From the IMG/VR virus record IMGVR_UViG_3300020577_010124, positions 64,001-128,000 of that record: a DNA stretch of 64,000 bases, one strand, 5' to 3'. Under the pieces are notes generated by a model that was given only the letters and a program-made list of their open reading frames with translations, did not search any database and had not been told where the DNA came from. Below are positions 1 to 64,000 of this stretch, one piece after another. Numbering within the stretch: position 1 is the first letter of the stretch; every line of letters begins with the position of its first letter. The translations under genes were made by a program, and so were the position numbers. This DNA is from a virus. Its lineage: Duplodnaviria > Caudoviricetes.

Positions 1-1
1 T

Positions 2-2986
2 CTAAGCGAAAAAACAACGCCTCCTACTGACGGTTCTACTCCTCCAACCCCTACTCTTCTCAAAGCAGGAGACAAGGTGTATGTTTCATATGTTGCGGCA
101 ACAAATCCAATGTTTCGTCATGCAAGCGAGAACATAACAAACTTCTTCTTGTTCCCTTCGCAAGACGCATATCAGTTGCCTCCTCTTGATTTGGTCAAGG
201 GCTGGAACTTCAAGAAGCATAAGTTCAAAGTTCGCAAGAACGAAGCTCAAAGAGCTATTATAGCTGACCTAGATACGGACGCAGCAATTCAAAAGCTTAT
301 CAATGATACGCAATCGGATAGCTCTCTGAATGCTGCGCAAAAAGCAACAAGAGTTGCCGAGCTTCAAGCAACCTTTCTTTTGGAAGAGATTGAAAGTCAA
401 CGGCTTATAGAAACTAAGCAAGAGCGAGCCAATCGAATACCTTTTATCAAAGGTTGTTATTTTGCTGATTCAAGAGGTATTTGTAAGGTTGAGCTAGTCG
501 GCGTTGGAACGGCTCAGGTTATAGTTCCAAGATCTCAAATCAAGGATCAAGCTTGGTTCGACCAGTTGCTGTTAGACTTGCAAGCGGACCCTGTTGGTCA
601 AGCCAATGGAGTCTTTGACGACAACGGTATACTGAATGTTGCTCAGGCAAATAGTTTCTTCTTTGACGATTTTTTGTTTGACATTAGCGATCATGTCAAT
701 ATGGTTTGCTATGATAATGAGAAGTATGGATATGAAAGAAGATTTGCTAAAGCTATAGCCAAATGCAAAATTTTTAACGAGAGCGATCCAACAAGCGGAG
801 TAGGCGCTCCAAATCTTGATTTCTTATTGAATGGCTCTCTCGATAGAGATCGTTTTGATTTGACAAGCGCAAAGTTTGATACGGTTCCAATGCAGGGGCC
901 TGCTCATCTATTTAGCTGTAACGTTACTTTTACCTATGACTTTGGCTTCTGTACTAAGGGAACAATCAATGCGGATATGATTCTAAGAACTCCGACGTTC
1001 TTCCAACAGCTTACTAAGAAGTCAAGAATTTATGTTGAAAGATTCAGTCCTCAGTTTCCGCTAAGACCAGACGGCGGTATTTGGGTTGGAACAAAACCAG
1101 CATTTCAGGATAACTATGCGGTTACGACAAACCCATTCAATTACTTTGGATATATAGTCAGCCCAGACGCTACGACGGGAACGACAAACTATAGAGTGTT
1201 TGAAGACGCTATAGTAAATCAAGAACTTGAAAATCTAAGCTATGACGCAACAACAGCAAGTCATTCATTGCCTGCTGTAGACGGTACTTTGACCGAGAAT
1301 AAAATCAAATACGTAGGCTTTGATAATATTCTAGGGGACCAACCTGGCTATTCTCGCGGAATAGAAATAACAACAGAAAACGCCCTACTTGTAATGAACA
1401 AGATCCCAAAAACTACAGTAAAAAGAGAAAAGTTGCAGTTTACGGTAAATGAAGAAACAGGCAGAGTAAACGTCTCAAGCTCGTCTGCTAAGAAAATACG
1501 CAAGATAGATTTCACATATGTTCCAAACAGCAGAGAGTTTTTGAACGAAAAGGACCGTTTGCTTTCTATTGTGTTTTCTAGTACCAAAACTGTTATAGAC
1601 AATGTTGCTCTACCATATCAAGGATTGTTCTCTACTAAAGAGCGAAAGGTGTCTGTTGATACAAGATATGTTTCTAGCGAAGGCTTTTTTATGGACGGAA
1701 ACATAATGAAGCTAATAACTATAACATCTGTAGAAATAGAGTATCTTGACGAAGTAGATTATGACAAGTACAAGTTTCAATCTTCCATTGTTTCAACGTG
1801 TTTTGATCCTTCTGGTAACTGGCTTATCTTTTATGAAGATCAAGACGGAGCCAATGGAGATACGAGCAAGAATGGATTCAATGCTGATGGTTCTCATTTA
1901 GTTGGACCTTTAGATTCGGGAGCTTTGCCTGGATTGCAAGATAGTACAGCCATAGAAATTTCTTGTTTGTATTCACAAGATTATGGCATTACATGGTTTA
2001 ATCATAAGGCAATAGTTAGAACGGTAGCAGGAGAAACGGTTAGTTCTCCTTATGCGGTAACAGACTATCGCTCGGGTAAAGTTCATTTGTTCTATGTTCT
2101 TAATGATACTTTGATGCACAAAGTTATCAATACTCATCTGCTAAAATATGAAGATGCTTTTCTTGGATACAAGCGACCTTTGGCATTGAATGAATCAACA
2201 AGCCTAGGTTATGGATTGTATCATTTTTCTGTGGCAGGACAGCGAATAAGAGAATCGCCAAGTAGCATTGTTATTGGAAATCTGGACGGAGATTATCTAA
2301 CCAAACAATTAGCTATAACTAAGAATCTTATTGCTAAGCAACGTAGCGACTATCGCTTCTTGGTTTCAGGAGATCTTGCCAACTATAGCGAGGGTTTTCC
2401 TGCGATTGATTTTGCTGTTTACAAAGATGTTGCAGGTTTGCTTAAGGTCATGTTTACAGCTAATGGAAAACTGTATTGTAGAGCTAGCGGAAACGAAGGA
2501 ACTTCTTGGTTTGACGTAATAAAGGATGGTATGCTTATTCATAAGAATAGTAATGTGCAAGAGCTAAAGTCTATAAATACTCTTGGCATAACTTTTGACC
2601 ATAAAACAAATAATAGCTATTTGACATATCAAGTAGACGGCATGCTTTTCCTGAGACGATTTGAGGCAGGTAATTCTATTGGTAATGATAAGAAAATTAG
2701 AGAAGTCTTGGGGCCAGATTCAAAATCTTCTAAGCCTATGTTTGTTATTGGTTCTCTAACAACAGAAGCAAAAACTGCCATTACTAATAAAGAAACGCCT
2801 ATTGCGTTTCCATATGACGACGTAGATTTCTTTGGAGAGGCTTTATCTATATCGCAAGTTCCATGTTTGGGATATGTAACAGCTAGCGGTATTCCGAGAT
2901 TTTTCTACAAAGACGCGCAAGGAACTTTTAGAGCATTCTCTTATCAAACAGTACCTATTCTTGATATAGGTTATAGCAAGGTGTAA
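2..2986 (+). CDS. Large virion protein with Asp-box (BNR) sialidase-like propeller; 5'-truncated by the window
   Basis: The frame is open from position 2 (LSEKTTPPTDGSTPPTPTLLKAGDKV), so the GTG at 77 is probably internal. Asp-box motifs SQDYGITW (~1972-1996) and SGNEGTSW (~2486-2509). Confidence 0.6.
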   Translation, partial: LSEKTTPPTDGSTPPTPTLLKAGDKVYVSYVAATNPMFRHASENITNFFLFPSQDAYQLPPLDLVKGWNFKKHKFKVRKNEAQRAIIADLDTDAAIQKLINDTQSDSSLNAAQKATRVAELQATFLLEEIESQRLIETKQERANRIPFIKGCYFADSRGICKVELVGVGTAQVIVPRSQIKDQAWFDQLLLDLQADPVGQANGVFDDNGILNVAQANSFFFDDFLFDISDHVNMVCYDNEKYGYERRFAKAIAKCKIFNESDPTSGVGAPNLDFLLNGSLDRDRFDLTSAKFDTVPMQGPAHLFSCNVTFTYDFGFCTKGTINADMILRTPTFFQQLTKKSRIYVERFSPQFPLRPDGGIWVGTKPAFQDNYAVTTNPFNYFGYIVSPDATTGTTNYRVFEDAIVNQELENLSYDATTASHSLPAVDGTLTENKIKYVGFDNILGDQPGYSRGIEITTENALLVMNKIPKTTVKREKLQFTVNEETGRVNVSSSSAKKIRKIDFTYVPNSREFLNEKDRLLSIVFSSTKTVIDNVALPYQGLFSTKERKVSVDTRYVSSEGFFMDGNIMKLITITSVEIEYLDEVDYDKYKFQSSIVSTCFDPSGNWLIFYEDQDGANGDTSKNGFNADGSHLVGPLDSGALPGLQDSTAIEISCLYSQDYGITWFNHKAIVRTVAGETVSSPYAVTDYRSGKVHLFYVLNDTLMHKVINTHLLKYEDAFLGYKRPLALNESTSLGYGLYHFSVAGQRIRESPSSIVIGNLDGDYLTKQLAITKNLIAKQRSDYRFLVSGDLANYSEGFPAIDFAVYKDVAGLLKVMFTANGKLYCRASGNEGTSWFDVIKDGMLIHKNSNVQELKSINTLGITFDHKTNNSYLTYQVDGMLFLRRFEAGNSIGNDKKIREVLGPDSKSSKPMFVIGSLTTEAKTAITNKETPIAFPYDDVDFFGEALSISQVPCLGYVTASGIPRFFYKDAQGTFRAFSYQTVPILDIGYSKV

Positions 2987-2988
2987 TA

Positions 2989-5900
2989 ATGTCTGACGGA
3001 TGTAAAGTACCAGCTTTTGCTTCTCCTGGGTGGCCAGGCAAGCTTAAGTTTAAGTGTATTCTTTGGCCTAACTGTCCTTTATACGAAAGAATCAGACAAG
3101 ATCAGACCTTCATCTTTTCTCCTGAAACTCTTACGTATGCGCCTCAAAAACTGAGAGACAAGATTGTTTCTATTGCTGGTGTTGACGGTGGGTTTTTGCG
3201 TCCTCGTCCTAACTTCTATCTACATAATTTTCTTTGCTTCCTCAAGCGAGGAGAATACCAATTCCAGCCTGGCGAAAAAGAAAATATAAATAGTCCGTAT
3301 TTTAAAAACATACCGTCATTGCCTAATCTTGAGTTCTTGGGTCTTGAAGACGCTCTTACTGCAAATGAACTTGTCTTGGAAGGAAACTCGGCTGTAAGCA
3401 GTTCAGCTATGGCTTCGCATCAAACGTGGCTGGCGGACGGAAGCTTGTATTGTACAGACAATGTTTTGCCTTCTGAATATGGTTCATCCCTTGTAAGTAG
3501 AGGCATAAATAATACAGCGAGAGCCGTTAGAGAGTATTTCTGTACAGGATGGGAATACATAACCCAGAAAGTTAGCAACCCTGTAGGTACCAATGGTAGT
3601 AGCGTTTTAACTACTAATGAAACTAAACTAACATCTGTTCATATGCCTTCTGTTACAGGAATAGCCAGTTCTGATGATCCTGTGCAGGTTATGAAAGATA
3701 ACAACATTGAAGACGTATTCAAAGTTTCTGGAAGCGAAAACACATACCGAAATATTAACCCAGGACTTCATTGGAGAGTTGTTAAAAGAACGCCACTATT
3801 CCAAGGCGAAGATTTTGTTATTGAGTTTAGAAAAACAGCTACTGAGGGAGTCTCTAGCGTTAGTTCTACGGCTAAGTTTAGAATGCTCGATAGGTTCAAA
3901 TATCTTGACGTATATACCTTTAATCAACAACTGTTGTGCGGTTCTCTGAATAATGAAGGCTTCATAGATTTTGATAAGAAACAGCAGATTATCGAAGATA
4001 CTCGTAAGGTTTTCGATTTTAGCCGTCAGATTTATTACATGATCGAAATAGGTAAAGACGACCCTGATCATCATTATCTCATAATCATTGCCGAAAACTC
4101 ATTCCCTATATTTTGTCATATAGGCAAGACTCCTTATCTAAGATGTACGCTAAGCTTTACTGGATCTAATTCTAACCCTCCGCCTGCTCCATCTAGAGAT
4201 GCCTCGTCTCCAAGAGATTGCGCAGAATCTACAGACCAAGCGAAACCAGGCGCTAGTACGGATAATGGACGATTGGGAGAGTTTCTTGTTGTAGAAAACC
4301 CTGAAGATCTTGTTCTTCGTAAGCTTGGAACTTATGACGGAGCAAGTTCGTTGACTTTGCTCAAGCAAGACAAGCTTAGGGTATCTATCCGTCAGCATGG
4401 CGGAAACATGATTGTTACTTTTTCTGGACACGAGGATAATCCTTGGGTTGTAAGTCGCAAAGATCTAGACCCAAACTCTACGCCTTCAGGACAACCTGTA
4501 ACAGAAAGCCAAGTTGCTTATAACGTTATCAGAATGCAGATTCCTGAAGCGCAAATAGCAATCATGGGCGGTAACATAAAGACTGCTTTCTCGTTTGTTC
4601 CTCAGCTTTATGATCGAATCGACAACTACACAATGCCTCAGCCTTTTTCTATTGGCGGTCCTGTTAACGTTGACGAGGTTCAGTTTCTATGGAGAGATAA
4701 GGCTATTAGCCAGAATCCAGAAGTGTCTATCAATCAAACGAAGAAATGGCACTACACGAATGAAGCTGGCGAGTATATTGAAATTGCAGTTGACGACGGA
4801 AGAGGAACTCCTGTTGGTATATCTTCTAGCGGTTCCTTTGAAAGAACGGCAGCAAAGCCAGTTCAGATATTGGCTACAGAAGTTCAACCAGAATGGGTTT
4901 TCAAGTATGGTAAAGCTCCTGATATGGTTGATAGTCAAGAAGCTCGCAAAAATGGAATACAACCGTCTGCTTTGATTGTCAATGCATCAGAATGTACGAC
5001 AAGCGCAGGCTCTGTAGCAAATACAAGTAAGCTTATGCAGGCTTCTATATCTGTTGTGCCTGGCGGGTATTTGTTCTACGCTATTGACGGAGGAGAACCG
5101 TGGGCTTTGCAGGGTTGCGTTACTCCAATCGTTTACAATCTACGTTTATATGTTCCGCCGAAAGGATGCGTTTTCAACAAGAGTCCTATAGACGTAAGCC
5201 AGCATGTTCTTACATTTAGCGATGAATGGTCAGAAACAGATTTTCAAAAGCTTGAACATCAAGGTTCTATTTCGTTCCTTATCAGTCAAGGAATGAAGTT
5301 CCCTAATAACCAATCAAACTATTTGTCTCAGCTAAACGGTAGAGCATTCTATCTTCAGATAAGCATGTGGTGGGAAGATGGTATTATGCCTCGTCCTATA
5401 GACGAACAGGATAAGATCATTTTCACTGGATTCTGTGCTGGTGGAGTTATTGCAACTGAAACGAATAAGAAAATACTTGAATGCAAGCTATGCGACTATT
5501 CAAAGATTCTGAAAGATCAAATGTTCTTTAACTCTCCTTACTTTGATAGAATGAGAGATGTTAATGCTATACGAGAAATACTTCAGCTTTCAGGATTGAG
5601 AGACGGAGAGGATAATCAATCAACATTTGAGCCAGGTTCTCTTGTAAGGATTCTTGCAGACTCTGATCCCAAAGACGAATGGTATACGCTGTTCTTTAAT
5701 GGAGAGAAGTTAATAACTAGAGAGTTTGCATTGCCAGGCTCTTATGATATTCTTCAGTCTCCATTCTTACGATTTACTGACGGTCAACCATATTGGGATG
5801 CTATTGAAAAGATAGCCTTGCTTGCTAATAAGGTAGCTTACTTTGACAGATTTGGAGTTTTCAATTTCACTGCATTGCCATACGATCAAGAACTCTTTGG

Positions 5901-6528
5901 CGGACAACAGGGTTCAGAAACTAATTGGGACGTTCAGGATTGGGGAGAGCTAAGCAAGGCTGACTTCTTCGCAACTCCAAAGGGCGCTTTGAATTCAGAC
6001 GGTATGCAGCTAAATAGACAGATCGTTGGAGATTATAAAGTTGAGAGAATCGTCTCTGATGTTGTAAACGAGATTAAAGTTATATCAACGTCTCCTAATG
6101 GAGAAATCTTGATTGCAGGGCATGTCAACTACGCTTCTTTGCATGATCCTGATTCTCCAGGCTTCTTGGGTTATAGAAAGCCATTCTTGCAGATGGATGG
6201 TATCTTTGGTAGCGAAGCAAACGTTAAGTGGATGGTCAAAAACTATACAAGAATGTTTATTCCGCCGCTAAGGGTAACATTTAGAGCAATTGGTAGAAAC
6301 AATATCAAGGCTTTGGATGTTATAACTTTTCAGCCTCTTGGTTCAAGGGAAAAGCAGCCTTTGATTGTAAGTTCTATAAAGAGCGAAGTAAACGCGGAGA
6401 ACGGTACTTGGTTCCAAGACTTTGAGTGCCTATGGCTCTATCCAAGACAGAATGTTGATTGGGGTTCTACTAATGAGGTTGGAATGGGTCTTGATGGTTC
6501 TATATCAGGAAATAACGTAGGAGGATAA
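2989..6528 (+). CDS. Baseplate hub-like protein (gp27/gpD/Tal-type C-terminal region) with long N-terminal extension
   Basis: The C-terminal ~440 aa follow the hub pattern: IDVSQHV...IIFTGF...LECKLCDYSKILKD...GQPYWDAIEKIA...YFDRFG...VNEIKV...GRNNIKALDVITF...IVSSIKSEV. Confidence 0.65.
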   Translation: MSDGCKVPAFASPGWPGKLKFKCILWPNCPLYERIRQDQTFIFSPETLTYAPQKLRDKIVSIAGVDGGFLRPRPNFYLHNFLCFLKRGEYQFQPGEKENINSPYFKNIPSLPNLEFLGLEDALTANELVLEGNSAVSSSAMASHQTWLADGSLYCTDNVLPSEYGSSLVSRGINNTARAVREYFCTGWEYITQKVSNPVGTNGSSVLTTNETKLTSVHMPSVTGIASSDDPVQVMKDNNIEDVFKVSGSENTYRNINPGLHWRVVKRTPLFQGEDFVIEFRKTATEGVSSVSSTAKFRMLDRFKYLDVYTFNQQLLCGSLNNEGFIDFDKKQQIIEDTRKVFDFSRQIYYMIEIGKDDPDHHYLIIIAENSFPIFCHIGKTPYLRCTLSFTGSNSNPPPAPSRDASSPRDCAESTDQAKPGASTDNGRLGEFLVVENPEDLVLRKLGTYDGASSLTLLKQDKLRVSIRQHGGNMIVTFSGHEDNPWVVSRKDLDPNSTPSGQPVTESQVAYNVIRMQIPEAQIAIMGGNIKTAFSFVPQLYDRIDNYTMPQPFSIGGPVNVDEVQFLWRDKAISQNPEVSINQTKKWHYTNEAGEYIEIAVDDGRGTPVGISSSGSFERTAAKPVQILATEVQPEWVFKYGKAPDMVDSQEARKNGIQPSALIVNASECTTSAGSVANTSKLMQASISVVPGGYLFYAIDGGEPWALQGCVTPIVYNLRLYVPPKGCVFNKSPIDVSQHVLTFSDEWSETDFQKLEHQGSISFLISQGMKFPNNQSNYLSQLNGRAFYLQISMWWEDGIMPRPIDEQDKIIFTGFCAGGVIATETNKKILECKLCDYSKILKDQMFFNSPYFDRMRDVNAIREILQLSGLRDGEDNQSTFEPGSLVRILADSDPKDEWYTLFFNGEKLITREFALPGSYDILQSPFLRFTDGQPYWDAIEKIALLANKVAYFDRFGVFNFTALPYDQELFGGQQGSETNWDVQDWGELSKADFFATPKGALNSDGMQLNRQIVGDYKVERIVSDVVNEIKVISTSPNGEILIAGHVNYASLHDPDSPGFLGYRKPFLQMDGIFGSEANVKWMVKNYTRMFIPPLRVTFRAIGRNNIKALDVITFQPLGSREKQPLIVSSIKSEVNAENGTWFQDFECLWLYPRQNVDWGSTNEVGMGLDGSISGNNVGG

Positions 6529-6529
6529 G

Positions 6530-6730
6530 ATGTCAAAGAACGCAGCTTCTAGTTTGTGGAATAATGTTAGAAAAGAGATTGATAAAAGTCGTAGCGCAAA
6601 CGAATCATTCTTGGCGATTAGAAATAACCGACAAGGCTATAGAAGCATGGGTATGTATCAGCTTTCTAAGAATAGCGCTTCGGAAGGCGTATTGGTCGTT
6701 GGCGTAACAAGAGGCGGAAAAGTAGGATAA
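6530..6730 (+). CDS. Small basic hypothetical protein following the hub gene
   Basis: 66-aa ORF that fills the gap between two large genes; GGAGG lies just upstream of the ATG. Confidence 0.6.
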   Translation: MSKNAASSLWNNVRKEIDKSRSANESFLAIRNNRQGYRSMGMYQLSKNSASEGVLVVGVTRGGKVG

Positions 6731-6733
6731 TAA

Positions 6734-9700
6734 ATGGCTGGACTAACCCCATTTTACGGATTGAGTTACTTTACCTTTGGCGACGAGCTAGGCGACGGTA
6801 TCAATGTTCAGCGAGAGATTGATAGATTTCTCGTCATTGATAAACAGCTATATGGCTTGTACGCTATCTTTGGTAATGGAGCCATAAGCGGATGGGATCT
6901 ATCTTTACGAGACGATTTTGGTCAAAACACAATTTCTCTAAATGTAAGTCCTGGTATTGGTATCATCAATTCTCTTGCAGTTCAAACTTCAACAACTAGT
7001 CAAGTTGAGGATCTTCCTCCTAACGAAACAGTTGGAGTTTATGCCATATTGACAAGCGGAACAGTCCGAACGAGAGACGTTCTATTTGCTTGGAGTCGAA
7101 CCATACCTAGCGGTAATGCAGTTCTTTTGGCAAACGTTACAGTTGGAGAGGCTTCTGTAACGAGTATTGATACTTCGGTTCGTCAAGAAATCGGTTTCCT
7201 AGAACTGATTAAGCAAGAAGTCGCTAATCATAAGCATAGAGGAAGTCCATCTAAGATTGATCTTCAAACAGAAACCAGAAATCAGCTTCCTGGCGCTCGT
7301 CTTGAAGATATTGATACTGCAAAAATCACAAGCGGTAGACTCAATCCAGAAAGAATACCTCAGCTTGAGCATGGCGATTTGGCAAACACGGGGCTACTCC
7401 CTCATGCTGCTCTTGATTCATTTACTAGGTTAATAACATCTGGAAATAGACAACTACTAGGCGAAGTAACTTCCGTAGATGTTATGAAGTTGATAACTGC
7501 TCAGTATTATGTTGCTGATAAGCTAAATCTAAACCTCAGCGATCTTGTCGATTTCCCAAACTTGCTTGTATGCTATCCTGGTATTACTCCAAATACCATA
7601 ATGGACTTGGACGCTTCTACAGCCGCCATAGACCTTGTTACAAATTGTATTTCAGGCAAACCCGTAAAGCAAGGTTCTATTTCTTCTATTCTTTGGAAAA
7701 CCAATTCCGCATTCTTTTCAGCATATGATAGAAGTAACGTAAGCATTGCTCTTAATACAGTTACTCTCACTAGAGGCGGCGGCAGTTCTACTGAGATTGA
7801 AGACTTTGAGCAAGTTCCAAGAGCAGGAGTCCCTATTCCTGGCTTCTCAACTGAAGTTCAAGTTGTTACAGACGACGTTGCGGTTACTTCTGAAGACGTT
7901 GCCAGCTTTAGGACTGAAGGTTTTTACAGCGGAAGGTTTGACACGAATCGAGAGTACAGACTTCTTTATACCAGAACTCTAACCCAAAACAAGGATTGGA
8001 GTATTTATGACGAGCTTATCCTTGACGTAAAGAGTATAGCGATCTCTCACGGCGCTGTTTATATGTACTTCATCAATGGAGAAGGGGATACGGCAACGAA
8101 ATCCCAATCATACCTTGTTCTTGGACAAGATGAGATAACAGACAACGTAGATCCTCTTTTGAACAGCTTTGAAAGACGAGTCTTTGATATATCTAAAGAA
8201 ACAAAAAACGATGTTCGAAAGATCGTTTTCTATACAGACGACTCGATAACAAAGCAAGTTTTCTGGGTTGACAACATCTTTGTAAGAAATCAGAATCTAT
8301 TCCCACCAAGCGGATATATTCGTTTCAGATATTCCAGCAGCGTTCCAGTTACGTTCAACTCGATTAACTACGAATCTATTATACCTGATGGTTGCGATGT
8401 TAGAATAAGAATACGAGTCGCCAACTCTTCTGCTTTATTGACAAGAGCGATCTTTACTCCTAATCTACGATCTGGCGATGTCTTCGCTATGCAAGGCACG
8501 GACGCTGAGATTGATGTTATTCTAACCTCAAATACTACAAGAGATAAAACTCCAACGCTTAAGAGTTTGGAACTACAAATCATAGTTGATTCTTCGGTAA
8601 CAGGCTTTACGATTGGTACTGCTGAGGAATGGGACCGTGGTGAGTATATAAATGAACAGCAGAAAAAGGACGACTTCAATCCGTTCATTTCTAACATACT
8701 TCTTCAAGATCCAATCTCTGTAGGAGATCTCTATTACATTTATCAAAATGGCGTAAACGAGAATAGTCCAACAGGAGACGCTGTTTATGGCTTCAGAGGA
8801 TTGTTGTTCAAAGAACTTCTTTCTCCATTGCAAGCTATCAATGTTGCTAACGTTGATTTTGCTCCTGGTTTCAAAAACCCATTTTCTGTATATAGACTTG
8901 AAAATAGAAACTTCATTGTTGCTGATACTGTTAATGATCGAGTCATTGAAACAACTCCTACTGGCGAGTTTGTTCGAGGCATAGGCGGTCATAACGCAAC
9001 CGACTCTGCTTATTTCTATCCGCTTACGGCTGTTTACAATACTCGCAAGGGTACGCTAACGATTTGTTTCAGCCAGTCGATTCAAGTTGACAAGATAGAT
9101 ATAACCAAAATCAAGATATGGATAGGTTCAGCAGGATTGTTGCTTGGTAGTCAAGACACAATACTAGACAATGGAAAGAATGACAAGATACTTGAAATCC
9201 TATTGACTAACGATAAAATAGACCAACTAACAAATCCAGACTTTGACGTAAATGTTGATTTGCTAGCGGGCTTCCTTCCAACTCCATTTAGTTTCCCTGC
9301 GAGCGCAGCAAGACTGATTGGTTCTAAAGGTTTGGCGGTCTTCCTTGGCGACTTTATTTATATGAATGAGATCAATAGACCAATCTATTCAAATGTTCTT
9401 GCAAATGGAAACTGGATGATTGGAAACTCAAGCATAGTTGAGGATTCTGTTTCTCAAGGTTCAACCACTAATATAACGATTGCTGTTGGAGATAGTACAA
9501 CTTTTACAGTAACGGTCGATCCTCCAACCGAAGGTTATCAGCTAACGTGGGAAACAACGATCCCTGCTGAGCTTCAGCAGATAATTACGTTCGATACTCC
9601 ACTGCCAGGAAATCAGGGTACTGTTCATATAAACTCGCCAACAGAAAGTCAGATCAGAACATGGCAAGTTCTATTTACAGCAGTATATGTTGAAACCGCT

Positions 9701-10273
9701 ACAGGACTAACAGTTGGAACGACAGTCAATACCGTAGTTGTCAATATCATTGCAGCAACAGACAGCACAACGGATACTCCATCAACGTTCCCTTCTACTG
9801 TTGAGATTGATTTCAATACAGAGAGCGTAGCGTTCAGTTATAGCGCTCTTAGTTTCTCCGATTTTACTCTTGGCGCAATAAATGAAATTGATTCAGATAA
9901 GATTATGATTAGCGGATTGCTAAAAGAAAGCGATCCTCTTCCTGCTCCTCAGGGCGGAGACACTGACGAAACCTACGAAGAGCAAGCTGTTCGAAAACTA
10001 GAAGGCTATCGAGGAAAGACTATTATTCTCAACAAGAAAGATAGATCTATAACGTTTGAATATATAGCGTCTGATAATTCTTATCCTTCTGACGCTATCA
10101 TGGATAGTAGAGGGTATGTCGTTATTGCTGAAACATCGTTTATTGGCAACTCGGGAAGAGTCATCAAAGTCGATAATGAGGGTAATATCGTTTGGCAAAT
10201 TGGCGGCGGACTACTAAGTAAAGTCAACGACGTTCGAGCAAGGCTAAACGGCCACGTTATTGTAAGCACATGA
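6734..10273 (+). CDS. Tail fibre/appendage-like protein: N-terminal anchor (TPxYGL...ID, HKH, KITSGRL repeat), CBM-like sandwich, NHL-type propeller blades
   Basis: N-terminus LTPFYGL...IDKQL; fibre motif DTAKITSGRLNPERIP; DWSIYDELILDVKS (CBM-like); NHL-like blades FIVADTVNDRVIE and VVIAETS...GRVIKVDNEGNIVWQ. Confidence 0.6.
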   Translation: MAGLTPFYGLSYFTFGDELGDGINVQREIDRFLVIDKQLYGLYAIFGNGAISGWDLSLRDDFGQNTISLNVSPGIGIINSLAVQTSTTSQVEDLPPNETVGVYAILTSGTVRTRDVLFAWSRTIPSGNAVLLANVTVGEASVTSIDTSVRQEIGFLELIKQEVANHKHRGSPSKIDLQTETRNQLPGARLEDIDTAKITSGRLNPERIPQLEHGDLANTGLLPHAALDSFTRLITSGNRQLLGEVTSVDVMKLITAQYYVADKLNLNLSDLVDFPNLLVCYPGITPNTIMDLDASTAAIDLVTNCISGKPVKQGSISSILWKTNSAFFSAYDRSNVSIALNTVTLTRGGGSSTEIEDFEQVPRAGVPIPGFSTEVQVVTDDVAVTSEDVASFRTEGFYSGRFDTNREYRLLYTRTLTQNKDWSIYDELILDVKSIAISHGAVYMYFINGEGDTATKSQSYLVLGQDEITDNVDPLLNSFERRVFDISKETKNDVRKIVFYTDDSITKQVFWVDNIFVRNQNLFPPSGYIRFRYSSSVPVTFNSINYESIIPDGCDVRIRIRVANSSALLTRAIFTPNLRSGDVFAMQGTDAEIDVILTSNTTRDKTPTLKSLELQIIVDSSVTGFTIGTAEEWDRGEYINEQQKKDDFNPFISNILLQDPISVGDLYYIYQNGVNENSPTGDAVYGFRGLLFKELLSPLQAINVANVDFAPGFKNPFSVYRLENRNFIVADTVNDRVIETTPTGEFVRGIGGHNATDSAYFYPLTAVYNTRKGTLTICFSQSIQVDKIDITKIKIWIGSAGLLLGSQDTILDNGKNDKILEILLTNDKIDQLTNPDFDVNVDLLAGFLPTPFSFPASAARLIGSKGLAVFLGDFIYMNEINRPIYSNVLANGNWMIGNSSIVEDSVSQGSTTNITIAVGDSTTFTVTVDPPTEGYQLTWETTIPAELQQIITFDTPLPGNQGTVHINSPTESQIRTWQVLFTAVYVETATGLTVGTTVNTVVVNIIAATDSTTDTPSTFPSTVEIDFNTESVAFSYSALSFSDFTLGAINEIDSDKIMISGLLKESDPLPAPQGGDTDETYEEQAVRKLEGYRGKTIILNKKDRSITFEYIASDNSYPSDAIMDSRGYVVIAETSFIGNSGRVIKVDNEGNIVWQIGGGLLSKVNDVRARLNGHVIVST

Positions 10274-11367
10274 TACCGCTTGAATACATAGCCTTCATGA
10301 ATGAAACAGGGTATGGTCAGGCTGCGTTCGATTTGATTTCGGCGCTTGAAGAAACATCCAAATATGATATTAGGCTAGTTTCCTTGAATGGAACGGTTTC
10401 TCGTAATTTCTTGTGCAAGCAAAGCTATGTCAAGATGGATTCTTTGGTCAAAAAGCCAATCAATCATAAAGCCATTCAGATCTATCATTGTATACCGCCT
10501 ATGCAGATGAGGCTTCCTAGAACAGAAAAATCCCTTGGCTTTGCGACTTTTGAGACATTCGAGCCTCCTCAAAAATGGATTGATATGCTCAATCGTCTTG
10601 ACGGAGTTGTTTGTCCTTCAGAGTTCAACTATAAGGTGTTTGCTCATGCAGGCGTTAAACGACCGCTTTTCCGCATTCCCCATTGCTATAACCCAGTCGT
10701 TTGGAATGATCGAGTAAAGCCATTGAACAAGTTTGAACGCTATACATTCTTATTTATAGGGACTTGGCGAAGACGCAAGGGGTGGCCCGAGCTTATAGAG
10801 GCTTATCTTAGAGAGTTTAGCGAAACAGATCCAGTTCAGTTGATAATCAAAACTGATAAAATGCAGCTTGCAAGTCAAGATATAGAAAAGATTAAGACAA
10901 ATATTGGAGTAAAAAAGAACTATCCTCATATAGCATTCGAACGTAGAGTTTTTGACGATCTAAGCCTCCCTATGTTTTATAAATCAACGGATTGTTTGAT
11001 TATGCCTACATTGGGTGAAGGATTTGGGCTTCCAGCGCTGCAATGTATGGCTATAAAGATTCCTGTTATTGTAACAAACTTTTCTGGTTGCCAGGAATAT
11101 GCTTCGGAAGAAAGATGTACGTTGATTGAGCCTTCTGGCTTTATGCTCCATTCGAGCATGGACCAAATAGTTCAGTTTGCAAATAAGAAGTGGCCGCATA
11201 TAACCATTCAATCAGTACAGAATGCTATGCGAAGCGTTTTTTCTAAAAAAGACGAGGCTAAAATCAAAGCCGATAAAGCATATGAATATGTCAATCAAAA
11301 CTTCACATATAAAGTCGCAGCAAATAGCTTTCACAAGATGATGGAGAGTATTTACGGTGTCAATTAA
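10270..11367 (+). CDS. GT-B fold glycosyltransferase (GT4-like)
   Basis: TGYG at the N-terminus, VVCPSEFN, FLFIGTWRRRKG, and D...PTLGEGFGLPALQCMAIKIPVIVT. ATGA overlap with the upstream gene. Confidence 0.9.
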   Translation: MIPLEYIAFMNETGYGQAAFDLISALEETSKYDIRLVSLNGTVSRNFLCKQSYVKMDSLVKKPINHKAIQIYHCIPPMQMRLPRTEKSLGFATFETFEPPQKWIDMLNRLDGVVCPSEFNYKVFAHAGVKRPLFRIPHCYNPVVWNDRVKPLNKFERYTFLFIGTWRRRKGWPELIEAYLREFSETDPVQLIIKTDKMQLASQDIEKIKTNIGVKKNYPHIAFERRVFDDLSLPMFYKSTDCLIMPTLGEGFGLPALQCMAIKIPVIVTNFSGCQEYASEERCTLIEPSGFMLHSSMDQIVQFANKKWPHITIQSVQNAMRSVFSKKDEAKIKADKAYEYVNQNFTYKVAANSFHKMMESIYGVN

Positions 11368-14300
11368 ACTTAAGCTACAACCATTCAGCGCTTCAATCAC
11401 TAACACGAAATCAATTTCGTTCAAGCTATCAAACTTGAAGAGAGACAAGAGCTATCGTATATCTTTTGAGAATGCCACTCTTAATCGAGCAATAAGAGTT
11501 GTCTCGTCTAGTAATGGAACATTTGCTGGGGATAAGATCTTCATTCAGAATGTAGAAGAGGTTGAAGGTAAGATTGACCTTTCTCTATACGAATCAGACG
11601 CTATTAGCGTTGTGTCTATTTACGCAAATATAGAAGAAAAGAATGACAGTGATATATGGAAGCTATCTGATATAGCAGCTTTTTCTTTTCAGATAGAAAA
11701 CTCTAAGGCAAGCGGAACCGAGAAGGTTTCCGTATATCCTCCGTTTGTTGGTCCAGAAGACAAAGCAACAGTAATCGTACAAACTGATCCAAACTCGAAT
11801 CTTCAAGTTGTAATTAACAATAAGAGATTCGTTGTCAAGGCAAACTTTAGCGGACAGGGATCTATCTCTTTTAGGCCTATAGATGTTTTTAGCGGTAGTC
11901 CAGCGTCTGCTTCTGCATTGCAGAAATACCCAGTCTACTATAGTAAGTCTAAAGACAACTATACAGAGTTGTATGATTCTGGGGTTTTTGTGCATTTCGT
12001 GCCAGAATCAATGAAAGCTTTACAGGCGACTAACGATCCAGGCGCTCCTGCTTGCGCTATTATTGATCCAACACCAGGCCAAGGCCTAACCATTAACAAG
12101 CTTGATGATTTTTGTATAGACGGATCGGTTGTTGGCCCTCTTTCGATTTTTGATACCGACAGCGAAGACTCTAACTTCTATAACTCGCAAGTTGGATTTT
12201 GCGAAGACATTCAAAAAATCTATCCTGTAGAAGACCAAGAGAGCGTCTGCCGTATATTCAACTCAACATCTTCAACGATTCTTCCTAATGGATCAGCCCT
12301 CGTTGCTTTTGCCTCGCAAGAGACTTTTGCCAATGATCCTTATACAATTCCTACTCTTTCAAGTCGAATATTTGTAGCTCATATCCCTACGTCCCTTAAG
12401 TACAGTGGCAATTTGGTTCGAGACGGTACGGTTATCAAGCCGCCAGCCTTTTATCATACAGCAACTCCATTGGGCATTTCAGACGGAGAGAAATATAGTC
12501 TTACCTTCAGATTTGAGGATGGCTCGTTGTTTGAGGTTCAGCATGAAACAACTAGCAGTTCTATATCTGAGTTTGTTCAATACTTTGTTCAAACAATCAA
12601 TGATAATGAAACCCTTAGTCTTGAAGGCGTTAAGGCAGTTGACCAGGGAACGTTCATTGAACTAAAGTCTGATTTTAGATTTACTATTCGAACAGAAGTC
12701 TTGTCTGGCGACGGAACGTTTACGGCAAAGCTTAGAATAAACAAGACTCTTGATATTTTTACGGACTCGTCTGCAATCTTGGATCAAGGTAATACCCTTG
12801 TGTTCTTGTTCCCAAGATTGGGCTATCAGTCTCATACTATTGTTTCTAGAGATACTGTAAACAATATCATTAGAATAGAAGTGCCAAACGGATTCAATAA
12901 CGATATTGGACCAAATATAGTTTCAAACTTGTATTGCCAACAGTTTGTCATTGTAGACACAGAAACAGATCAGCCAGTTACAGATTTGGTTGAGGTCAGT
13001 CCTTTACCATACATATATGATATCTTCACAAGAGAAGTTTCAGCTATTTATCCTGTCATAACAACTAGAACACTAGAATCAACAGGAGAAACTATAGCCT
13101 ATGTTGTTTGTCAGTCTCCTGTTAATGGCGTGTATCAGTTGTTCTATTATTCATTCAGAGTTGGTAGCGCCGCAGAAACTCCTGGTTGGAAACAACTAAC
13201 AAGTACAAAAGAAAACAAGAATGCTCGTATTAAATGCGATAGCATTGGTAATCTTCATATAGTTTGGGAATCAGATAGATTCGGCGCTACACAAATATAC
13301 TATGGCATACTTGGACCTTCTTCAAGAATAATCAATAATCAAGCATTGATTTCGGCAATAGATAAATCTTCGGAAGCTACGCTATCTACTCCAATTCTCA
13401 GTATTTCAACACCTACCGCTATTCAAAGCTCTTGGACTCGTTTGATAACAAATGCAGGCAAGGTTTCAGTTCCTTCTACCAATAAGGTTGTTGTAGACGG
13501 AAATCCGTTTACAGACGGCGCTATGGCTTTGTATAGATTGACAACTGACGAGTTTGGCAAAGCATTCCCTCATCATTTTGGGCAGATTAGTTTTCAAGTT
13601 TCTTTTGATTTCAAAGTAGACGGAGTAACTTCTAGCGTTTTGGGCGAAGACGATATTAAGAAAGAATTTGAAGATTGGGTTGGACAGTTTGCCCCAGCAG
13701 GCGACAATAAGTATTCAAGAGACAACAATCTCTATACTCTTGATCAATATGCGTCATATTTTGATAGCATGATTCCTATTTTGGGATCATACAAGATACC
13801 GTCTTCTTCAGTGAACATTGTTACAGGCGGCGCTACTGTTACAGGATACAACAACATAAGCGGTAATACTCATGGAGAAATGGGCAGTCCTGCTACCGCT
13901 GCTCACCCAGCGAATATCCGCCATTATATGCTTGCAGTAATGCCAGAAAAGATAAAGTTCAGAGCAAAGAATGCTGAAGCCTATTTCCAGTATTGCGAAA
14001 GAGTCGGAGCAAACTGTGATGGATATATTAATGAGATAGAAGATATCATCTATACAGGTCGTTTCAAGTTAGCTCTTGTTTTGGCAACGAGCGAAAATGA
14101 AGGCACGGGACAAGTTGCTAAGAAGCAGTTCTCTGTTACAAGATTGTTCGGAGACTTTATTGATTTTAGAGCATTCAAGAATATCAAGGTTGCGGTACAC
14201 TATGCAAAGATGTCGCTAGATCAAATCAACGGAGTTCTAAAGCGAGACAAGGAAGTTTTTGAGAATGAGATACGATTCCATAGTAATATAATCGTTACTG

Positions 14301-17300
14301 TTGATAATGAAGCCGTCCTAGGGCAGTCGTTTTTTGCTGATTTTACCGACCAATATGGACAGTTTGACATAGGACTTGGTATGCCTTATGGCGATGGGTT
14401 TGTAACAAATGAATCTATTCCATATCAAGGTAATCTATATGAAGACAAAAAAGTAAGACTCATATTCAATAGTGTAGCTATTGGTCCTCACTCTATTCGG
14501 GTAAATAATAACTATGTTGATGTGTCTTCTTTTGATCGCAATACTAAGCAGATGTGCGTTCATGAAAATACAAGTAACATTCTTACAAACTCTAGTTTTG
14601 ATACGTCAATTTTGCCATATGCAATCGAGACAGCGTTGTTTGACGGATATGCGGCTGTAACCGATTGGACCGTAATAAACGGAGCAATATACAGAAAAGC
14701 CTCAGGAAACTATACTGCTTCTCCTTATACGGGCTTTAGACCAACGGACGGTGAGGCTTGGATAGAATTGACGGGTAGAACTTCGGGAGCTACTGTTTTC
14801 AAGGGCGGTATTTCTCATACTTTCCAAACAAGCATTGGTAAGTCATACTATGTTTCATTTGATCTTTCTAACAATCCAAATAGCTATCTTCAAGGTTCTA
14901 CAGTAACAAAGAAAGTAAAAGTTACCGCTGCTGCGCAATCGGAAACTTTCTCTACAACATTGTCTTCAACCGTTGCTTCTAGCATGAACTGGAAGACGCA
15001 GAACTTCATTTTTGTAGCAACGTCGTCGTCTACAACTCTTGTTTTTGAGAATGCTTCAAATCAATACGGAGATAGTCGAGACATTACTTATGGTCCTCAA
15101 ATTGATAGAGTTCTCATTGTTGTTGGCGAAGATTTGAATACAGAATACGCTTCTTATTCAACAGCGGAAAACTTGGGCATAGATCAAAACGAGTTTGATT
15201 TGAATTATAGTCTCAATGCAACCGACACTTTCTCTCAGATTCCTGTTACGCTCTCCAATACTCTAAGTAATAAAAAAGCTGATCTATGCATAGACAAGAT
15301 AGATAAGGTTCATATCGCTTGGCAGTCTAATAGAAACAACTATTGGGATATTTATTATGCTGGATCTCGTATAAGAAACATTCCTTTCCGTTTTGAAACA
15401 CGAATAACAGGAGCTAACAGCAATAGCATAAACCCTTCTATCAGCGTTGATTCTAAGGGTCGTAGATTTATTGCATGGCAAGATAATCGAAATGGCAACT
15501 TCCAAATATACTCAGCAGTTTCTAAAGTCCAAGACGACATGCTAAGGGATTCTTGTAAGCAAGACGAAGTTGACGAGTTTATATATGAATGGAACTCTAC
15601 ACTTGATCCAACTATTGAACCTTACACAAGCTCTATTTCTCAGTTGAACTGCGGTGTTGAGTTTGAGTTTATCGCTCCGTCAACAGGTTCTTTCCATTTC
15701 CATTTGCTTTTCTATGAAGATCGAGAATATACAAGTCTTTATAAAGCCATAACATCTTCAGACAATCTAGACGGATGGAGAGTCAATGACGAGCAGTTGA
15801 CATATAATGGTCTATCAGCAACTCAAGACGCTTCATATGCAATAAGCTATGTGCCATCATATGAAGATGGTTTGTCTGGAAAAGTTCTGTATGTTGTTGT
15901 TCAATATCAATTGAATGCAAATCCAATAGATCTATCTAAGTCAACCAATGTTCAAGTTGTTCAACCTTATAGCGGTCTTAATTTGCAGACAGGACATTTT
16001 GAGGCTAGCACTCTTGTAAGAGCTATGTTGGAGTTTGATGATATTTCTCCTGTAAGCGTTCGAAAGCAAAGCGCCAGCGATCTAAATGTTTCTCCGTTTA
16101 CGGGAATGTCATTTGTTTCGCCGCTTACTCGTCTTTCTGGCGTTGTTAAGGGAGATAGAGTAAAGAGTATTCTTCTACACTTTGACCCTGTAGGTACGTC
16201 AGGAACTATAACTGCTAAGGTTGCATTTACGTCCCCAATTGCTGCCGTATTTGTAAGCGGTTCTAATCTTGTTCTTAGTCAAAAATACTATGGCTTCCCA
16301 GGCGTTAAGTATTTGGAAACAAGCGCTGCTGGGCTTGAAGCATTTGATACCGTTAGTATTTCTGCGGACAGAAAGACATTAACGGTTCATATGGTTGTAA
16401 ATCCATCCGTGGACGAGATGAGAGTTTTGCTTGAAGACGATACGACAACTATTGGAGAAAATCAGTTTGTATATTACTGTCCAACTGAGCAATCCTCTCG
16501 TTGTGACGCAAACTGTTTGTTTGTCAATAATCAGTCGATTTCCAAGAGCGCCCATTTTAGAGTAACATTCTATGCTGACGCTCAAAGAACAACGCCAATA
16601 ACCTCGTCGTTTACTAAGCTTGACACTTTCGGATGGAAGGCTGGCCCTGGCTCATTCCCAACCAACGGTATAACTGTTCTTTCTGGGCAAAGAGTAAACG
16701 TAGCTTATATTCCAGAAGTTTTGCCGTTTGAGTTGTATGAATCCCAAAGTAAAACAGAAGATAGTAGCACTTTGAGACAGCCTCTTGTATGCGGAGTTAC
16801 ATATCATGTAACTATTGAGAGCTATGTCAATGATACATTTGCGGTAGAGTCTCAGTTTGAGTTCTTATGCCCTTGCAATAGAACTAATGTAGATTTCTGG
16901 AATACGGACAGAGATTCGCAAAACTGGATATGTAGCGGTCAGGGTTTTGAGGATTACAGAATAACCGAAACAGATAATCAATGCTTGTTCCCTATTGTAA
17001 ATGTAACAAGTTTTGATATGTTCTATATTGTTTGGCAAGATTTTAGATTTACTAGAATGCTCCCAACACAGCCAGCAGTATCTCCTGATTATTTTGTAGG
17101 ATTGTATGATGCTTCGGAAGACGTATTCAAATGCTCAGGACAGGGTGGGTATGATCGAAGATTGACGGTCTTTGCAGAAGGTGGAGTTGGAGTTCTTTAT
17201 GACGCTTCTGTTGTTATTGATCCATTCCAAAATATCAATATGATCGTTCACAATGGTAGTGATTTGTATGTTCAAAGATGCAGCTTTGGTTGCAAGATTT

Positions 17301-18478
17301 CGGCAACAAATAAGGATCTCATATTGCCATGCATGTTTACTGATTCTACTGATTCGAGTTTCTTTGTGTTGCCAGATAGCCCCGATAGAGATACTGGGCA
17401 GTATCAGAAAATACGAATAAGTAATAAGTATGTAGCATTCTCTACTTACATGGATCTTCAATCCCCAATAACAGTTATAAATGACTGCTTCATTGAATTG
17501 GAAATTGTTGGAGTTCCTGGCACGTATGCGTATCGTCTTAAGAATGAGAATGACGAAGATTGGACTGAATGGTTGCCTATCGGTCCAGACCTTCCTGCTC
17601 AAACTCAAACAGATACAGAAGCGTCAAAGCCTGAACGAGACTTCTTTAGAGCATACTTCACCGAGAGAGATAAGTTTGTTGCTCCTTGGGTTGCATCCGC
17701 TGGCAATGGTTCAAAAAGAATATGTTGCGAGATTTTGACATTCTTTGGTAAGACAGAAGCTTTCTGTCTTGACTTTATGGCTATATATAATAACCTAGAA
17801 TATAAGGTTGATCTATTCTTTGATGAGGGTTTCCAAAATCCAGTATCTAAGTTCAAAAACTATATGGTTGTAAGCGAGTTCAAAACCGAGACTCCAATAG
17901 ATGATTCTAACTTGACTTCTATAAATGAAGAAGCAACAAAGATAACGACAATCTATGCTAGAGTTGAGTTCAAAGACAAGCAAAAGATACAGCTTGTAGA
18001 AAAACTCCAAAACGTTGAACGGATGGGTATTTCTAACAAAATAACAATGAGCGTTTACCAGCAAGGAATAAATGATCAAATAGGCCTGCAAATGACGAAA
18101 ATAGAAGATGGTATCTATAAGAGTTCGTTCACGGTTGAAGCCAACGATGGCGTAATAAACATTGATGGTCTTGCGGTTATTGTTATTGATGTTCCAGGTC
18201 AATGCAAGCCAGTAACGTTTGCAGATCTTAGCAATAGAATTGGCAGTATTCTTGAAAGTAGAAACTTGGACCAAAAAGTATCAGTCTTTAATAACTTCAC
18301 GGTATTCAGAGAGAAATATCTAGCTGATGATATAAGAGGGTCTTTTGGTTCTCCTGATTACTATAAAATAAGAACATTTGGAGTAGGTGGAAAGAACGCA
18401 GGGAATTTTGATAATACTGAATGGACAGGAGGCGGCGACGGCCCCCTGAACAATAATACAGGATATAAAACTCCCTAA
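11357..18478 (+). CDS. Giant (2373 aa) virion protein with dispersed WxSxR/WxDxR propeller blades, a DUF642-like domain and two HFRxxFY modules
   Basis: Blades LHIVWESDRFG..QIYY, VHIAWQSNRNNYWDIYY, FIAWQDNRNGNFQIY, YIVWQDFR. DUF642-like segment NILTNSSFD...WIELTG...GGISHTFQT..GKSYYVSFDL...MNWKTQNFIFVATSSSTTLVF...GPQIDRV (~14575-15120). GTG start with GGAGAG upstream. Confidence 0.6.
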   Translation: MSIKLKLQPFSASITNTKSISFKLSNLKRDKSYRISFENATLNRAIRVVSSSNGTFAGDKIFIQNVEEVEGKIDLSLYESDAISVVSIYANIEEKNDSDIWKLSDIAAFSFQIENSKASGTEKVSVYPPFVGPEDKATVIVQTDPNSNLQVVINNKRFVVKANFSGQGSISFRPIDVFSGSPASASALQKYPVYYSKSKDNYTELYDSGVFVHFVPESMKALQATNDPGAPACAIIDPTPGQGLTINKLDDFCIDGSVVGPLSIFDTDSEDSNFYNSQVGFCEDIQKIYPVEDQESVCRIFNSTSSTILPNGSALVAFASQETFANDPYTIPTLSSRIFVAHIPTSLKYSGNLVRDGTVIKPPAFYHTATPLGISDGEKYSLTFRFEDGSLFEVQHETTSSSISEFVQYFVQTINDNETLSLEGVKAVDQGTFIELKSDFRFTIRTEVLSGDGTFTAKLRINKTLDIFTDSSAILDQGNTLVFLFPRLGYQSHTIVSRDTVNNIIRIEVPNGFNNDIGPNIVSNLYCQQFVIVDTETDQPVTDLVEVSPLPYIYDIFTREVSAIYPVITTRTLESTGETIAYVVCQSPVNGVYQLFYYSFRVGSAAETPGWKQLTSTKENKNARIKCDSIGNLHIVWESDRFGATQIYYGILGPSSRIINNQALISAIDKSSEATLSTPILSISTPTAIQSSWTRLITNAGKVSVPSTNKVVVDGNPFTDGAMALYRLTTDEFGKAFPHHFGQISFQVSFDFKVDGVTSSVLGEDDIKKEFEDWVGQFAPAGDNKYSRDNNLYTLDQYASYFDSMIPILGSYKIPSSSVNIVTGGATVTGYNNISGNTHGEMGSPATAAHPANIRHYMLAVMPEKIKFRAKNAEAYFQYCERVGANCDGYINEIEDIIYTGRFKLALVLATSENEGTGQVAKKQFSVTRLFGDFIDFRAFKNIKVAVHYAKMSLDQINGVLKRDKEVFENEIRFHSNIIVTVDNEAVLGQSFFADFTDQYGQFDIGLGMPYGDGFVTNESIPYQGNLYEDKKVRLIFNSVAIGPHSIRVNNNYVDVSSFDRNTKQMCVHENTSNILTNSSFDTSILPYAIETALFDGYAAVTDWTVINGAIYRKASGNYTASPYTGFRPTDGEAWIELTGRTSGATVFKGGISHTFQTSIGKSYYVSFDLSNNPNSYLQGSTVTKKVKVTAAAQSETFSTTLSSTVASSMNWKTQNFIFVATSSSTTLVFENASNQYGDSRDITYGPQIDRVLIVVGEDLNTEYASYSTAENLGIDQNEFDLNYSLNATDTFSQIPVTLSNTLSNKKADLCIDKIDKVHIAWQSNRNNYWDIYYAGSRIRNIPFRFETRITGANSNSINPSISVDSKGRRFIAWQDNRNGNFQIYSAVSKVQDDMLRDSCKQDEVDEFIYEWNSTLDPTIEPYTSSISQLNCGVEFEFIAPSTGSFHFHLLFYEDREYTSLYKAITSSDNLDGWRVNDEQLTYNGLSATQDASYAISYVPSYEDGLSGKVLYVVVQYQLNANPIDLSKSTNVQVVQPYSGLNLQTGHFEASTLVRAMLEFDDISPVSVRKQSASDLNVSPFTGMSFVSPLTRLSGVVKGDRVKSILLHFDPVGTSGTITAKVAFTSPIAAVFVSGSNLVLSQKYYGFPGVKYLETSAAGLEAFDTVSISADRKTLTVHMVVNPSVDEMRVLLEDDTTTIGENQFVYYCPTEQSSRCDANCLFVNNQSISKSAHFRVTFYADAQRTTPITSSFTKLDTFGWKAGPGSFPTNGITVLSGQRVNVAYIPEVLPFELYESQSKTEDSSTLRQPLVCGVTYHVTIESYVNDTFAVESQFEFLCPCNRTNVDFWNTDRDSQNWICSGQGFEDYRITETDNQCLFPIVNVTSFDMFYIVWQDFRFTRMLPTQPAVSPDYFVGLYDASEDVFKCSGQGGYDRRLTVFAEGGVGVLYDASVVIDPFQNINMIVHNGSDLYVQRCSFGCKISATNKDLILPCMFTDSTDSSFFVLPDSPDRDTGQYQKIRISNKYVAFSTYMDLQSPITVINDCFIELEIVGVPGTYAYRLKNENDEDWTEWLPIGPDLPAQTQTDTEASKPERDFFRAYFTERDKFVAPWVASAGNGSKRICCEILTFFGKTEAFCLDFMAIYNNLEYKVDLFFDEGFQNPVSKFKNYMVVSEFKTETPIDDSNLTSINEEATKITTIYARVEFKDKQKIQLVEKLQNVERMGISNKITMSVYQQGINDQIGLQMTKIEDGIYKSSFTVEANDGVINIDGLAVIVIDVPGQCKPVTFADLSNRIGSILESRNLDQKVSVFNNFTVFREKYLADDIRGSFGSPDYYKIRTFGVGGKNAGNFDNTEWTGGGDGPLNNNTGYKTP

Positions 18479-18493
18479 CTAGAGGTAAGATAG

Positions 18494-20095
18494 ATGTCTA
18501 CACTTGTAACATATATTGGGAATTATGCCACCTATTTGGGTTCTTCTGCGCCTGCATATGCTGCATGGAATAGACCAGAAAGAATTCTTAATAGAAAGAT
18601 GAACGAAACGGTTTCTACGTCAGCAAGTAGTACCGTTGATGAGTTTAGTACGCATATTTTTGATGCTTGGGCAGCGGGCGATTTATCTTTTCTTTTCAAC
18701 TCTTTTATTATTAGCGTCCAAATTCGAGTTAGATGGGAGTTTATAAAAGAAAATGGAAATGATGAAGCTCATGCAACTCTAGTAGATCCTTTGCTTAGCC
18801 AGGGCGGTGGTATCTTTAGCTTTTCTCCTTCTAACACTGATAACGGTACGCTGAGAGCAAATGATGGTCCACAAATTACAACACTTAATTACACAGGAAG
18901 CAACGTTCCTGATGCAACGCTATTCGGACCAGGAAATCCTATTGGTGAAAATGATCTTGATTTTGCTTGCGCTTTTAATTACAAATCAAATGGCGGCGAC
19001 GGCGGAGATTTGAAAACCATTAAACTCTATAACGTAGAGTTTACGGTTACATATGCTATAGCAGGTATACAGGTAACGTATACTGGAAATTCCATAAGCA
19101 ACAATAACGGTTCTAGAAATATAGGAACATTCGTTCAAAATAGTACACAATCGGTTAATCTCGTTGTTCAAAACAATGGAGATTCTCCATCGACTTTGTA
19201 TATTTATCAGAATGGTATAACAGTAACTGGAAAAGGAAATTTGTCTTCAAATCCTGTTGCTTCTGCTGGTTTTACAATTGCAAAGCCTGGCGGAGCTTCT
19301 TTGAATATTCCAATCACTGTAAATACAGGAACGTTGGGAAGTAATTCAATATCAGTAACTATTGTTAATAATGCTTCTTTTTGTTCGTTTACTTTAGTCT
19401 TTACAGTTTCAGCGGCGGATAGTTTATCGCCAGGTATAAAGCTAACATACGGGGCTTCTTCTATTACAAATGGAGCTTCTGTAAATCTTGGAAACTTTGG
19501 TCAATCAGTAAATAATGATGTAACATTTAGTATTGGAAATACAGGAAGCCCAACGCTTGTTGTGGCTAATAATGGTATTTCTGTAACTAGCTCTGGTAGC
19601 GGCGCTCAGCTTACAACTAATCCTGTAAGCAGTTCAAGCGCTAACGTTGTTACAAATGCTACGATATCTTTTGTCATTCGACTTGATTCAGCATCGCTTG
19701 GTCACAAGACTGCTGTAGTTGTTGTTTCATCCAATGATACAGCGAATTCTCCATTTGTGTTTACGCTTTCTTATAATATCTCATCAGCCTATAATCTACT
19801 TGTTAAAGAAGATGCTATGGAAGTTTCAGAAAATGACATAGTAAATCTTGGATCATTTAATAAGAAAGCAACAATCCTAAAAACAATTTCGTTGAGTAAC
19901 AATGGGATTACTTACAATATTAGAGTTCTTGGGATAACAGCATCAGGTGATCTAACTATAGAAAATATTCCAGCATTGCCATTTGTACTTCAAACGAATG
20001 AAGCAAACGTATCACAGCTTACCGCTAAGCTTTCGTCCGCTGTTCTTGGAAATAGAACGGGCGGAATCACAGTTCAGTGGGAACCTATAAATTAA
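18494..20095 (+). CDS. Putative lectin-like head plus three choice-of-anchor D/ASH-type Ig-like domains
   Basis: Three repeats with N(N/T)G...L and SND...PF.F.L signatures, e.g. FSIGNTGSPTLVV...VSSNDTANSPFVFTL. GAGGT RBS at ~18482. Confidence 0.7.
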   Translation: MSTLVTYIGNYATYLGSSAPAYAAWNRPERILNRKMNETVSTSASSTVDEFSTHIFDAWAAGDLSFLFNSFIISVQIRVRWEFIKENGNDEAHATLVDPLLSQGGGIFSFSPSNTDNGTLRANDGPQITTLNYTGSNVPDATLFGPGNPIGENDLDFACAFNYKSNGGDGGDLKTIKLYNVEFTVTYAIAGIQVTYTGNSISNNNGSRNIGTFVQNSTQSVNLVVQNNGDSPSTLYIYQNGITVTGKGNLSSNPVASAGFTIAKPGGASLNIPITVNTGTLGSNSISVTIVNNASFCSFTLVFTVSAADSLSPGIKLTYGASSITNGASVNLGNFGQSVNNDVTFSIGNTGSPTLVVANNGISVTSSGSGAQLTTNPVSSSSANVVTNATISFVIRLDSASLGHKTAVVVVSSNDTANSPFVFTLSYNISSAYNLLVKEDAMEVSENDIVNLGSFNKKATILKTISLSNNGITYNIRVLGITASGDLTIENIPALPFVLQTNEANVSQLTAKLSSAVLGNRTGGITVQWEPIN

Positions 20096-20106
20096 TGGAG
20101 CAATAA

Positions 20107-21684
20107 GTGAGTGTTATTCGTTACATCCAGTCTGTACAACAAGATGAGAAAGCAAATTATGTTTTTGACAAGCTTTCAGATCTTGTTGCAGCAACAGATA
20201 CAACTAATCATGCCACGGCTTTGATTTCAGATGATAATTCTTTTACAACTTCATTAATTACAGCAACATCTCAGATTTTTTCAAATGCCTTTGAAGATGC
20301 TGATGTTATAACAAAAACTGAGGTTCGTGTTTTTTGGAAACTTCAAAAGGGAACAGAAAAGCTTGGTAGCGCAAATATCGGTGATACTAAGTTGTATGTG
20401 GGAGGAGCCGAGTGGTTTCCAAGCTTTTCTCAGAATACAAAATATAATCTAGAAACTGAAGAAGAAGACTATGTTTTAGAGAGTCTTTTTATATTTGATT
20501 CTGATAATGGACCTTCAACTGCTCTTTTGCGAGAAGCAGAAGATAGCGGTAGATTTATGAAGTTTGACTTCGATTTCTATGCCAAAGATGAAGATCAGTT
20601 TATAAAAAATACTTCTATATATGTCTATTATGTAGAATATACTATCTATTTGAATGATTTAGAATCTCAAATGGTAGTAAGATATAACAAAGATGAAATT
20701 TCTTCTGAACGAACCATTTCTTTGGGTTCTATAAGAAGAAATACTTCAAGCGCTTTTGATATTAGTCTAGAAAATACGGGTAGTAATAAACTAACTCTTG
20801 AAAGAATTTCTGCTACTACAGTAACTCTTCAAAATAATCCAACAAGCTCAGGCAATTATAGCATAGATGTTGGACAGACTTATGTTTTAGTCTTTAGCAT
20901 TCCTACTTCTACAGTTGGAAATTTTAGATCTGAAATAAGCATACAATCAGATGATCCTGGTAATGAAAGATTTAGGTTTTATGTAACATATTCAATAGAA
21001 GAAACTGCCGTAGCATCTCCTATTCTAACAGTTTTGCAAAATAGTTCTGCGATAACTAATGGTAAAGTTTTGACCATTCCTGCGGTAGTTGTATCTTCTT
21101 CATCAACTGTTGATATAACAATCAAAAATACAGGAACTACCAATTTAGCTATTAGCGGAGCTAGTATTTCAGGAGACGGAACCGTTAGCGGTCTATCAAC
21201 CTTTGGCAATAATATAAGCATAGCGCCTTCAGAAACCAAAATACTAAAACTTGTTCTAAATACATCAACCGAAGGCAACAAGATAATTTCATATGCAATA
21301 AACTCTAATGATAGCTCTCATAATCCTTTTACTTTTAGAATATCTTACATGGTTTCTAAAGCTCATGATATAAAGCTTAGAAATAATGACAGTTCTATAA
21401 AACCATCAGAAGCTATTCTTGAAAATGGAAGTACAGTAAGTGTAGGATTGATTAATGATTCATATACAAAGAGTTATACCATACAAAATGATGGAATAGC
21501 TACAGATATAATAGTCAATTCTGTTACGGCAACAGGCTCTTTGGTTGTTTCTAGTACCCCTTCTATGCCGTTTACCCTAAGAGCGTCAGCAGCAAATTCA
21601 TTAACATTTTTGATAACATTCAAAACAGAAAGTAGCGGAGATAAGACAGGCGATATAGTCATAGATTGGAGTGCGGCTTCTTGA
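20107..21684 (+). CDS. Paralog of 18494..20095: divergent head plus three choice-of-anchor D/ASH-type Ig-like domains
   Basis: ENTGSNKLTL...IQSDDPGN..F.F and IKNTGTTNLAI...INSNDSSHNPFTF. C-terminus GDIVIDW matches GGITVQW in the upstream gene. GTG start after GGAG. Confidence 0.7.
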   Translation: MSVIRYIQSVQQDEKANYVFDKLSDLVAATDTTNHATALISDDNSFTTSLITATSQIFSNAFEDADVITKTEVRVFWKLQKGTEKLGSANIGDTKLYVGGAEWFPSFSQNTKYNLETEEEDYVLESLFIFDSDNGPSTALLREAEDSGRFMKFDFDFYAKDEDQFIKNTSIYVYYVEYTIYLNDLESQMVVRYNKDEISSERTISLGSIRRNTSSAFDISLENTGSNKLTLERISATTVTLQNNPTSSGNYSIDVGQTYVLVFSIPTSTVGNFRSEISIQSDDPGNERFRFYVTYSIEETAVASPILTVLQNSSAITNGKVLTIPAVVVSSSSTVDITIKNTGTTNLAISGASISGDGTVSGLSTFGNNISIAPSETKILKLVLNTSTEGNKIISYAINSNDSSHNPFTFRISYMVSKAHDIKLRNNDSSIKPSEAILENGSTVSVGLINDSYTKSYTIQNDGIATDIIVNSVTATGSLVVSSTPSMPFTLRASAANSLTFLITFKTESSGDKTGDIVIDWSAAS

Positions 21685-23249
21685 GTCAATTAATCATTCA
21701 CTATACTTGGACAGTTCCTAATTCATTTGAATTCAATTTCACTTGGAAGATTGTAACTCCGCCACCGCCACCTTCAGTTCCCACAGTTCTTACTTCTGGA
21801 CCGCAAAACGCAATCAACCGACCAACCCTTCTTTTCCCGAATGGCAACGAAGATATTCTAACTAGAGAGATAGAGATTTCATGGCAAGAGCCGTCTCCGA
21901 CTTCTACGGATAATTTGACTATTTGGTATGAACTATACTTTACGGAAAACTACGATTATTTCAACGAGCCAGATTGGAAGATGATTGCTTCTGTTCCTGC
22001 TGGTATAAATCGTTTCCTTTGGAAAGTTGGAAACAGCATAAAGAGCAAGAACGTTCGAGTAGGCGTTAGGGCTGTAAATACAAGAGGCGAGCGTAGCGAC
22101 CTATCCATTTCTGCCGCCTCATTTGCCATTCGTAAATCCTTGCCTGTAACGCCCGCCGTAATATCTCCCGTTCCAAATCAGCGATATGGAACAAATATAC
22201 AGTTTGTCTTTGACGACAGCGCTGTACTAAATTCTTTCGCGCAAAGAGCAAAATACTACATCTACTTTAGCTCTAACAAGGCAAACGTTCCATTTACCCC
22301 AGTCGCTCAAAAGTTGCCTGTTGGTAATGGTCCTTTAGTTTGGGATACGTCTTTGCTTCCTCCTTCGGACGACTATGTTGTTACGATTTATCTAGCAGAC
22401 GACGACGGCAATAAGTCTGAAGAAGTAAATATTCGAAACCTATCCATAATACAAGAAGGCTTCTTCTTGATAGATACTAAGGCTCCAAGCGGATATGTTC
22501 AAATAAATAACGCAGATCAATTTACAAGAGACGAGAATGTTTCTGTTAGATTGTATTCCTATGACGAAACAACAGGAGTGCATTCAATGCAGTTTATTGA
22601 GTCTGACGACACCGATATTGAAGGACCGCCAGAATCATTTGCCAATGTTAAATATTGGAAACTAACTGAGAACGACGGTACTAAAACTCTAAAGGTTAGA
22701 TTTCAGGACTATGGAGCAAATAGAACTTCTCAAGAGACACAAACGTTTAGGGTCTTGTTTGAGATCAACAATGACGACATTGCGGATATTGCTCTAGATC
22801 CATCTACTCCGCCAGTTGTTTGGCTTGGTAAAAACGGAGAGTCTCCTGCTATCTATAAGTTTAGCCCAAATAACAGCTTTATAACCAATGTCAACGAGAA
22901 GATCAATGCTTTGGCCGTTTATGGAGGAGTGCTTTATATCTCTGCCCAAACGTCTGATTCAACAGCCTTAATATATCGCTGGACAGGATTTGTTCTTGAA
23001 GAAGCAATAAGCTTCAGCGATATTGATTCAGAAGTTATTTCTATGTGTTCATTTAGAGATAAGCTGTATTTTGGATTGAAGAACGGTAACTTGTTTAGCT
23101 ATGATGGAAGTTCTTCTACTATAGTCAAGGTGTTTGCATCTCCAATTCAAAAACTATATTCCGATAATTCCTTGTTATATGTTGTACTTCGCAATAGTAA
23201 AACTATGACGGTCTATGACGGACAAAACTTCTCTGAGGTTGTAGTATGA
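21681..23249 (+). CDS. Virion protein with FN3/Ig-like domains and C-terminal beta-propeller blades
   Basis: Likely start is TTG at 21681 (TTGA overlap with the upstream stop, GGAG at 21668). FN3 features ISWQEP...WYELY...VRAVNTRGERSD; DTKAPSGYVQINN motif; blades INALAVYGGVLY and SFRDKLYFGLKNG. Confidence 0.6.
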   Translation: MSQLIIHYTWTVPNSFEFNFTWKIVTPPPPPSVPTVLTSGPQNAINRPTLLFPNGNEDILTREIEISWQEPSPTSTDNLTIWYELYFTENYDYFNEPDWKMIASVPAGINRFLWKVGNSIKSKNVRVGVRAVNTRGERSDLSISAASFAIRKSLPVTPAVISPVPNQRYGTNIQFVFDDSAVLNSFAQRAKYYIYFSSNKANVPFTPVAQKLPVGNGPLVWDTSLLPPSDDYVVTIYLADDDGNKSEEVNIRNLSIIQEGFFLIDTKAPSGYVQINNADQFTRDENVSVRLYSYDETTGVHSMQFIESDDTDIEGPPESFANVKYWKLTENDGTKTLKVRFQDYGANRTSQETQTFRVLFEINNDDIADIALDPSTPPVVWLGKNGESPAIYKFSPNNSFITNVNEKINALAVYGGVLYISAQTSDSTALIYRWTGFVLEEAISFSDIDSEVISMCSFRDKLYFGLKNGNLFSYDGSSSTIVKVFASPIQKLYSDNSLLYVVLRNSKTMTVYDGQNFSEVVV

Positions 23250-24655
23250 GTTCAATTGACAAAGTATCAATAAAAGGAACCTATCCTGTTACGTCAACGG
23301 TAGCTCCTTCATATACGGCTTCGGATACGAGCGCTTTTCGCGTTCAGTTTTTCAAGGATATCAATTCAGCAAATCCATTTTCTTCTGCCAAGTTTGGAGT
23401 TATTCTTGCTGAAGGTATAAAGATCTTTGTTGGCGTGTTTACTAGCGATAACGGAATGGATACTACTTTTATCCAAATACCGCTTATAGGGCAGAGTATT
23501 AATGATTTGGTTTCTAAGCTAAATAATTATGCAGATGTTATTGCAGAGACTACAAACTCAAGCAACTTCATTTCAACTGATTCGATAAATCAAACCGCCC
23601 TTGGAGACGGTTCAAATAAGTGGTTGTATTTTGAAGTTCCAAGTATTGAAGTAAACTCAACGTACTCTACATTGAATCGAGATCTTAGATTTTTCCTTAC
23701 AACTCCTCAGCCTATTTCTGCGCAAAACAATATTTTGCAATCCCTGGGCGGATTTGTTAGTCAAAGCGAAATCTATAGCTCGGCGCTCTTGGCTTCATCA
23801 TTGTCAGTATATGATACTACCTTGTATATCAATCCTGATAGTTTTAGTTCTTCTTTGTCTGTAAATGATTTGAATAAAAGTCCGTTTTTGCAAATCAACG
23901 ACGAAATAGTACAGGTCAATAGATGGGAAGAGTTTAGCGTGTATCTAACCCAAAGAAATATGTTTGATACTCCTCTTAGATATCATCCTAAAAACTCAGT
24001 GGTTAGAGAGTTGGCAAAGAATGACTTCTTTGATAGAAACCTAAGCGAAGACGGGGAGCAATATCGCTGCCTAGCTATAAAGAATACCAACTTGACAGAA
24101 ATAGCGAAAGATTTGAAGGTCTTTTTCAAACTTCCTAGTAGAAATAACCTATCCTCAATGAAGCTTGCTATTGAGCTTCCAAAAAGTGATTATTATAGCG
24201 ATACGGTAACTTCAGGAGGTTTTACAGCCTTCACTGTAACGTCATTGATTAACAAATTTCCGAATGATTATTTTGTAACTTCTCCAATTGTTTTTACTTC
24301 TGGTCCAAATGCGGGTCAGGTTAGAATCGTAAAATCATATATAGCAAATAGCGGAACTATTATTGTGGATAGTAGACTTCCAAACTCAGTATCTACGGGA
24401 AACGAATTTTACATTGATACGGCTCCTGCTCAAAGAATAAAGTCAGGCACGAAAGTTCCAACTGGATTGCAATTTTATGACGCAAGCAATGAGGCCTCAG
24501 CCGTGTCAATAAATGTATCAAACACAAGAATTAGTGGAAATAATCTAAAACCACAAGAAACTATTTATGTTTGGATAAAGCGGTCAATATCAGAAACGAA
24601 TGATGAATTTTCTAACAATAGGTCCATGCTAAGTTTGATATACAGTAAAGTCTAA
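23246..24655 (+). CDS. Phage virion/baseplate-associated protein
   Basis: QSLGGFVS...NDFFD...EQYRCLAIKN...L.P...YVWIKR and FTSGPNAGQVRIV resemble patterns I recall from phage structural proteins. ATGA overlap. Confidence 0.5.
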   Translation: MSSIDKVSIKGTYPVTSTVAPSYTASDTSAFRVQFFKDINSANPFSSAKFGVILAEGIKIFVGVFTSDNGMDTTFIQIPLIGQSINDLVSKLNNYADVIAETTNSSNFISTDSINQTALGDGSNKWLYFEVPSIEVNSTYSTLNRDLRFFLTTPQPISAQNNILQSLGGFVSQSEIYSSALLASSLSVYDTTLYINPDSFSSSLSVNDLNKSPFLQINDEIVQVNRWEEFSVYLTQRNMFDTPLRYHPKNSVVRELAKNDFFDRNLSEDGEQYRCLAIKNTNLTEIAKDLKVFFKLPSRNNLSSMKLAIELPKSDYYSDTVTSGGFTAFTVTSLINKFPNDYFVTSPIVFTSGPNAGQVRIVKSYIANSGTIIVDSRLPNSVSTGNEFYIDTAPAQRIKSGTKVPTGLQFYDASNEASAVSINVSNTRISGNNLKPQETIYVWIKRSISETNDEFSNNRSMLSLIYSKV

Positions 24656-24657
24656 CA

Positions 24658-25728
24658 ATGCAACAAGTATCCATAAATATAGATCTATCTAGTTATGTCA
24701 AAAATGTTATAAACACTAAAGTAAAGTTGTTTATGAAGTTTGAGGGGCTGCCAATCATTGACGAGATTAGCGGTCAAGCTGTGCAGATACTTAACGATCA
24801 GCCTCCTTTTATTGAAGAAGCCATCTTTGGTAATGGTCTTAGAATGAGGCCTAGATCCACTATATCTGTTCCGTTGTTGTTTGATAATCCTGCGGAGTTC
24901 TCTATTGGATTTTGGCTTCATCCAGCTTGGATTTCTCCGACTATTAGCCCGCTAACTAATCTTCCAGTTTACTACAGAATGAGTCTAATGGATAAGTCTT
25001 CTTATCTTTACACAAGTGCAACTGGATTTATTGGTGCAACAGATACAACCTTTAGCATATATGAAGAGTCTATAGAGAACAAGTTTAACATTTTGAAAGT
25101 TCTTCTACAAGCTACAGACGGCACTCAGATAACGGTAAAAACTGAAGCATACACAACCGAAAAACCTCATCATTTTTGGATATCTTATTATGGACCAACC
25201 AGAAAACTAGATATTTTCATTGATGGTAGTCCAGTTCAAGTATTTTCTGAGGACGGATTAAGTATCCCTCAATCGCTCAATAACTCTCCTTCGGTTCCTT
25301 TTAGAATCAACTCTTCTGCCGTTGGGTATGGATCTTTGGTTAGAAATAACTTCGGACTATTGGACGAGGTAGTTCTAATCAATCAAGCTATCTCAGATTC
25401 TTCTGTTATAGCTAGAGTTATCAACCTAGGCGTAGAATATGCCATAGATCAATCCCTTAGCTATAAAGAGATTGTATCCAATGCATTTGCCTTTGACGAT
25501 CCAACCGCATTAGGCGTAACGTCGGTTATGAGTAATGGTAAAAACTTCTATGCAGGTCGAAATGACGGCGCAGTATTTAGGGGCGACAGAACGATGTGGC
25601 AAGTTAGAAGGGATTTTGCGAGCGAGGATGAAATCAAGTTTATCAAAAAGAATACCTTTTCTGCCGATTCTTCTATTACAGTAGAGAATGGTTCGCTGAA
25701 ACTATATAAAGCATCGGTTAGGATATAA
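24658..25728 (+). CDS. LamG/concanavalin A-like lectin-fold virion protein
   Basis: FGNGL...FSIGFWL...HHFWISY...LDIFIDG...FGLLDEVVL. Confidence 0.7.
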   Translation: MQQVSINIDLSSYVKNVINTKVKLFMKFEGLPIIDEISGQAVQILNDQPPFIEEAIFGNGLRMRPRSTISVPLLFDNPAEFSIGFWLHPAWISPTISPLTNLPVYYRMSLMDKSSYLYTSATGFIGATDTTFSIYEESIENKFNILKVLLQATDGTQITVKTEAYTTEKPHHFWISYYGPTRKLDIFIDGSPVQVFSEDGLSIPQSLNNSPSVPFRINSSAVGYGSLVRNNFGLLDEVVLINQAISDSSVIARVINLGVEYAIDQSLSYKEIVSNAFAFDDPTALGVTSVMSNGKNFYAGRNDGAVFRGDRTMWQVRRDFASEDEIKFIKKNTFSADSSITVENGSLKLYKASVRI

Positions 25729-28700
25729 ATGGCTATTACCATCACAAAAGTTAGAGTAAATAACAAAGTCGCCGACTCAGGCGGTGCTGTTACTGTTCCA
25801 TTTGATTCACCAATCATAACATGGGATATCAATACAACTTCTCCTGCGATCAAGCAGCTTTCTTATGAAATAAGAATAGCTAAAAATACTGTCAACTGGG
25901 GAACAGCCTCTTTTATCTCAGACGTTATTCGTCAGCCCTATGCCCGAGATAGAGCGCAATATTGGCGCGTAAAGAACAAACTTATTCAAAGAGGTCAGAT
26001 TTATTACGGGCAGATTCGAGCTAAAGACACCACGGGCGAAGAAAGCGAATGGGTTCAGTTTAGCTTTATGGTCAATAGACTTCCGTTTATTACTTCAATA
26101 AGCATATCTCCTAATCAACCCTCTGAAACAACAGATCTTGAATTGAATGTAGGCGCAAGCTCTGAAGAAGCTTCGATTAGAATAAAGTGGTTCCGTAATG
26201 GAGTCCATTTTACGCAGTTCGATAACTACCAAAAAATCTCAAGAGAATATCTGAGATACGGAGACGTTTGGTATGCAGACGCAACTCCTGACGACGGAAT
26301 TGAACTTGGTCCAACCGTAACAGCAAGAGCCGTTACTATTTCCAAGCTAGCTCCTGTTGCAGATAGTTTGCAGGTATTGCCTCTAAATCCTAATGTCAAT
26401 GATATTCTAGAAGCAAGTTATCTTATCAATGATCCAAATACAGGAACTATTCTTCTTGAAGATAAAAGTCTTATTAAGTGGTACATCAATAACGAAATCA
26501 TAACTCAGGCTAATAATGAGAAGTTTGTTCGTTTTGCTCTAAAGCCTAATGACCAAGTGTATTTCACTATTACTCCTAGCGACGGGATATTCGTTGGTAA
26601 TACAATAGCTTCTAGAACAGTAACTATACAAGAAGCTGGTTTCCGAACCGTCAATGTAAGAGTTGATGGTCTTACCGAAAACCTAAGCGTTAATGGCGTA
26701 AATCCAACGATTGAGTGGGACGTTATTCAGCCATTTAATAAGAGCAGCCGATACGCTAAGATTTCCGTAGGTACAGCCCCAGGTTCAAACAATAGCTTTG
26801 AAACCATTACCGAAACATTTGATAACAAGTTTACTATACCTAACAACGTTGTTAGAAGAGGAACTGATTACTATGTTTCTGTTGCCTCAAGCGACAGTCA
26901 AGATGTTTTCAATAATCCTGAAACAAGTCGTTTCCGAGTGGCTGGAAATCTTTGGGAAAAAGAAGTAAGTAATAGCAAGGGTTGGACGGTTGAGTTTTCT
27001 CTGAGCGTCCAAGGAGAAACGGGATATCAACGCTTCTCCATCGCTGACGGTACCGCATTTGCGGAGATTCGCTTCTATACTAATAAAGTTCAGTTGTTGC
27101 TAGGCAAAAGCAATATAAAGACCTTTGATCTAGATATGACTGTCCCTCACAATATTATCGTTGTAGGAAAGAACAGCGATATTCGAGTGTTTGCAGAAAA
27201 CTCTTTGATTCTTGATGGTTCAACATTCTTTACAGAAAGCGCTACAGATAGATTCATTGAAATAGGATCGAATGCTGATTCAACTGTTACAGGATTCGTA
27301 AAGAGAATTGTCTATAATGTTGATTCAGATTATCCGCCTGGGTCTTCTGCATATTCAAACATAAGACTAGAAAAGTTTGTAGATTTGGTAGGCCTTGGCG
27401 TATCAGATATAGCAGAGCATGAAGGAAATGTTCTTGTCGCTGCTAATCCACTGAATCCTTCCGAAAGCGGTCAGATATTCAAGATAGTAGAAACGGAACG
27501 TCCTGTTATTGCTTCAACAGAAAATGTTGATTCATTTGGGTTGAAAATCAATAATCTTTCTGTTTCGCCAGACGAGAAAATCCTATACATTGGTCATACT
27601 AAAGGCGCTAGTTCTTTTGAGAACTATTTTATACCCAAGTATGATAACAAATCTTTGTTCACGGTAGGCTTTGATCCAAAGCTCGATCTATGGGAGTTGG
27701 TCAAGACAACTCCATTCAATGCGACAAGCTACATAAGCGAAGGGCTTGTTATTGATACTACCATTGCTAATAGACAAACATCAGATTTTAGCAACATTGC
27801 AGTTGTTACTTCAACGGTAGCAGCAATCAATTTTATATCTCTGTATGATTCGATATTTAGCTATGATTTTGATATTGAAATAACCAGTAGCGATGTTCTA
27901 AATATTTATCTCAAGGATACAGAGACTAAGGCATATTCCACAAGTCTTAAGAGCAAAAGTCTAAACCAAGTTGTTGAAGAACTTCAGTCGCTTACTGAAT
28001 CAGATAACTATTTCTTCGCTTTGTTTTATGATATATTCGTTGTTAACAATGTTGGCACGCAAGCAGCAGACAGATTGAACGATGTCTCTAAGAGAGGTTT
28101 GTTTCCAAGTCAAGAGTTGAAGGGTTTGTATGAGATTACTGATCCATATAATCCAAATCCATACGGAACTCTTTCTACTGGAAAGTGGTTCTATTCTCAT
28201 AGAAAGAATGGAACGCCGTGGTTTGAGCGAGTAGATAACGATAAAGGTTGGACAGTCGATTTTGATTTCCGTATTGACACGATTGAGGATAGCGACACTC
28301 CTGCGAATACAGACCGACCAAAAGGCTTGGGCCTTTATGTCAACGATGGTAAATGCGCAGAGAATCTTTGGTTCTTGCCTCAAGAGATTATGTTTGAAAG
28401 TTCAAACAAGTCATTTGTTTACGATACGACTTCTTTGACTAGCTATAGACTTATTGGAAAAAAGAACAAAGTAAGATTGTATGGTAAGAAATCTACAGAC
28501 AAGGCATATAATCTAATTGCTGAATCTCCAATATCAAGCGATGCAACGAATCAAGGAAACGCAGGCAGACCTTCGGTTGCTGTTGATTCAGATAACAACC
28601 TTCATGCTGTTTGGCATGACGACGGAAGAGGGAGAAATAGACGGCAAATCTATTATTCTAAGCATGATTCAGTAAACGGCTGGTCGCAACCAGAACTAAT

Positions 28701-31700
28701 AGTTTCTGACGAGTTTAGCGCCGCAAATCCTGATATCGCTATAAACTCTCTTAATCAGATTTGCGTTGTATATGAAACAACTCGCTCTGATTATACAGAT
28801 ATTTCTGTTATCACTAAGAATTCTGAGGGATGGTCTGAGCCTTATTTGCTGACATCTAATCTATATGATTCCTTTAATCCTAAAGTAACTATTGACTTTA
28901 GAAATAATACACATGTTATTTGGGAAGATTATAGAATTGATCAGCCTCAGATTTATTACTGTCGTCGCAATGCGGCTAACGGTCAATGGGAGAGCGCTGT
29001 ATTCGGCGGTTCTGATACTCAAATAACTTCAGAACCAGTTGGAGCAAAGCGACCTTCTATAACTACTCAAAACATGAACGTCTATGTTTCTTGGACTGCG
29101 TTCAAGCAAGACGGTTCAACGTCTATAAAGATGGCAATGTATGACGGTGGACAAAAAGCATGGAACTCTAGCGGCCAAGGCGGAATTGATTTTGACGTTT
29201 CAGGACTCAACTCGAATCGAGCAGATAACTCAGACATCATTATTGATCTTAAGGGTCAAGTAGTTGTTGTATGGAACGACATTGTTGGATTCAACTATCA
29301 GCTATTCAGCAGATTCGTAAACTCAAGACTGGTATTTGCTAGCAAGGTTCTACAGCTAACGACAGGTACGTTTGATTCTCGCCATGCTCGTTGCGGTTTG
29401 AATAGTTTGACTGGCGATATTTATGTTGTATTTGAAAAAGAGCAAGAAAAAATCATATCAACATATGATCCTTATTTTGTTCGAGAAAGCGATGTTGGCT
29501 TTAAGAGTCCGTCTGTCTACCTATTGAAATGGGACGCTCATAGACAAGTTTGGGAAAGTAGTAATCAAGACCGTCCAGGCAATATGTCTTTTAGCTTTGA
29601 CGTTGAGTTTGATTTTGGATTGCCTCGACAATCTTATAGACCAGTTATTTCGGATAAGTTTAGCGGTCCTCTTCATATATTGTTTGAAAGCTCCGTTGTA
29701 AGCCCTCAACAACAAGTAATCCTAAGCAAAGATGTATTTACTCAAATACGAGATATTGTTTATGATCTTGTTTTTGAACCAGTTTATAATGTTGCAAGTC
29801 ATACCACCTATGAAGACGGAGAGCTTTCTCTCGATGGTGGTTTGAGCAGAAAAGAAATACGCTTTGGAGACTTTTCAGATAATCTTTCGTGCAGAATGGT
29901 CATAGGAAGTCTAAGCTATTATCTTTCAGACGCAGTTGATCCATTCTACATAAATCTTGTTTCGTCTGCTACAACTAATATGCCAAATACGGAAGTCTTT
30001 GCTGTTGCATCAAATAACAACGGAGACGCTTGGCTAGGTACTCAGTTGGGACTGTTCTTTTATCAGAAAGAAAGTAATCAAGCATACTTGCTTGACTCCG
30101 ATCTTTACAACATAAAGGACATAGCCGTTTATGATATTTCTTTTGGCAACAAAGGCAATATGTACTTGGCTACTTCAAATGGGTTGTATGCAAGCTCTGA
30201 TCATACTTATTTCTTTAGGCTAACAGGCAACCTTCCGTCTAATCCTAAGTCAATAGATTTTGATAGCAACAACCAGCTATTTGTCGCAGCTAGCGACGGA
30301 CTTTACATTATAGACGTAAATTCCATTTCTAATAGACTAATCGTTACTAAAGAAATCGTTTCAAACACTGATCGAACTATCGCTATACCTGCTGGGGATA
30401 TCAAGAAGATAACTACAAATGAAGGTCTTCCAAGTAATACCACAAACGTAGTAAAAGTAGACGCAAACAACGTTGCTTGGGTTGGAACCGACAACGGGCT
30501 TGTTCGATATGGCTCGGGAGAAGTTAGCGTTTTCAACACCAAGAATGGTTTGAACTCTAATAAGGTTAATGATATAGCCATTAGAAATACAGCCATACGT
30601 TATATTGCTACTACGGCTGGTATAAACAAGATGACGGGCGTTTCTGTTTCTCCGCTTAATTTTGATAATGCAAACTCGCCACCAGCTTCTATAAATCAAG
30701 TTGGAACAGGCGATATTTTGATACCTGTCTTCAACAATACTAGAGCTATAAGATGGAAAGACCCAAATATTCTTTGGGTAGCATCTAACTATAACCTTTA
30801 TCAGATAACTTTCGTTGAAGAAGGTTTCACGACAGAGAAGACTGAGATCACTAAGTTCTCAAGCGGAGACTATACTCTAAGTCCTGTTGTTACAGAAAGA
30901 AATGATGATCTAAGAACTTTCCGATTGATTGGTTTGGAAAACAGAACTATCCCAAGAAATGCTTTGTTTGAAGTTTCAATTAATGGAAACAAGATTACAA
31001 GGGGATATAGATTCTCTCCTGATAAGCAGCTTATACGCTTTGACTACCCTCTTTCAGAATCAGACATTGTAAAAATCAATGTTCGTTTTGATATTGAGCG
31101 ACTTGGAGACTTTGCTCAGAATAAGGCTCAAAAAATCGCTATTGGCAATAAGACAACAACGATTGATAAGCTTATATCTGCAAGCGGAAGCATTTATGCT
31201 CTCACAGGTGGAGATATCAATACTCTTCAGATAAACGACGAAACAACAGATCTTCCATTCGATAGAATCATCCTCGACAAGACTCCGCCAAGAGGCAAAA
31301 TTCATATTGGAAACCGTAGAGAAAGAACAACCTTCGAGGTTACTGTTACTCCTCTAGAGGATGATCCTTATGGAGTGTTTGACGACACTTCTGGAATAGA
31401 TAAGATGTTCGTTTCTAATTTTACGAACTTCACAAGCGACGGAGAAACGCCGCTTGAGCCTATGGTCTTTACAAGATTCTTGCTTCATAACATAGGCGAT
31501 ATTTTTGATACTGTAACTAAGCAATATCAGTTCACTAGCGGAATCGGTAGAAGATTGTTGCAGTATGAGCCAGTCGGAGGAGATCCAGTTATGATAGCTG
31601 GAACTGCTCAGCCTGCAAATATGTACAAGTTCAATCCTATAACTCAAGTTTGGGAAAAGATTGATACTCTAGACGTAATAGGCGGAGTTGCAAACCCTAA

Positions 31701-41600: not shown

Positions 41601-43078
41601 TTATTGAAATTGCCCCGCCAGATCCTATACAGGTTTCTACAGGAACGCTTCCAATTGGAGAAGGAGGAAATGTATCTCAAGGCGGTACTGTTGTAGTAAC
41701 TGACATTGCGAGAAGTAAAAAAGGGAAGCTCGTTAAAGATGGATTACCTTCTTTTGTTGACACGATAGAAGGCTTTGGTGTTCAGCGATACGTAGCACCT
41801 ATTTCTGGTTCAGTAGGAGATCCATTTCCTATTGATTACTCAACTTATGATGTAGTAGCAATTGCAAATTCCATTGATGGCACACTAGAAATACCAACTG
41901 CTTTGACCAAATATAATAAGATAGAGCTTGATATTATCAATCCAACTCTAAACCATGTAGGTATGCCGCATTGGGTTCTTGAGGATACCTTTGAATGGGT
42001 AAACTCGGGTATGCCTTCTCATTTGAGTCAAGTTCGAGATAGCAACCTTATTATGGCAGGACTATCAGCAGAAAGAATCTCTCCAGGGATACAAGAGCTA
42101 ACCGCTCCTGTTTATCAGGCTAAGTTTGTCGTACCTTGCGATAGTTCATGGTATGATAAGGTAAATTCTACAATTGATTATGACGTATTCTTGGATCATG
42201 GAAATGAGAATCTTTCTCTTCCATATCCTAATGCTATTCTGCATATTCCTGAAGCTCATCAAGTTTGGGTTGGAGGATATGGAGGCGTTCTATCTATTGA
42301 TAAAATCACAAAGAATATCTCAAGTGTTCCTATTCAGTCAGATAGAACTCTTCTTATAAAAGACCTCAAGATGTATGGAGACAAGATTTACATTCTTGAT
42401 GAGGCTAAGCTATTTATTTACGATATCCCAACCAATAAGATAACCAAAGATACGGCTCTTGGACTGCCTAATAAGTTGCATAGTTTCGCTTCGGTTTTTG
42501 GCTCTAATCTAGTTGTTGGAGCAAAAGACGGAATCTATGCAAGAAAAATAACAGGAACAACATGGAAGAGAGTTGTTGCAATTGATAGCGCTGTAAATGT
42601 AATAAGTTCTCCTGACGCAATCCTCGCAGTTGCCGATGATGGACAGTCTTATTATTCTACAGATGGTTTTACTTGGACAAGAGTAGGAGTAATAAACGAT
42701 AAGATCGTAAATAAGATAAAGAAGTATCGCTCTAATATACTCTTTGCAACAAACGAGGGGTTGTATCAGGACGGAGGCTCGTTCTATACTGGTCATCTTT
42801 CATTGCAGCTTTTGAATGTTTTTAGCGATATACAGAAAGCTGCGCTTCTAGAAGTAAATGATGTTGATTCAAGCGTAACAAAGGCCGTTATTGGTCTTTC
42901 TGATGGTCGATACGTTGTATACGGAGAGAACTTTGTAGCTCAACCAAATTCTAAGCTTCCTACGATTCACAAAGTTCTTATTGTAGACGATGAAATATGG
43001 CTGTTTGGATACAATCAGTTTAGAATAACCTCAGAAACATTTGTCAGAAAACTTGCTTCAGGTTTTATAGTTACCTAA
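38687..43078 (+). CDS. Multidomain virion protein: putative glycan-active N-terminal domain, GH56 (hyaluronidase)-like TIM barrel, C-terminal beta-propeller
   Basis: PDYQGYIYVNWEPY...RPGITHVGLYGGLP...LDFLGPSMYL...PVIPFIW...GCQGCIWWD follows the GH56 motif order. C-terminal blades VWVGGYGGV, LVVGAKDGIY, YSTDGFTW. Confidence 0.5.
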   Translation: MSLFQPAIDPNPARYLWLNPTDYDRKIVVDSNGQPIYLDVANWRVTVDIVLKEKRGININITVKNVSNQILNAPNVRIPTGMYHPQWSEAGADSNFRHVLNYSCHDSYGMRMVPVSYPTVPNAATDKFGDPNAIYGVNWFAPCLAIENWATGRVSWGTSLMSVSTNYPYPFKIYGDFDAAPSYKAFFKLEGNVDVTGLGAEDTFAPNEERSWTVWLRFENYDPIAVGFGSSKYRAIAALRSFEPYFVWYWNTYGDYNHGPRVSGRIYGVNLAGPNAPKAYFAPKDNPRRYFLFSTQQKESLNGQLPLPGQSYIHPENASGWKELLDAIADVPSLKAYGYQGIMIFNPAGWGNADLGGNPSFFTNLPIKLRNTLGQLKQWEKDNELRVFFSASNALNKINRGNFNDLAEPFNIEDSLHIDSISKNFDQGGLKSCSGLALFDLPNAKVNSWPKEYARSWRQLYPSDVIAGYSHNSTELYSYVIPSYIDRSEFLTKDYSKGGRDWFLDVLFMGADPWVYMPLSQWYADYGNSANTDNDYDSYVQKIEKEHQVVAVTVGRLVRKECLAPNKLKWKEQFLTFAALGVSGTLCTEGDPDNQIGPICESRDLLYTYTSNVPTSLRYMKAVYAFDGLYDWVAGNSWIPGLGGTGDPRANCGDSLLWLWQDDKLLKAKQTIENNLNFINRPSEGVFVNSMNIEPDYQGYIYVNWEPYHIAGARLLMYRNYQFGDLINATSGSGLSPKTLRNWWIWVMDQVQPGWASGKTLDQQDIFLQQTWVERWTVWMNMIVTTFKEQRPGITHVGLYGGLPNYGTWDLAGLDFGTTNPDLDNGSLGELERNTWKPFLEELDFLGPSMYLWDPVPDWDSPLYYWEAGRVLADPIQVLLYSILTVRMDHSISQVCGKPVIPFIWTKHIRAIFEARSNILPLLYKNKYLSGCQGCIWWDAVVISDAEASMQSIANYWYPVTRYIDTKNAASLIEIAPPDPIQVSTGTLPIGEGGNVSQGGTVVVTDIARSKKGKLVKDGLPSFVDTIEGFGVQRYVAPISGSVGDPFPIDYSTYDVVAIANSIDGTLEIPTALTKYNKIELDIINPTLNHVGMPHWVLEDTFEWVNSGMPSHLSQVRDSNLIMAGLSAERISPGIQELTAPVYQAKFVVPCDSSWYDKVNSTIDYDVFLDHGNENLSLPYPNAILHIPEAHQVWVGGYGGVLSIDKITKNISSVPIQSDRTLLIKDLKMYGDKIYILDEAKLFIYDIPTNKITKDTALGLPNKLHSFASVFGSNLVVGAKDGIYARKITGTTWKRVVAIDSAVNVISSPDAILAVADDGQSYYSTDGFTWTRVGVINDKIVNKIKKYRSNILFATNEGLYQDGGSFYTGHLSLQLLNVFSDIQKAALLEVNDVDSSVTKAVIGLSDGRYVVYGENFVAQPNSKLPTIHKVLIVDDEIWLFGYNQFRITSETFVRKLASGFIVT

Positions 43079-43079
43079 T

Positions 43080-46000
43080 ATGGCGTTCAAAGGCAAAAAA
43101 ACAGGCGGAAAAGGACAAGTTATAGCCGTTGGTCATGATTTTAATGACCTAGCTCCAACTCCATCTCCTATCCCAACACCCCCAGCCCCTCCTACTCCTA
43201 TAATCAATAGTTTTGGCGTAAACAACGCTAACCTTGCTTATGGAGGAGGCTCTGTTGTTCTAACATGGTCAACTTCAAATGTTACTACGGTTAGCATTGA
43301 TAACGGAGTTGGAACGGTTTCTGTAAATAGTAGCGCTATTGTAAATGTAACTGAAAGTACAACGTTCAATCTTTCTGCAACAGGACCAGGCGGAACAGCT
43401 TATGCAAGCGTAAGCGTATCTGTTGCTCCGCCACCACCTCTTCCTACTGTTACGTCTTTTAGCGCTTCTCAAACAACCCTATCCGCTTCTGGCGGTTCTG
43501 TTACTCTAACATGGACTTCTAGTAATGCGACTAGCGCAACTATGGATCAAAGCGTTGGAGCAGTTGCGGTTAATGGAAGTACCGTTGTTTCTGTAACATC
43601 AACTAAGACATTCACTCTAACTGTTAGTAACGTAACAGGCTCAACGCAAGCGACCGTTACGATTACAGTATTGCCTGCTGTTCCAGCAATTACGAGCTTT
43701 ACTGCTTTGCCAGCAACCTTGCCATTTGGAGGAGGTTCTGTTACTCTAACATGGACAACCTCAAATGTATCAAGTGTTAGTATAGATCAAGGAGTCGGTT
43801 CTGTTGTTGTTAATGGCAGTACAAGCATAAGCATAACGGATAGCACGACTTTCAATCTAACTGCAACGGGGCCAGGTGGAACGGTTTATGCAAGCGCAAG
43901 CGTAACAGTGAACTCTGTTCCGCCTCCACCTCCATTGCCAACTATTTCTAGTTTCACTGCTACTCCTTCTACATTTGCAGCAGGCGGTGGAACTACTACT
44001 TTTAACTGGACTTCTAGCAATGCAACTAGCGCAAGCATAGATCATAGTGTTGGAAGTGTTTCAGTTAATGGAAGCACTACAGCCAGCGTAACAACAACGA
44101 CTACTTATACGCTAACTGTTACAAATATAACAGGATCGACACAAGCTAGTGTTACAGTTACCGTATCTCCGCCCATACCGTCTATTACTTCTTTTACTGC
44201 TTTGCCTTCGACGCTTCCGTTTGGAGGAGGAACGGTAACTCTAACATGGACAACTTCAAACATAACTTCTGTTACTATTGATAACGGAGTTGGTTCTGTA
44301 GCAACAAACGGCAATACTACTAAAGCTATAACGACAAGTACGACTTTCAATCTAACTGCGACAGGTCCAGGTGGAACGGTGTTTGCAAGCGCGAGCGTTA
44401 CTGTTTCTCCTCCACCACCTCTTCCTGTTGCTACGAGCTTTACGGCAACGCCTTCTACTTTAGCATTTGGTGGTGGAAATGTAACATTGGCATGGACTTC
44501 AACAAATGCGACAAGCGCAAGTATAGATCAGGGAGTTGGTAGTGTAGCAGTTAATAGTAGTACGGTTGTAAATACAACGACTTCTAGAACATATACGCTA
44601 ACCGTTAGCAATGTAACAGGATCGACTACTCGAAGCACAAGCGTTGTTGTTTCTCCTCCATTGCCTCTTATCAATAGTTTTACTGCAAATCCAACAAGTC
44701 TCGGATTTGGAGGCGGAAACGTAACGTTATCGTGGTCAACTTCTAATGCAGTAAATGTTAGCATCAATAATGGAATAGGAACAGTTGCAGCAAGCGGCTC
44801 GATGGTTGTAAATATAACAACATCTACAGGCTACATACTAACAGCGACAGGAGCAGGAACAGGTATTGATAATACAATAACTAGGTCTGTCTCGATAACC
44901 GTTGCAAGCATACCAGCTTTTACTCCATATGCTGATGTTAATTTGCCTGCCCTAGAAGCAGATAGGTTTTGTTTCTTCTTAGAAACTATGCACTTTGGTC
45001 TTTCAAATGCATGGTATCATACTTTTGTTATTGGAGACAATGTTGGATTTAATAGTCAGTTTCCAGATCTAAACCATATGGTTTGGAAGACGAAGATGAT
45101 TGCTCCAGAAATTAGAATAAACACTTATAGCTGGGGCTATGCGGTTGGAGATCCAGGAACGGCATGGCGAGATGAAGTTTTGTTTGTAAAGCAAAAGTTT
45201 GAAGAAGCAAACTGCCCGTTTGAAAGATATACACTCAACTGTTATCCATTTATGCAGGGGCCAGGAGGCTTCCAAGGAAATCCAAAGAATACTTATCCTC
45301 TTGCTGATCATCCTGATGATTTGTTGCCTTCTGACGGTAGAGCAGCAGGCGGCGCTCAAGACGGTAACTTCTTAGGAGCAACTAACCAAGTAACTCCTTA
45401 TAGAATTAATGCGATAAACGCTTTTAGAAATACCTTTATTACCGATTTTCCTATTATACGTCAACAGTTTGATTTGGCAGGGCTTACAGGTCCAAACGCT
45501 CCTAGACTAGAAGCGATTGTAAGTACACAAGAGCATTTTGGTAGAAACTCTGATTTTGCTCCTGATACTCCAAATGTTCCAACTGTTATTTGGACTAATC
45601 CTGATAGTGTTGACTTTAATAGACAAGGCTGGGTAACAAGGAGTCTTGCTAGTCCTCTTAGTAATAGTAACCTATTTGATGGTTCACAGACTTTTACTAA
45701 TTTCTGTAATACCGTAACTCTTAGAAATGGAGCGCCCGTTCCTCCTCCTCGCTGGGATAGATGGCAGGGTCGAGGTGGGGCGATGGCGGAATTTGAAGGC
45801 GTAGATCAGTTTATCTTTATTACGCCTTATCGAGAAGCATTCTGGGCTGCAACTACACATGCATTTTATAAGGGTTATGTAGAGCCATTCTTTATGGCGT
45901 TTGATTCCGCATTCCCCAATCTCAAACATTATGCCTATCAAGTGTATGGAACAGGCTCATCTCTTGGCGGAATAACAATATTGCCAGGCGGAGATCCCGT

Positions 46001-46595
46001 ATATACAAAGACTCAAGGAACTTTCCCTTATCGTTTGCGAGGACATGGAATAGACTGGTATGGAGAAGGGTTAGGCGGACCTTGCTTTACTTGGAGACAG
46101 TTCTATGATGGAAACATTTGGACTTTGGTAAGCGGAGATACAACAAATAGTTATGCGAATACAACCTTTCATTGGATTAAATATATACTGTTGACATGGC
46201 CTAATCCTCATACAGATCCATTTAATGATAACAGAAATCTTGCTGCTGCTTATAACTATCCTCAAATTCCAGAGCCATATAAAACAAATTGGACAGTAGG
46301 AGATTATCATTGGTGTCAGGCTGTAAGGTTTATACTTGCTATATATGAGCTTAGAATAGCTTATCCTAACGACGGGATATGTCCTTGGATGACTTTGTAT
46401 TACCTTAGAGATCAGACATCATGGAAAACCTTCAAATGGGTAATTCATAGAATGCGAGCTATGGGAGTAAGAAGAGCTTATCTGTGGGATAACTTCTTTA
46501 CAATCAATGATTATTGCGGCGCTGGGTTGAAAAAGGATTTGTTGTTAGAACTGTTCAAAGAAATCAAACCCGATTGGGCAACGGCTGGATGGTAA
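43080..46595 (+). CDS. Adhesin/depolymerase-like protein: short basic N-terminus, seven Thr/Ser-rich Ig-like (PKD-like) repeats, ~550 aa aromatic-rich C-terminal domain
   Basis: Repeat consensus PxITSFTA.P.TL..GGG.VTLTWT.SNxTS..IDxGVGSV..NGS.......T(F/Y)xLT; Trp/Tyr/Phe-rich globular C-terminus. Confidence 0.7.
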   Translation: MAFKGKKTGGKGQVIAVGHDFNDLAPTPSPIPTPPAPPTPIINSFGVNNANLAYGGGSVVLTWSTSNVTTVSIDNGVGTVSVNSSAIVNVTESTTFNLSATGPGGTAYASVSVSVAPPPPLPTVTSFSASQTTLSASGGSVTLTWTSSNATSATMDQSVGAVAVNGSTVVSVTSTKTFTLTVSNVTGSTQATVTITVLPAVPAITSFTALPATLPFGGGSVTLTWTTSNVSSVSIDQGVGSVVVNGSTSISITDSTTFNLTATGPGGTVYASASVTVNSVPPPPPLPTISSFTATPSTFAAGGGTTTFNWTSSNATSASIDHSVGSVSVNGSTTASVTTTTTYTLTVTNITGSTQASVTVTVSPPIPSITSFTALPSTLPFGGGTVTLTWTTSNITSVTIDNGVGSVATNGNTTKAITTSTTFNLTATGPGGTVFASASVTVSPPPPLPVATSFTATPSTLAFGGGNVTLAWTSTNATSASIDQGVGSVAVNSSTVVNTTTSRTYTLTVSNVTGSTTRSTSVVVSPPLPLINSFTANPTSLGFGGGNVTLSWSTSNAVNVSINNGIGTVAASGSMVVNITTSTGYILTATGAGTGIDNTITRSVSITVASIPAFTPYADVNLPALEADRFCFFLETMHFGLSNAWYHTFVIGDNVGFNSQFPDLNHMVWKTKMIAPEIRINTYSWGYAVGDPGTAWRDEVLFVKQKFEEANCPFERYTLNCYPFMQGPGGFQGNPKNTYPLADHPDDLLPSDGRAAGGAQDGNFLGATNQVTPYRINAINAFRNTFITDFPIIRQQFDLAGLTGPNAPRLEAIVSTQEHFGRNSDFAPDTPNVPTVIWTNPDSVDFNRQGWVTRSLASPLSNSNLFDGSQTFTNFCNTVTLRNGAPVPPPRWDRWQGRGGAMAEFEGVDQFIFITPYREAFWAATTHAFYKGYVEPFFMAFDSAFPNLKHYAYQVYGTGSSLGGITILPGGDPVYTKTQGTFPYRLRGHGIDWYGEGLGGPCFTWRQFYDGNIWTLVSGDTTNSYANTTFHWIKYILLTWPNPHTDPFNDNRNLAAAYNYPQIPEPYKTNWTVGDYHWCQAVRFILAIYELRIAYPNDGICPWMTLYYLRDQTSWKTFKWVIHRMRAMGVRRAYLWDNFFTINDYCGAGLKKDLLLELFKEIKPDWATAGW
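43197..44910 (+). repeat. Seven ~240-255 bp intragenic tandem repeats with alternating A/B subtypes
   Basis: Units end alternately in TFNL(S/T)ATGPGGT (A) and TLTV(S/T)N(V/I)TGST (B). DNA identity is visible: actctaacatggac at ~43503, ~43743 and ~44238; acgactttcaatctaactgc at ~43845 and ~44340. Confidence 0.9.
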
Positions 46596-46599
46596 CTAA

Positions 46600-49500
46600 A
46601 TGATATTAACTAAAGCATCAGTTTTTCTTAGAATCGTTGGCAATCCAAGTTCCTTGGTAAGTTTTGTAGTTCCAGAAGAAGGCTTTGTTTCTTTTGATGC
46701 AGCCAATTTTTCCAAGTTAGAACAAGGTGATCCATACGTTGTATTTGATGTTGTTGCGGACGACTATTATGGTAGTGGTTATCTTTCTGTTGGATACAAA
46801 AGACTTGAATACCTATGGCCGACTATTACGTATCCTATTACAGCAGAAAAGACAGGAAAGTATAATCTCTTTATCCGAGTCAAAACTTCGGGCGAGTTTT
46901 TCAACTTTTCTCTTCTTATCAACGGTGTAAATCTTCTTGATAAGATAGTTACGACTCCTCAAAATCAGTGGACATGGATATCTCTTCCATTGGTTATAGC
47001 TGACAAGAAGAAGTTTGATCTTTCAATCATACCGAAAACCGAAGGTTGTTTGATTGATAGTTTTCATATTTCTGTCAACGATACTTTGCCAGATGTAATA
47101 GAATACCAAAATAGTTTTCTAACCGTACATTTTAGAATGTATGAAATAGATTCGGATTATCAACCAAATATATCATTGCCAATCTACGGCTACAAGACTT
47201 CTATAGAAGATATTCTCGATGATAACTGGTACAATTTTTCTCTTGAAACATTGCCAGCTTATATTTCCAAGACATTCAATCTTCACTATGCGGCAACGTT
47301 GTTTGTTTCTGGATCGAGCGAGAGTCTTTACATTATGTGGGACTATGCTCAAGACAATGGATTTACTTTAGATCCATATCTTCAGACTTGTTCTCTTGTT
47401 TTGGATTCTGATACAAAGACATGGAGCATTGATTGCGAAAAGAAGTTTGCATTGCGTCTTTATTCTTCAAGAGACGCTATAGACGAAAACGCATGCAAAG
47501 CAATCGTGCCTGCTTCTGCTTTGACTACAAAGACCGTCAAAACATTTAGCACGAATACTAGCCCAGTTTTTGTAAATACTAAAGCCGTTCCTACAATAGA
47601 AAATGAAGAAAAAGTACAGCTTAGTTTGCCTGATAGAATCGTTTCTATTGTTATGGACCAAAGCGGTTCTCAAACATGGAATGATAGTAGCGGCGTTCGC
47701 CATGAACTAGCAAGAAGAATGGTAGATAAACTAAACGCTACTTATCCAGGCGATTTGAAATACAATCTTGTTAATTTTCAATCAACTCCTATAAAGATTA
47801 ATTTCTTTGCGGTAACTGAAAATGACAACCTCAACACAAGCGATGCAGGCGCTGCGGCAAGTGAGTTTTTTGAAGACCAAGAGAGCGGATACGCAGGCGT
47901 TAGAATCGTTCGTAAGCAAGGTTCTTATCCAACTGGCCCTCTTGACGGCGATATCGTAACTGAAGGTTTTCTAGAAAGAGCATTTAGCGATGGTCTTGAG
48001 GAAGGCCAAGAGTATTACTACGCAGCCTATACATTCAACTCTTCAGGAGTTTTTAGCGAGGGAACCTTTATTAAGGCAACTCCTAGAGAAAGAATACTTC
48101 CTCACGGCGTTGGTAATTTTACAAGCAGAGTAATAATAGGAACAGGTGTTCGTAGAGACGAAAACACAATTGGTCTATGGCATTTCAATGAAGGCATAGA
48201 TCAAACCATTTATGATTTTAGCGATACTTCATTTACGCTTACTAGCAGCGATGATTTCATATGGCTTAACTTTAGCGATGTTCCAAGCGGAACAAGCGGA
48301 GTTAGATTCAATGGAACAGCAACTCGTTTTGTTGGAACCGACAGTAACGGAGATTTTGTAAAGAGTCATTATACAATGATGGCTTGGATATATCCGTTTG
48401 ACTTCAACTCTAAGAGAACAATCGTTTCGAGAGAATCTTCTTCTACTAGTGCTGTTGGATTCCGTTTCGGAATCAATACCAATAAGACTTTGTTTTTTAC
48501 GTTAGATGATTCAACAATAGCTAGCTCTTCTGCTTTGCTTACAGCAAATCAATGGAATCATGTTGCCGTTACCGTTGATGTTAGCGGAAACGTCGCTAGC
48601 TTTTATATCAATGGATATTTTGCTGGCTCAGGAACATTGGCTCAGGGAGCTAATCATTCTGTTGCCGCAATGAACTTGTATATTGGCGGAAGACAAAGCT
48701 CGTTCTTTGGAAAAATGACGGAGCTAAGTATTCATGATAGTTTGCGTTCTGCTGCATACATCGCTGAGGCGGCGGTTCAGCCTGAAACTTCTACTGATAA
48801 ACTTCTAGACAATGGCGATAGGCTTGTTCTTCTAACTTATGTTGTTTCTGACGACTTTAATTATCCTGGCGGAACTGTAAGAATACTTAGAAAGGAATCC
48901 GTTGGGCCTGCGGTTTTTGATTATGCTACAAGTTCCTCGGGTTCGTCGCCTCAGTTGGTGTTCAAAGGATTTGGCGCTGGACCGTCTCATGAAAATGACG
49001 GAGATGTAGTTTATGAAACTTCAGCTTCTTCTGGTTCATTTACTATAGCTCTTCCTTATGATTATGTTCTTGACAGAACCTATAACTATCGAATATACTC
49101 TAGTAATGTATTAGGAAACTTTAGTTCAAACTCTGACTCTCCAACTATACCAATCAAGATTCCTAATTTCAAGACGAAGGCTGCTCGAAATGCAGCTATC
49201 TCTATGCCTCTAATCGCTCCTGTAGAAAATGCTACGCTTACGATTGGAAATCATAAGAACTATATAACATGGGACGCAGTAACCGACGAAAATGCCGAGC
49301 AAGTTTTGGTATATTGGTCTGATTCTGGATTCCCTATTATCAGTAATGACCAGGGCGTAGACGCAGGAGCCATCTTGGTTTTTAGCGGCAAGCCTTCGGA
49401 TACCTATGTAGTAGATAGAAATATAGATAATCAAATTGTTAGTTACTATGCTATTGTTGTTGCAGATAAGTATGGATTTTATTCGCAGCCAGTTTTTGTA

Positions 49501-52500
49501 TCTGGCGTTCCTGTATCAAATGCTTTTGAGGGGAATATTCCTCTTCTTACTATTAGCAACCTTGGTTATCAGATTGTAAACGAGAATGCTCTTAGCTTGT
49601 CATGGGACGCTCCTGTAAAGTTCCAAAAGGATATTGAGGCTTGGTTTGATCAAAGAGTTGCATTGTACGCTCAGATTACAGACGAGTTTGGCGCGCCTAT
49701 TGCAGATAATAGTCAGATCAGCTTTACAGCAACTGCGTCTGTAGGGTCTGCTCAACTTGCGGAAGATGTTTTCGGAGAAACGATAAGCGGACAAGCATTA
49801 GTGCCTGACGCTAAGAGTTGTTTTATTCTGTCTTCTTCTTCCATTGGTAACGGATTCATTCGCGGCGTTTTCAGAATGACATCTGACCTTGATATACTAT
49901 CCGCAATTAATCAACTTTCAGCAGATGTTAGAGTTTCATATAGCATCCCTGATAGAGACAACCCAGGCTCGAACGTGTTTGAGTTTACTTCGCTTCCTGT
50001 TCATATAGAGATGGACAATCCATTCTCTATGGAAATGCTCAATATTGGCGATAATAACGGATTCTTTGGAGAAGGAACGTCTTCGGGACGAGGCTCTAAG
50101 AGACGAAGAAGAGGAAGTGGCGCGGCTCCTCATGTTGGTTCAGCAGCTACAAGCGCTGGCGGTGATACCGTTAAGGTTCTTTGCAAGAGAACGGTTCCGT
50201 TAGACGACCAATCCTTTATATCAAGCGGTGGTTTGGAGTTCGATCCTGATAAGTTCAAAGAATTCCCAGGCTGTTGGATAAGAAGAACAAGACCATTTGT
50301 ATCAAGAGTTGTTATTCTATATCGAGGAGAAGCGATTTCAAATGCTCCTGATTGCGACGTAGCAGTATTTGAAGCCTCGGACCCTCAGTGCGATCGAGAT
50401 GATAGCTCTAGCAATCCATGTTCTCAAAGCGGCGGAGGAGCTTCTAGTTCTCCGCCTGAGTTTGTTCCAGGCTTTTCTTCTCGAAGAAGTCGTTCGGTAC
50501 AACCTCCTGCTACTTCTTTGCCTTTCCGAACAGGCCTTCAGTTACTTAATGACGGAACAACAAAGCTCGTTTCATATGTTGATATACCTTTGAAAGCGCC
50601 TAGAACTCCGCAAGCTATCATGCTGTTTGCAAAAACAGGCTACAACGGTTTCTTTGCTCGCAAGAAAATGTATGTTGTCTTTGATAATATTCTAAGAATT
50701 GAAACAACTATTGAGCCGCCAGAATCAAATTGCATTGACGTTGCGGAGCAACAAGCTAAAGTCTACCTTATTGATCCAGATAGTACGGACGTAGAAAATC
50801 CTAGAAAACTGGCCGTTCCAGACAGTCAGATTGTTCGTTGGGAATTGAGAAAAGGAACAAGCGGTAAAGATAGGCCATTCTACTCGACAGATAATGTCCC
50901 TACAGGACCAGGCGTATTTTCTTATACAAGAAGCGGAAGCGCTAGAAAAGTATTCTTCGGTCCAGCATGTGGTGTAACATGGCTAACTTATGTTCCATGT
51001 CCAGGCAATATAATCTTGTTGCCTGAGCTTTATGCTATTAAGGCAAGCGTCATATACGACGGACTGCACGCCTTTGAAGAACGTCCAGCTATAGTTTACC
51101 CGCCAGGAGACGTAAGAGGTTTTGGATCTCGCTTCCTCATGCAGATGCCAAACTTTGTAAATGACATATACGCAGACGGATATGATCTAGCTCACGTTAC
51201 TATTTATCACGACCCTAATATTGCTAGTGGTCAGATTGCTGATTGTTTCAAGCAATGCGCAAGAGATTTCAATAGACCAATCTTCTCTTTGGGAAATGGT
51301 CAGATTGTTGATATCGAATCAGGTGGCGACTTTGAGATTCTTTATGGAGATTCGTTGCAAGTTACGTTTGACGAGGCGTTAGACGAGTATGTTATAACGA
51401 ATGCTTCTCAAGAAATTGGGTTCGCTCAAATACCTCTTGCTCAAAGCGGTAATCGCACTGACTTTTACATACGAATCAATAAGTTCCTTGGAAGACCGCA
51501 ACCAGTCAAACCAAATGATAATCAAGACCAAGATCCTCTTAGCAGCACAAATCAATGTTCTTGTATAGAAGTTCCACCTGGACTTTCTAGTAAAACTGAT
51601 TTGAAGATAATAACTGGAAAGACCAGTATTATGTTCAATGGTCAAACAAGATTCTTGTCAGGCGGAGGAGATCTAAAGAATGGCGTTCCTCCAACAACAA
51701 TTGCTCTTAGAGAGCCATTGGATATTTCCATTGTTGATATTCGTCGTAATGGAGAAAGCGTTGAAAAGATCCTATGCGACAGTTTGAGCGTTCATGAGTT
51801 TATTGTTGAAGTAAAGTTCAAAGATAAAGCGGTTCCAAATGGAACACCTGTATTCCTAACTGTTGGCGGAATTAATCCAGAGAAGATTGTTCTTTTCTCT
51901 GATACTATTTTCACGCAAAAACTCAATGATCCTATACTTAACCCAGAGGGCAATAAGAGAAGCTTTGCTTCATTCTTTGTTTATCCATTCAGCGCTCAAG
52001 CTGCATTCTCGGGTCAAGTACAAGCAGAAACCAACTATGATAAGCGAGGCGACGTTGTTCGTAGTATGACAGCTTGTATTACGATCAAGTATGATCCTTC
52101 AGAAAAGAAGCCAGAAGCAACAGTAACTCCTGAAGGCGAAATAAGTAGCGTCTTTAGCGGATCGCTAGATGTTTATGACACGTATACGGATACTTGGTCG
52201 CAAAAAGCTCTAATGAAGTACCCAAGAGGTTGCTTGACTCTTGACTGGTCTTTCGATGCGTATGGAGAACAACTCTATGCGATAGGCGGACTTAATGGAA
52301 AATCAATCTTATCATACAATGAAATGTATGATATTGCAAACGACATATGGCATACTAAGAAACAAATGAGAGTTGCTAGATTCTACCATATGTCTGTTCA
52401 AGATTCAGGCTATATCTACGTATTCGGAGGAATCGTTGCGGACGGTTCTGTTCTTGCTATTTCTCGTTCAGTTGAACGTTATGATATCGTAAACGATGTT

Positions 52501-55500
52501 TGGGAAGACGTTGCTAGCTTGCCTATATTTGGAGAGAATCCATACGGCGTAGCTATGGGCGCTTGCGTAAAGCTTGATAATAAGGTTTACATAATCGGCG
52601 GAATCAGAAAGATTGGACCGCAAGGCAGCATCGAAGCTATGAACGACAGAGTTCTAGTTTTTGATTTGGATACTCAAACATGGAGTTGGAGTTCAGTATA
52701 TGAGGATCTTGATCTAGCGCTATTTACTAGAATATCTCCTACCGCTTTTGCTGACAAGAATGGCGGGTTTATTCATGTTCTTGGAGGAGCGGTAGCGGGA
52801 GAACGAGACGCAGATACGGGCGCTCAATCTCTTGAGTTCTTGACTGATACTTTCAACATCAATATCTCAACCTTTGCTGTTGTTCAAGACGACTATTTGT
52901 ATGATAACTTGCCTAAGCCTCGCTATCGTAATGGTCATGCTCAAATCGGAGACATTCATTATTTCTTAGGCGGAACAAATGGTAAGTCTCAAGTTCTAAA
53001 TCTCTTTGAGAGCGTAGAAGAGACTTCTCCAGTCTTTACCGAGCAAAGACTAGAAAACATGCCTAAAGCAAAGACGGCTTTTGGTTCTACGTCTGATAGT
53101 TGGAGATATGTCTATGTTGGTGGCGGACTAACAAGCGGTAGGCCTGAAGGTTTCCTTCAGATATTGGCAGAGGCTAATCCTGGTTCTATAAGATTGGATG
53201 GGCAGCAGTCTGCGACAGTAAATATAGAACTAAAGAATGACGTAGGCGAACATCCTAATAAGAGTATTAGAGTATTGGTTCAAGGTATTGTTCTTTTCAA
53301 GAATGCTACAGCAAATCAAGACGGTTCTGGTGGGACTAATTCGCAGCAACAATCTGCAAACAGCGCCGCCCGAGATGCTTTGATATATCCTGTTGTCTTT
53401 AGTTCTAACGACTTTGTTATAAACAATGGCGTTGGAGCAACTATAATGTTGCCAAGATCCGAAGACATACTCAAGAAGGTTGATGAAATCAAGAGAAAAC
53501 TTGGAATTGTTGATCCAGTAACGGGCGATAACGGACAAGCAGAAGACAATACGCTTGTTATCAATGAAGGCGAAATTCGCAATCCATATACTATCAAAGT
53601 AAGAATAACTATTCTTGACGGATTCTATTATGGTCAAACCGTAATAGACATCAAAGATAATCAGGATTCAAGCGTATCTACAACTCCTGTTGAGTTACCG
53701 CCTCCAACCGAAACAACAACTACAGTTAGCACTCCTAGCGGGCCTCAAACTACGACTACAACTACCTTCTCTGGATGTAAAGAGGCAAGCGGCAGTCAGT
53801 TTGCTCCTATAGCTAATCAAGGTTCGCAAACGCCTACAACGGACGGAAGCAACGTTGTCATCGATCAGGGTTTGCAGCAGTCAGATAATCCTATATTTGA
53901 CCTAAACCCTTCTCAAGCTCCTCAACTTGATAGTCCAACGGTTTCATACTTCAGCGATATCGAATGGATACCTCAAGTTATTATTAGCGTAGATAACGGA
54001 GATTATGGCAGCATTATCAAAAATCTCAATAGAATGCGTAATGAAATACCATTTGGAGCTTCGCAACTTTATGACGCTCTTTCCAAAACAGCTTCTCTTA
54101 TGCTTGGCGAAGAACTTGATTCGTTTGCCAAATCAATCTATGTAAACACTGACAATGAGGAAAATCTATCCTTTGTTACTGTAGATACTGCTATTGAAGA
54201 TATACAAGCGGTTGACGGATTTGCGGAAACGCCTGTTTTGATAAACAACCTCTCTGTTGTTTTCCCTCTAACTCTATCTGCTCAGCTTGCTAGAACCGAT
54301 ACTGAAAATCTGGATAGAATCTCAAATGAAACAGGCGGACAAAGCCAAACGGTTATTGACGCAAGTTATATTGATGAAGTTCTAAACAATGCGATAGGAC
54401 GAGTAACGGGCTCAATTGGATGGGGCATTTATGAGTGCATAATCGACCTTGGCAAGAACTCTATTATCAATACGATAGCAATTGAGTGCGAGCTATATCC
54501 AAATACAGAGGGCAATTGGAAGATATCAACGAGCGAAGACGGATTCAACTATTCAGTTTATAGTGATCCATTCAATGTCAACAAAGACATACAACTAACA
54601 AACGTTGTTGGAAGATATCTAAAGTTCTCTATTACTCTTTTGAGCGGACTTAGCGCTTCCATTGAAAGCGAGTATGATCTTACTCCAACCCCAGGCGTTC
54701 CAGCTATAACTGGTATATTGATTGATTATAACATCCCAACGGAGAGTTTCATATATATGAACTCAGACGTATTGGATCGTAGTCCTCAACAAGTCGCTAT
54801 TGCTGTATCTGCAAACAGACCGTTGCTAAGCGAAATAGATGTTGGCGTTACAACTAGTAAGTCAACTAATTGGTCAGATTATTATAGCGGTTCTCAACCA
54901 TCAGTTGATAGATTCGGAAAGATATTTGTTCCTATTCGTTATACACAAACGCAAGATCATACTCTAGACGAATCTCTAGAAAACATTGACGGCTTTATGT
55001 GGAAAACAATCTATGGAAGATGGGATGTTACTTCTCAAGTAACAATCAAAGACGAAGATAACAATATCGTTGATCCAGATATTTATAGGCTGTATCCGCA
55101 AGAAGGAATGGTTATTTTTAACTCCAAGCAAACTGGTTCTTTCAGTATTTCTGTAGAGAATGCTGGACGAATCAAAGTTGGTTTGAGAGTCTTGAATAGC
55201 GATTCAGAACAAGCGGTTCAGATAAACGGTCTAGGCTATATGTATAACACCAATGTATTCTTGCCACCGCCTCTATCTCAGCGCCCTCCAACCGTTACGG
55301 ATTTCAATATTACTCCATCTGAACTGACAATATATCAGAAGATTGGACTAACCTATAGATACTTTGACATTAACCAACTTGACGAGCAGCTTGATAAATC
55401 CGAGATCAAATGGTTCATTAATGGTGTTGAAGTTGAGTATCTAAGAAATGTTCGAACATGGAATGATATAACAAATACGGAAGATCCTATTTGGATTTAT

Positions 55501-56340
55501 GCGTTTACTTTTAGCTCAAGCGATGTTCCTAGCGGAACAACCGTAGAACAATACGCTCGTTCTCGCGGCGAAAGCATACTAAAAGTAGGCGATAGCGTTT
55601 ACGCAACTATTCGAGCAAATGACGGAACCCTATTCAGCGAAGTAGTTCGTTCTCAAGCTCTTAGTGTTATAGAGGCTCCTCCGTTTATCTCTAACGTTAT
55701 AGTAAAGGGAAAGAGAAATGACGGTTCGCTTCAAGATACTGTAACAACTGCTACAAGAGCATTTGCTAGCTTTGCTTTCTTCCAAGACGGAACAGGAACA
55801 ACCAAGTCGCAGATCATCTGGTTTGTCAATGGTATTGAGTTCAAGAGAGGAAACCTCAATGAAATCGTTGGAGGTATTTCCAACAACGAAATTATTGTTG
55901 GAGAAATCAAGAACAACATTCTTGGTATAACTTTGGGCAATACTATTGAGGTTCAGATACTTCCAGTTTCAGGTTCTATTATTGGAAATCCAGTAACTAG
56001 TTCTCCTATCTCTGTAGAGAATGATCCTCCTTCTGTAAGAAATGTAGCAGTCAGCCCAAGTCCAACAGCTTCGTCGTCGTCAGCATTGCAGCTAACGTAT
56101 GTCTACGTTGATGTAGAATCTCAACAACAAGGCAGTACGCAGAACGACCAGAGTTCCGTCAAGTGGTATCGAGCCGCAAGGGGTTCAAGCGAGTTTGTAG
56201 AGGTTAGTTCTTTGCAAAATCAGAAGATTGTCCCTGCGGTGAATACCTCTTCGGGCGAGATGTGGAAAGCCGAAGTAATTCCATTCGACGGAATTAGCGT
56301 TGGCACAACTGTAGTAAGCAATATCATAACGATTATTTGA
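46600..56340 (+). CDS. Giant (3246 aa) virion protein with split VWA domain, LamG domain, FN3-like domains, Kelch propeller and C-terminal Ig-like repeats
   Basis: MIDAS VMDQSGS at ~47650; LamG GLWHFNEG...TMMAWIYP...WNHVAVT...FYING...FGKMTEL (~48165-48770); Kelch YAIGG, YVFGG, YIIGG, HVLGG, YFLGG, YVGGG (~52165-53140); second VWA half LYDAL...TDNEEN...ETGG (~54000-54350). Confidence 0.75.
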   Translation: MILTKASVFLRIVGNPSSLVSFVVPEEGFVSFDAANFSKLEQGDPYVVFDVVADDYYGSGYLSVGYKRLEYLWPTITYPITAEKTGKYNLFIRVKTSGEFFNFSLLINGVNLLDKIVTTPQNQWTWISLPLVIADKKKFDLSIIPKTEGCLIDSFHISVNDTLPDVIEYQNSFLTVHFRMYEIDSDYQPNISLPIYGYKTSIEDILDDNWYNFSLETLPAYISKTFNLHYAATLFVSGSSESLYIMWDYAQDNGFTLDPYLQTCSLVLDSDTKTWSIDCEKKFALRLYSSRDAIDENACKAIVPASALTTKTVKTFSTNTSPVFVNTKAVPTIENEEKVQLSLPDRIVSIVMDQSGSQTWNDSSGVRHELARRMVDKLNATYPGDLKYNLVNFQSTPIKINFFAVTENDNLNTSDAGAAASEFFEDQESGYAGVRIVRKQGSYPTGPLDGDIVTEGFLERAFSDGLEEGQEYYYAAYTFNSSGVFSEGTFIKATPRERILPHGVGNFTSRVIIGTGVRRDENTIGLWHFNEGIDQTIYDFSDTSFTLTSSDDFIWLNFSDVPSGTSGVRFNGTATRFVGTDSNGDFVKSHYTMMAWIYPFDFNSKRTIVSRESSSTSAVGFRFGINTNKTLFFTLDDSTIASSSALLTANQWNHVAVTVDVSGNVASFYINGYFAGSGTLAQGANHSVAAMNLYIGGRQSSFFGKMTELSIHDSLRSAAYIAEAAVQPETSTDKLLDNGDRLVLLTYVVSDDFNYPGGTVRILRKESVGPAVFDYATSSSGSSPQLVFKGFGAGPSHENDGDVVYETSASSGSFTIALPYDYVLDRTYNYRIYSSNVLGNFSSNSDSPTIPIKIPNFKTKAARNAAISMPLIAPVENATLTIGNHKNYITWDAVTDENAEQVLVYWSDSGFPIISNDQGVDAGAILVFSGKPSDTYVVDRNIDNQIVSYYAIVVADKYGFYSQPVFVSGVPVSNAFEGNIPLLTISNLGYQIVNENALSLSWDAPVKFQKDIEAWFDQRVALYAQITDEFGAPIADNSQISFTATASVGSAQLAEDVFGETISGQALVPDAKSCFILSSSSIGNGFIRGVFRMTSDLDILSAINQLSADVRVSYSIPDRDNPGSNVFEFTSLPVHIEMDNPFSMEMLNIGDNNGFFGEGTSSGRGSKRRRRGSGAAPHVGSAATSAGGDTVKVLCKRTVPLDDQSFISSGGLEFDPDKFKEFPGCWIRRTRPFVSRVVILYRGEAISNAPDCDVAVFEASDPQCDRDDSSSNPCSQSGGGASSSPPEFVPGFSSRRSRSVQPPATSLPFRTGLQLLNDGTTKLVSYVDIPLKAPRTPQAIMLFAKTGYNGFFARKKMYVVFDNILRIETTIEPPESNCIDVAEQQAKVYLIDPDSTDVENPRKLAVPDSQIVRWELRKGTSGKDRPFYSTDNVPTGPGVFSYTRSGSARKVFFGPACGVTWLTYVPCPGNIILLPELYAIKASVIYDGLHAFEERPAIVYPPGDVRGFGSRFLMQMPNFVNDIYADGYDLAHVTIYHDPNIASGQIADCFKQCARDFNRPIFSLGNGQIVDIESGGDFEILYGDSLQVTFDEALDEYVITNASQEIGFAQIPLAQSGNRTDFYIRINKFLGRPQPVKPNDNQDQDPLSSTNQCSCIEVPPGLSSKTDLKIITGKTSIMFNGQTRFLSGGGDLKNGVPPTTIALREPLDISIVDIRRNGESVEKILCDSLSVHEFIVEVKFKDKAVPNGTPVFLTVGGINPEKIVLFSDTIFTQKLNDPILNPEGNKRSFASFFVYPFSAQAAFSGQVQAETNYDKRGDVVRSMTACITIKYDPSEKKPEATVTPEGEISSVFSGSLDVYDTYTDTWSQKALMKYPRGCLTLDWSFDAYGEQLYAIGGLNGKSILSYNEMYDIANDIWHTKKQMRVARFYHMSVQDSGYIYVFGGIVADGSVLAISRSVERYDIVNDVWEDVASLPIFGENPYGVAMGACVKLDNKVYIIGGIRKIGPQGSIEAMNDRVLVFDLDTQTWSWSSVYEDLDLALFTRISPTAFADKNGGFIHVLGGAVAGERDADTGAQSLEFLTDTFNINISTFAVVQDDYLYDNLPKPRYRNGHAQIGDIHYFLGGTNGKSQVLNLFESVEETSPVFTEQRLENMPKAKTAFGSTSDSWRYVYVGGGLTSGRPEGFLQILAEANPGSIRLDGQQSATVNIELKNDVGEHPNKSIRVLVQGIVLFKNATANQDGSGGTNSQQQSANSAARDALIYPVVFSSNDFVINNGVGATIMLPRSEDILKKVDEIKRKLGIVDPVTGDNGQAEDNTLVINEGEIRNPYTIKVRITILDGFYYGQTVIDIKDNQDSSVSTTPVELPPPTETTTTVSTPSGPQTTTTTTFSGCKEASGSQFAPIANQGSQTPTTDGSNVVIDQGLQQSDNPIFDLNPSQAPQLDSPTVSYFSDIEWIPQVIISVDNGDYGSIIKNLNRMRNEIPFGASQLYDALSKTASLMLGEELDSFAKSIYVNTDNEENLSFVTVDTAIEDIQAVDGFAETPVLINNLSVVFPLTLSAQLARTDTENLDRISNETGGQSQTVIDASYIDEVLNNAIGRVTGSIGWGIYECIIDLGKNSIINTIAIECELYPNTEGNWKISTSEDGFNYSVYSDPFNVNKDIQLTNVVGRYLKFSITLLSGLSASIESEYDLTPTPGVPAITGILIDYNIPTESFIYMNSDVLDRSPQQVAIAVSANRPLLSEIDVGVTTSKSTNWSDYYSGSQPSVDRFGKIFVPIRYTQTQDHTLDESLENIDGFMWKTIYGRWDVTSQVTIKDEDNNIVDPDIYRLYPQEGMVIFNSKQTGSFSISVENAGRIKVGLRVLNSDSEQAVQINGLGYMYNTNVFLPPPLSQRPPTVTDFNITPSELTIYQKIGLTYRYFDINQLDEQLDKSEIKWFINGVEVEYLRNVRTWNDITNTEDPIWIYAFTFSSSDVPSGTTVEQYARSRGESILKVGDSVYATIRANDGTLFSEVVRSQALSVIEAPPFISNVIVKGKRNDGSLQDTVTTATRAFASFAFFQDGTGTTKSQIIWFVNGIEFKRGNLNEIVGGISNNEIIVGEIKNNILGITLGNTIEVQILPVSGSIIGNPVTSSPISVENDPPSVRNVAVSPSPTASSSSALQLTYVYVDVESQQQGSTQNDQSSVKWYRAARGSSEFVEVSSLQNQKIVPAVNTSSGEMWKAEVIPFDGISVGTTVVSNIITII

Positions 56341-56341
56341 T

Positions 56342-57106
56342 ATGTCTAAAGAAGCATACTTCCCTACAACTGTAGTTGTTCTCTGTTATAACAACAGAAG
56401 TGTTACGGAAAAGTTTATGGAACTTTTCAAGGCTAACACAACTAACTACAATCTGATTATCATTGACAACGGTTCCTCTGATGGGACCGTTGATTATCTT
56501 AATGAAATCTTTCCTACATTTGAAGGCAATGCCGAGCTAATACTTAATCAAGAAAACTTGGGTGTCATTGGCGGACGCAACCAGGGTTTTGGAGAGTTCT
56601 TGAGTCAAGCTCCTTATCCAACAAAAGGAATGCCGTTTCGATATTCCGAATATTTATGCTTTCTCGATAATGATCAGTTTGTTAGACAAGGATGGCTTAC
56701 TCAATATCATGAGTTTATGCAAAAGGGTAACTATGATATGATAGGAGCGGACGCTTGGCTAATGGATTCAAAGTTTATGCCAAGACACAACTGTTCAAGG
56801 GCTGGGGAATCTTTTACCTATGTTGGTTGCGGCGGAATGATGATAAAGCGAAAGGTTGTTGAAGACCTAAAAGGCTTTGATCCTCAGTTTAATCCAGCAT
56901 ATTTTGAAGATCCTGATTACAACTTTCGCGCAAGAGAAAAAGGCTATAAGATTGGCTGGAACTATCAAGCTCGAATAACTCATCTTCCGCATCAAACCCT
57001 AGGCAAGTCAAATGATAGAATGAAATATTTTGTACAAAGCTTTGATAGGTTCAAGGCAAAATGGAAGGGTAAGGAATTTCCTGCCCTTAGACAAAATCCG
57101 ATTTAA
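56342..57106 (+). CDS. GT2 family glycosyltransferase (GT-A fold)
   Basis: VVVLCYN, IIIDNGSSDGT, ENLG...RNQG, FLDND, FDPQFNPAYFEDPDYNFR. Confidence 0.92.
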   Translation: MSKEAYFPTTVVVLCYNNRSVTEKFMELFKANTTNYNLIIIDNGSSDGTVDYLNEIFPTFEGNAELILNQENLGVIGGRNQGFGEFLSQAPYPTKGMPFRYSEYLCFLDNDQFVRQGWLTQYHEFMQKGNYDMIGADAWLMDSKFMPRHNCSRAGESFTYVGCGGMMIKRKVVEDLKGFDPQFNPAYFEDPDYNFRAREKGYKIGWNYQARITHLPHQTLGKSNDRMKYFVQSFDRFKAKWKGKEFPALRQNPI

Positions 57107-57110
57107 CTGC

Positions 57111-58226
57111 ATGAAGCTTTTAGTATGCACTAATTTTGCCCAACCCTTTCATACAGGCGGAGCCGAGAGGGTCGTTCAGCAAATAACAGAATCGCTTACC
57201 CAAGAACATAAATGGGAATGCTCTGTTCTATGTCAATTTGGAACTAAACCTATTGTTCATAATGGAGTTCAGGTAATTCCTATTGGCAATGCTCCCGAGA
57301 AGACTTTTCTAGATACTGTCGAAGCTATAAATCCTGACCATATCTTTGTTTACAGCGATTGGTATTCTCATTGGGAAACCTTGCTCAAGAATGCCGAAAA
57401 ACTTCGCGCAAAAAAGAGTATTGGACTGGTCGGAATGAATCGGATGCGTTCTCCGCTTACTGCCAACGCCTCAATAGCTCAATCATTTCGGTCTAAGCAT
57501 CATTTGTTCAAAGTATTAGCTCATGCAGACAAGTATATAGATGCTCAAACTTGTAGAGAATGGGGAATCCCTGTTTCAATTATACATAATGCAATAGACC
57601 TAGAAGAATTTTCTCCTCCAACTCTTGATTTTAGGAAAGTATACAATATCAAGACTAAGAAGATGCTTCTATGCGTGGCTAACTTTTTTCATGGTAAAGG
57701 ACAGGAATATTTACTTCCTATTATGAAAAGGTTATCAGACCAGGATGTAACTCTTGTGTTTATTTGTTCTACTTTGGCATTTCGTCCAGGAAACCTCAGG
57801 ATGAAGCAAATATCAGAGCAGATAACGAGAATGAATCTTCCTATACGCATTCTTCAAGATATCCCTCGATCTCATGTTATATCAGCGTATTTTGCCTCAG
57901 ACGCTTTTGTTTTCCCTTCGCAAACTGAATGCGGCCCCATTGTAGTTCTTGAATCTATGGCCGCAGGGAAGCCTTGGGTTGCTCTAAATGTTGGTCATAT
58001 CCCCGAACTCAAAGGGGGTATTTGCGTGCATTCCGTGCCAGGCAGGGGCGAATACCTAGCTTTTGACGATCGAGTTTCTACCGAGTTTGAAAGCGCAACT
58101 CGGAAACTGCTTTCGGATTCAACTCTTTCCGAGCAGATGGGCTTTGAGGGTCGGGCGCAAATAGGCCAAGAATACAATTGGTCGATTATAAGTAGACAGT
58201 ATAAAGAGTTTTTTGAAAGTGCCTAA
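57111..58226 (+). CDS. GT4 family glycosyltransferase (GT-B fold)
   Basis: Likely start is ATG at 57111 (MKLLVCTNF.P..GGAER); IHNAID; KGQE; DAFVFPSQTECGPIVVLESMAAGKP with an intact EX7E. Confidence 0.92.
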   Translation: MKLLVCTNFAQPFHTGGAERVVQQITESLTQEHKWECSVLCQFGTKPIVHNGVQVIPIGNAPEKTFLDTVEAINPDHIFVYSDWYSHWETLLKNAEKLRAKKSIGLVGMNRMRSPLTANASIAQSFRSKHHLFKVLAHADKYIDAQTCREWGIPVSIIHNAIDLEEFSPPTLDFRKVYNIKTKKMLLCVANFFHGKGQEYLLPIMKRLSDQDVTLVFICSTLAFRPGNLRMKQISEQITRMNLPIRILQDIPRSHVISAYFASDAFVFPSQTECGPIVVLESMAAGKPWVALNVGHIPELKGGICVHSVPGRGEYLAFDDRVSTEFESATRKLLSDSTLSEQMGFEGRAQIGQEYNWSIISRQYKEFFESA

Positions 58227-58953
58227 AGTAAGCGTCATAACTCCCGTCTACAACTGCGAATCCTTTGTCAAGGAATCGTTGTCTTCTGTTCTGAATCAAA
58301 CTTTTCAGGATTTTGAGTTCATCATTATCAATGATGGCTCGACCGATAAAACTCATGATATCGTCTCGTCCTTTAAGGACAAGCGTATTCGTTACATAAG
58401 TCATGAAGACAATAAGGGAGTTATGGAGAGATCGAAGGAAGCTATTGAGCTTGCCGTAGGAGAATATATTGCCGTCCATGACGGAGACGACGTAAGCATG
58501 TCTATTCGCTTAGAGCAAGAAGTGGCCTACCTAGATGCTAACCCTGAAATTTTTTGCGTAGGTGGACGAGCAAAGAAGATAGACATGAATGGATTCTTCA
58601 TAGGAGACTGGGACTTCCCAACTCCTAATCATGACGACATTGTAAAGATGCTAAGGATACATAAAAAATGCCCTATCATCAATCCTACCTCAATGTACCG
58701 TCTTTCAGTCTATAACGAACTAGGCGGGTATTCTTCTCGCAAAGAAGTAGACGGCGCTCATGATTTCGACTTTTGGTGCCGAGCTATCTTGGCGGGTAAG
58801 AAGTTTCATAATATACAAGACTATCTGATCAAATACAGAGTAAACACAGAAGGCATGACTCGTAGACAGAAGCTAAAACAGTTTGCTGCATATAACACGG
58901 TCATGCTTGAATTTTTGCAAAGGATAAAGAATGTTCAACTTCACGGCTCCTAA
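58213..58953 (+). CDS. GT2 family glycosyltransferase
   Basis: KVSVITPVYN...SVLNQTFQDFEFIIINDGSTD...GEYIAVHDGDD...DFDFWCR. Start could be TTG 58213 or GTG 58219. Confidence 0.93.
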   Translation: MKVPKVSVITPVYNCESFVKESLSSVLNQTFQDFEFIIINDGSTDKTHDIVSSFKDKRIRYISHEDNKGVMERSKEAIELAVGEYIAVHDGDDVSMSIRLEQEVAYLDANPEIFCVGGRAKKIDMNGFFIGDWDFPTPNHDDIVKMLRIHKKCPIINPTSMYRLSVYNELGGYSSRKEVDGAHDFDFWCRAILAGKKFHNIQDYLIKYRVNTEGMTRRQKLKQFAAYNTVMLEFLQRIKNVQLHGS

Positions 58954-60124
58954 ATGGACTAATGAGCAAATGGAGATTTTGTACACGGAGCGTCAAAAAG
59001 GAACTCCATACAAAGTCATCAGTAACATGGTTAAAAGATCTGAGGGCGCTTGCTCAGATAAGTACCTATCAACCGATTGGTCGCAATATGACTTTTTTGT
59101 TGCGGACGCAGACGAGATAAAGAAAGCAAAGATCGAAGAAGGCAACTTCAAGGTTGAGCTTAGTATCCAAAACAAGCTTGCGAAGTTTCAGCTTCAGGCG
59201 GATATTGTTGCGGACAAGCTTTTCCAGGCGGCAAGAAAACTCCCTATTGCTCCTATGCCTGTTTATCAGCCGTCTAATCAGCAGAAGCGAACCGCTGAAG
59301 ATATGGGGCTTATTCTAAGCGATCTTCATATTGGACATGAACATACCAATGAAGAAACAGGCGGTCTATCAGAATACAATCTAGACATTTTCCATCAAAG
59401 AATGGAAAACCTGCGGTTGGCCGTTACGGACATCAAAGAACTTCATTCAAAGCTTTATAACATTCCTAAGCTGCATATCTTTTGTTTAGGAGATATCGTA
59501 GAAGGAGCTAATACTGCGGGCGCATGGTCGCCTGTGTATATTGGTACGCCTATCTTCGATCAGGTTATGATTGGTTATAGAACCATTGCTGACTTCATCT
59601 ATTATATGCTTACCTTGTTTGAAGAAGTTCATTTCTATGGTTTGGGCGGAAATCACGGTCGTATCGCTCCTAGCGGCGCAGAAAAGAAGTATAACAACTT
59701 TGATCATTTCTGTTATAAGTATCTTGAGCTAGAGTTCAAGAACGAACCTCGAATCAAGTTCCATGTTCCAAAGACCTGGTGGATGATTGAGGAAATATTG
59801 AATCATAAGTTCCTCATGGTTCACGGCGACGACGTAAAAGCCAAGAACCCTCCTGTTTCTTCGTTCTTGGAACTTGAGCGAAAGATGACAGGTATTACAA
59901 AGCAGATTCCTAACTATACGCTTTGCGGTCACTTCCATAATTGCTCAGAGTATACAACTCACAATGGTAAGGTTCTTATGAATGGTTCATTCGTAGGAGC
60001 AGACGTTTATTCTTTGAGTAATGCAATGCCTGGAACAAGTCCAGAACAGAAGTTGTTTGGAATACATCCGAAGATTGGTATTACTTGGACTTATAATGTC
60101 AATCTAAAGCATTCCCGCAACTAA
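58931..60124 (+). CDS. Calcineurin-like metallophosphoesterase with N-terminal HTH/Myb-like domain
   Basis: SDLHIG, GDIVEG, GNHGR, HGD and GHFH motifs; N-terminal WTNEQ...L...G.PYK.IS..V.RS. Confidence 0.88.
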   Translation: MFNFTAPKWTNEQMEILYTERQKGTPYKVISNMVKRSEGACSDKYLSTDWSQYDFFVADADEIKKAKIEEGNFKVELSIQNKLAKFQLQADIVADKLFQAARKLPIAPMPVYQPSNQQKRTAEDMGLILSDLHIGHEHTNEETGGLSEYNLDIFHQRMENLRLAVTDIKELHSKLYNIPKLHIFCLGDIVEGANTAGAWSPVYIGTPIFDQVMIGYRTIADFIYYMLTLFEEVHFYGLGGNHGRIAPSGAEKKYNNFDHFCYKYLELEFKNEPRIKFHVPKTWWMIEEILNHKFLMVHGDDVKAKNPPVSSFLELERKMTGITKQIPNYTLCGHFHNCSEYTTHNGKVLMNGSFVGADVYSLSNAMPGTSPEQKLFGIHPKIGITWTYNVNLKHSRN

Positions 60125-60157
60125 AGGAAATGCTAACAATTTTGTGAATAACATTGC

Positions 60158-61222
60158 ATGGACTACAAAATAAGCAATTTCAGTTTGGTTCACAAGGCCT
60201 TGCAGGTACTCTGCAAAAGGCTAGACTGTGACTTTATAGACCTTCCTGTAAGATTTGAGGAAGTAGACTCGCCATCCTTTGATAAGCGCGGTATAGTTAT
60301 CAAAAAGGGCAAATCCGTATTAGATACGATGGTCTATATCTATTCAGCATATGTCAATGCAATGGGAGCTATTTGTGGGCGAAACATAGACACGCTGGAA
60401 GCAAGACATTCTTTGACAAATCTCTTCATAGCAATGTTGAGAGATTTTAGAACCGAATACGGTAGCAAATCAGTCTTCAATAGCGACGATACGTTTCTTA
60501 TGAAGCTTGACCAGTTTCCTGTAGTATGGTTGTTGCTTAAAAACATTTTCTGTCCTTATAAGAATCTACCACTAACAAATGCGAGAGTCGTAGCAACTTC
60601 CGCTAGCGATCATGATGTAGCTATTTACGTCAAAGAAGGCGATACGATTGAAAATGGAGACGAGTATCCTTGCATTTTTGTAAACCTTGATATTGAGAAA
60701 AATGCTGTACGTTCGGCTTTTCTTCTAGTTGAAGCTCTAAGACTTCATATGGACGAAAAAGAATCTCCTGAAGCATTGATACGAGAAGTATTTTCTAACT
60801 TCTTTATGAGGGACCGTCTTATTGATTTCCTTGGAATGGCCTTTATCAATGACGACGAGGTTTCGAACTTTTTAGCTGTACTTTCTATTCTTTGTCAATC
60901 AAAAGAAATTGAAGACATTGCTATGGGAGTCAAGAAACTCGGGGACGTAAAAACGGCTCAAGCGAATCCATATGTAGGTAACTGGTGGTTCTTAGGTTTA
61001 CATGAGAAAATGCTAGATTCGGTTCGAGGTCCAGATTGGTCTACGTCTGTTGCTCTAAAGAACTTCAATCAAGAACTTTGGGACAAAGTGGAAGACGAGC
61101 GAAAGAGAAGGGGAATGTCCGAACTTCCTTTTGAACTTTTGTTGAGAGTCCAAAGCGAAGGCTTACAAGCGACTCCTAATCAGACGATGCAAGAGTTGTT
61201 GTCAAAAACAAGAATTTGGTAA
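60158..61222 (+). CDS. Hypothetical protein
   Basis: 354-aa ORF in the co-directional block; no family recognised. Confidence 0.75.
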   Translation: MDYKISNFSLVHKALQVLCKRLDCDFIDLPVRFEEVDSPSFDKRGIVIKKGKSVLDTMVYIYSAYVNAMGAICGRNIDTLEARHSLTNLFIAMLRDFRTEYGSKSVFNSDDTFLMKLDQFPVVWLLLKNIFCPYKNLPLTNARVVATSASDHDVAIYVKEGDTIENGDEYPCIFVNLDIEKNAVRSAFLLVEALRLHMDEKESPEALIREVFSNFFMRDRLIDFLGMAFINDDEVSNFLAVLSILCQSKEIEDIAMGVKKLGDVKTAQANPYVGNWWFLGLHEKMLDSVRGPDWSTSVALKNFNQELWDKVEDERKRRGMSELPFELLLRVQSEGLQATPNQTMQELLSKTRIW

Positions 61223-61231
61223 GGAAGAATT

Positions 61232-61483
61232 ATGCCAGAACCAATTGATTACAATGCAATGACAGAGATCGAGTTCCTTAACAAGTCGGCAGCGACTATG
61301 GCTCGTCATGTAAAAAACATTGAGAACATGCTAACGATGATGCGCAATGGGCAGTTTATTGCTGCATATCAACAGTTGAGCGGAACTTATGAAGGGCTTG
61401 AGTATCTTAATCAAGTAACTAAAACTAGAGTCATCTTCAAGGGGGCAACTAGTGAAACTAATACAAACGCCAAGCCTAATTAA
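61232..61483 (+). CDS. Hypothetical helical protein
   Basis: 83-aa ORF with AAGGAAG upstream; fills the gap in the block. Confidence 0.65.
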   Translation: MPEPIDYNAMTEIEFLNKSAATMARHVKNIENMLTMMRNGQFIAAYQQLSGTYEGLEYLNQVTKTRVIFKGATSETNTNAKPN

Positions 61484-61691
61484 GTTGATGTCTGATCTAA
61501 AGACTCAACCAGGCGTATTCCCTAATGAGAATAATGACGGTCAAGGCGGATTGTTTTATCAAGATCCTGCCGATGATCCTCAATCCATTATAAAGAGATG
61601 GAATCGAAAACAGAGAGTTCCTAAGCAACGCATTTACCAGCTAGGAATAGACGTACCAAGTGTGATAAAGAATAAGCCAGGGATGTTATGA
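61452..61691 (+). CDS. Hypothetical protein
   Basis: 79-aa ORF (GTG 61452, or ATG 61488); its stop forms an ATGA overlap with the helicase. Confidence 0.55.
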   Translation: MKLIQTPSLIKLMSDLKTQPGVFPNENNDGQGGLFYQDPADDPQSIIKRWNRKQRVPKQRIYQLGIDVPSVIKNKPGML

Positions 61692-63226
61692 CCACAGCAG
61701 TAGCTACTGCGATTACTCTTCGCGTAACAGATTCGACAACATATGTTACAGGTAAGCTCTCAAAAGAGATTTATCAAGAGTTCAAAAAGACGCTCGGATA
61801 CAAAGACCCAAATGCTATTTGGCGAGGCAGACAAGCCAAGGCCAAAAACTGGGACGGCTATCTTACGGCTGTTTGTTATAGTAAGACTCACTGTAAATGC
61901 TCTATCAAGAAAGACGGAGTTCACTTTCCCTCTGGATTGTACAGTAGGGCCGCTGATTTTTTCAAGGTCTATGGGGTTCCCTTTTCTGTTGTAGACGAGC
62001 GAAGTAGCTTTGCTAATAATCAAGTCCTTATAGGAACGAATCCTGATTTTCAGGTTCGAGATTATCAGCAAGAAGTTATTGATAAAGCGACTAAACAGCA
62101 ACGAGGCATCATTAAAGTTGCTACGGGCGGAGGTAAGACCGCTATTGGCGCAGGAATTATCTCTAAGCTTGGTGTTGGTCCGTTTATTTTCTATGTAACT
62201 TCTCAAGACCTTTTGCGTCAGGCAAAATCTGAGTTGCAACGATTCCTGAATATCAATGGGCTTCCTATAGACGTTGGCGTTATTGGAGGCGGCAAGTGCG
62301 AAGTTCGAGACGTAAACATCATGACTGTTCAAACAGCATGTAGAGCGCTCGGAGAAAAGTACAAGAAGTTTGACGACGAAGATAGCGAAAAGGAAGAACT
62401 TTCGCAAGAAGCTAAAGACCGTTATGACGTTATTGCTAATCTGATCCATAACGCTAAGGGAATGATCTGCGACGAAGTGCAGCATTGGGCTGCTGAAACG
62501 TGCCAGGTCATTGCTGACCATTCCTATAACGCTAGATTCAGATACGGTCTTTCTGCAACTCCTTGGCGAGATATGGGAGACGATCTCCTTATTGACGCTT
62601 GCTTTGGTCGGCAGATAGCAGATATCAATGCATCCTTTCTTATCAAGAAGGGCATCCTAGTTCGTCCTACAATCTATTTTGTTCATACTCGTAAGAAACT
62701 TGACGACGAGGCGACATACCAGACTGCCTACAAAGAAGGCATTGTGCAAAACGAAGAGCGCAATCTTATGATTGCAAACATTGCGCAGAACATGGTTAGC
62801 GAAAAGCGCAATGTCCTTATTCTTGTCAAGCATATTGAACATGGAACATTGCTTGAAGCATTGATTCCTGATAGCTTCTTTATCAATGGTTCTCATAGCG
62901 ATAAGATGAGAGCGGGTCATATCGAGGAAATGCGAATCAAGAAAGCTCCGATCACTATTGCAACGTCAATCTTTGACGAAGGCGTTGACGTAAAGCCTCT
63001 TGACGGTCTTATCTTGGCTGGTAGTGGTAAGTCGCAAACTCGTGCTTTACAGCGTATTGGTAGAGTTATTCGTACATATGAAGACGTAGCTACAAACTTT
63101 GTGAAGAAAGACGCTTATGTTGTCGATTTTCACGATAACATGAAGTATATGCTCGGTCATAGTAGAGCGCGTCGTCGTATATACGAAACTGAACCCGAGT
63201 TTGTGATTAAGGACTTCAAAGCCTAA
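61688..63226 (+). CDS. uvsW: UvsW-like superfamily 2 DNA helicase
   Basis: N-terminal WDG...FPSGL; RDYQ; Walker A ATGGGKT; motif II ICDEVQH; SATP; IFDEGVD; QRIGRVIR. Confidence 0.8.
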   Translation: MTTAVATAITLRVTDSTTYVTGKLSKEIYQEFKKTLGYKDPNAIWRGRQAKAKNWDGYLTAVCYSKTHCKCSIKKDGVHFPSGLYSRAADFFKVYGVPFSVVDERSSFANNQVLIGTNPDFQVRDYQQEVIDKATKQQRGIIKVATGGGKTAIGAGIISKLGVGPFIFYVTSQDLLRQAKSELQRFLNINGLPIDVGVIGGGKCEVRDVNIMTVQTACRALGEKYKKFDDEDSEKEELSQEAKDRYDVIANLIHNAKGMICDEVQHWAAETCQVIADHSYNARFRYGLSATPWRDMGDDLLIDACFGRQIADINASFLIKKGILVRPTIYFVHTRKKLDDEATYQTAYKEGIVQNEERNLMIANIAQNMVSEKRNVLILVKHIEHGTLLEALIPDSFFINGSHSDKMRAGHIEEMRIKKAPITIATSIFDEGVDVKPLDGLILAGSGKSQTRALQRIGRVIRTYEDVATNFVKKDAYVVDFHDNMKYMLGHSRARRRIYETEPEFVIKDFKA

Positions 63227-63227
63227 T

Positions 63228-64000
63228 ATGCCACGACAGCTTGAAGACACAGGAAATATGTTTGGAGATTCGCCGAGAGACGCTTTCCTAGAAGCGGCTA
63301 TTCAGGCGCAGAATAAGCTTGCTTTTATTCCGAATCCATACGTCGGTAACAAGCGAAAGATGCTTGCTGATATGGGAATGATTATCTATGACACGATTGA
63401 TCTTTCAAAGGTCAATCATGTCTGCGATCTCTTTGCAGGAAGTTCTGTAGTCGGAGCTTTCTTCAAGATGCTAGGGAAGAATGTTTCTTGTAATGACCTA
63501 CTAGCTTCCTCTTATCTGAATGCTGAAGCTGTGCTAAATAATAGCATGAGCGAGAATGGATGCTTGGGTAAAATTGGCAGAGATAAGTGGTATTTTTTGT
63601 TAGAAAATAAAAACACATCTAGTACAGGTTTTGTAGAAAAACATTATACTGATACAAGATTTACTCGCAAAGAAGCGCAATTTATTGACAACTACTACGC
63701 CAACTGCGCTCAGATGTTTGGATCTTCGCTTAACCCAAGCGACTACTCTTCTACCTATTTCCCCAGAGAACGTTTTACTCAAATGGCTGTTATTCAGACC
63801 TCGTTAATCCATCACATAATGGCATATTGTTATGTTGGCGGTCGTTTGAATAGCGGACAGATTATCGCTTCATTGAAACATCGTTTAGAGCATGATCGGA
63901 ATCATAACCAAGAGATTCCCTTTAGGAAAATGAAGCGATTCTCTTTTGAGATACCAGGAAATTATAGTTATTGCGGTCATGGGGACGTAACGAGCTTTTT
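63228..64000 (+). CDS. N6-adenine DNA methyltransferase (D12/Dam-FokI class); 3'-truncated by the window and absent from the ORF track
   Basis: Manual translation from ATG 63228 gives MPRQLED...NPYVGNKRKML...VCDLFAGSSVVG...VSCNDLL...GFVEKHY...FTRKEAQFIDN. The catalytic DPPY motif was not seen within the window. Confidence 0.85.
   Translation, partial: MPRQLEDTGNMFGDSPRDAFLEAAIQAQNKLAFIPNPYVGNKRKMLADMGMIIYDTIDLSKVNHVCDLFAGSSVVGAFFKMLGKNVSCNDLLASSYLNAEAVLNNSMSENGCLGKIGRDKWYFLLENKNTSSTGFVEKHYTDTRFTRKEAQFIDNYYANCAQMFGSSLNPSDYSSTYFPRERFTQMAVIQTSLIHHIMAYCYVGGRLNSGQIIASLKHRLEHDRNHNQEIPFRKMKRFSFEIPGNYSYCGHGDVTSF

Follow-up and report, generated by a model that had tools for sequence, protein, structure and literature searches.

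The locus analysed here raises the question of what four phage-encoded glycosyltransferases, placed within and directly behind a run of giant virion-type genes, may glycosylate. The window, a stretch of 64,000 nucleotides, is part of an IMG/VR virus contig of 170 kb that covers about 34% of a phage genome of approximately 0.5 Mb; the phage is an uncultured aquatic megaphage, and the window encodes its tail-tip/baseplate/fibre module. A first-pass annotation had counted 15 structural genes of some 18,400 amino acids, in one gap-free block co-transcribed with the transferases, and had proposed that the virion proteins, and not the DNA, are the acceptors. The ORF map gives 14 large non-enzyme ORFs, all on the plus strand and totalling 18,331 aa within the window; 15 is obtained only when the transferase gene embedded among them is counted as well.

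A tail-tip and fibre module

Just upstream of the giant-ORF block lies a tail-tube gene (Phage_tube_2; PF18906, phrog_290), together with chaperone-sized ORFs and a putative tape-measure candidate of 1002 aa. These upstream genes, together with the lectin-like and adhesin modules of the giant ORFs (FN3/Ig, LamG, DUF642, Kelch and beta-propeller) and a PHROG virion match (see below), are the basis for reading the block as a tail-tip/fibre module. The tail-tube protein of this phage carries a short Pro/Thr/Ser C-terminal tail. Every kept ORF of at least 120 aa on the 170-kb contig is on the plus strand, and the apparent gaps at 6529-6733 and 61223-61687 hold small ORFs, so that the tight packing does not end with the transferases and extends through the exonuclease, helicase and methyltransferase genes. 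The block is thus indeed gap-free, but this is not specific to the structural and transferase genes; since all genes of the contig are co-directional and packed, co-transcription is uninformative.

All features described below are encoded on the plus strand. The first gene downstream of the tape-measure candidate, w01 (2-2986, at the window start), codes for a tail-tip protein with a real length of 1290 aa and a start 886 nt upstream of the window; it has no Pfam or PHROG match, and orthologues with 22-62% identity are found in every relative. It is followed by w02 (2989-6528; 1179 aa), a structural-type protein with orthologues at 25-61% identity, by an ORF of 66 aa (6530-6730) that fills the sole apparent gap inside the structural block, and by w03 (6734-10273; 1179 aa), a fibre-type protein with an NHL/propeller-like C-terminus, the N-terminal ~110 aa of which are common to w12. 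Beyond the embedded transferase gene, w05 (11357-18478; GTG start) encodes a giant protein of 2373 aa with a carbohydrate-binding-like DUF642 domain, and w06 (18494-20095) and w07 (20107-21684) encode Ig/DUF1573 proteins of ~530 aa, which evolve fast (24-43% identity in close relatives) and are both absent from one relative, G007. The product of w08 (21666-23249) has tandem FN3 domains and a beta-propeller (AF2 pLDDT 81), and its model matched Sevenless/ROS1, contactin FN3 and T5 tail-tip chains in Foldseek; its homologues, in 64 clusters, are metagenomic without exception. The predicted fold of w08, neither a wedge nor a hub, led us to reject it as a core baseplate protein.

Further downstream, w09 (23246-24655; 469 aa) has no assigned family, w10 (24658-25728; 356 aa) has a LamG/ConA-like lectin fold, and w11 (25729-34011) codes for a giant protein of 2760 aa with an Ig_Rha78A_N domain and propeller repeats. 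FN3 domains and a Ser-rich C-terminal tail characterize w12 (34013-38683; 1556 aa). No family match was obtained for w13 (38687-43078; 1463 aa), and a PDB sequence search for a GH56-like domain in it gave no match at E <= 0.1; searches of w03, w08, w10 and w13 against PDB by sequence returned nothing useful on core baseplate identity. The match to a PHROG virion family (phrog_2155, 'virion structural protein', in five stretches) is that of w14 (43080-46595; 1171 aa), which combines Thr/Ser-rich repeats with a Trp/Tyr-rich head and is a variable gene, missing from G002 and substituted in G003. The last structural gene, w15 (46600-56340), encodes a giant protein of 3246 aa with LamG_3, a Kelch propeller and a Pro/Thr linker.

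No tblastn match was found for w02 and w08 among 50,697 phage records, and that of w14 was limited to an Ig-like stretch in two Synechococcus phages; these searches therefore do not show close kinship with Bacillus phage G. The papers on moraphages, the genomes of which are at most 307 kb (PMC12619734), and on Mar_Mega_1 (PMC9723777) do not discuss such a gene block.

Conserved positions of the four transferases

The embedded gene, GT4-A (10270-11367), encodes a soluble GT-B glycosyltransferase of 365 aa (PF13692/PF00534, phrog_2170) and, as had been noted at first pass, overlaps both structural neighbours, by 4 nt with the stop of w03 upstream and by 11 nt with the GTG start of w05 downstream. 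Its Pfam scores (55.6 and 48 bits for Glycos_transf_1/Glyco_trans_1_4) exceed the gathering score, no transmembrane helix was found in it, and the AF2 model (pLDDT 94.4) is a complete GT-B protein of the GT4 fold with two Rossmann domains and a TM of about 0.7 to GT4 structures. The EX7E site reads E250-x7-Q258, the second Glu being replaced by Gln in 19 of 20 orthologues and by His in the other; the donor-binding features, that is, the N-terminal Gly loop, R169/K170 and the GEGFG segment, are invariant.

A profile search with the structural protein w03, which is unbiased as to the transferases, returned 25 related loci, 24 of them assessable. In 22 of these, w03 and w05 directly flank GT4-A; in the two exceptions, neither GT4-A nor w05 was found anywhere on the contig, and w05 was found wherever GT4-A was. 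Across these loci GT4-A is 35-49% identical (the lowest, L057, at 35% by alignment and 37% by BLAST), whereas w01, w02 and w05 mostly fall to 22-31% over long alignments; GT4-A is therefore better conserved than its structural neighbours. The family comprises 287 protein clusters of uniform length from aquatic metagenomes, and GT4-A, being short and highly conserved, would be suited as a marker of this phage family. No significant pairwise similarity was detected among GT4-A, GT4-B and an upstream GT4 in a check for paralogy. The relation of GT4-A to Streptomyces phage transferases is at the family level only (25-27% identity). Among its nearest cultured-phage homologues, those in Streptomyces phage Comrade are found with ribonucleotide reductase and endolysin genes, and those in Microcystis phage Mel-JY01 in a transferase/methyltransferase cluster, neither context being structural.

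The other three transferases begin, as previously described, 2 nt beyond the last base of w15, with the ATG at 56342. GT2-A (56342-57106; 254 aa) is a soluble GT-A enzyme with a DND motif at residues 109-111, of the inverting GT2 type like GT2-B. GT4-B (57111-58226), a soluble GT-B enzyme with an intact EX7E motif (E300-x7-E308) and Pfam scores of 65.9 and 60.2 bits, lies in an ORF that opens with a TTG at 57030; the orthologues in G001 and G003 align from residue 1 and that in G002 only from residue 28, so that the ATG at 57111 counts among the likely starts. GT2-B (58213-58953; 246 aa) is a soluble, SpsA-like GT2 with a DGDD motif at residues 90-93, invariant in orthologues, and matches phrog_841 only over its N-terminal ~90 residues. 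Glycos_transf_2 scored 65.3 bits in GT2-A and 109.8 bits in GT2-B, and all these Pfam scores are above the gathering score. DXD or EX7E-type motifs are kept in all four proteins (with the Gln for the second Glu in GT4-A), and no hydrophobic segment or membrane anchor was found in any; the four transferases are soluble and probably active.

Behind the trio, an exonuclease (phrog_284), which overlaps GT2-B by 23 nt, and w20, a protein of 354 aa without an assigned function (58931-61222 for the two), begin a replication-type block that continues with a ResIII/DEAD helicase and a D12-class adenine methyltransferase (61688-64000), the latter, already recognized at first pass, starting at 63228 and running off the window. 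A promoter/terminator scan around the trio found fewer sites than in shuffled sequences. GT2-A and GT4-B have orthologues in all eight relatives with an annotated or aligned trio region, and come immediately after the w15 orthologue in each of them except G006; GT2-B is missing only in G010, and for G005 the placement covers GT2-B and the exonuclease only. In G006, a complete genome, the trio is detached from the last giant gene and still joined to the helicase block. The linkage of transferases and structural genes in relatives, which the first-pass annotation had proposed as a check, is thus kept, most clearly for GT4-A; the trio, or at any rate its GT2-A and GT4-B, is placed behind the last giant gene in almost all relatives but lies at a module boundary, and it is linked to the w20-helicase block as constantly as to the structural block. 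Moreover, as the contig is syntenic throughout among close relatives, part of the conserved linkage reflects simple inheritance. All four transferases are ancestral, family-wide core genes with two fixed places in the module, and it is this core status, with the conserved positions, that is new here.

Upstream on the same genome, a transferase polyprotein of 2990 aa and Ser-rich collagen-like fibres do not extend beyond the close clade or can be traced only in patches; in the wider family, where they are absent or barely detectable, the four enzymes of the window persist.

Protein, host glycan or DNA as the acceptor

Ser/Thr-rich stretches proposed as acceptors are present in w12 (38489-38677), w14 (43197-44910) and w15 (53653-53796). 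Unlike the transferases, they are not conserved: w12 orthologues lack the Ser tail, the Pro/Thr linker of w15 recurs in a single relative, and no conserved Ser/Thr-rich acceptor extension was found among the three. These stretches are probably not the conserved targets. The w14 stretch is not a disordered, mucin-like region; it consists of seven Ig-like repeats, each some 82 aa long, with proline linkers between them. N-glycosylation sequons are enriched in these repeats (25 of 40 Asn; z 3.9), counts that are not independent because the repeats are homologous copies, and in no other structural protein.

With respect to DNA, the reported avoidance of CCGG is complete, with no site in the window against 68 expected and none in the contig against 173 expected. 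Relatives with the same transferases avoid sites other than CCGG, and the DNA is therefore still exposed to restriction. A hydroxymethylase of the thymidylate synthase type (PF00303) is absent from six of nine genomes (G000-G004 and G006), including some that are 98-100% complete; a C5-methyltransferase (PF00145) is absent from all four genomes searched (G000-G003), and Tet/JBP (PF12851) had no match in the same four, though its control matched nowhere either. The four enzymes matched only GT2 and GT4 families in Pfam, with no match to the T4-type DNA glucosyltransferases, and T4 beta-GT is not among the listed PDB fold matches of GT4-A. The trio does adjoin an exonuclease, a helicase and a Dam-type methylase and stays with DNA-metabolism genes in G006, GT2-B has a weak match to TarP, and TarP-like GT-A enzymes glycosylate 5hmC DNA (bioRxiv 10.1101/2023.12.21.572611). 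On balance, DNA glycosylation is unlikely, as the first-pass annotation had argued, and that the trio in particular glycosylates modified bases of the phage DNA is very improbable.

The main rival to glycosylation of the virion is a modification of the host envelope: working at its cytoplasmic face in the course of the long infection, the transferases would alter the glycans there (LPS, capsule or teichoic-acid-type precursors), which could block superinfection or keep progeny off debris, and their position in the tail module would reflect no more than timing or inheritance. GT2 and GT4 enzymes with such nearest relatives normally use these substrates, the automatic JGI name of an orthologue is 'glycosyltransferase involved in cell wall biosynthesis', all four fall in the PHROG class 'moron, auxiliary metabolic gene and host takeover', and the multi-transferase sets of marine cyanomyoviruses are usually so read (PMC12801897). 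However, the enzymes are not anchored in the membrane, neither a flippase nor a GtrA-type partner was found near them, and a host-takeover gene would not be expected to stay fixed between two giant tail genes over deep divergence, or to be missing together with w05, as GT4-A is. We consider this explanation unlikely; if it is right, the four genes are an auxiliary set of an ordinary kind that happens to be unusually placed. Non-structural genes in such tail-cassette positions are often chaperones. A further alternative is that GT4-A is not, or not solely, a modifying enzyme, and that this GT-B-fold protein helps to assemble the tail or enters the virion as a minor component, binding for instance a sugar nucleotide or a host glycan. 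Its overlaps within the structural cassette and the replaced second Glu would fit such a role, but the invariant donor-binding features, the complete two-domain model and a conservation above that of the structural neighbours, typical of an enzyme, make it improbable.

The best reading, which we hold tentatively, is that the four soluble transferases sugar-coat virion proteins. They would be made late, in the host cytoplasm alongside the tail proteins, and would transfer sugars from host nucleotide-sugar donors to virion proteins, starting short glycans and lengthening them, either ahead of virion assembly or while it proceeds; GT4-A would most probably act on its neighbour w05, or on w03. A multi-sugar coat on the giant tail proteins is something that we can only infer. 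Against glycosylation of virion proteins stands that the usual acceptors in the GT2 and GT4 families are lipid-linked compounds, polysaccharides or small molecules, which family membership cannot tell apart from protein acceptors; the nearest solved folds are generic, namely sucrose-phosphate and glycogen synthases, PimA, BshA and WaaG for GT4, and chondroitin synthase, SpsA and TarS/TarP for GT2. A more specific version, in which an ancestral system is dedicated to the tail appendages, GT4-A initiating on w05, with which it is gained and lost, and the trio extending the glycan, is possible but doubtful. If true, this would be the first tail-fibre-specific phage glycosylation system and the first outside the actinobacteriophages, and widespread half-megabase aquatic phages would share, as a conserved trait, a sugar coat on their receptor-binding appendages, which could influence host range and stability, adhesion to marine polysaccharide gels and escape from recognition by hosts or grazers. 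GT4-A, a soluble enzyme of 365 aa, can be produced together with pieces of the adjacent proteins and offers a tractable entry point.

Comparison with known glycosylation systems

The alpha- and beta-glucosyltransferases of T4 and the 5hmC hypermodification clusters differ from the present system in that neither homology nor genes for hydroxymethyl-pyrimidine synthesis were found here, in the genomes searched. The GtrB-type transferases of O-antigen conversion are GT2 proteins with C-terminal transmembrane helices and GtrA/GtrC partners, whereas GT2-B has no hydrophobic segment and lies between another transferase and an exonuclease. The retaining GT4 enzymes PimA, BshA, MshA, WaaG and SdgB share fold, Pfam families and catalytic motifs with the GT4s of the window, as do a chondroitin synthase domain, SpsA and TarS/TarP, of the SpsA-like GT2 type, with its GT2s; the acceptors of these enzymes are lipids, small molecules and polysaccharides, and for SdgB Ser-Asp repeat proteins, so the similarity is not diagnostic here. 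The best structural match of GT4-A comes from the enzymes of chlorovirus capsid glycosylation and is the protein B736L (PBCV NY2A; PDB 3oy2; Foldseek E 1.9e-16, TMq 0.70; sequence E 2.5e-4, 14% identity), also a virus-encoded, cytoplasmic GT-B protein, but itself only a putative glycosyltransferase and from another virus lineage with a eukaryotic host.

A close parallel is that with the actinobacteriophages. According to PMC12619734 and PMC12801897, which cite Freeman et al. (2023, Cell Host Microbe), these phages, like the one studied here, have soluble transferases linked to virion structural genes and a proposed decoration of virion proteins. Mycobacteriophages carry glycans on capsid and tail-tube subunits (Freeman et al., 2023, as cited in PMC12619734), and in these systems, which belong to small siphophages, glycans were demonstrated on the C-termini of the subunits, whereas glycosylation by the present system is a proposal. 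Here no conserved acceptor tail was found, and the enzymes are encoded among the giant tail-tip and fibre genes of aquatic phages of about 0.5 Mb.

Organization of the tail module

The window spans positions 64001-128000 of its source, an IMG/VR virus record (170,562 bp) that is 34% complete by CheckV; the genomes of relatives with the same genes measure 461-548 kb, three of them with direct terminal repeats, and the phage is therefore an uncultured megaphage of roughly half a megabase. Homologues come from aquatic metagenomes, Tara Oceans among them. One related record of 494 kb (G001; loci L019-L023) is labelled 'provirus' and its contig ends lie inside the giant-gene block; joining them does not restore w08-w10 or most of w11, and this record is therefore no simple closed circle at this point. 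In one relative, on a 187-kb contig (L034:1-21100), every giant ORF of the block is split into many pieces of 125-600 aa, reflecting either many assembly frameshift errors or a decayed copy.

The first-pass annotation had described a gap-free block of 15 structural-type genes holding one glycosyltransferase gene and followed by three more. We find the block much as described, save that the large non-enzyme ORFs number 14 (across positions 1-56340; 18,331 aa within the window by the ORF map) and that the packing is not confined to it: small ORFs fill both apparent intergenic gaps, and tight packing thus extends through the exonuclease, helicase and methylase. The true start of w01 lies 886 nt upstream of the window, giving a full length of 1290 aa. 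Both junctions claimed for the transferases were confirmed. GT4-A (10270-11367) shares 4 nt with the stop end of w03 and 11 nt with the start of w05. GT2-A begins 2 nt beyond the final base of w15 and is succeeded by GT4-B, GT2-B and an exonuclease, each of which abuts or overlaps the preceding gene. The last gene of the window is, as proposed, an adenine methylase (D12 class by Pfam). The + strand holds every retained contig ORF of at least 120 aa; since the entire contig is co-directional, the term 'co-transcribed' does not single out the transferases.

Upstream of the block are genes for a volactin, a weak GT4 and the tail tube (PF18906, phrog_290), together with ORFs of chaperone size and one of 1002 aa where a tape-measure gene would be expected, and this puts the block in the canonical tail-tip, baseplate and fibre position. 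Its proteins carry DUF642 (w05), DUF1573/Ig (w07), LamG/ConA-like (w10), Ig_Rha78A (w11), FN3 (w12) and LamG and Kelch (w15) domains, and w14 matches a PHROG of virion structural proteins. The predicted structure of w08 combines tandem FN3 domains with a beta-propeller, and is similar to the ectodomains of Sevenless/ROS1 and to tail-tip chains of T5. No hydrophobic segment occurs in any of the proteins. Because PDB sequence searches of w03, w08 and w10 found no core baseplate fold, and w02 and w08 found no cultured relative among 50,697 phage records, the structural assignment is based on context and architecture; gene context supports the appendage reading well. The N-terminus of w03 (6734-7070) aligns at 30-32% identity with the N-termini of w12 orthologues in relatives, and a domain of about 110 aa is common to the N-termini of w03 and w12 (34013-34350); this domain probably serves two different fibres as a shared docking module.

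All four transferases score above the Pfam gathering scores. The GT4-A model is a confident GT-B fold (pLDDT 94.4). Among solved structures chlorovirus NY2A B736L matches it best, ahead of generic retaining GT4 enzymes; GT2-B is SpsA-like and GT4-B a generic GT4. Catalytic motifs are intact, save for a Gln at the second EX7E position of GT4-A, and the three tail-region GT4 genes are not recent paralogues. The acceptor is not identified by fold, family, motifs or paralogy.

Position of the transferases in related phages

A profile search with w03, in which no transferase was used as bait, returned 25 loci that were annotated against the window proteins; 24 were assessable, the remaining one being cut inside w03. 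In 22 of the 24, w03 and w05 directly flank GT4-A, and the synteny with structural genes sought by the first-pass annotation thus holds for this enzyme. Allowing for near-duplicates (genomes G001/G003; loci L028/L029), the loci represent about 18 independent lineages. In the most distant clades GT4-A retains 35-49% identity (for L057, 35% by alignment and 37% by BLAST), and w01, w02 and w05 mostly 22-31% over long alignments. Protein clusters of the GT4-A family number 287 and are uniform in length. The two exceptions are G009, whose contig ends 4.5 kb past w03, and G010, which has a reduced block; searches of both entire contigs found neither GT4-A nor w05, and as both are fragments (14% and 23% complete) the joint absence is only suggestive.

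At loci with additional ORFs between w03 and GT4-A, these encode HNH endonucleases and represent selfish insertions. In several relatives they lie exactly between the two orthologues, at L028:9388-10014, L054:11476-12414, L055:6718-7698 and L056:11459-12178, and one of them has a CapR domain; the pattern suggests that homing endonucleases have invaded this junction repeatedly.

The other three transferases, GT2-A, GT4-B and GT2-B, form a trio. In G001-G003 the shared order is giant gene, GT2, GT4, GT2, exonuclease, w20 (a 354-aa protein of the replication-type block), helicase and methylase, and in three complete or near-complete genomes (G004, G007, G008) the trio follows the w15 orthologue and precedes w20 and the helicase. 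In G005 the placed genes are GT2-B and the exonuclease only, as far downstream of w03 as expected; in G010, GT2-A and GT4-B follow a w15-like gene and GT2-B is missing. In G006 GT2-A is preceded by 6 kb or more of unrelated genes and is separated from GT4-B by six ORFs on the minus strand and one of 439 aa on the + strand; w20 and the helicase still come after GT4-B and GT2-B. The exonuclease (58931-60124) is found in the nearer clades and G010, its place being taken in G006-G008 by an unrelated ORF of 157-178 aa (e.g. L066:14146-14682; L067:13877-14350). In G007 a DUF4238 gene and a 253-aa gene of no known type lie between GT2-A and GT4-B (L066:9973-10944). The trio is thus a conserved element of the module boundary. 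Linkage to structural genes, as proposed, stands in G001-G004, G007 and G008 and fails in G006, where the trio is detached and the helicase side is kept; it is bound to the structural block no more firmly than to the replication block.

A 2990-aa transferase polyprotein, encoded upstream in a proposed glycosylation island, is confined to G001-G003; matches to it in G004-G008 are domain-level only, to single-domain transferase-sized frames, several of which are the boundary trio. A Ser-rich collagen-like fibre likewise gives strong matches in G001-G003 alone, a partial one in G006 and a marginal one in G004; G005, G007 and G008 have none. Thus, the four enzymes of the window are the ancestral set of the family, independent of the upstream island.

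DNA or virion proteins as substrate

Known DNA-glycosylating phage enzymes accompany a ThyA-type hydroxymethylase, or a C5-methylase with a Tet-type dioxygenase (bioRxiv 10.1101/2023.12.21.572611). PF00303 is absent in six of the nine genomes carrying all four transferases; G005 has a strong full-length (1-266) ThyA-family match, and G007 and G008 weak ones. PF00145 is absent from G000-G003, as is PF12851, for which the control likewise gave no match. The strict CCGG avoidance noted at first pass was borne out (0 observed, 173 expected on the contig), and several 6-bp palindromes are also absent (AGTACT, CTCGAG, CCATGG and CAGCTG, each 0 against 12-20 expected on the contig). CCGG elimination is private to this phage, and site avoidance is lineage-specific within the family: relatives that share the transferases show depletion of CGCG (G001/G003), GATC (G005), GGCC (G007) or GTAC (L044/L059). 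Restriction pressure therefore still shapes these genomes, which argues against a general sugar shield on DNA.

As for virion proteins, the Ser/Thr-rich stretches put forward as acceptors are present where reported and are not conserved in orthologues. The largest, in w14, is made up of seven Ig-like repeats, each of about 82 aa and connected through proline linkers, rather than a disordered mucin-like region. G002 lacks w14 and G003 carries a replacement; orthologues of w12 have no Ser tail, and G002 is the only relative in which the Pro/Thr linker of w15 is found again. Conservation of the enzymes is not matched by conservation of these stretches, so a conserved target must lie elsewhere. 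In the w14 repeats (43197-44910), N-x-S/T sequons hold 25 of 40 Asn against 13.5 expected, a statistic inflated by the homology of the repeats; the reverse motif is not enriched there.

Beyond the upstream end of the window there is a third GT4-like gene, a divergent one (L001:9366-10559; genome 55366-56559). It precedes the tail-tube gene (L001:11157-12221; genome 57157-58221) by about 600 nt, with a 143-aa ORF between them. The tail-tube protein ends in a Pro/Thr/Ser-rich tail of about 35 aa, recalling the C-terminal glycosylation reported for mycobacteriophage tube subunits.

Taken together, putative self-glycosylation of virion proteins is plausible, and the case is strengthened for GT4-A, not for the trio. 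The concept itself is already known from actinobacteriophages and chloroviruses; what is new is that, throughout a family of aquatic megaphages, a set of four transferases holds fixed positions in the tail module.

Follow-up and report, generated by a model that had tools for sequence, protein, structure and literature searches.

Probable growth by intradomain insertion, and a putatively split VWA domain, in giant appendage-type proteins of a marine megaphage

Megaphage genomes are rich in unannotated proteins of 2,000 to 5,000 residues, and the 64,000-nucleotide stretch of DNA analysed here (the window), which lies on a 170-kb fragment from an uncultured marine megaphage, raises the question of whether such proteins grow by the exchange of modules at their termini or by the insertion of modules into the loops of conserved domains. 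Relatives of this phage were found on contigs of 465 to 502 kb, and its source is probably an ocean phage with a genome of approximately 0.5 Mb; no match was returned by a near-identity DNA search, nor by a tblastn search of GenBank phages with both ends of the 46600 protein. Judging by their domain types and gene neighbourhood, the open reading frames studied (Table 1) would encode giant virion appendage proteins of the baseplate or tail-fibre type. We consider it probable that these proteins owe part of their size to intradomain insertion, with the split VWA domain of the 46600 protein most likely reassembling from its two pieces.

Table 1. Coordinates of the protein features discussed, in positions of the window
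Feature	Position	Strand	Evidence or remark
6734 protein, uninterrupted compact anchor domain (aa 1-225)	6734..7408	+	One-stretch match of insert-deleted profile, E 2.3e-22
11357 protein, propeller blade (aa 613-674)	13193..13378	+	Blade profile, E 1e-27
11357 protein, DUF642 lectin-like domain, optional module (aa 1075-1254)	14579..15118	+	Pfam, E 8e-14
11357 protein, blades 2 and 3 (aa 1298-1388), blade 3 broken after IYS strand	15248..15520	+	
11357 protein, HFR module 1 minus last strand (aa 1432-1520)	15650..15916	+	
11357 protein, X domain (aa 1521-1699), within last hairpin of HFR module 1	15917..16453	+	Missing in P0251 and P0252
11357 protein, HFR module 1 last strand, ENQFVYYCP	16454..16492	+	Resembles last strands of other HFR copies
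11357 protein, HFR module 2 (aa 1713-1842)	16493..16882	+	
11357 protein, blade 3 remainder (NWICSGQG...) and blade 4 (aa 1855-1937)	16919..17167	+	
25729 protein, at least five contiguous blades (aa 938-1200)	28540..29328	+	Blade search
34013 protein, anchor-domain segment 1 (aa 1-100)	34013..34312	+	Segment profile matches 6734 residues 1-103, E 3e-13
34013 protein, insert 1, six FN3 domains (aa 101-714)	34313..36154	+	Pfam fn3, AF2, VIA-align
34013 protein, anchor-domain segment 2 (aa 715-800), HKH motif	36155..36412	+	Profile comparison
34013 protein, insert 2 (aa 801-879)	36413..36649	+	Missing from 6734 protein
34013 protein, anchor-domain segment 3 (aa 880-960)	36650..36892	+	Segment profile matches 6734 residues 179-224, E 4e-6
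46600 protein, 3246-aa putative giant virion protein with putatively split VWA	46600..56340	+	Single open frame
46600 protein, putative VWA N piece (aa 348-405): strand 1 with DxSGS, helix 1, next two strands	47641..47814	+	
46600 protein, ~2,040 aa between VWA pieces	47815..53937	+	Pfam; spacing in homologues
46600 protein, putative VWA C piece (aa 2447-2606): G-x-S loop, [TS]-D strand, TGGQ	53938..54417	+	

The original prediction held that an FN3 array and a second insert interrupt the fibre-anchor domain of the 34013 protein, the 6734 protein being its compact paralogue. A profile derived from 50 orthologues of the 34013 protein, in which aa 1 to 100, 715 to 800 and 880 to 960 were kept and the inserts deleted, matched residues 1 to 225 of the 6734 protein continuously (E = 2.3e-22), scoring 74 bits with the pieces joined as against 44, 8 and 21 bits for the pieces singly. 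This single-stretch match indicates that the 34013 protein carries two inserts, of 614 and 79 aa, both of which are missing in the paralogue, and the placement of a six-FN3 array and a second insert within its N-terminal anchor domain is, at the level of sequence, confirmed. Insert 1 is matched by Pfam fn3 (E = 2e-19), and FN3 folds were recovered by VIA-align between residues 117 and 643 (Z 13 to 14.6, rmsd 1.4 to 2.2 Å per domain) from an AF2 model with a mean pLDDT of 84, the value being approximately 90 at both junctions and across the insert; these FN3 matches dominate the VIA-align output, which is therefore uninformative on the anchor fold itself. Among some 50 orthologues, insert 1 measures 592 to 685 aa in all but one (813 aa) and insert 2 ranges from 74 to 250 aa, both being fixed in nearly all. 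The FN3 insert is ancient and fixed, and therefore provides no evidence for continuing growth by insertion.

A more graded picture emerges from the 11357 protein, in which propeller-blade motifs lie scattered at aa 613 to 674, 1298 to 1411 and 1869 to 1937. Within one blade loop lies a cassette of two Ig-like HFR modules, and within the last hairpin of the first of these, flanked by its last strand but one (KVLYVVVQYQL) and its final strand (ENQFVYYCP; compare ESQFEFLCP and QQVFYCP in other copies), lies the X domain of approximately 180 aa. The presence of a domain at this point had been predicted, and two homologues bear it out: P0251 and P0252, which also lack DUF642, are without aa 1528 to 1701 and have in their place a strand, a 9-aa turn and a strand. 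Blade motif and W..SGQG strand are separated by approximately 25 aa in a contiguous blade of the 25729 protein, and in the 11357 family this separation extends to 247 to 256 aa with one HFR module, 317 to 356 aa with two, 483 to 544 aa with the X domain (483 to 501 aa in all but one member) and 674 to 735 aa with a Laminin_B module; local alignment across the blade junction is uninformative, as blades align in any register.

Laminin_B itself occurs at two distinct insertion sites in this family. The 25-aa loop of HFR module 2 near aa 1800 of the 11357 protein holds it in eight orthologues (at 1879 to 2011 in P0244), while in P0237 a Laminin_B module at 1206 to 1331 is followed, at 1330 to 1430, by positions 59 to 142 of the DUF642 Pfam profile, which is consequently broken at positions 58/59. 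Sequence evidence of this kind confirms both the HFR cassette within the blade loop, with the X domain within the HFR module 1 hairpin, and the interruption of DUF642 by Laminin_B in this one orthologue; nesting in these proteins reaches three levels. Scattering of blades had been claimed for two further proteins. It holds at the three separated sites of the 11357 protein and fails for the 25729 protein, whose blades are contiguous (aa 938 to 1200); in the 6734 protein, NHL-like blade motifs either side of an Ig-like stretch were recognized by eye only.

In the 11357 family, whose shortest form is P0253, all large length differences among full-length orthologues are internal and fall at five recurring sites, and the blade-loop insert is enlarged stepwise, which supports the proposal that modules are grafted into the loops of conserved scaffolds. 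It is envisaged that a conserved scaffold domain would keep its fold while an extra module or cassette is spliced into a surface turn, and that the inserted module may itself take an insert; the inserts (FN3, lectin-like, LamG, Kelch and Laminin_B) would supply additional binding modules on a scaffold whose assembly contacts remain unchanged. The further proposal, that insertion takes place instead of terminal swapping, fails because 34013 orthologues vary in length through C-terminal exchange (approximately 400 to 490 aa), and the 46600 family likewise varies at its N-terminus (274 aa or approximately 2,000 aa) and at its C-terminus. Insertion would act alongside terminal module exchange and not in its place.

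Could these proteins be ordinary tandem mosaics, in which the apparent halves are chance motif resemblances or separate small subdomains and the inserts simply lie between domains? The 25729 blades are plainly tandem, DUF642 in the 11357 protein adjoins a linker and its two flanks may not belong to one fold, and the anchor domain could consist of several small subdomains. Against this stand the one-stretch match (E = 2e-22) that spans both anchor junctions, the strand-turn-strand found in P0251 and P0252 exactly at the X-domain site, and the DUF642 profile broken at 58/59 by Laminin_B. By these comparisons the flanks are colinear with a contiguous relative for the anchor domain (6734 protein) and for HFR module 1 (P0251/P0252), and we regard the tandem arrangement as a very improbable account of the whole.

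The largest separation concerns the 46600 protein, for which a VWA domain divided by some 2,000 residues had been predicted. Its N piece carries the motif IVSIVMDQSGS, with a MIDAS-type DQSGS at aa 353 to 357, and its C piece the motifs FGAS, TDN and ETGGQ; between them lie FN3-like domains, LamG (Pfam, aa 584 to 722), unassigned domains, a Kelch propeller (Pfam, aa 1855 to 2130), an Ig-like domain and a Thr-rich linker. All five metal-site ligands are invariant across the two pieces, the D, S, G and S of DxSGS in 53 of 53 homologues and the G-x-S (G, S/T) and [TS]-D Asp of the C piece in each of 102 sequences. As a sequence pattern, with motifs approximately 2,040 aa apart, the prediction stands; closure into a single domain is only likely.

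Neither piece matches a VWA profile above the curated cut-off. Pfam VWA_2 aligns with the N piece alone, over profile positions 3 to 52 of 107 and at 15.9 to 18.6 bits against a cut-off of 27, and no VWA was found in the C piece by Pfam and PDB sequence searches, nor among the PDB sequence matches of either piece or of a family alignment profile; a family profile of the joined pieces gave no significant match to one bona fide VWA (P0260). In the ESM Atlas, the nearest named clusters of the N piece are VWA families, and the C piece likewise points to VWA families. In an AF2 model of aa 2197 to 3246 the C piece aligns with solved VWA domains over their final ~130 residues, the VIA-align matches including 4fx5_A (Z 8.6), 6fpy_A (Z 8.5) and 8ebs_E (Z 8.4). 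These alignments (Z 8.3 to 8.6, the tool's middling range; rmsd 2.4 to 2.8 Å over 127 to 131 residues) comprise only four of the six strands of the alpha/beta (Rossmann-like) VWA fold and cover chain residues 110 to 241 of TFIIH p44, 334 to 476 of ITIH1 and 99 to 235 of 4fx5, that is, from approximately 50 residues into the domain to its end, with the first ~50 residues missing. A Foldseek search with the whole C-terminal model was dominated by matches to Ig arrays.

The VWA_2 positions matched by the N piece and the structural span of the C piece are complementary. The most likely reading is that the two would form one metal-binding VWA domain. An N piece of ~55 aa (strand A with DxSGS, helix 1, strands B and C) would combine with a C piece of ~150 aa, which would provide the rest of the fold together with the Ser and Asp ligands, and assembly would occur in cis across ~2,000 aa or, in a clade with split genes, between two chains.

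With its last 847 residues as the query, 554 proteins related to the 46600 protein were found. A VWA domain is ordinarily one contiguous unit of about 180 aa, but here the spacing between the pieces ranges from 1,701 to 2,890 aa in 51 homologues, and no compact form with the pieces closer than 1,701 aa was present among them. Homologues with shorter, longer or different inserts at the same sites, the check proposed with the original prediction, do exist, as in the 11357 family. Two sets of proteins were considered as compact or shorter-insert forms of the VWA and rejected. Those of 1,010 to 1,054 aa, in at least 12 clusters, start with a Met immediately ahead of the Ig domain and carry no N piece, Pfam finding no VWA in these ~1,000-aa homologues, and they do not represent a compact, insert-free VWA; those of 1,070 to 1,730 aa, together with P0018, start within Kelch or LamG and resemble truncated fragments and not shorter-insert forms. 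At L002, the one locus that gives genomic context for the short proteins, the pieces are encoded by adjacent genes, one each; among the proteins scanned for loci, P0027 alone yielded one (L002), whereas the 46600 N-terminus, P0030 and P0036 gave no loci in IMG/VR and P0036 gave no match in one scanned metagenome. It is therefore possible for the C piece to occur on a chain that has no N piece, and since no spacing below 1,701 aa was seen and one clade has two genes in place of one, the picture of a domain that closes over a looped-out insert is only one of two possibilities.

The boldest reading, somewhat less likely than not, is a naturally split VWA/MIDAS, in which pieces of 55 and 150 residues, 1,700 to 2,900 residues apart or on two gene products, would jointly form one metal site and act as a metal-dependent clasp, either closing a giant loop of binding domains or linking two virion proteins or subunits. 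A doubtful but serious competitor of the one-domain reading is that the pieces never unite, the C piece standing by itself as a reduced alpha/beta domain of four strands, the N piece belonging to a separate N-terminal module and the split being the relic of an old rearrangement. The existence of the C piece as a separate polypeptide, in at least 12 clusters as well as at L002, would fit this account, as would the AF2 fold of aa 2197 to 3246 without the N piece (pLDDT 65 to 90 over the region), an additional local strand, VSYFSD (model residues 251 to 256), just before the helices, and the failure of sequence profiles to call the C piece a VWA. However, the metal-site Ser and Asp are invariant in 102 of 102 C pieces and DxSGS in 53 of 53 N pieces, a conservation not easily accounted for if the site never comes together, and superposed VWA chains leave the central strand-A slot of the C piece empty, the N piece supplying exactly the missing elements.

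It is also conceivable, if unlikely, that completion of the domain is intermolecular, with one subunit's N piece entering the C piece of its neighbour in a domain swap that joins the subunits. In the split-gene clade, any complementation must be in trans, and 1,700 to 2,900 aa of rigid, bead-like domains could hinder a return in cis; yet conservation is equal in the fused and the split forms, as would suit assembly in cis and in trans alike.

The principle of insertion is already known from integrins, RrgA and evolved Dit proteins; the unusual case is a putative VWA in two distant pieces or two genes. In integrins, the run of propeller blades is interrupted by a VWA, the alpha I domain, and the hybrid domain, itself an insert in the PSI domain, receives the beta I-like VWA. 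This Russian-doll arrangement of propeller and VWA resembles the phage case, although in these eukaryotic receptors the VWA is the guest and not the host, and homology is limited to fold classes.

The pilus-tip adhesins RrgA of Streptococcus pneumoniae and GBS104 are likewise adhesins built from nested domains that are discontinuous in sequence: both D1 and D2 are split and fold back on themselves, the metal-site VWA (D3) forms an insert between the two, and the VWA in turn accommodates two inserted arms (PMC7893114). There the VWA is an insert with short arms, whereas that of the 46600 protein would be an interrupted host with 1,700 to 2,900 aa of whole domains between its pieces, and, unlike RrgA and GBS104, the 46600 family includes a clade with the pieces on two genes; no sequence relationship between these adhesins and the phage proteins was detected. 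In siphophages, lactococcal ones among them, the evolved Dit (distal tail protein) is also an adhesion-device protein with a carbohydrate-binding module inserted internally in a conserved scaffold domain, and insert-bearing and insert-free versions coexist (PMC6669499). Evolved Dit, however, involves one module of approximately 100 to 200 aa in small siphophages of Gram-positive hosts, in contrast to the megaphage, with its cassettes of several domains, its nesting of up to three levels and its propeller, Ig-like, VWA and anchor scaffolds.

If the split VWA does reassemble, it would represent a natural split-domain connector of interest to structural biologists, while leaving the understanding of phage adsorption unchanged. 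More broadly, giant megaphage proteins may be read as a few conserved scaffolds with optional inserted modules, and the series of propeller loops of ~25, ~250, ~350, ~490 and ~700 residues documents the stepwise accretion of domains in nature with unusual clarity. Metagenomic orthologues alone suffice to map the insertion sites, which provides a route to annotation and a means to guess which parts of such proteins bind the host and which build the particle.

The IMG/VR virus record from which the window derives (as its bases 64001 to 128000) is linear (170,562 bp; CheckV completeness, 34%), and orthologs of its giant proteins are carried by contigs of 465 to 502 kb, several of which are Tara Oceans data; the source is, therefore, probably a marine megaphage of ~0.5 Mb, of which the record represents about one-third, and the remainder may hold more paralogs of the N-terminal anchor domain. 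Plus-strand ORFs, eight of which encode 994 to 3,246 residues, run uninterrupted across positions 1 to 56340, with glycosyltransferase genes scattered among the giant ORFs. Two adjacent ~530-residue proteins encoded at 18494 to 21684 are paralogs (24% identity over 479 residues; E, 3e-22). Pfam matches are sparse, comprising LamG and Kelch in the 46600 protein (numerals denote the window start of each ORF), fn3 in the 34013 protein, DUF642 in the 11357 protein, and an Ig domain plus one Reg_prop repeat in the 25729 protein. No relative of the 46600 protein was detected among GenBank phages; metagenomic protein collections contain hundreds of relatives of the giant proteins, so that homologs (prefixed P0) with shorter or different inserts could be sought.

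Growth by loop insertion finds its best support in the 11357 family, among whose 35 homologs the large length differences of full-length proteins are all internal, at five recurring sites, and the termini are conserved with the exception of a different C-terminal tail in P0251 and P0252. Homologs with shorter or longer inserts, or with none, as expected from the original prediction that these proteins grow by recurrent nested domain insertion, were thus found in this family, at the five sites and in a graded blade loop. A blade-motif profile identified four strong blades in the 11357 protein (613 to 674, 1298 to 1357, 1350 to 1411, and 1869 to 1937), in agreement with the proposed scattering of propeller blades, but the 25729 protein, for which the same had been proposed, contains a contiguous array at 938 to 1200. 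By eye only, the 6734 protein displays NHL-like blade motifs at ~720 to 760, 880 to 900, and 1120 to 1179, with an Ig-like stretch between them. In the contiguous array, ~25 residues lead from the blade motif to the W..SGQG strand; the corresponding distances in the 11357 family increase stepwise with the number of modules, including the Ig-like HFRxxFY (HFR) module (Table). The additional ~200 residues of P0244 are Laminin_B by Pfam (1879 to 2011), within the HFR2 loop, while in P0237, Laminin_B at 1206 to 1331 splits DUF642, whose profile restarts at position 59 (residue 1330); P0251 and P0252 are without DUF642. Three levels of nesting are documented at the sequence level: a blade, an HFR cassette within it, and either the X domain or Laminin_B within the cassette. 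The HFR module pair of the 11357 blade loop recurs close to the C terminus of the 25729 protein (window 33244 to 33891), so that the cassette serves as an insert in the former and as a terminal addition in the latter.

The X domain, a ~180-residue domain which had been placed within the last hairpin of an HFR module, could be confirmed as an insert. All four HFR copies close with a YY.V.I strand joined by a turn to an [ES].QF.F.CP-type strand. In copy 1 of the 11357 protein, ~180 residues separate the penultimate strand (KVLYVVVQYQL), which ends at 1519, from ENQFVYYCP at 1701 to 1709. Alignment of P0251 and P0252 to this protein stops at 1528 and 1490 and restarts at 1701 and 1706, respectively, with no intervening residues in P0251 (RLYYVQITS, DDGSNMRTL, EKQQVFYCP) and ~38 in P0252, making these two the insert-free relatives.

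Three weak colinear BLAST matches connect the 34013 and 6734 proteins. A 50-ortholog alignment, in which only the columns of 34013 residues 1 to 100, 715 to 800, and 880 to 960 were kept, was searched as an insert-deleted profile against all 326 open frames of the genome. The 6734 protein was matched in a single unbroken stretch (profile 1 to 235 versus residues 1 to 225; 74 bits; E, 2.3e-22), the three pieces separately scoring 44, 8, and 21 bits, and no other frame among the 326 scored. Because this match is uninterrupted, the 34013 protein is, at the sequence level, seen as the domain of its compact paralog plus inserts of 614 and 79 residues, which upholds the proposed FN3 array and second insert within the anchor domain. 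The array would sit in an apparent hairpin turn, since the first junction in the 6734 protein (VGVYAILTS-GTVRTRD-VLFAWS) has the look of two strands joined by a short turn. An AF2 model of the 34013 protein (50-sequence alignment; mean pLDDT, 84; ~90 flanking each junction) contains FN3 folds within residues 117 to 643 by structure search. Among orthologs, insert 1 measures 592 to 685 residues (a single exception, 813) and insert 2 measures 74 to 250, while the main length variation is the exchange of the last ~50 to 140 residues for ~400 to 490 others. The FN3 insert is, then, old and fixed, with present diversification at the C terminus, and the proposal that insertion takes the place of terminal swapping is not supported.

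The 46600 protein was proposed to contain a VWA domain split by ~2,050 residues. Its N piece (residues 348 to 405) matches positions 3 to 52 of Pfam VWA_2 at a subthreshold score (15.9 bits, or 18.6 bits with a per-genome E of 3e-4). The DxSGS ligands D, S, and S are invariant in 53/53 sequences, and the C-piece ligands, a Ser preceded by Gly and the [TS]-D Asp, in 102/102 (split-gene forms included), so that all five putative metal-site ligands are invariant across both pieces; language-model features lead, at the strength of a lead only, to VWA families for both. The last 847 residues, used as a query, retrieved 554 relatives, 51 of which possess both pieces, spaced by 1,701 to 2,890 residues and in no case closer. 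Homologs of 1,070 to 1,730 residues were considered as shorter-insert forms and rejected, as they begin within a Kelch or LamG domain and appear to be fragments. At least 12 clusters of 1,010 to 1,054 residues, whose start corresponds to ~2197 of the 46600 protein, are without the N piece and carry Met and an 8- to 20-residue leader immediately ahead of an Ig domain. In the 103-kb IMG/VR contig L002, a 2,039-residue ORF with DQSGS aligns to residues 275 to 2188 and a second, of 1,037 residues, to 2198 to 3245, their junction (within 9997 to 10190) reading TAA-T-ATG, i.e., stop, one base, start; the two pieces can, therefore, occupy two polypeptides. Codon 62 of the downstream ORF is an in-frame TAA (NDKTAI*PVLF), which may reflect a sequencing error, a pseudogene, or readthrough.

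In an AF2 model of residues 2197 to 3246 (mean pLDDT, 75.5), the C-piece region forms four parallel strands alternating with helices, and in an all-against-all structure search, model residues 260 to 413 were aligned to VWA domains (Table). The p44 chain is aligned from residue 110; if its VWA domain begins near residue 60, the C piece is without the initial ~50 residues of the VWA fold, exactly the part encoded by the N piece. We read these data, at about even chances, as a VWA assembled from its two pieces, whether in cis or in trans. In the main rival reading, the C piece would be self-sufficient, a reduced domain; sequence profiles fail to recognize it as VWA, and its Z-scores against VWA chains (8.3 to 8.6) are middling.

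A modeled lectin-like jelly-roll of the 46600 protein adjoins the C-terminal end of the C piece, and modeled FN3/Ig tandems run on to the C terminus. The region around the Thr/Pro-rich linker of this protein (residues ~2348 to 2445) spans 25 to 651 residues among orthologs, and such virion linkers are possibly O-glycosylated. Because four homologs (P0060, P0065, P0085, and P0095; 4,600 to 5,030 residues) carry ~2,000 additional residues before the N piece, the family also grows at its N terminus.

Features of the giant-protein region, blade-loop lengths, and structural matches
Feature	Position or length	Match or content	Basis or homologs
Jelly-roll like CBM32/F5_F8 type C lectin (46600)	window 54424-54738; aa 2609-2713	4a42_B, Z 8.7; 3ggl_A, Z 8.3	model
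Thr/Pro-rich linker (46600)	window 53710-53770; aa ~2371-2390	TTTTVSTPSGPQTTTTTT	
Glycosyltransferase genes	window 10270-11367 and 56342-58953	two GT4-type, two GT2-type	among giant structural genes
Blade 3 to W..SGQG (11357 family)	247-256 aa	one HFR module	P0253, P0255
Blade 3 to W..SGQG (11357 family)	317-356 aa	two HFR modules	P0250-P0252
Blade 3 to W..SGQG (11357 family)	483-544 aa (483-501 except P0239)	two HFR + X	window protein, most orthologs
Blade 3 to W..SGQG (11357 family)	674-735 aa	two HFR + X + ~200 more residues	P0240, P0244, P0246, P0247
C piece versus 4fx5_A		Z 8.6	
C piece versus ITIH1 (6fpy_A)	chain residues 334-476	Z 8.5	
C piece versus TFIIH p44 (8ebs_E)	chain residues 110-241	Z 8.4	
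C piece versus Ssl1 (4wfq_A)	chain residues 175-310	Z 8.3	

Integrins are the textbook case of nested insertion. In the literature searched, no report on these megaphage proteins or on a split VWA was found. Nested insertion is well known in adhesins: RrgA and GBS104, two pilus-tip proteins, have a metal-site VWA, itself holding two arms, inserted between the noncontiguous D1 and D2 (PMC7893114), and in the evolved Dit of phages, the carbohydrate-binding module is an internal insertion (PMC6669499). The nested insertion observed here is largely real, and its principle is already known; what is notable is the depth of nesting, the clean graded blade-loop series, and a putative VWA whose pieces are separated by ~2,000 residues or lie on either side of a gene boundary.

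What the first reader, a model, noticed from the sequence alone, without database searches (positions are those of the whole stretch)
47641..54350. VWA domain split by a ~2,050-aa insertion containing LamG, FN3-like and Kelch domains
Seen: the N-half VSIVMDQSGSQTWND...R......V..L......YNLVNF (aa ~348-393) has no nearby continuation. The missing half, IIKNLNRM...PFGASQLYDAL...KSIYVNTDNEENLS...LDRISNETGGQSQTV, appears at aa ~2467-2585. Known: VWA runs DxSxS, GxT.L..AL, TDG, L..IA..TGG contiguously over ~180 aa. Inference: either one MIDAS domain closes around a giant looped-out insert, which would be an exceptionally large domain insertion, or the halves complement between subunits to polymerise the protein. 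No intein motifs were seen.
Basis: partly seen in the sequence, partly recalled or inferred. Interest (0 to 1): 0.78.

Follow-up and report, generated by a model that had tools for sequence, protein, structure and literature searches.

The report
Phage vWA domain split by giant insert
A 3,246-residue virion-region protein of an uncultured giant phage encodes one small metal-binding adhesion (vWA) domain in two pieces 2,049 residues apart, and many related phages put the pieces on separate proteins, so the domain probably acts as a clasp joining distant or separate parts of a giant fibre.

Summary
ORF 46600-56340 (+) encodes 3,246 aa. Residues 345-405 are the first third of a vWA domain: strand, DxSxS metal motif, helix, strand. 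Residues 2455-2601 are the remaining two thirds. Between them lie 2,049 residues with FN3-like, LamG and Kelch domains.

Evidence for each half:
- 25 of 26 N-halves hit Pfam VWA_2.
- The C-half folds alone at pLDDT 79.5. It superposes only on the last ~135 residues of solved vWA domains (Z 11.4), so it lacks exactly what the N-half carries.
- The joined profiles align end to end with canonical vWA domains.
- All five metal-site residues are essentially invariant in more than 100 (N) and 180 (C) family sequences.

Among 163 family proteins, 87 carry both halves, always 1,452-2,886 residues apart. None is contiguous. The other 76 carry only the C-half. In 10 loci read, the N-half lies on the upstream gene, and the cuts fall at several different points.

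Best reading (0.72): one vWA/MIDAS domain assembled from distant or separate segments, working as a clasp. This scan has already reported the same architecture in orthologues from other genomes.

The parts
46600..56340 (+). Whole ORF, 3,246 aa: giant virion-region protein that carries the split vWA domain
   Evidence: Full-length orthologues at 28-64% identity on phage contigs up to 548 kb.
46600..47394 (+). Module A (aa 1-~265). It is a separate gene, or the tail of the upstream gene, in many relatives.
   Evidence: in L014 and L016-L026 the match to aa 1-259 lies on a different ORF.
47632..47814 (+). vWA N-half (aa 345-405): beta1, DxSxS MIDAS loop, alpha1, one or two strands
   Evidence: Pfam VWA_2 profile positions 3-52 of 107. 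25 of 26 relatives hit VWA_2. hhalign maps it to vWA columns 9-40.
47656..47670 (+). MIDAS motif D353-Q-S355-G-S357
   Evidence: D 106/106, S355 105/106, S357 105/106 distinct family sequences with a residue at the column; the one exception at each Ser is Thr.
47815..53961 (+). Inserted excursion, 2,049 aa. It holds the FN3-like, LamG and Kelch domains and the linker listed below, plus unassigned domains.
   Evidence: The gap is 1,452-2,886 aa in all 87 single-chain family members.
47896..48078 (+). FN3-like beta-sandwich (aa 433-493)
   Evidence: AlphaFold2 on A4: four strands, block pLDDT 80-86.
48349..48765 (+). LamG / concanavalin-like domain (aa 584-722)
   Evidence: PF13385, E 4.2e-21.
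52162..53163 (+). Kelch beta-propeller (aa ~1855-2188)
   Evidence: Several Kelch Pfam families. PDB profile hits at E 1e-48.
53161..53190 (+). Position (aa ~2188-2197) where relatives have a stop codon and a new start, separating gene B (with the N-half) from gene C (with the C-half)
   Evidence: eight loci with clean stop/ATG junctions in different frames.
53662..53934 (+). Thr/Ser/Pro/Gln-rich low-complexity tether (aa 2355-2445) just before the C-half
   Evidence: for composition. The A1 consensus is unconserved here.
53962..54402 (+). vWA C-half (aa 2455-2601): beta3 to alpha6, with MIDAS Ser2488 (nt 54061-54063) and Asp2518 (nt 54151-54153)
   Evidence: AlphaFold2 pLDDT 79.5. VIA Z 11.4, rmsd 2.3 A over 127 residues to TFIIH p44 vWA; integrin alphaM I domain residues 178-315. 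All 7 PDB profile hits are vWA domains. hhalign 94% to vWA columns 64-168. S/T2488 181/181 and D2518 181/181.
54412..54759 (+). Possible discoidin-like (F5/8 type C) domain after the vWA (aa ~2605-2720)
   Evidence: Weak only: PF22633, E 0.33. Orthologue P0012 carries PF00754 in the precomputed list.

Best explanation
The protein holds one vWA (von Willebrand factor A) domain with a complete metal-ion-dependent adhesion site (MIDAS), and that domain is encoded discontinuously. Residues 345-405 supply the central strand beta1, the DxSxS loop, helix alpha1 and the next strand or strands. Residues 2455-2601 supply the rest of the sheet, the other helices and the Ser and Asp metal ligands. About 2,050 residues of other domains (FN3-like, LamG, Kelch and unassigned ones) loop out of the beta2/beta3 hairpin region. 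They return through a ~90-residue flexible Thr/Ser/Pro-rich tether. Once folded, the small domain acts as a clasp that ties the start and end of this long arm together. In relatives where the arm is cut into two genes, the same clasp would join two polypeptides non-covalently, with the metal site built from both chains. Shown here: the two segments are complementary parts of a vWA; they are conserved; they always occur together; and they lie on two genes in many relatives. Inferred: that they physically assemble, that they bind a metal, that they work as a clasp, and that the protein is a virion fibre or adhesin (from gene context only).
For: 1. N-half identity. VWA_2 covers profile positions 3-52. 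25 of 26 relatives hit VWA_2, best E 1.3e-7, and 12 hit PF00092.
2. C-half identity. The AlphaFold2 model has pLDDT 79.5. The top Foldseek and VIA hits are all vWA domains, at Z 11.4 and rmsd 2.3 A over 127 aa. They align only to the C-terminal part of those domains: integrin alphaM I domain 178-315, vWF A3 974-1107, p44 111-238. The model therefore lacks beta1-alpha1-beta2. The PDB profile search returned 7 hits, all vWA, in register on the G-x-T and TDG motifs.
3. Complementarity. The joined N+C profile aligns with canonical vWA domains over query columns 14-235 against template 9-169 of 185 (93%, E 2.6e-7). N alone maps to columns 9-40 and C alone to 64-168.
4. All five MIDAS residues are essentially invariant across 106 N and 181 C distinct sequences, many at about 25-30% identity.
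5. Neither half has a local partner. In the model of aa 275-520 the N-half scores pLDDT 33-73 while the adjacent FN3-like domain scores 80-86. None of 46 complete C-only proteins has a DxSxS strand upstream of its C-half.
6. The family search gave 257 representatives at E<=1e-3. Of the proteins in hand, 87 have both halves with a gap of 1,452-2,886 aa, and none is contiguous.
7. The halves lie on adjacent genes in L017-L020, L022, L024-L026, L030 and L032, with clean gene junctions and at least three different cut positions. The architecture changed at least 4 times on the C-half tree.
Against: No model or experiment shows the halves together. The complex predictor was unavailable, and a joined sequence cannot be submitted to the folding tool. 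A co-variation analysis between the halves was uninformative. Sequence evidence for the window's own C-half is weak: no Pfam hit alone, and PDB profile E-values of only 0.01-0.17. The joined profile scores no better against vWA than the C-half alone. It is unresolved which N-half strand corresponds to beta2 and which to beta3. The virion role rests on neighbouring genes only.
Confidence: 0.72

Rival explanations
1. Domain-swapped assembly. The N-half of one copy pairs with the C-half of a neighbouring copy rather than its own. The split vWA would then link subunits into a ring, an oligomer or a chain.
For: Relatives with the halves on two genes show that pairing between chains must work if the domain forms at all. 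Repeated fission and fusion at several points suggests covalent continuity is not needed.
Against: Nothing here separates this from closure within one chain. The ~90-residue flexible tether before the C-half fits either reading. No stoichiometry or symmetry information is available.
Confidence: 0.2
2. The halves never meet. An ancestral vWA domain was broken by the insertion or by gene rearrangement. Each remnant persists as a separate structural element, and the C-half is a self-sufficient truncated alpha/beta domain.
For: The C-half alone gives a fairly confident model. Association has not been demonstrated. The inter-half co-variation signal is absent or uninformative.
Against: All five metal-site residues, spread over both halves, are essentially invariant in 106 to 181 diverged sequences, which is hard to explain without a shared site. 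The N-half does not model as a folded unit with local sequence. The C-half model lacks the central strand of the sheet. The two halves always co-occur in the same protein or the same locus.
Confidence: 0.06
3. Artefact: an assembly chimera, a mobile-element or intein insertion, or a mis-called ORF creates the appearance of a split domain.
For: None found.
Against: The ORF is uninterrupted. The same layout occurs in independent metagenomes and in 27 viral loci. Pfam shows no intein or Hint family at E<=1. The insert is conserved structural sequence along its whole length.
Confidence: 0.02

Closest known systems
Canonical vWA / integrin alpha-I type domains with a MIDAS (Pfam PF00092, PF13519; solved examples hit here: integrin alphaM I domain 1mf7, vWF A3 1atz, TFIIH p44 8ebu_E, TRAP 4f1j)
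   Same: Same fold elements in the same order. Same DxSxS, Ser/Thr and Asp metal ligands, and the same TGG motif before beta6.
   Different: Canonical domains are contiguous, about 180-200 aa. Here 2,049 aa (1,452-2,886 in relatives) separate the first ~50-60 residues from the rest, and often a gene boundary does too. The metal-site Thr is Ser in 177 of 181 sequences.
Gram-positive pilus tip adhesins RrgA and GBS104 (PDB 2ww8, 3txa, 3tvy; hit)
   Same: A MIDAS vWA domain in a long multi-domain adhesin, involved in nested domain insertions. From my own knowledge, the vWA carries inserted arms and is itself inserted into an Ig-like domain.
   Different: Those inserts are tens of residues, and the vWA is the guest more than the host. 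There are no split-gene forms.
Integrin beta subunit head (beta-I domain inside the hybrid domain inside the PSI domain) and the nested insertions of cyanobacterial RNA polymerase (PMC13114784)
   Same: A discontinuous host domain that folds around inserted domains.
   Different: A survey of 48,551 insertion events reports inserts consistently smaller than their hosts (PMC13114784). Here the insert is about ten times the size of the host and contains many domains.
Donor-strand complementation in chaperone-usher pili (own knowledge)
   Same: One subunit has an incomplete fold, and a segment of another subunit completes it to give a very stable non-covalent joint. This is the closest functional analogy for the two-gene forms.
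   Different: There, one beta-strand completes an Ig fold. Here a strand-helix-strand unit with three metal ligands would complete a Rossmann-like fold. The families are unrelated.

Membership tests
vWA domain (PF00092 / PF13519) | DxSxS motif at the end of a hydrophobic beta1 strand, followed by helix alpha1 | tested here: met
   D353-Q-S-G-S357 follows the strand IVSIVM. VWA_2 covers profile positions 3-52. 25 of 26 relatives hit VWA_2. The helix is predicted at aa 366-381.
vWA domain (PF00092 / PF13519) | Second and third MIDAS loops (G-x-T and TDG-type Asp) | tested here: met
   G2486-A-S2488 and T2517-D2518 align in register with TRAP and with canonical vWA domains. S/T 181/181 and D 181/181. 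Ser replaces the usual Thr.
vWA domain (PF00092 / PF13519) | Rossmann-like alpha/beta/alpha fold with the six-stranded vWA sheet | tested here: inconclusive
   The C-half model matches the last ~135 residues of vWA structures at Z 11.4.
vWA domain (PF00092 / PF13519) | Score above Pfam's curated cut-off | tested here: inconclusive
   The window's N-half scores 16-20 bits against a 27-bit cut-off, and the C-half alone has no hit. A third of a domain cannot reach a whole-domain cut-off. Whether any relative's N-half reaches it was not checked; the best E among them is 1.3e-7.
vWA domain (PF00092 / PF13519) | Divalent metal bound at the MIDAS | not testable with these tools
   Needs protein chemistry or a structure.
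Discontinuous domain with a nested insertion | The two host segments fold together into one domain | not testable with these tools
Fold complementation between subunits (pilus donor-strand type, as a mechanism only) | One polypeptide carries an incomplete fold and the missing segment lies on a partner polypeptide | tested here: met
   46 complete C-only proteins have no local DxSxS strand. The N-half is on the upstream gene in L017-L020, L022, L024-L026, L030 and L032.
Fold complementation between subunits (pilus donor-strand type, as a mechanism only) | The partner segment physically completes the fold | not testable with these tools

The most novel reading that the evidence does not exclude
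Giant phages use a vWA domain assembled from two chains as a general, metal-dependent clasp. A strand-helix-strand unit with three MIDAS ligands on one giant subunit docks into a beta1-less vWA body on another subunit, or on the far end of the same chain. The metal site is therefore built across the joint. This would be a new kind of protein-protein lock and a natural split-domain system.
Probability: 0.4. Interest if true: 0.85.

Novelty: new variant of a known kind. Interest (0 to 1): 0.68.

Why it matters
If the halves do assemble, three things follow.

1. This is one of the most extreme domain insertions known: an insert about ten times larger than its host, where a 2026 survey found inserts to be consistently smaller than hosts (PMC13114784).

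2. It is a natural case of a Rossmann-like metal-binding domain that works equally well as one chain or as two. That bears on how giant phage fibres are built, and on how gene fission and fusion are tolerated in structural proteins.

3. It bears on protein engineering, as a natural split vWA that could serve as a metal-dependent association tag.

It also warns annotators that domain searches will miss such a domain. Pfam sees only a sub-threshold third of it.

Tried and rejected
The direct co-fold test was therefore not done. A joined construct cannot be submitted to structure prediction.
- The PDB profile search with the full-length alignment was swamped by Kelch hits.
- A search for relatives with a short or absent insert found none among the best 150 of 257 representatives. 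The smallest gap is 1,452 aa. Hits 151-257 were not listed.
- Mean-field co-variation between the halves (96 pairs, effective number 87) was dominated by gap artefacts. Shuffled partner pairings scored as high, so it is uninformative either way.
- An HMM of the joined halves did not give a single spanning alignment on canonical vWA domains under HMMER. hhalign did.
- No similarity was found in GenBank phages by DNA or protein. A single-sequence viral scan also found nothing.
- Intein or mobile insertion was rejected: no such Pfam family and a conserved insert.
- Read-through or frameshift joining of genes B and C is unlikely, because the junctions differ in frame and spacing among loci.
- A literature search for a split, interrupted or discontinuous VWA domain found no papers.
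Full report
**What is there.** The window is bases 64001-128000 of a 170.6-kb linear IMG/VR virus record, estimated to be 34% complete. All large ORFs lie on the + strand, and GC is about 40%. ORF 46600-56340 encodes 3,246 residues without a stop. Pfam finds LamG (aa 584-722, E 4e-21) and several Kelch families (aa 1855-2130). It also finds a sub-threshold VWA_2 match that covers only profile positions 3-52 of 107, at aa 350-400 (E 0.0016 for the piece alone; E 3e-4 in the six-frame genome search).

**Relatives.** A word-indexed search found 19 homologue clusters. Seventeen are full-length, collinear orthologues of 3,185-3,264 aa at 43-64% identity; two more (3,276 and 3,262 aa, 36% and 28% identity) match over about half the query, and one of 2,389 aa is N-terminally truncated. 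They sit on contigs up to 506 kb. A pattern scan of IMG/VR found 27 loci on contigs up to 548 kb. In the alignment of the 20 proteins, D353, S355, S357, G2486, S2488, D2518, T2578 and G2580 are invariant or nearly so. An exhaustive profile search with the C-half gave 257 representatives at E<=1e-3. GenBank phages hold nothing similar. The family is so far confined to uncultured giant phages.

**Is each half really vWA?**
- *N-half.* 25 of 26 relatives hit VWA_2 individually (best E 1.3e-7), and 12 hit PF00092. The best PDB profile hits include vWA domains aligned on the DxSxS strand: PTMP1, CobT and CLCA1.
- *C-half, by sequence.* Only 2 of 26 hit VWA_2. However, the profile's 7 PDB hits are all vWA domains (TRAP and the pilus adhesins GBS104 and RrgA), aligned in register on the G-x-T and TDG motifs.
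- *C-half, by structure.* AlphaFold2 folds it alone at mean pLDDT 79.5, with the helix/strand order of vWA from alpha2 to alpha6. The top Foldseek hits are vWA domains of TFIIH p44 and p34, ITIH1, NorD, ANTXR and vWF A3.
- *What the C-half lacks.* VIA-align gives Z 11.4 and rmsd 2.3 A over 127 residues. The aligned ranges are p44 111-238, integrin alphaM I domain 178-315, vWF A3 974-1107 and vWF A1 1323-1456. The match therefore runs to the end of each vWA domain but begins about 46-50 residues after its start. The missing part is beta1, the DxSxS loop, alpha1 and beta2, which is exactly what the N-half carries.

**Do the halves complement each other?** I joined the two sub-alignments in a script and compared them with five canonical vWA domains. 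One came from P0136 and four from P0161, both confirmed as vWA proteins by Pfam. hhalign aligns the joined profile end to end: query columns 14-235 against template 9-169 of 185, 93% probability, E 2.6e-7. The N-half alone maps to template columns 9-40, and the C-half alone to 64-168. In canonical domains the two profiles match about 68 residues apart. That is the spacing obtained in this protein once the insert is removed.

**Does either half have a local partner?**
- A model of aa 275-520 shows a confident FN3-like sandwich at aa 433-493 (block pLDDT 80-86).
- In the same model the vWA N-half scores pLDDT 33-73. Only alpha1 is formed, and the strands are not.
- Just before the C-half lies a 91-residue Thr/Ser/Pro/Gln-rich segment that is not conserved in sequence.
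- None of 46 complete relatives that carry only the C-half has a DxSxS strand within 160 residues upstream of it.

That condition is not met.

**Family-wide layout.** Of 163 family proteins in hand, 87 carry both halves, always 1,452-2,886 residues apart (median 1,971). None is contiguous. The other 76 carry only the C-half. In L017-L020, L022 and L024-L026 the region homologous to this ORF is three genes:
- gene A, matching aa 1-259;
- gene B, matching aa ~271-2188, with the N-half;
- gene C, matching aa ~2197-3246, with the C-half.

The junctions are ordinary stop/ATG junctions that differ in frame and spacing. Other cut points exist:
- before the Kelch propeller, in the P0053 contig and in L030 (a 1,773-aa gene plus a 1,096-aa gene);
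- within or just after the Kelch region, about 330 residues upstream of the C-half, in L032 (a 1,926-aa gene plus a 1,095-aa gene);
- after the vWA, in L028.

In L030 and L032 the upstream gene carries the N-half (E 4e-25 and 7e-22). A FastTree of the C-half needs at least 4 changes of architecture on well-supported branches, and 14 by parsimony. Most branches of that tree are weakly supported.

**Metal site.** Across distinct family sequences the MIDAS ligands are essentially invariant, although many of these sequences share only about 25-30% identity.

| Residue | Conservation |
|---|---|
| D353 | 106/106 |
| S355 | 105/106, the other is Thr |
| S357 | 105/106, the other is Thr |
| Position 2488 | Ser 177, Thr 4, of 181 |
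| D2518 | 181/181 |

Three ligands lie on one segment and two on the other. This is the strongest indirect argument that the segments form one functional site.

**Interpretation.** The best-supported reading is a single vWA/MIDAS domain assembled from two distant segments. A multi-domain arm of about 2,050 residues loops out near the beta2/beta3 hairpin. In about half of the family's representatives the arm is cut by a gene boundary. The vWA would then be completed across two polypeptides, by analogy with donor-strand complementation in pili (own knowledge). I cannot tell whether closure in the single-chain form is within a chain or between copies. The virion role is inferred from context. The upstream ORF matches PHROG 2155, "virion structural protein", at E 5e-73. 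The gene sits in a one-strand block of giant genes with glycosyltransferases.

**Limits.**
- Co-variation between the halves was uninformative with about 87 effective sequences.
- The assignment of the two N-half strands (KYNLVNF and IKINFFAV) to beta2 and beta3 is unresolved. hhalign and Pfam disagree on it.

**Novelty.** No paper in the library uses any phrase for a split or interrupted VWA domain. A 2026 survey of 48,551 insertion events reports that inserts are consistently smaller than their hosts (PMC13114784). Here the insert is about ten times the host. This scan has already reported the same architecture in orthologues from other genomes, with the same reading. I reached the split-gene result independently, before looking those reports up.

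Noticed in passing
window 46600-47394; L014, L016-L026: The first ~260 residues of this ORF are a separate module. In relatives this module is the C-terminal part of a different upstream gene of 286-782 aa. Gene boundaries along this structural block are therefore fluid on both sides.
   Followed up: partly
window 43080-46595: The upstream 1,171-aa ORF matches PHROG 2155, 'virion structural protein', at E 4.8e-73 with five repeated stretches. It is the only strong structural annotation near the finding.
   Followed up: no
window 56342-58953; L030 13307-14233; L031 5112-6038: A GT2-GT4-GT2 glycosyltransferase trio starts 2 nt after the stop codon of this ORF. A GT4 gene also directly follows the C-half gene in a distant relative, so the link between this protein and glycosyltransferases is conserved.
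   Followed up: no
L030 20653-23291: A related giant-phage contig encodes a translation initiation factor IF3 homologue (IF3_N plus IF3_C). It also encodes an AAA protein with a faint intein-splicing hit.
   Followed up: no
P0136: This 2,693-aa protein consists of 12 near-identical tandem vWA domains of 224 aa each. It was used here only as a canonical vWA reference.
   Followed up: partly
BFVD entry A0A248SJB6: The best viral structural match to the C-half is a giant viral protein stored in ~1,032-aa chunks, with no name available. It may be a distant homologue in a catalogued virus.
   Followed up: no
window 58931-60124 and 61688-63226: An exonuclease (PHROG 284, E 1e-46) and a ResIII/Helicase_C helicase follow the structural block. 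They mark its end.
   Followed up: no
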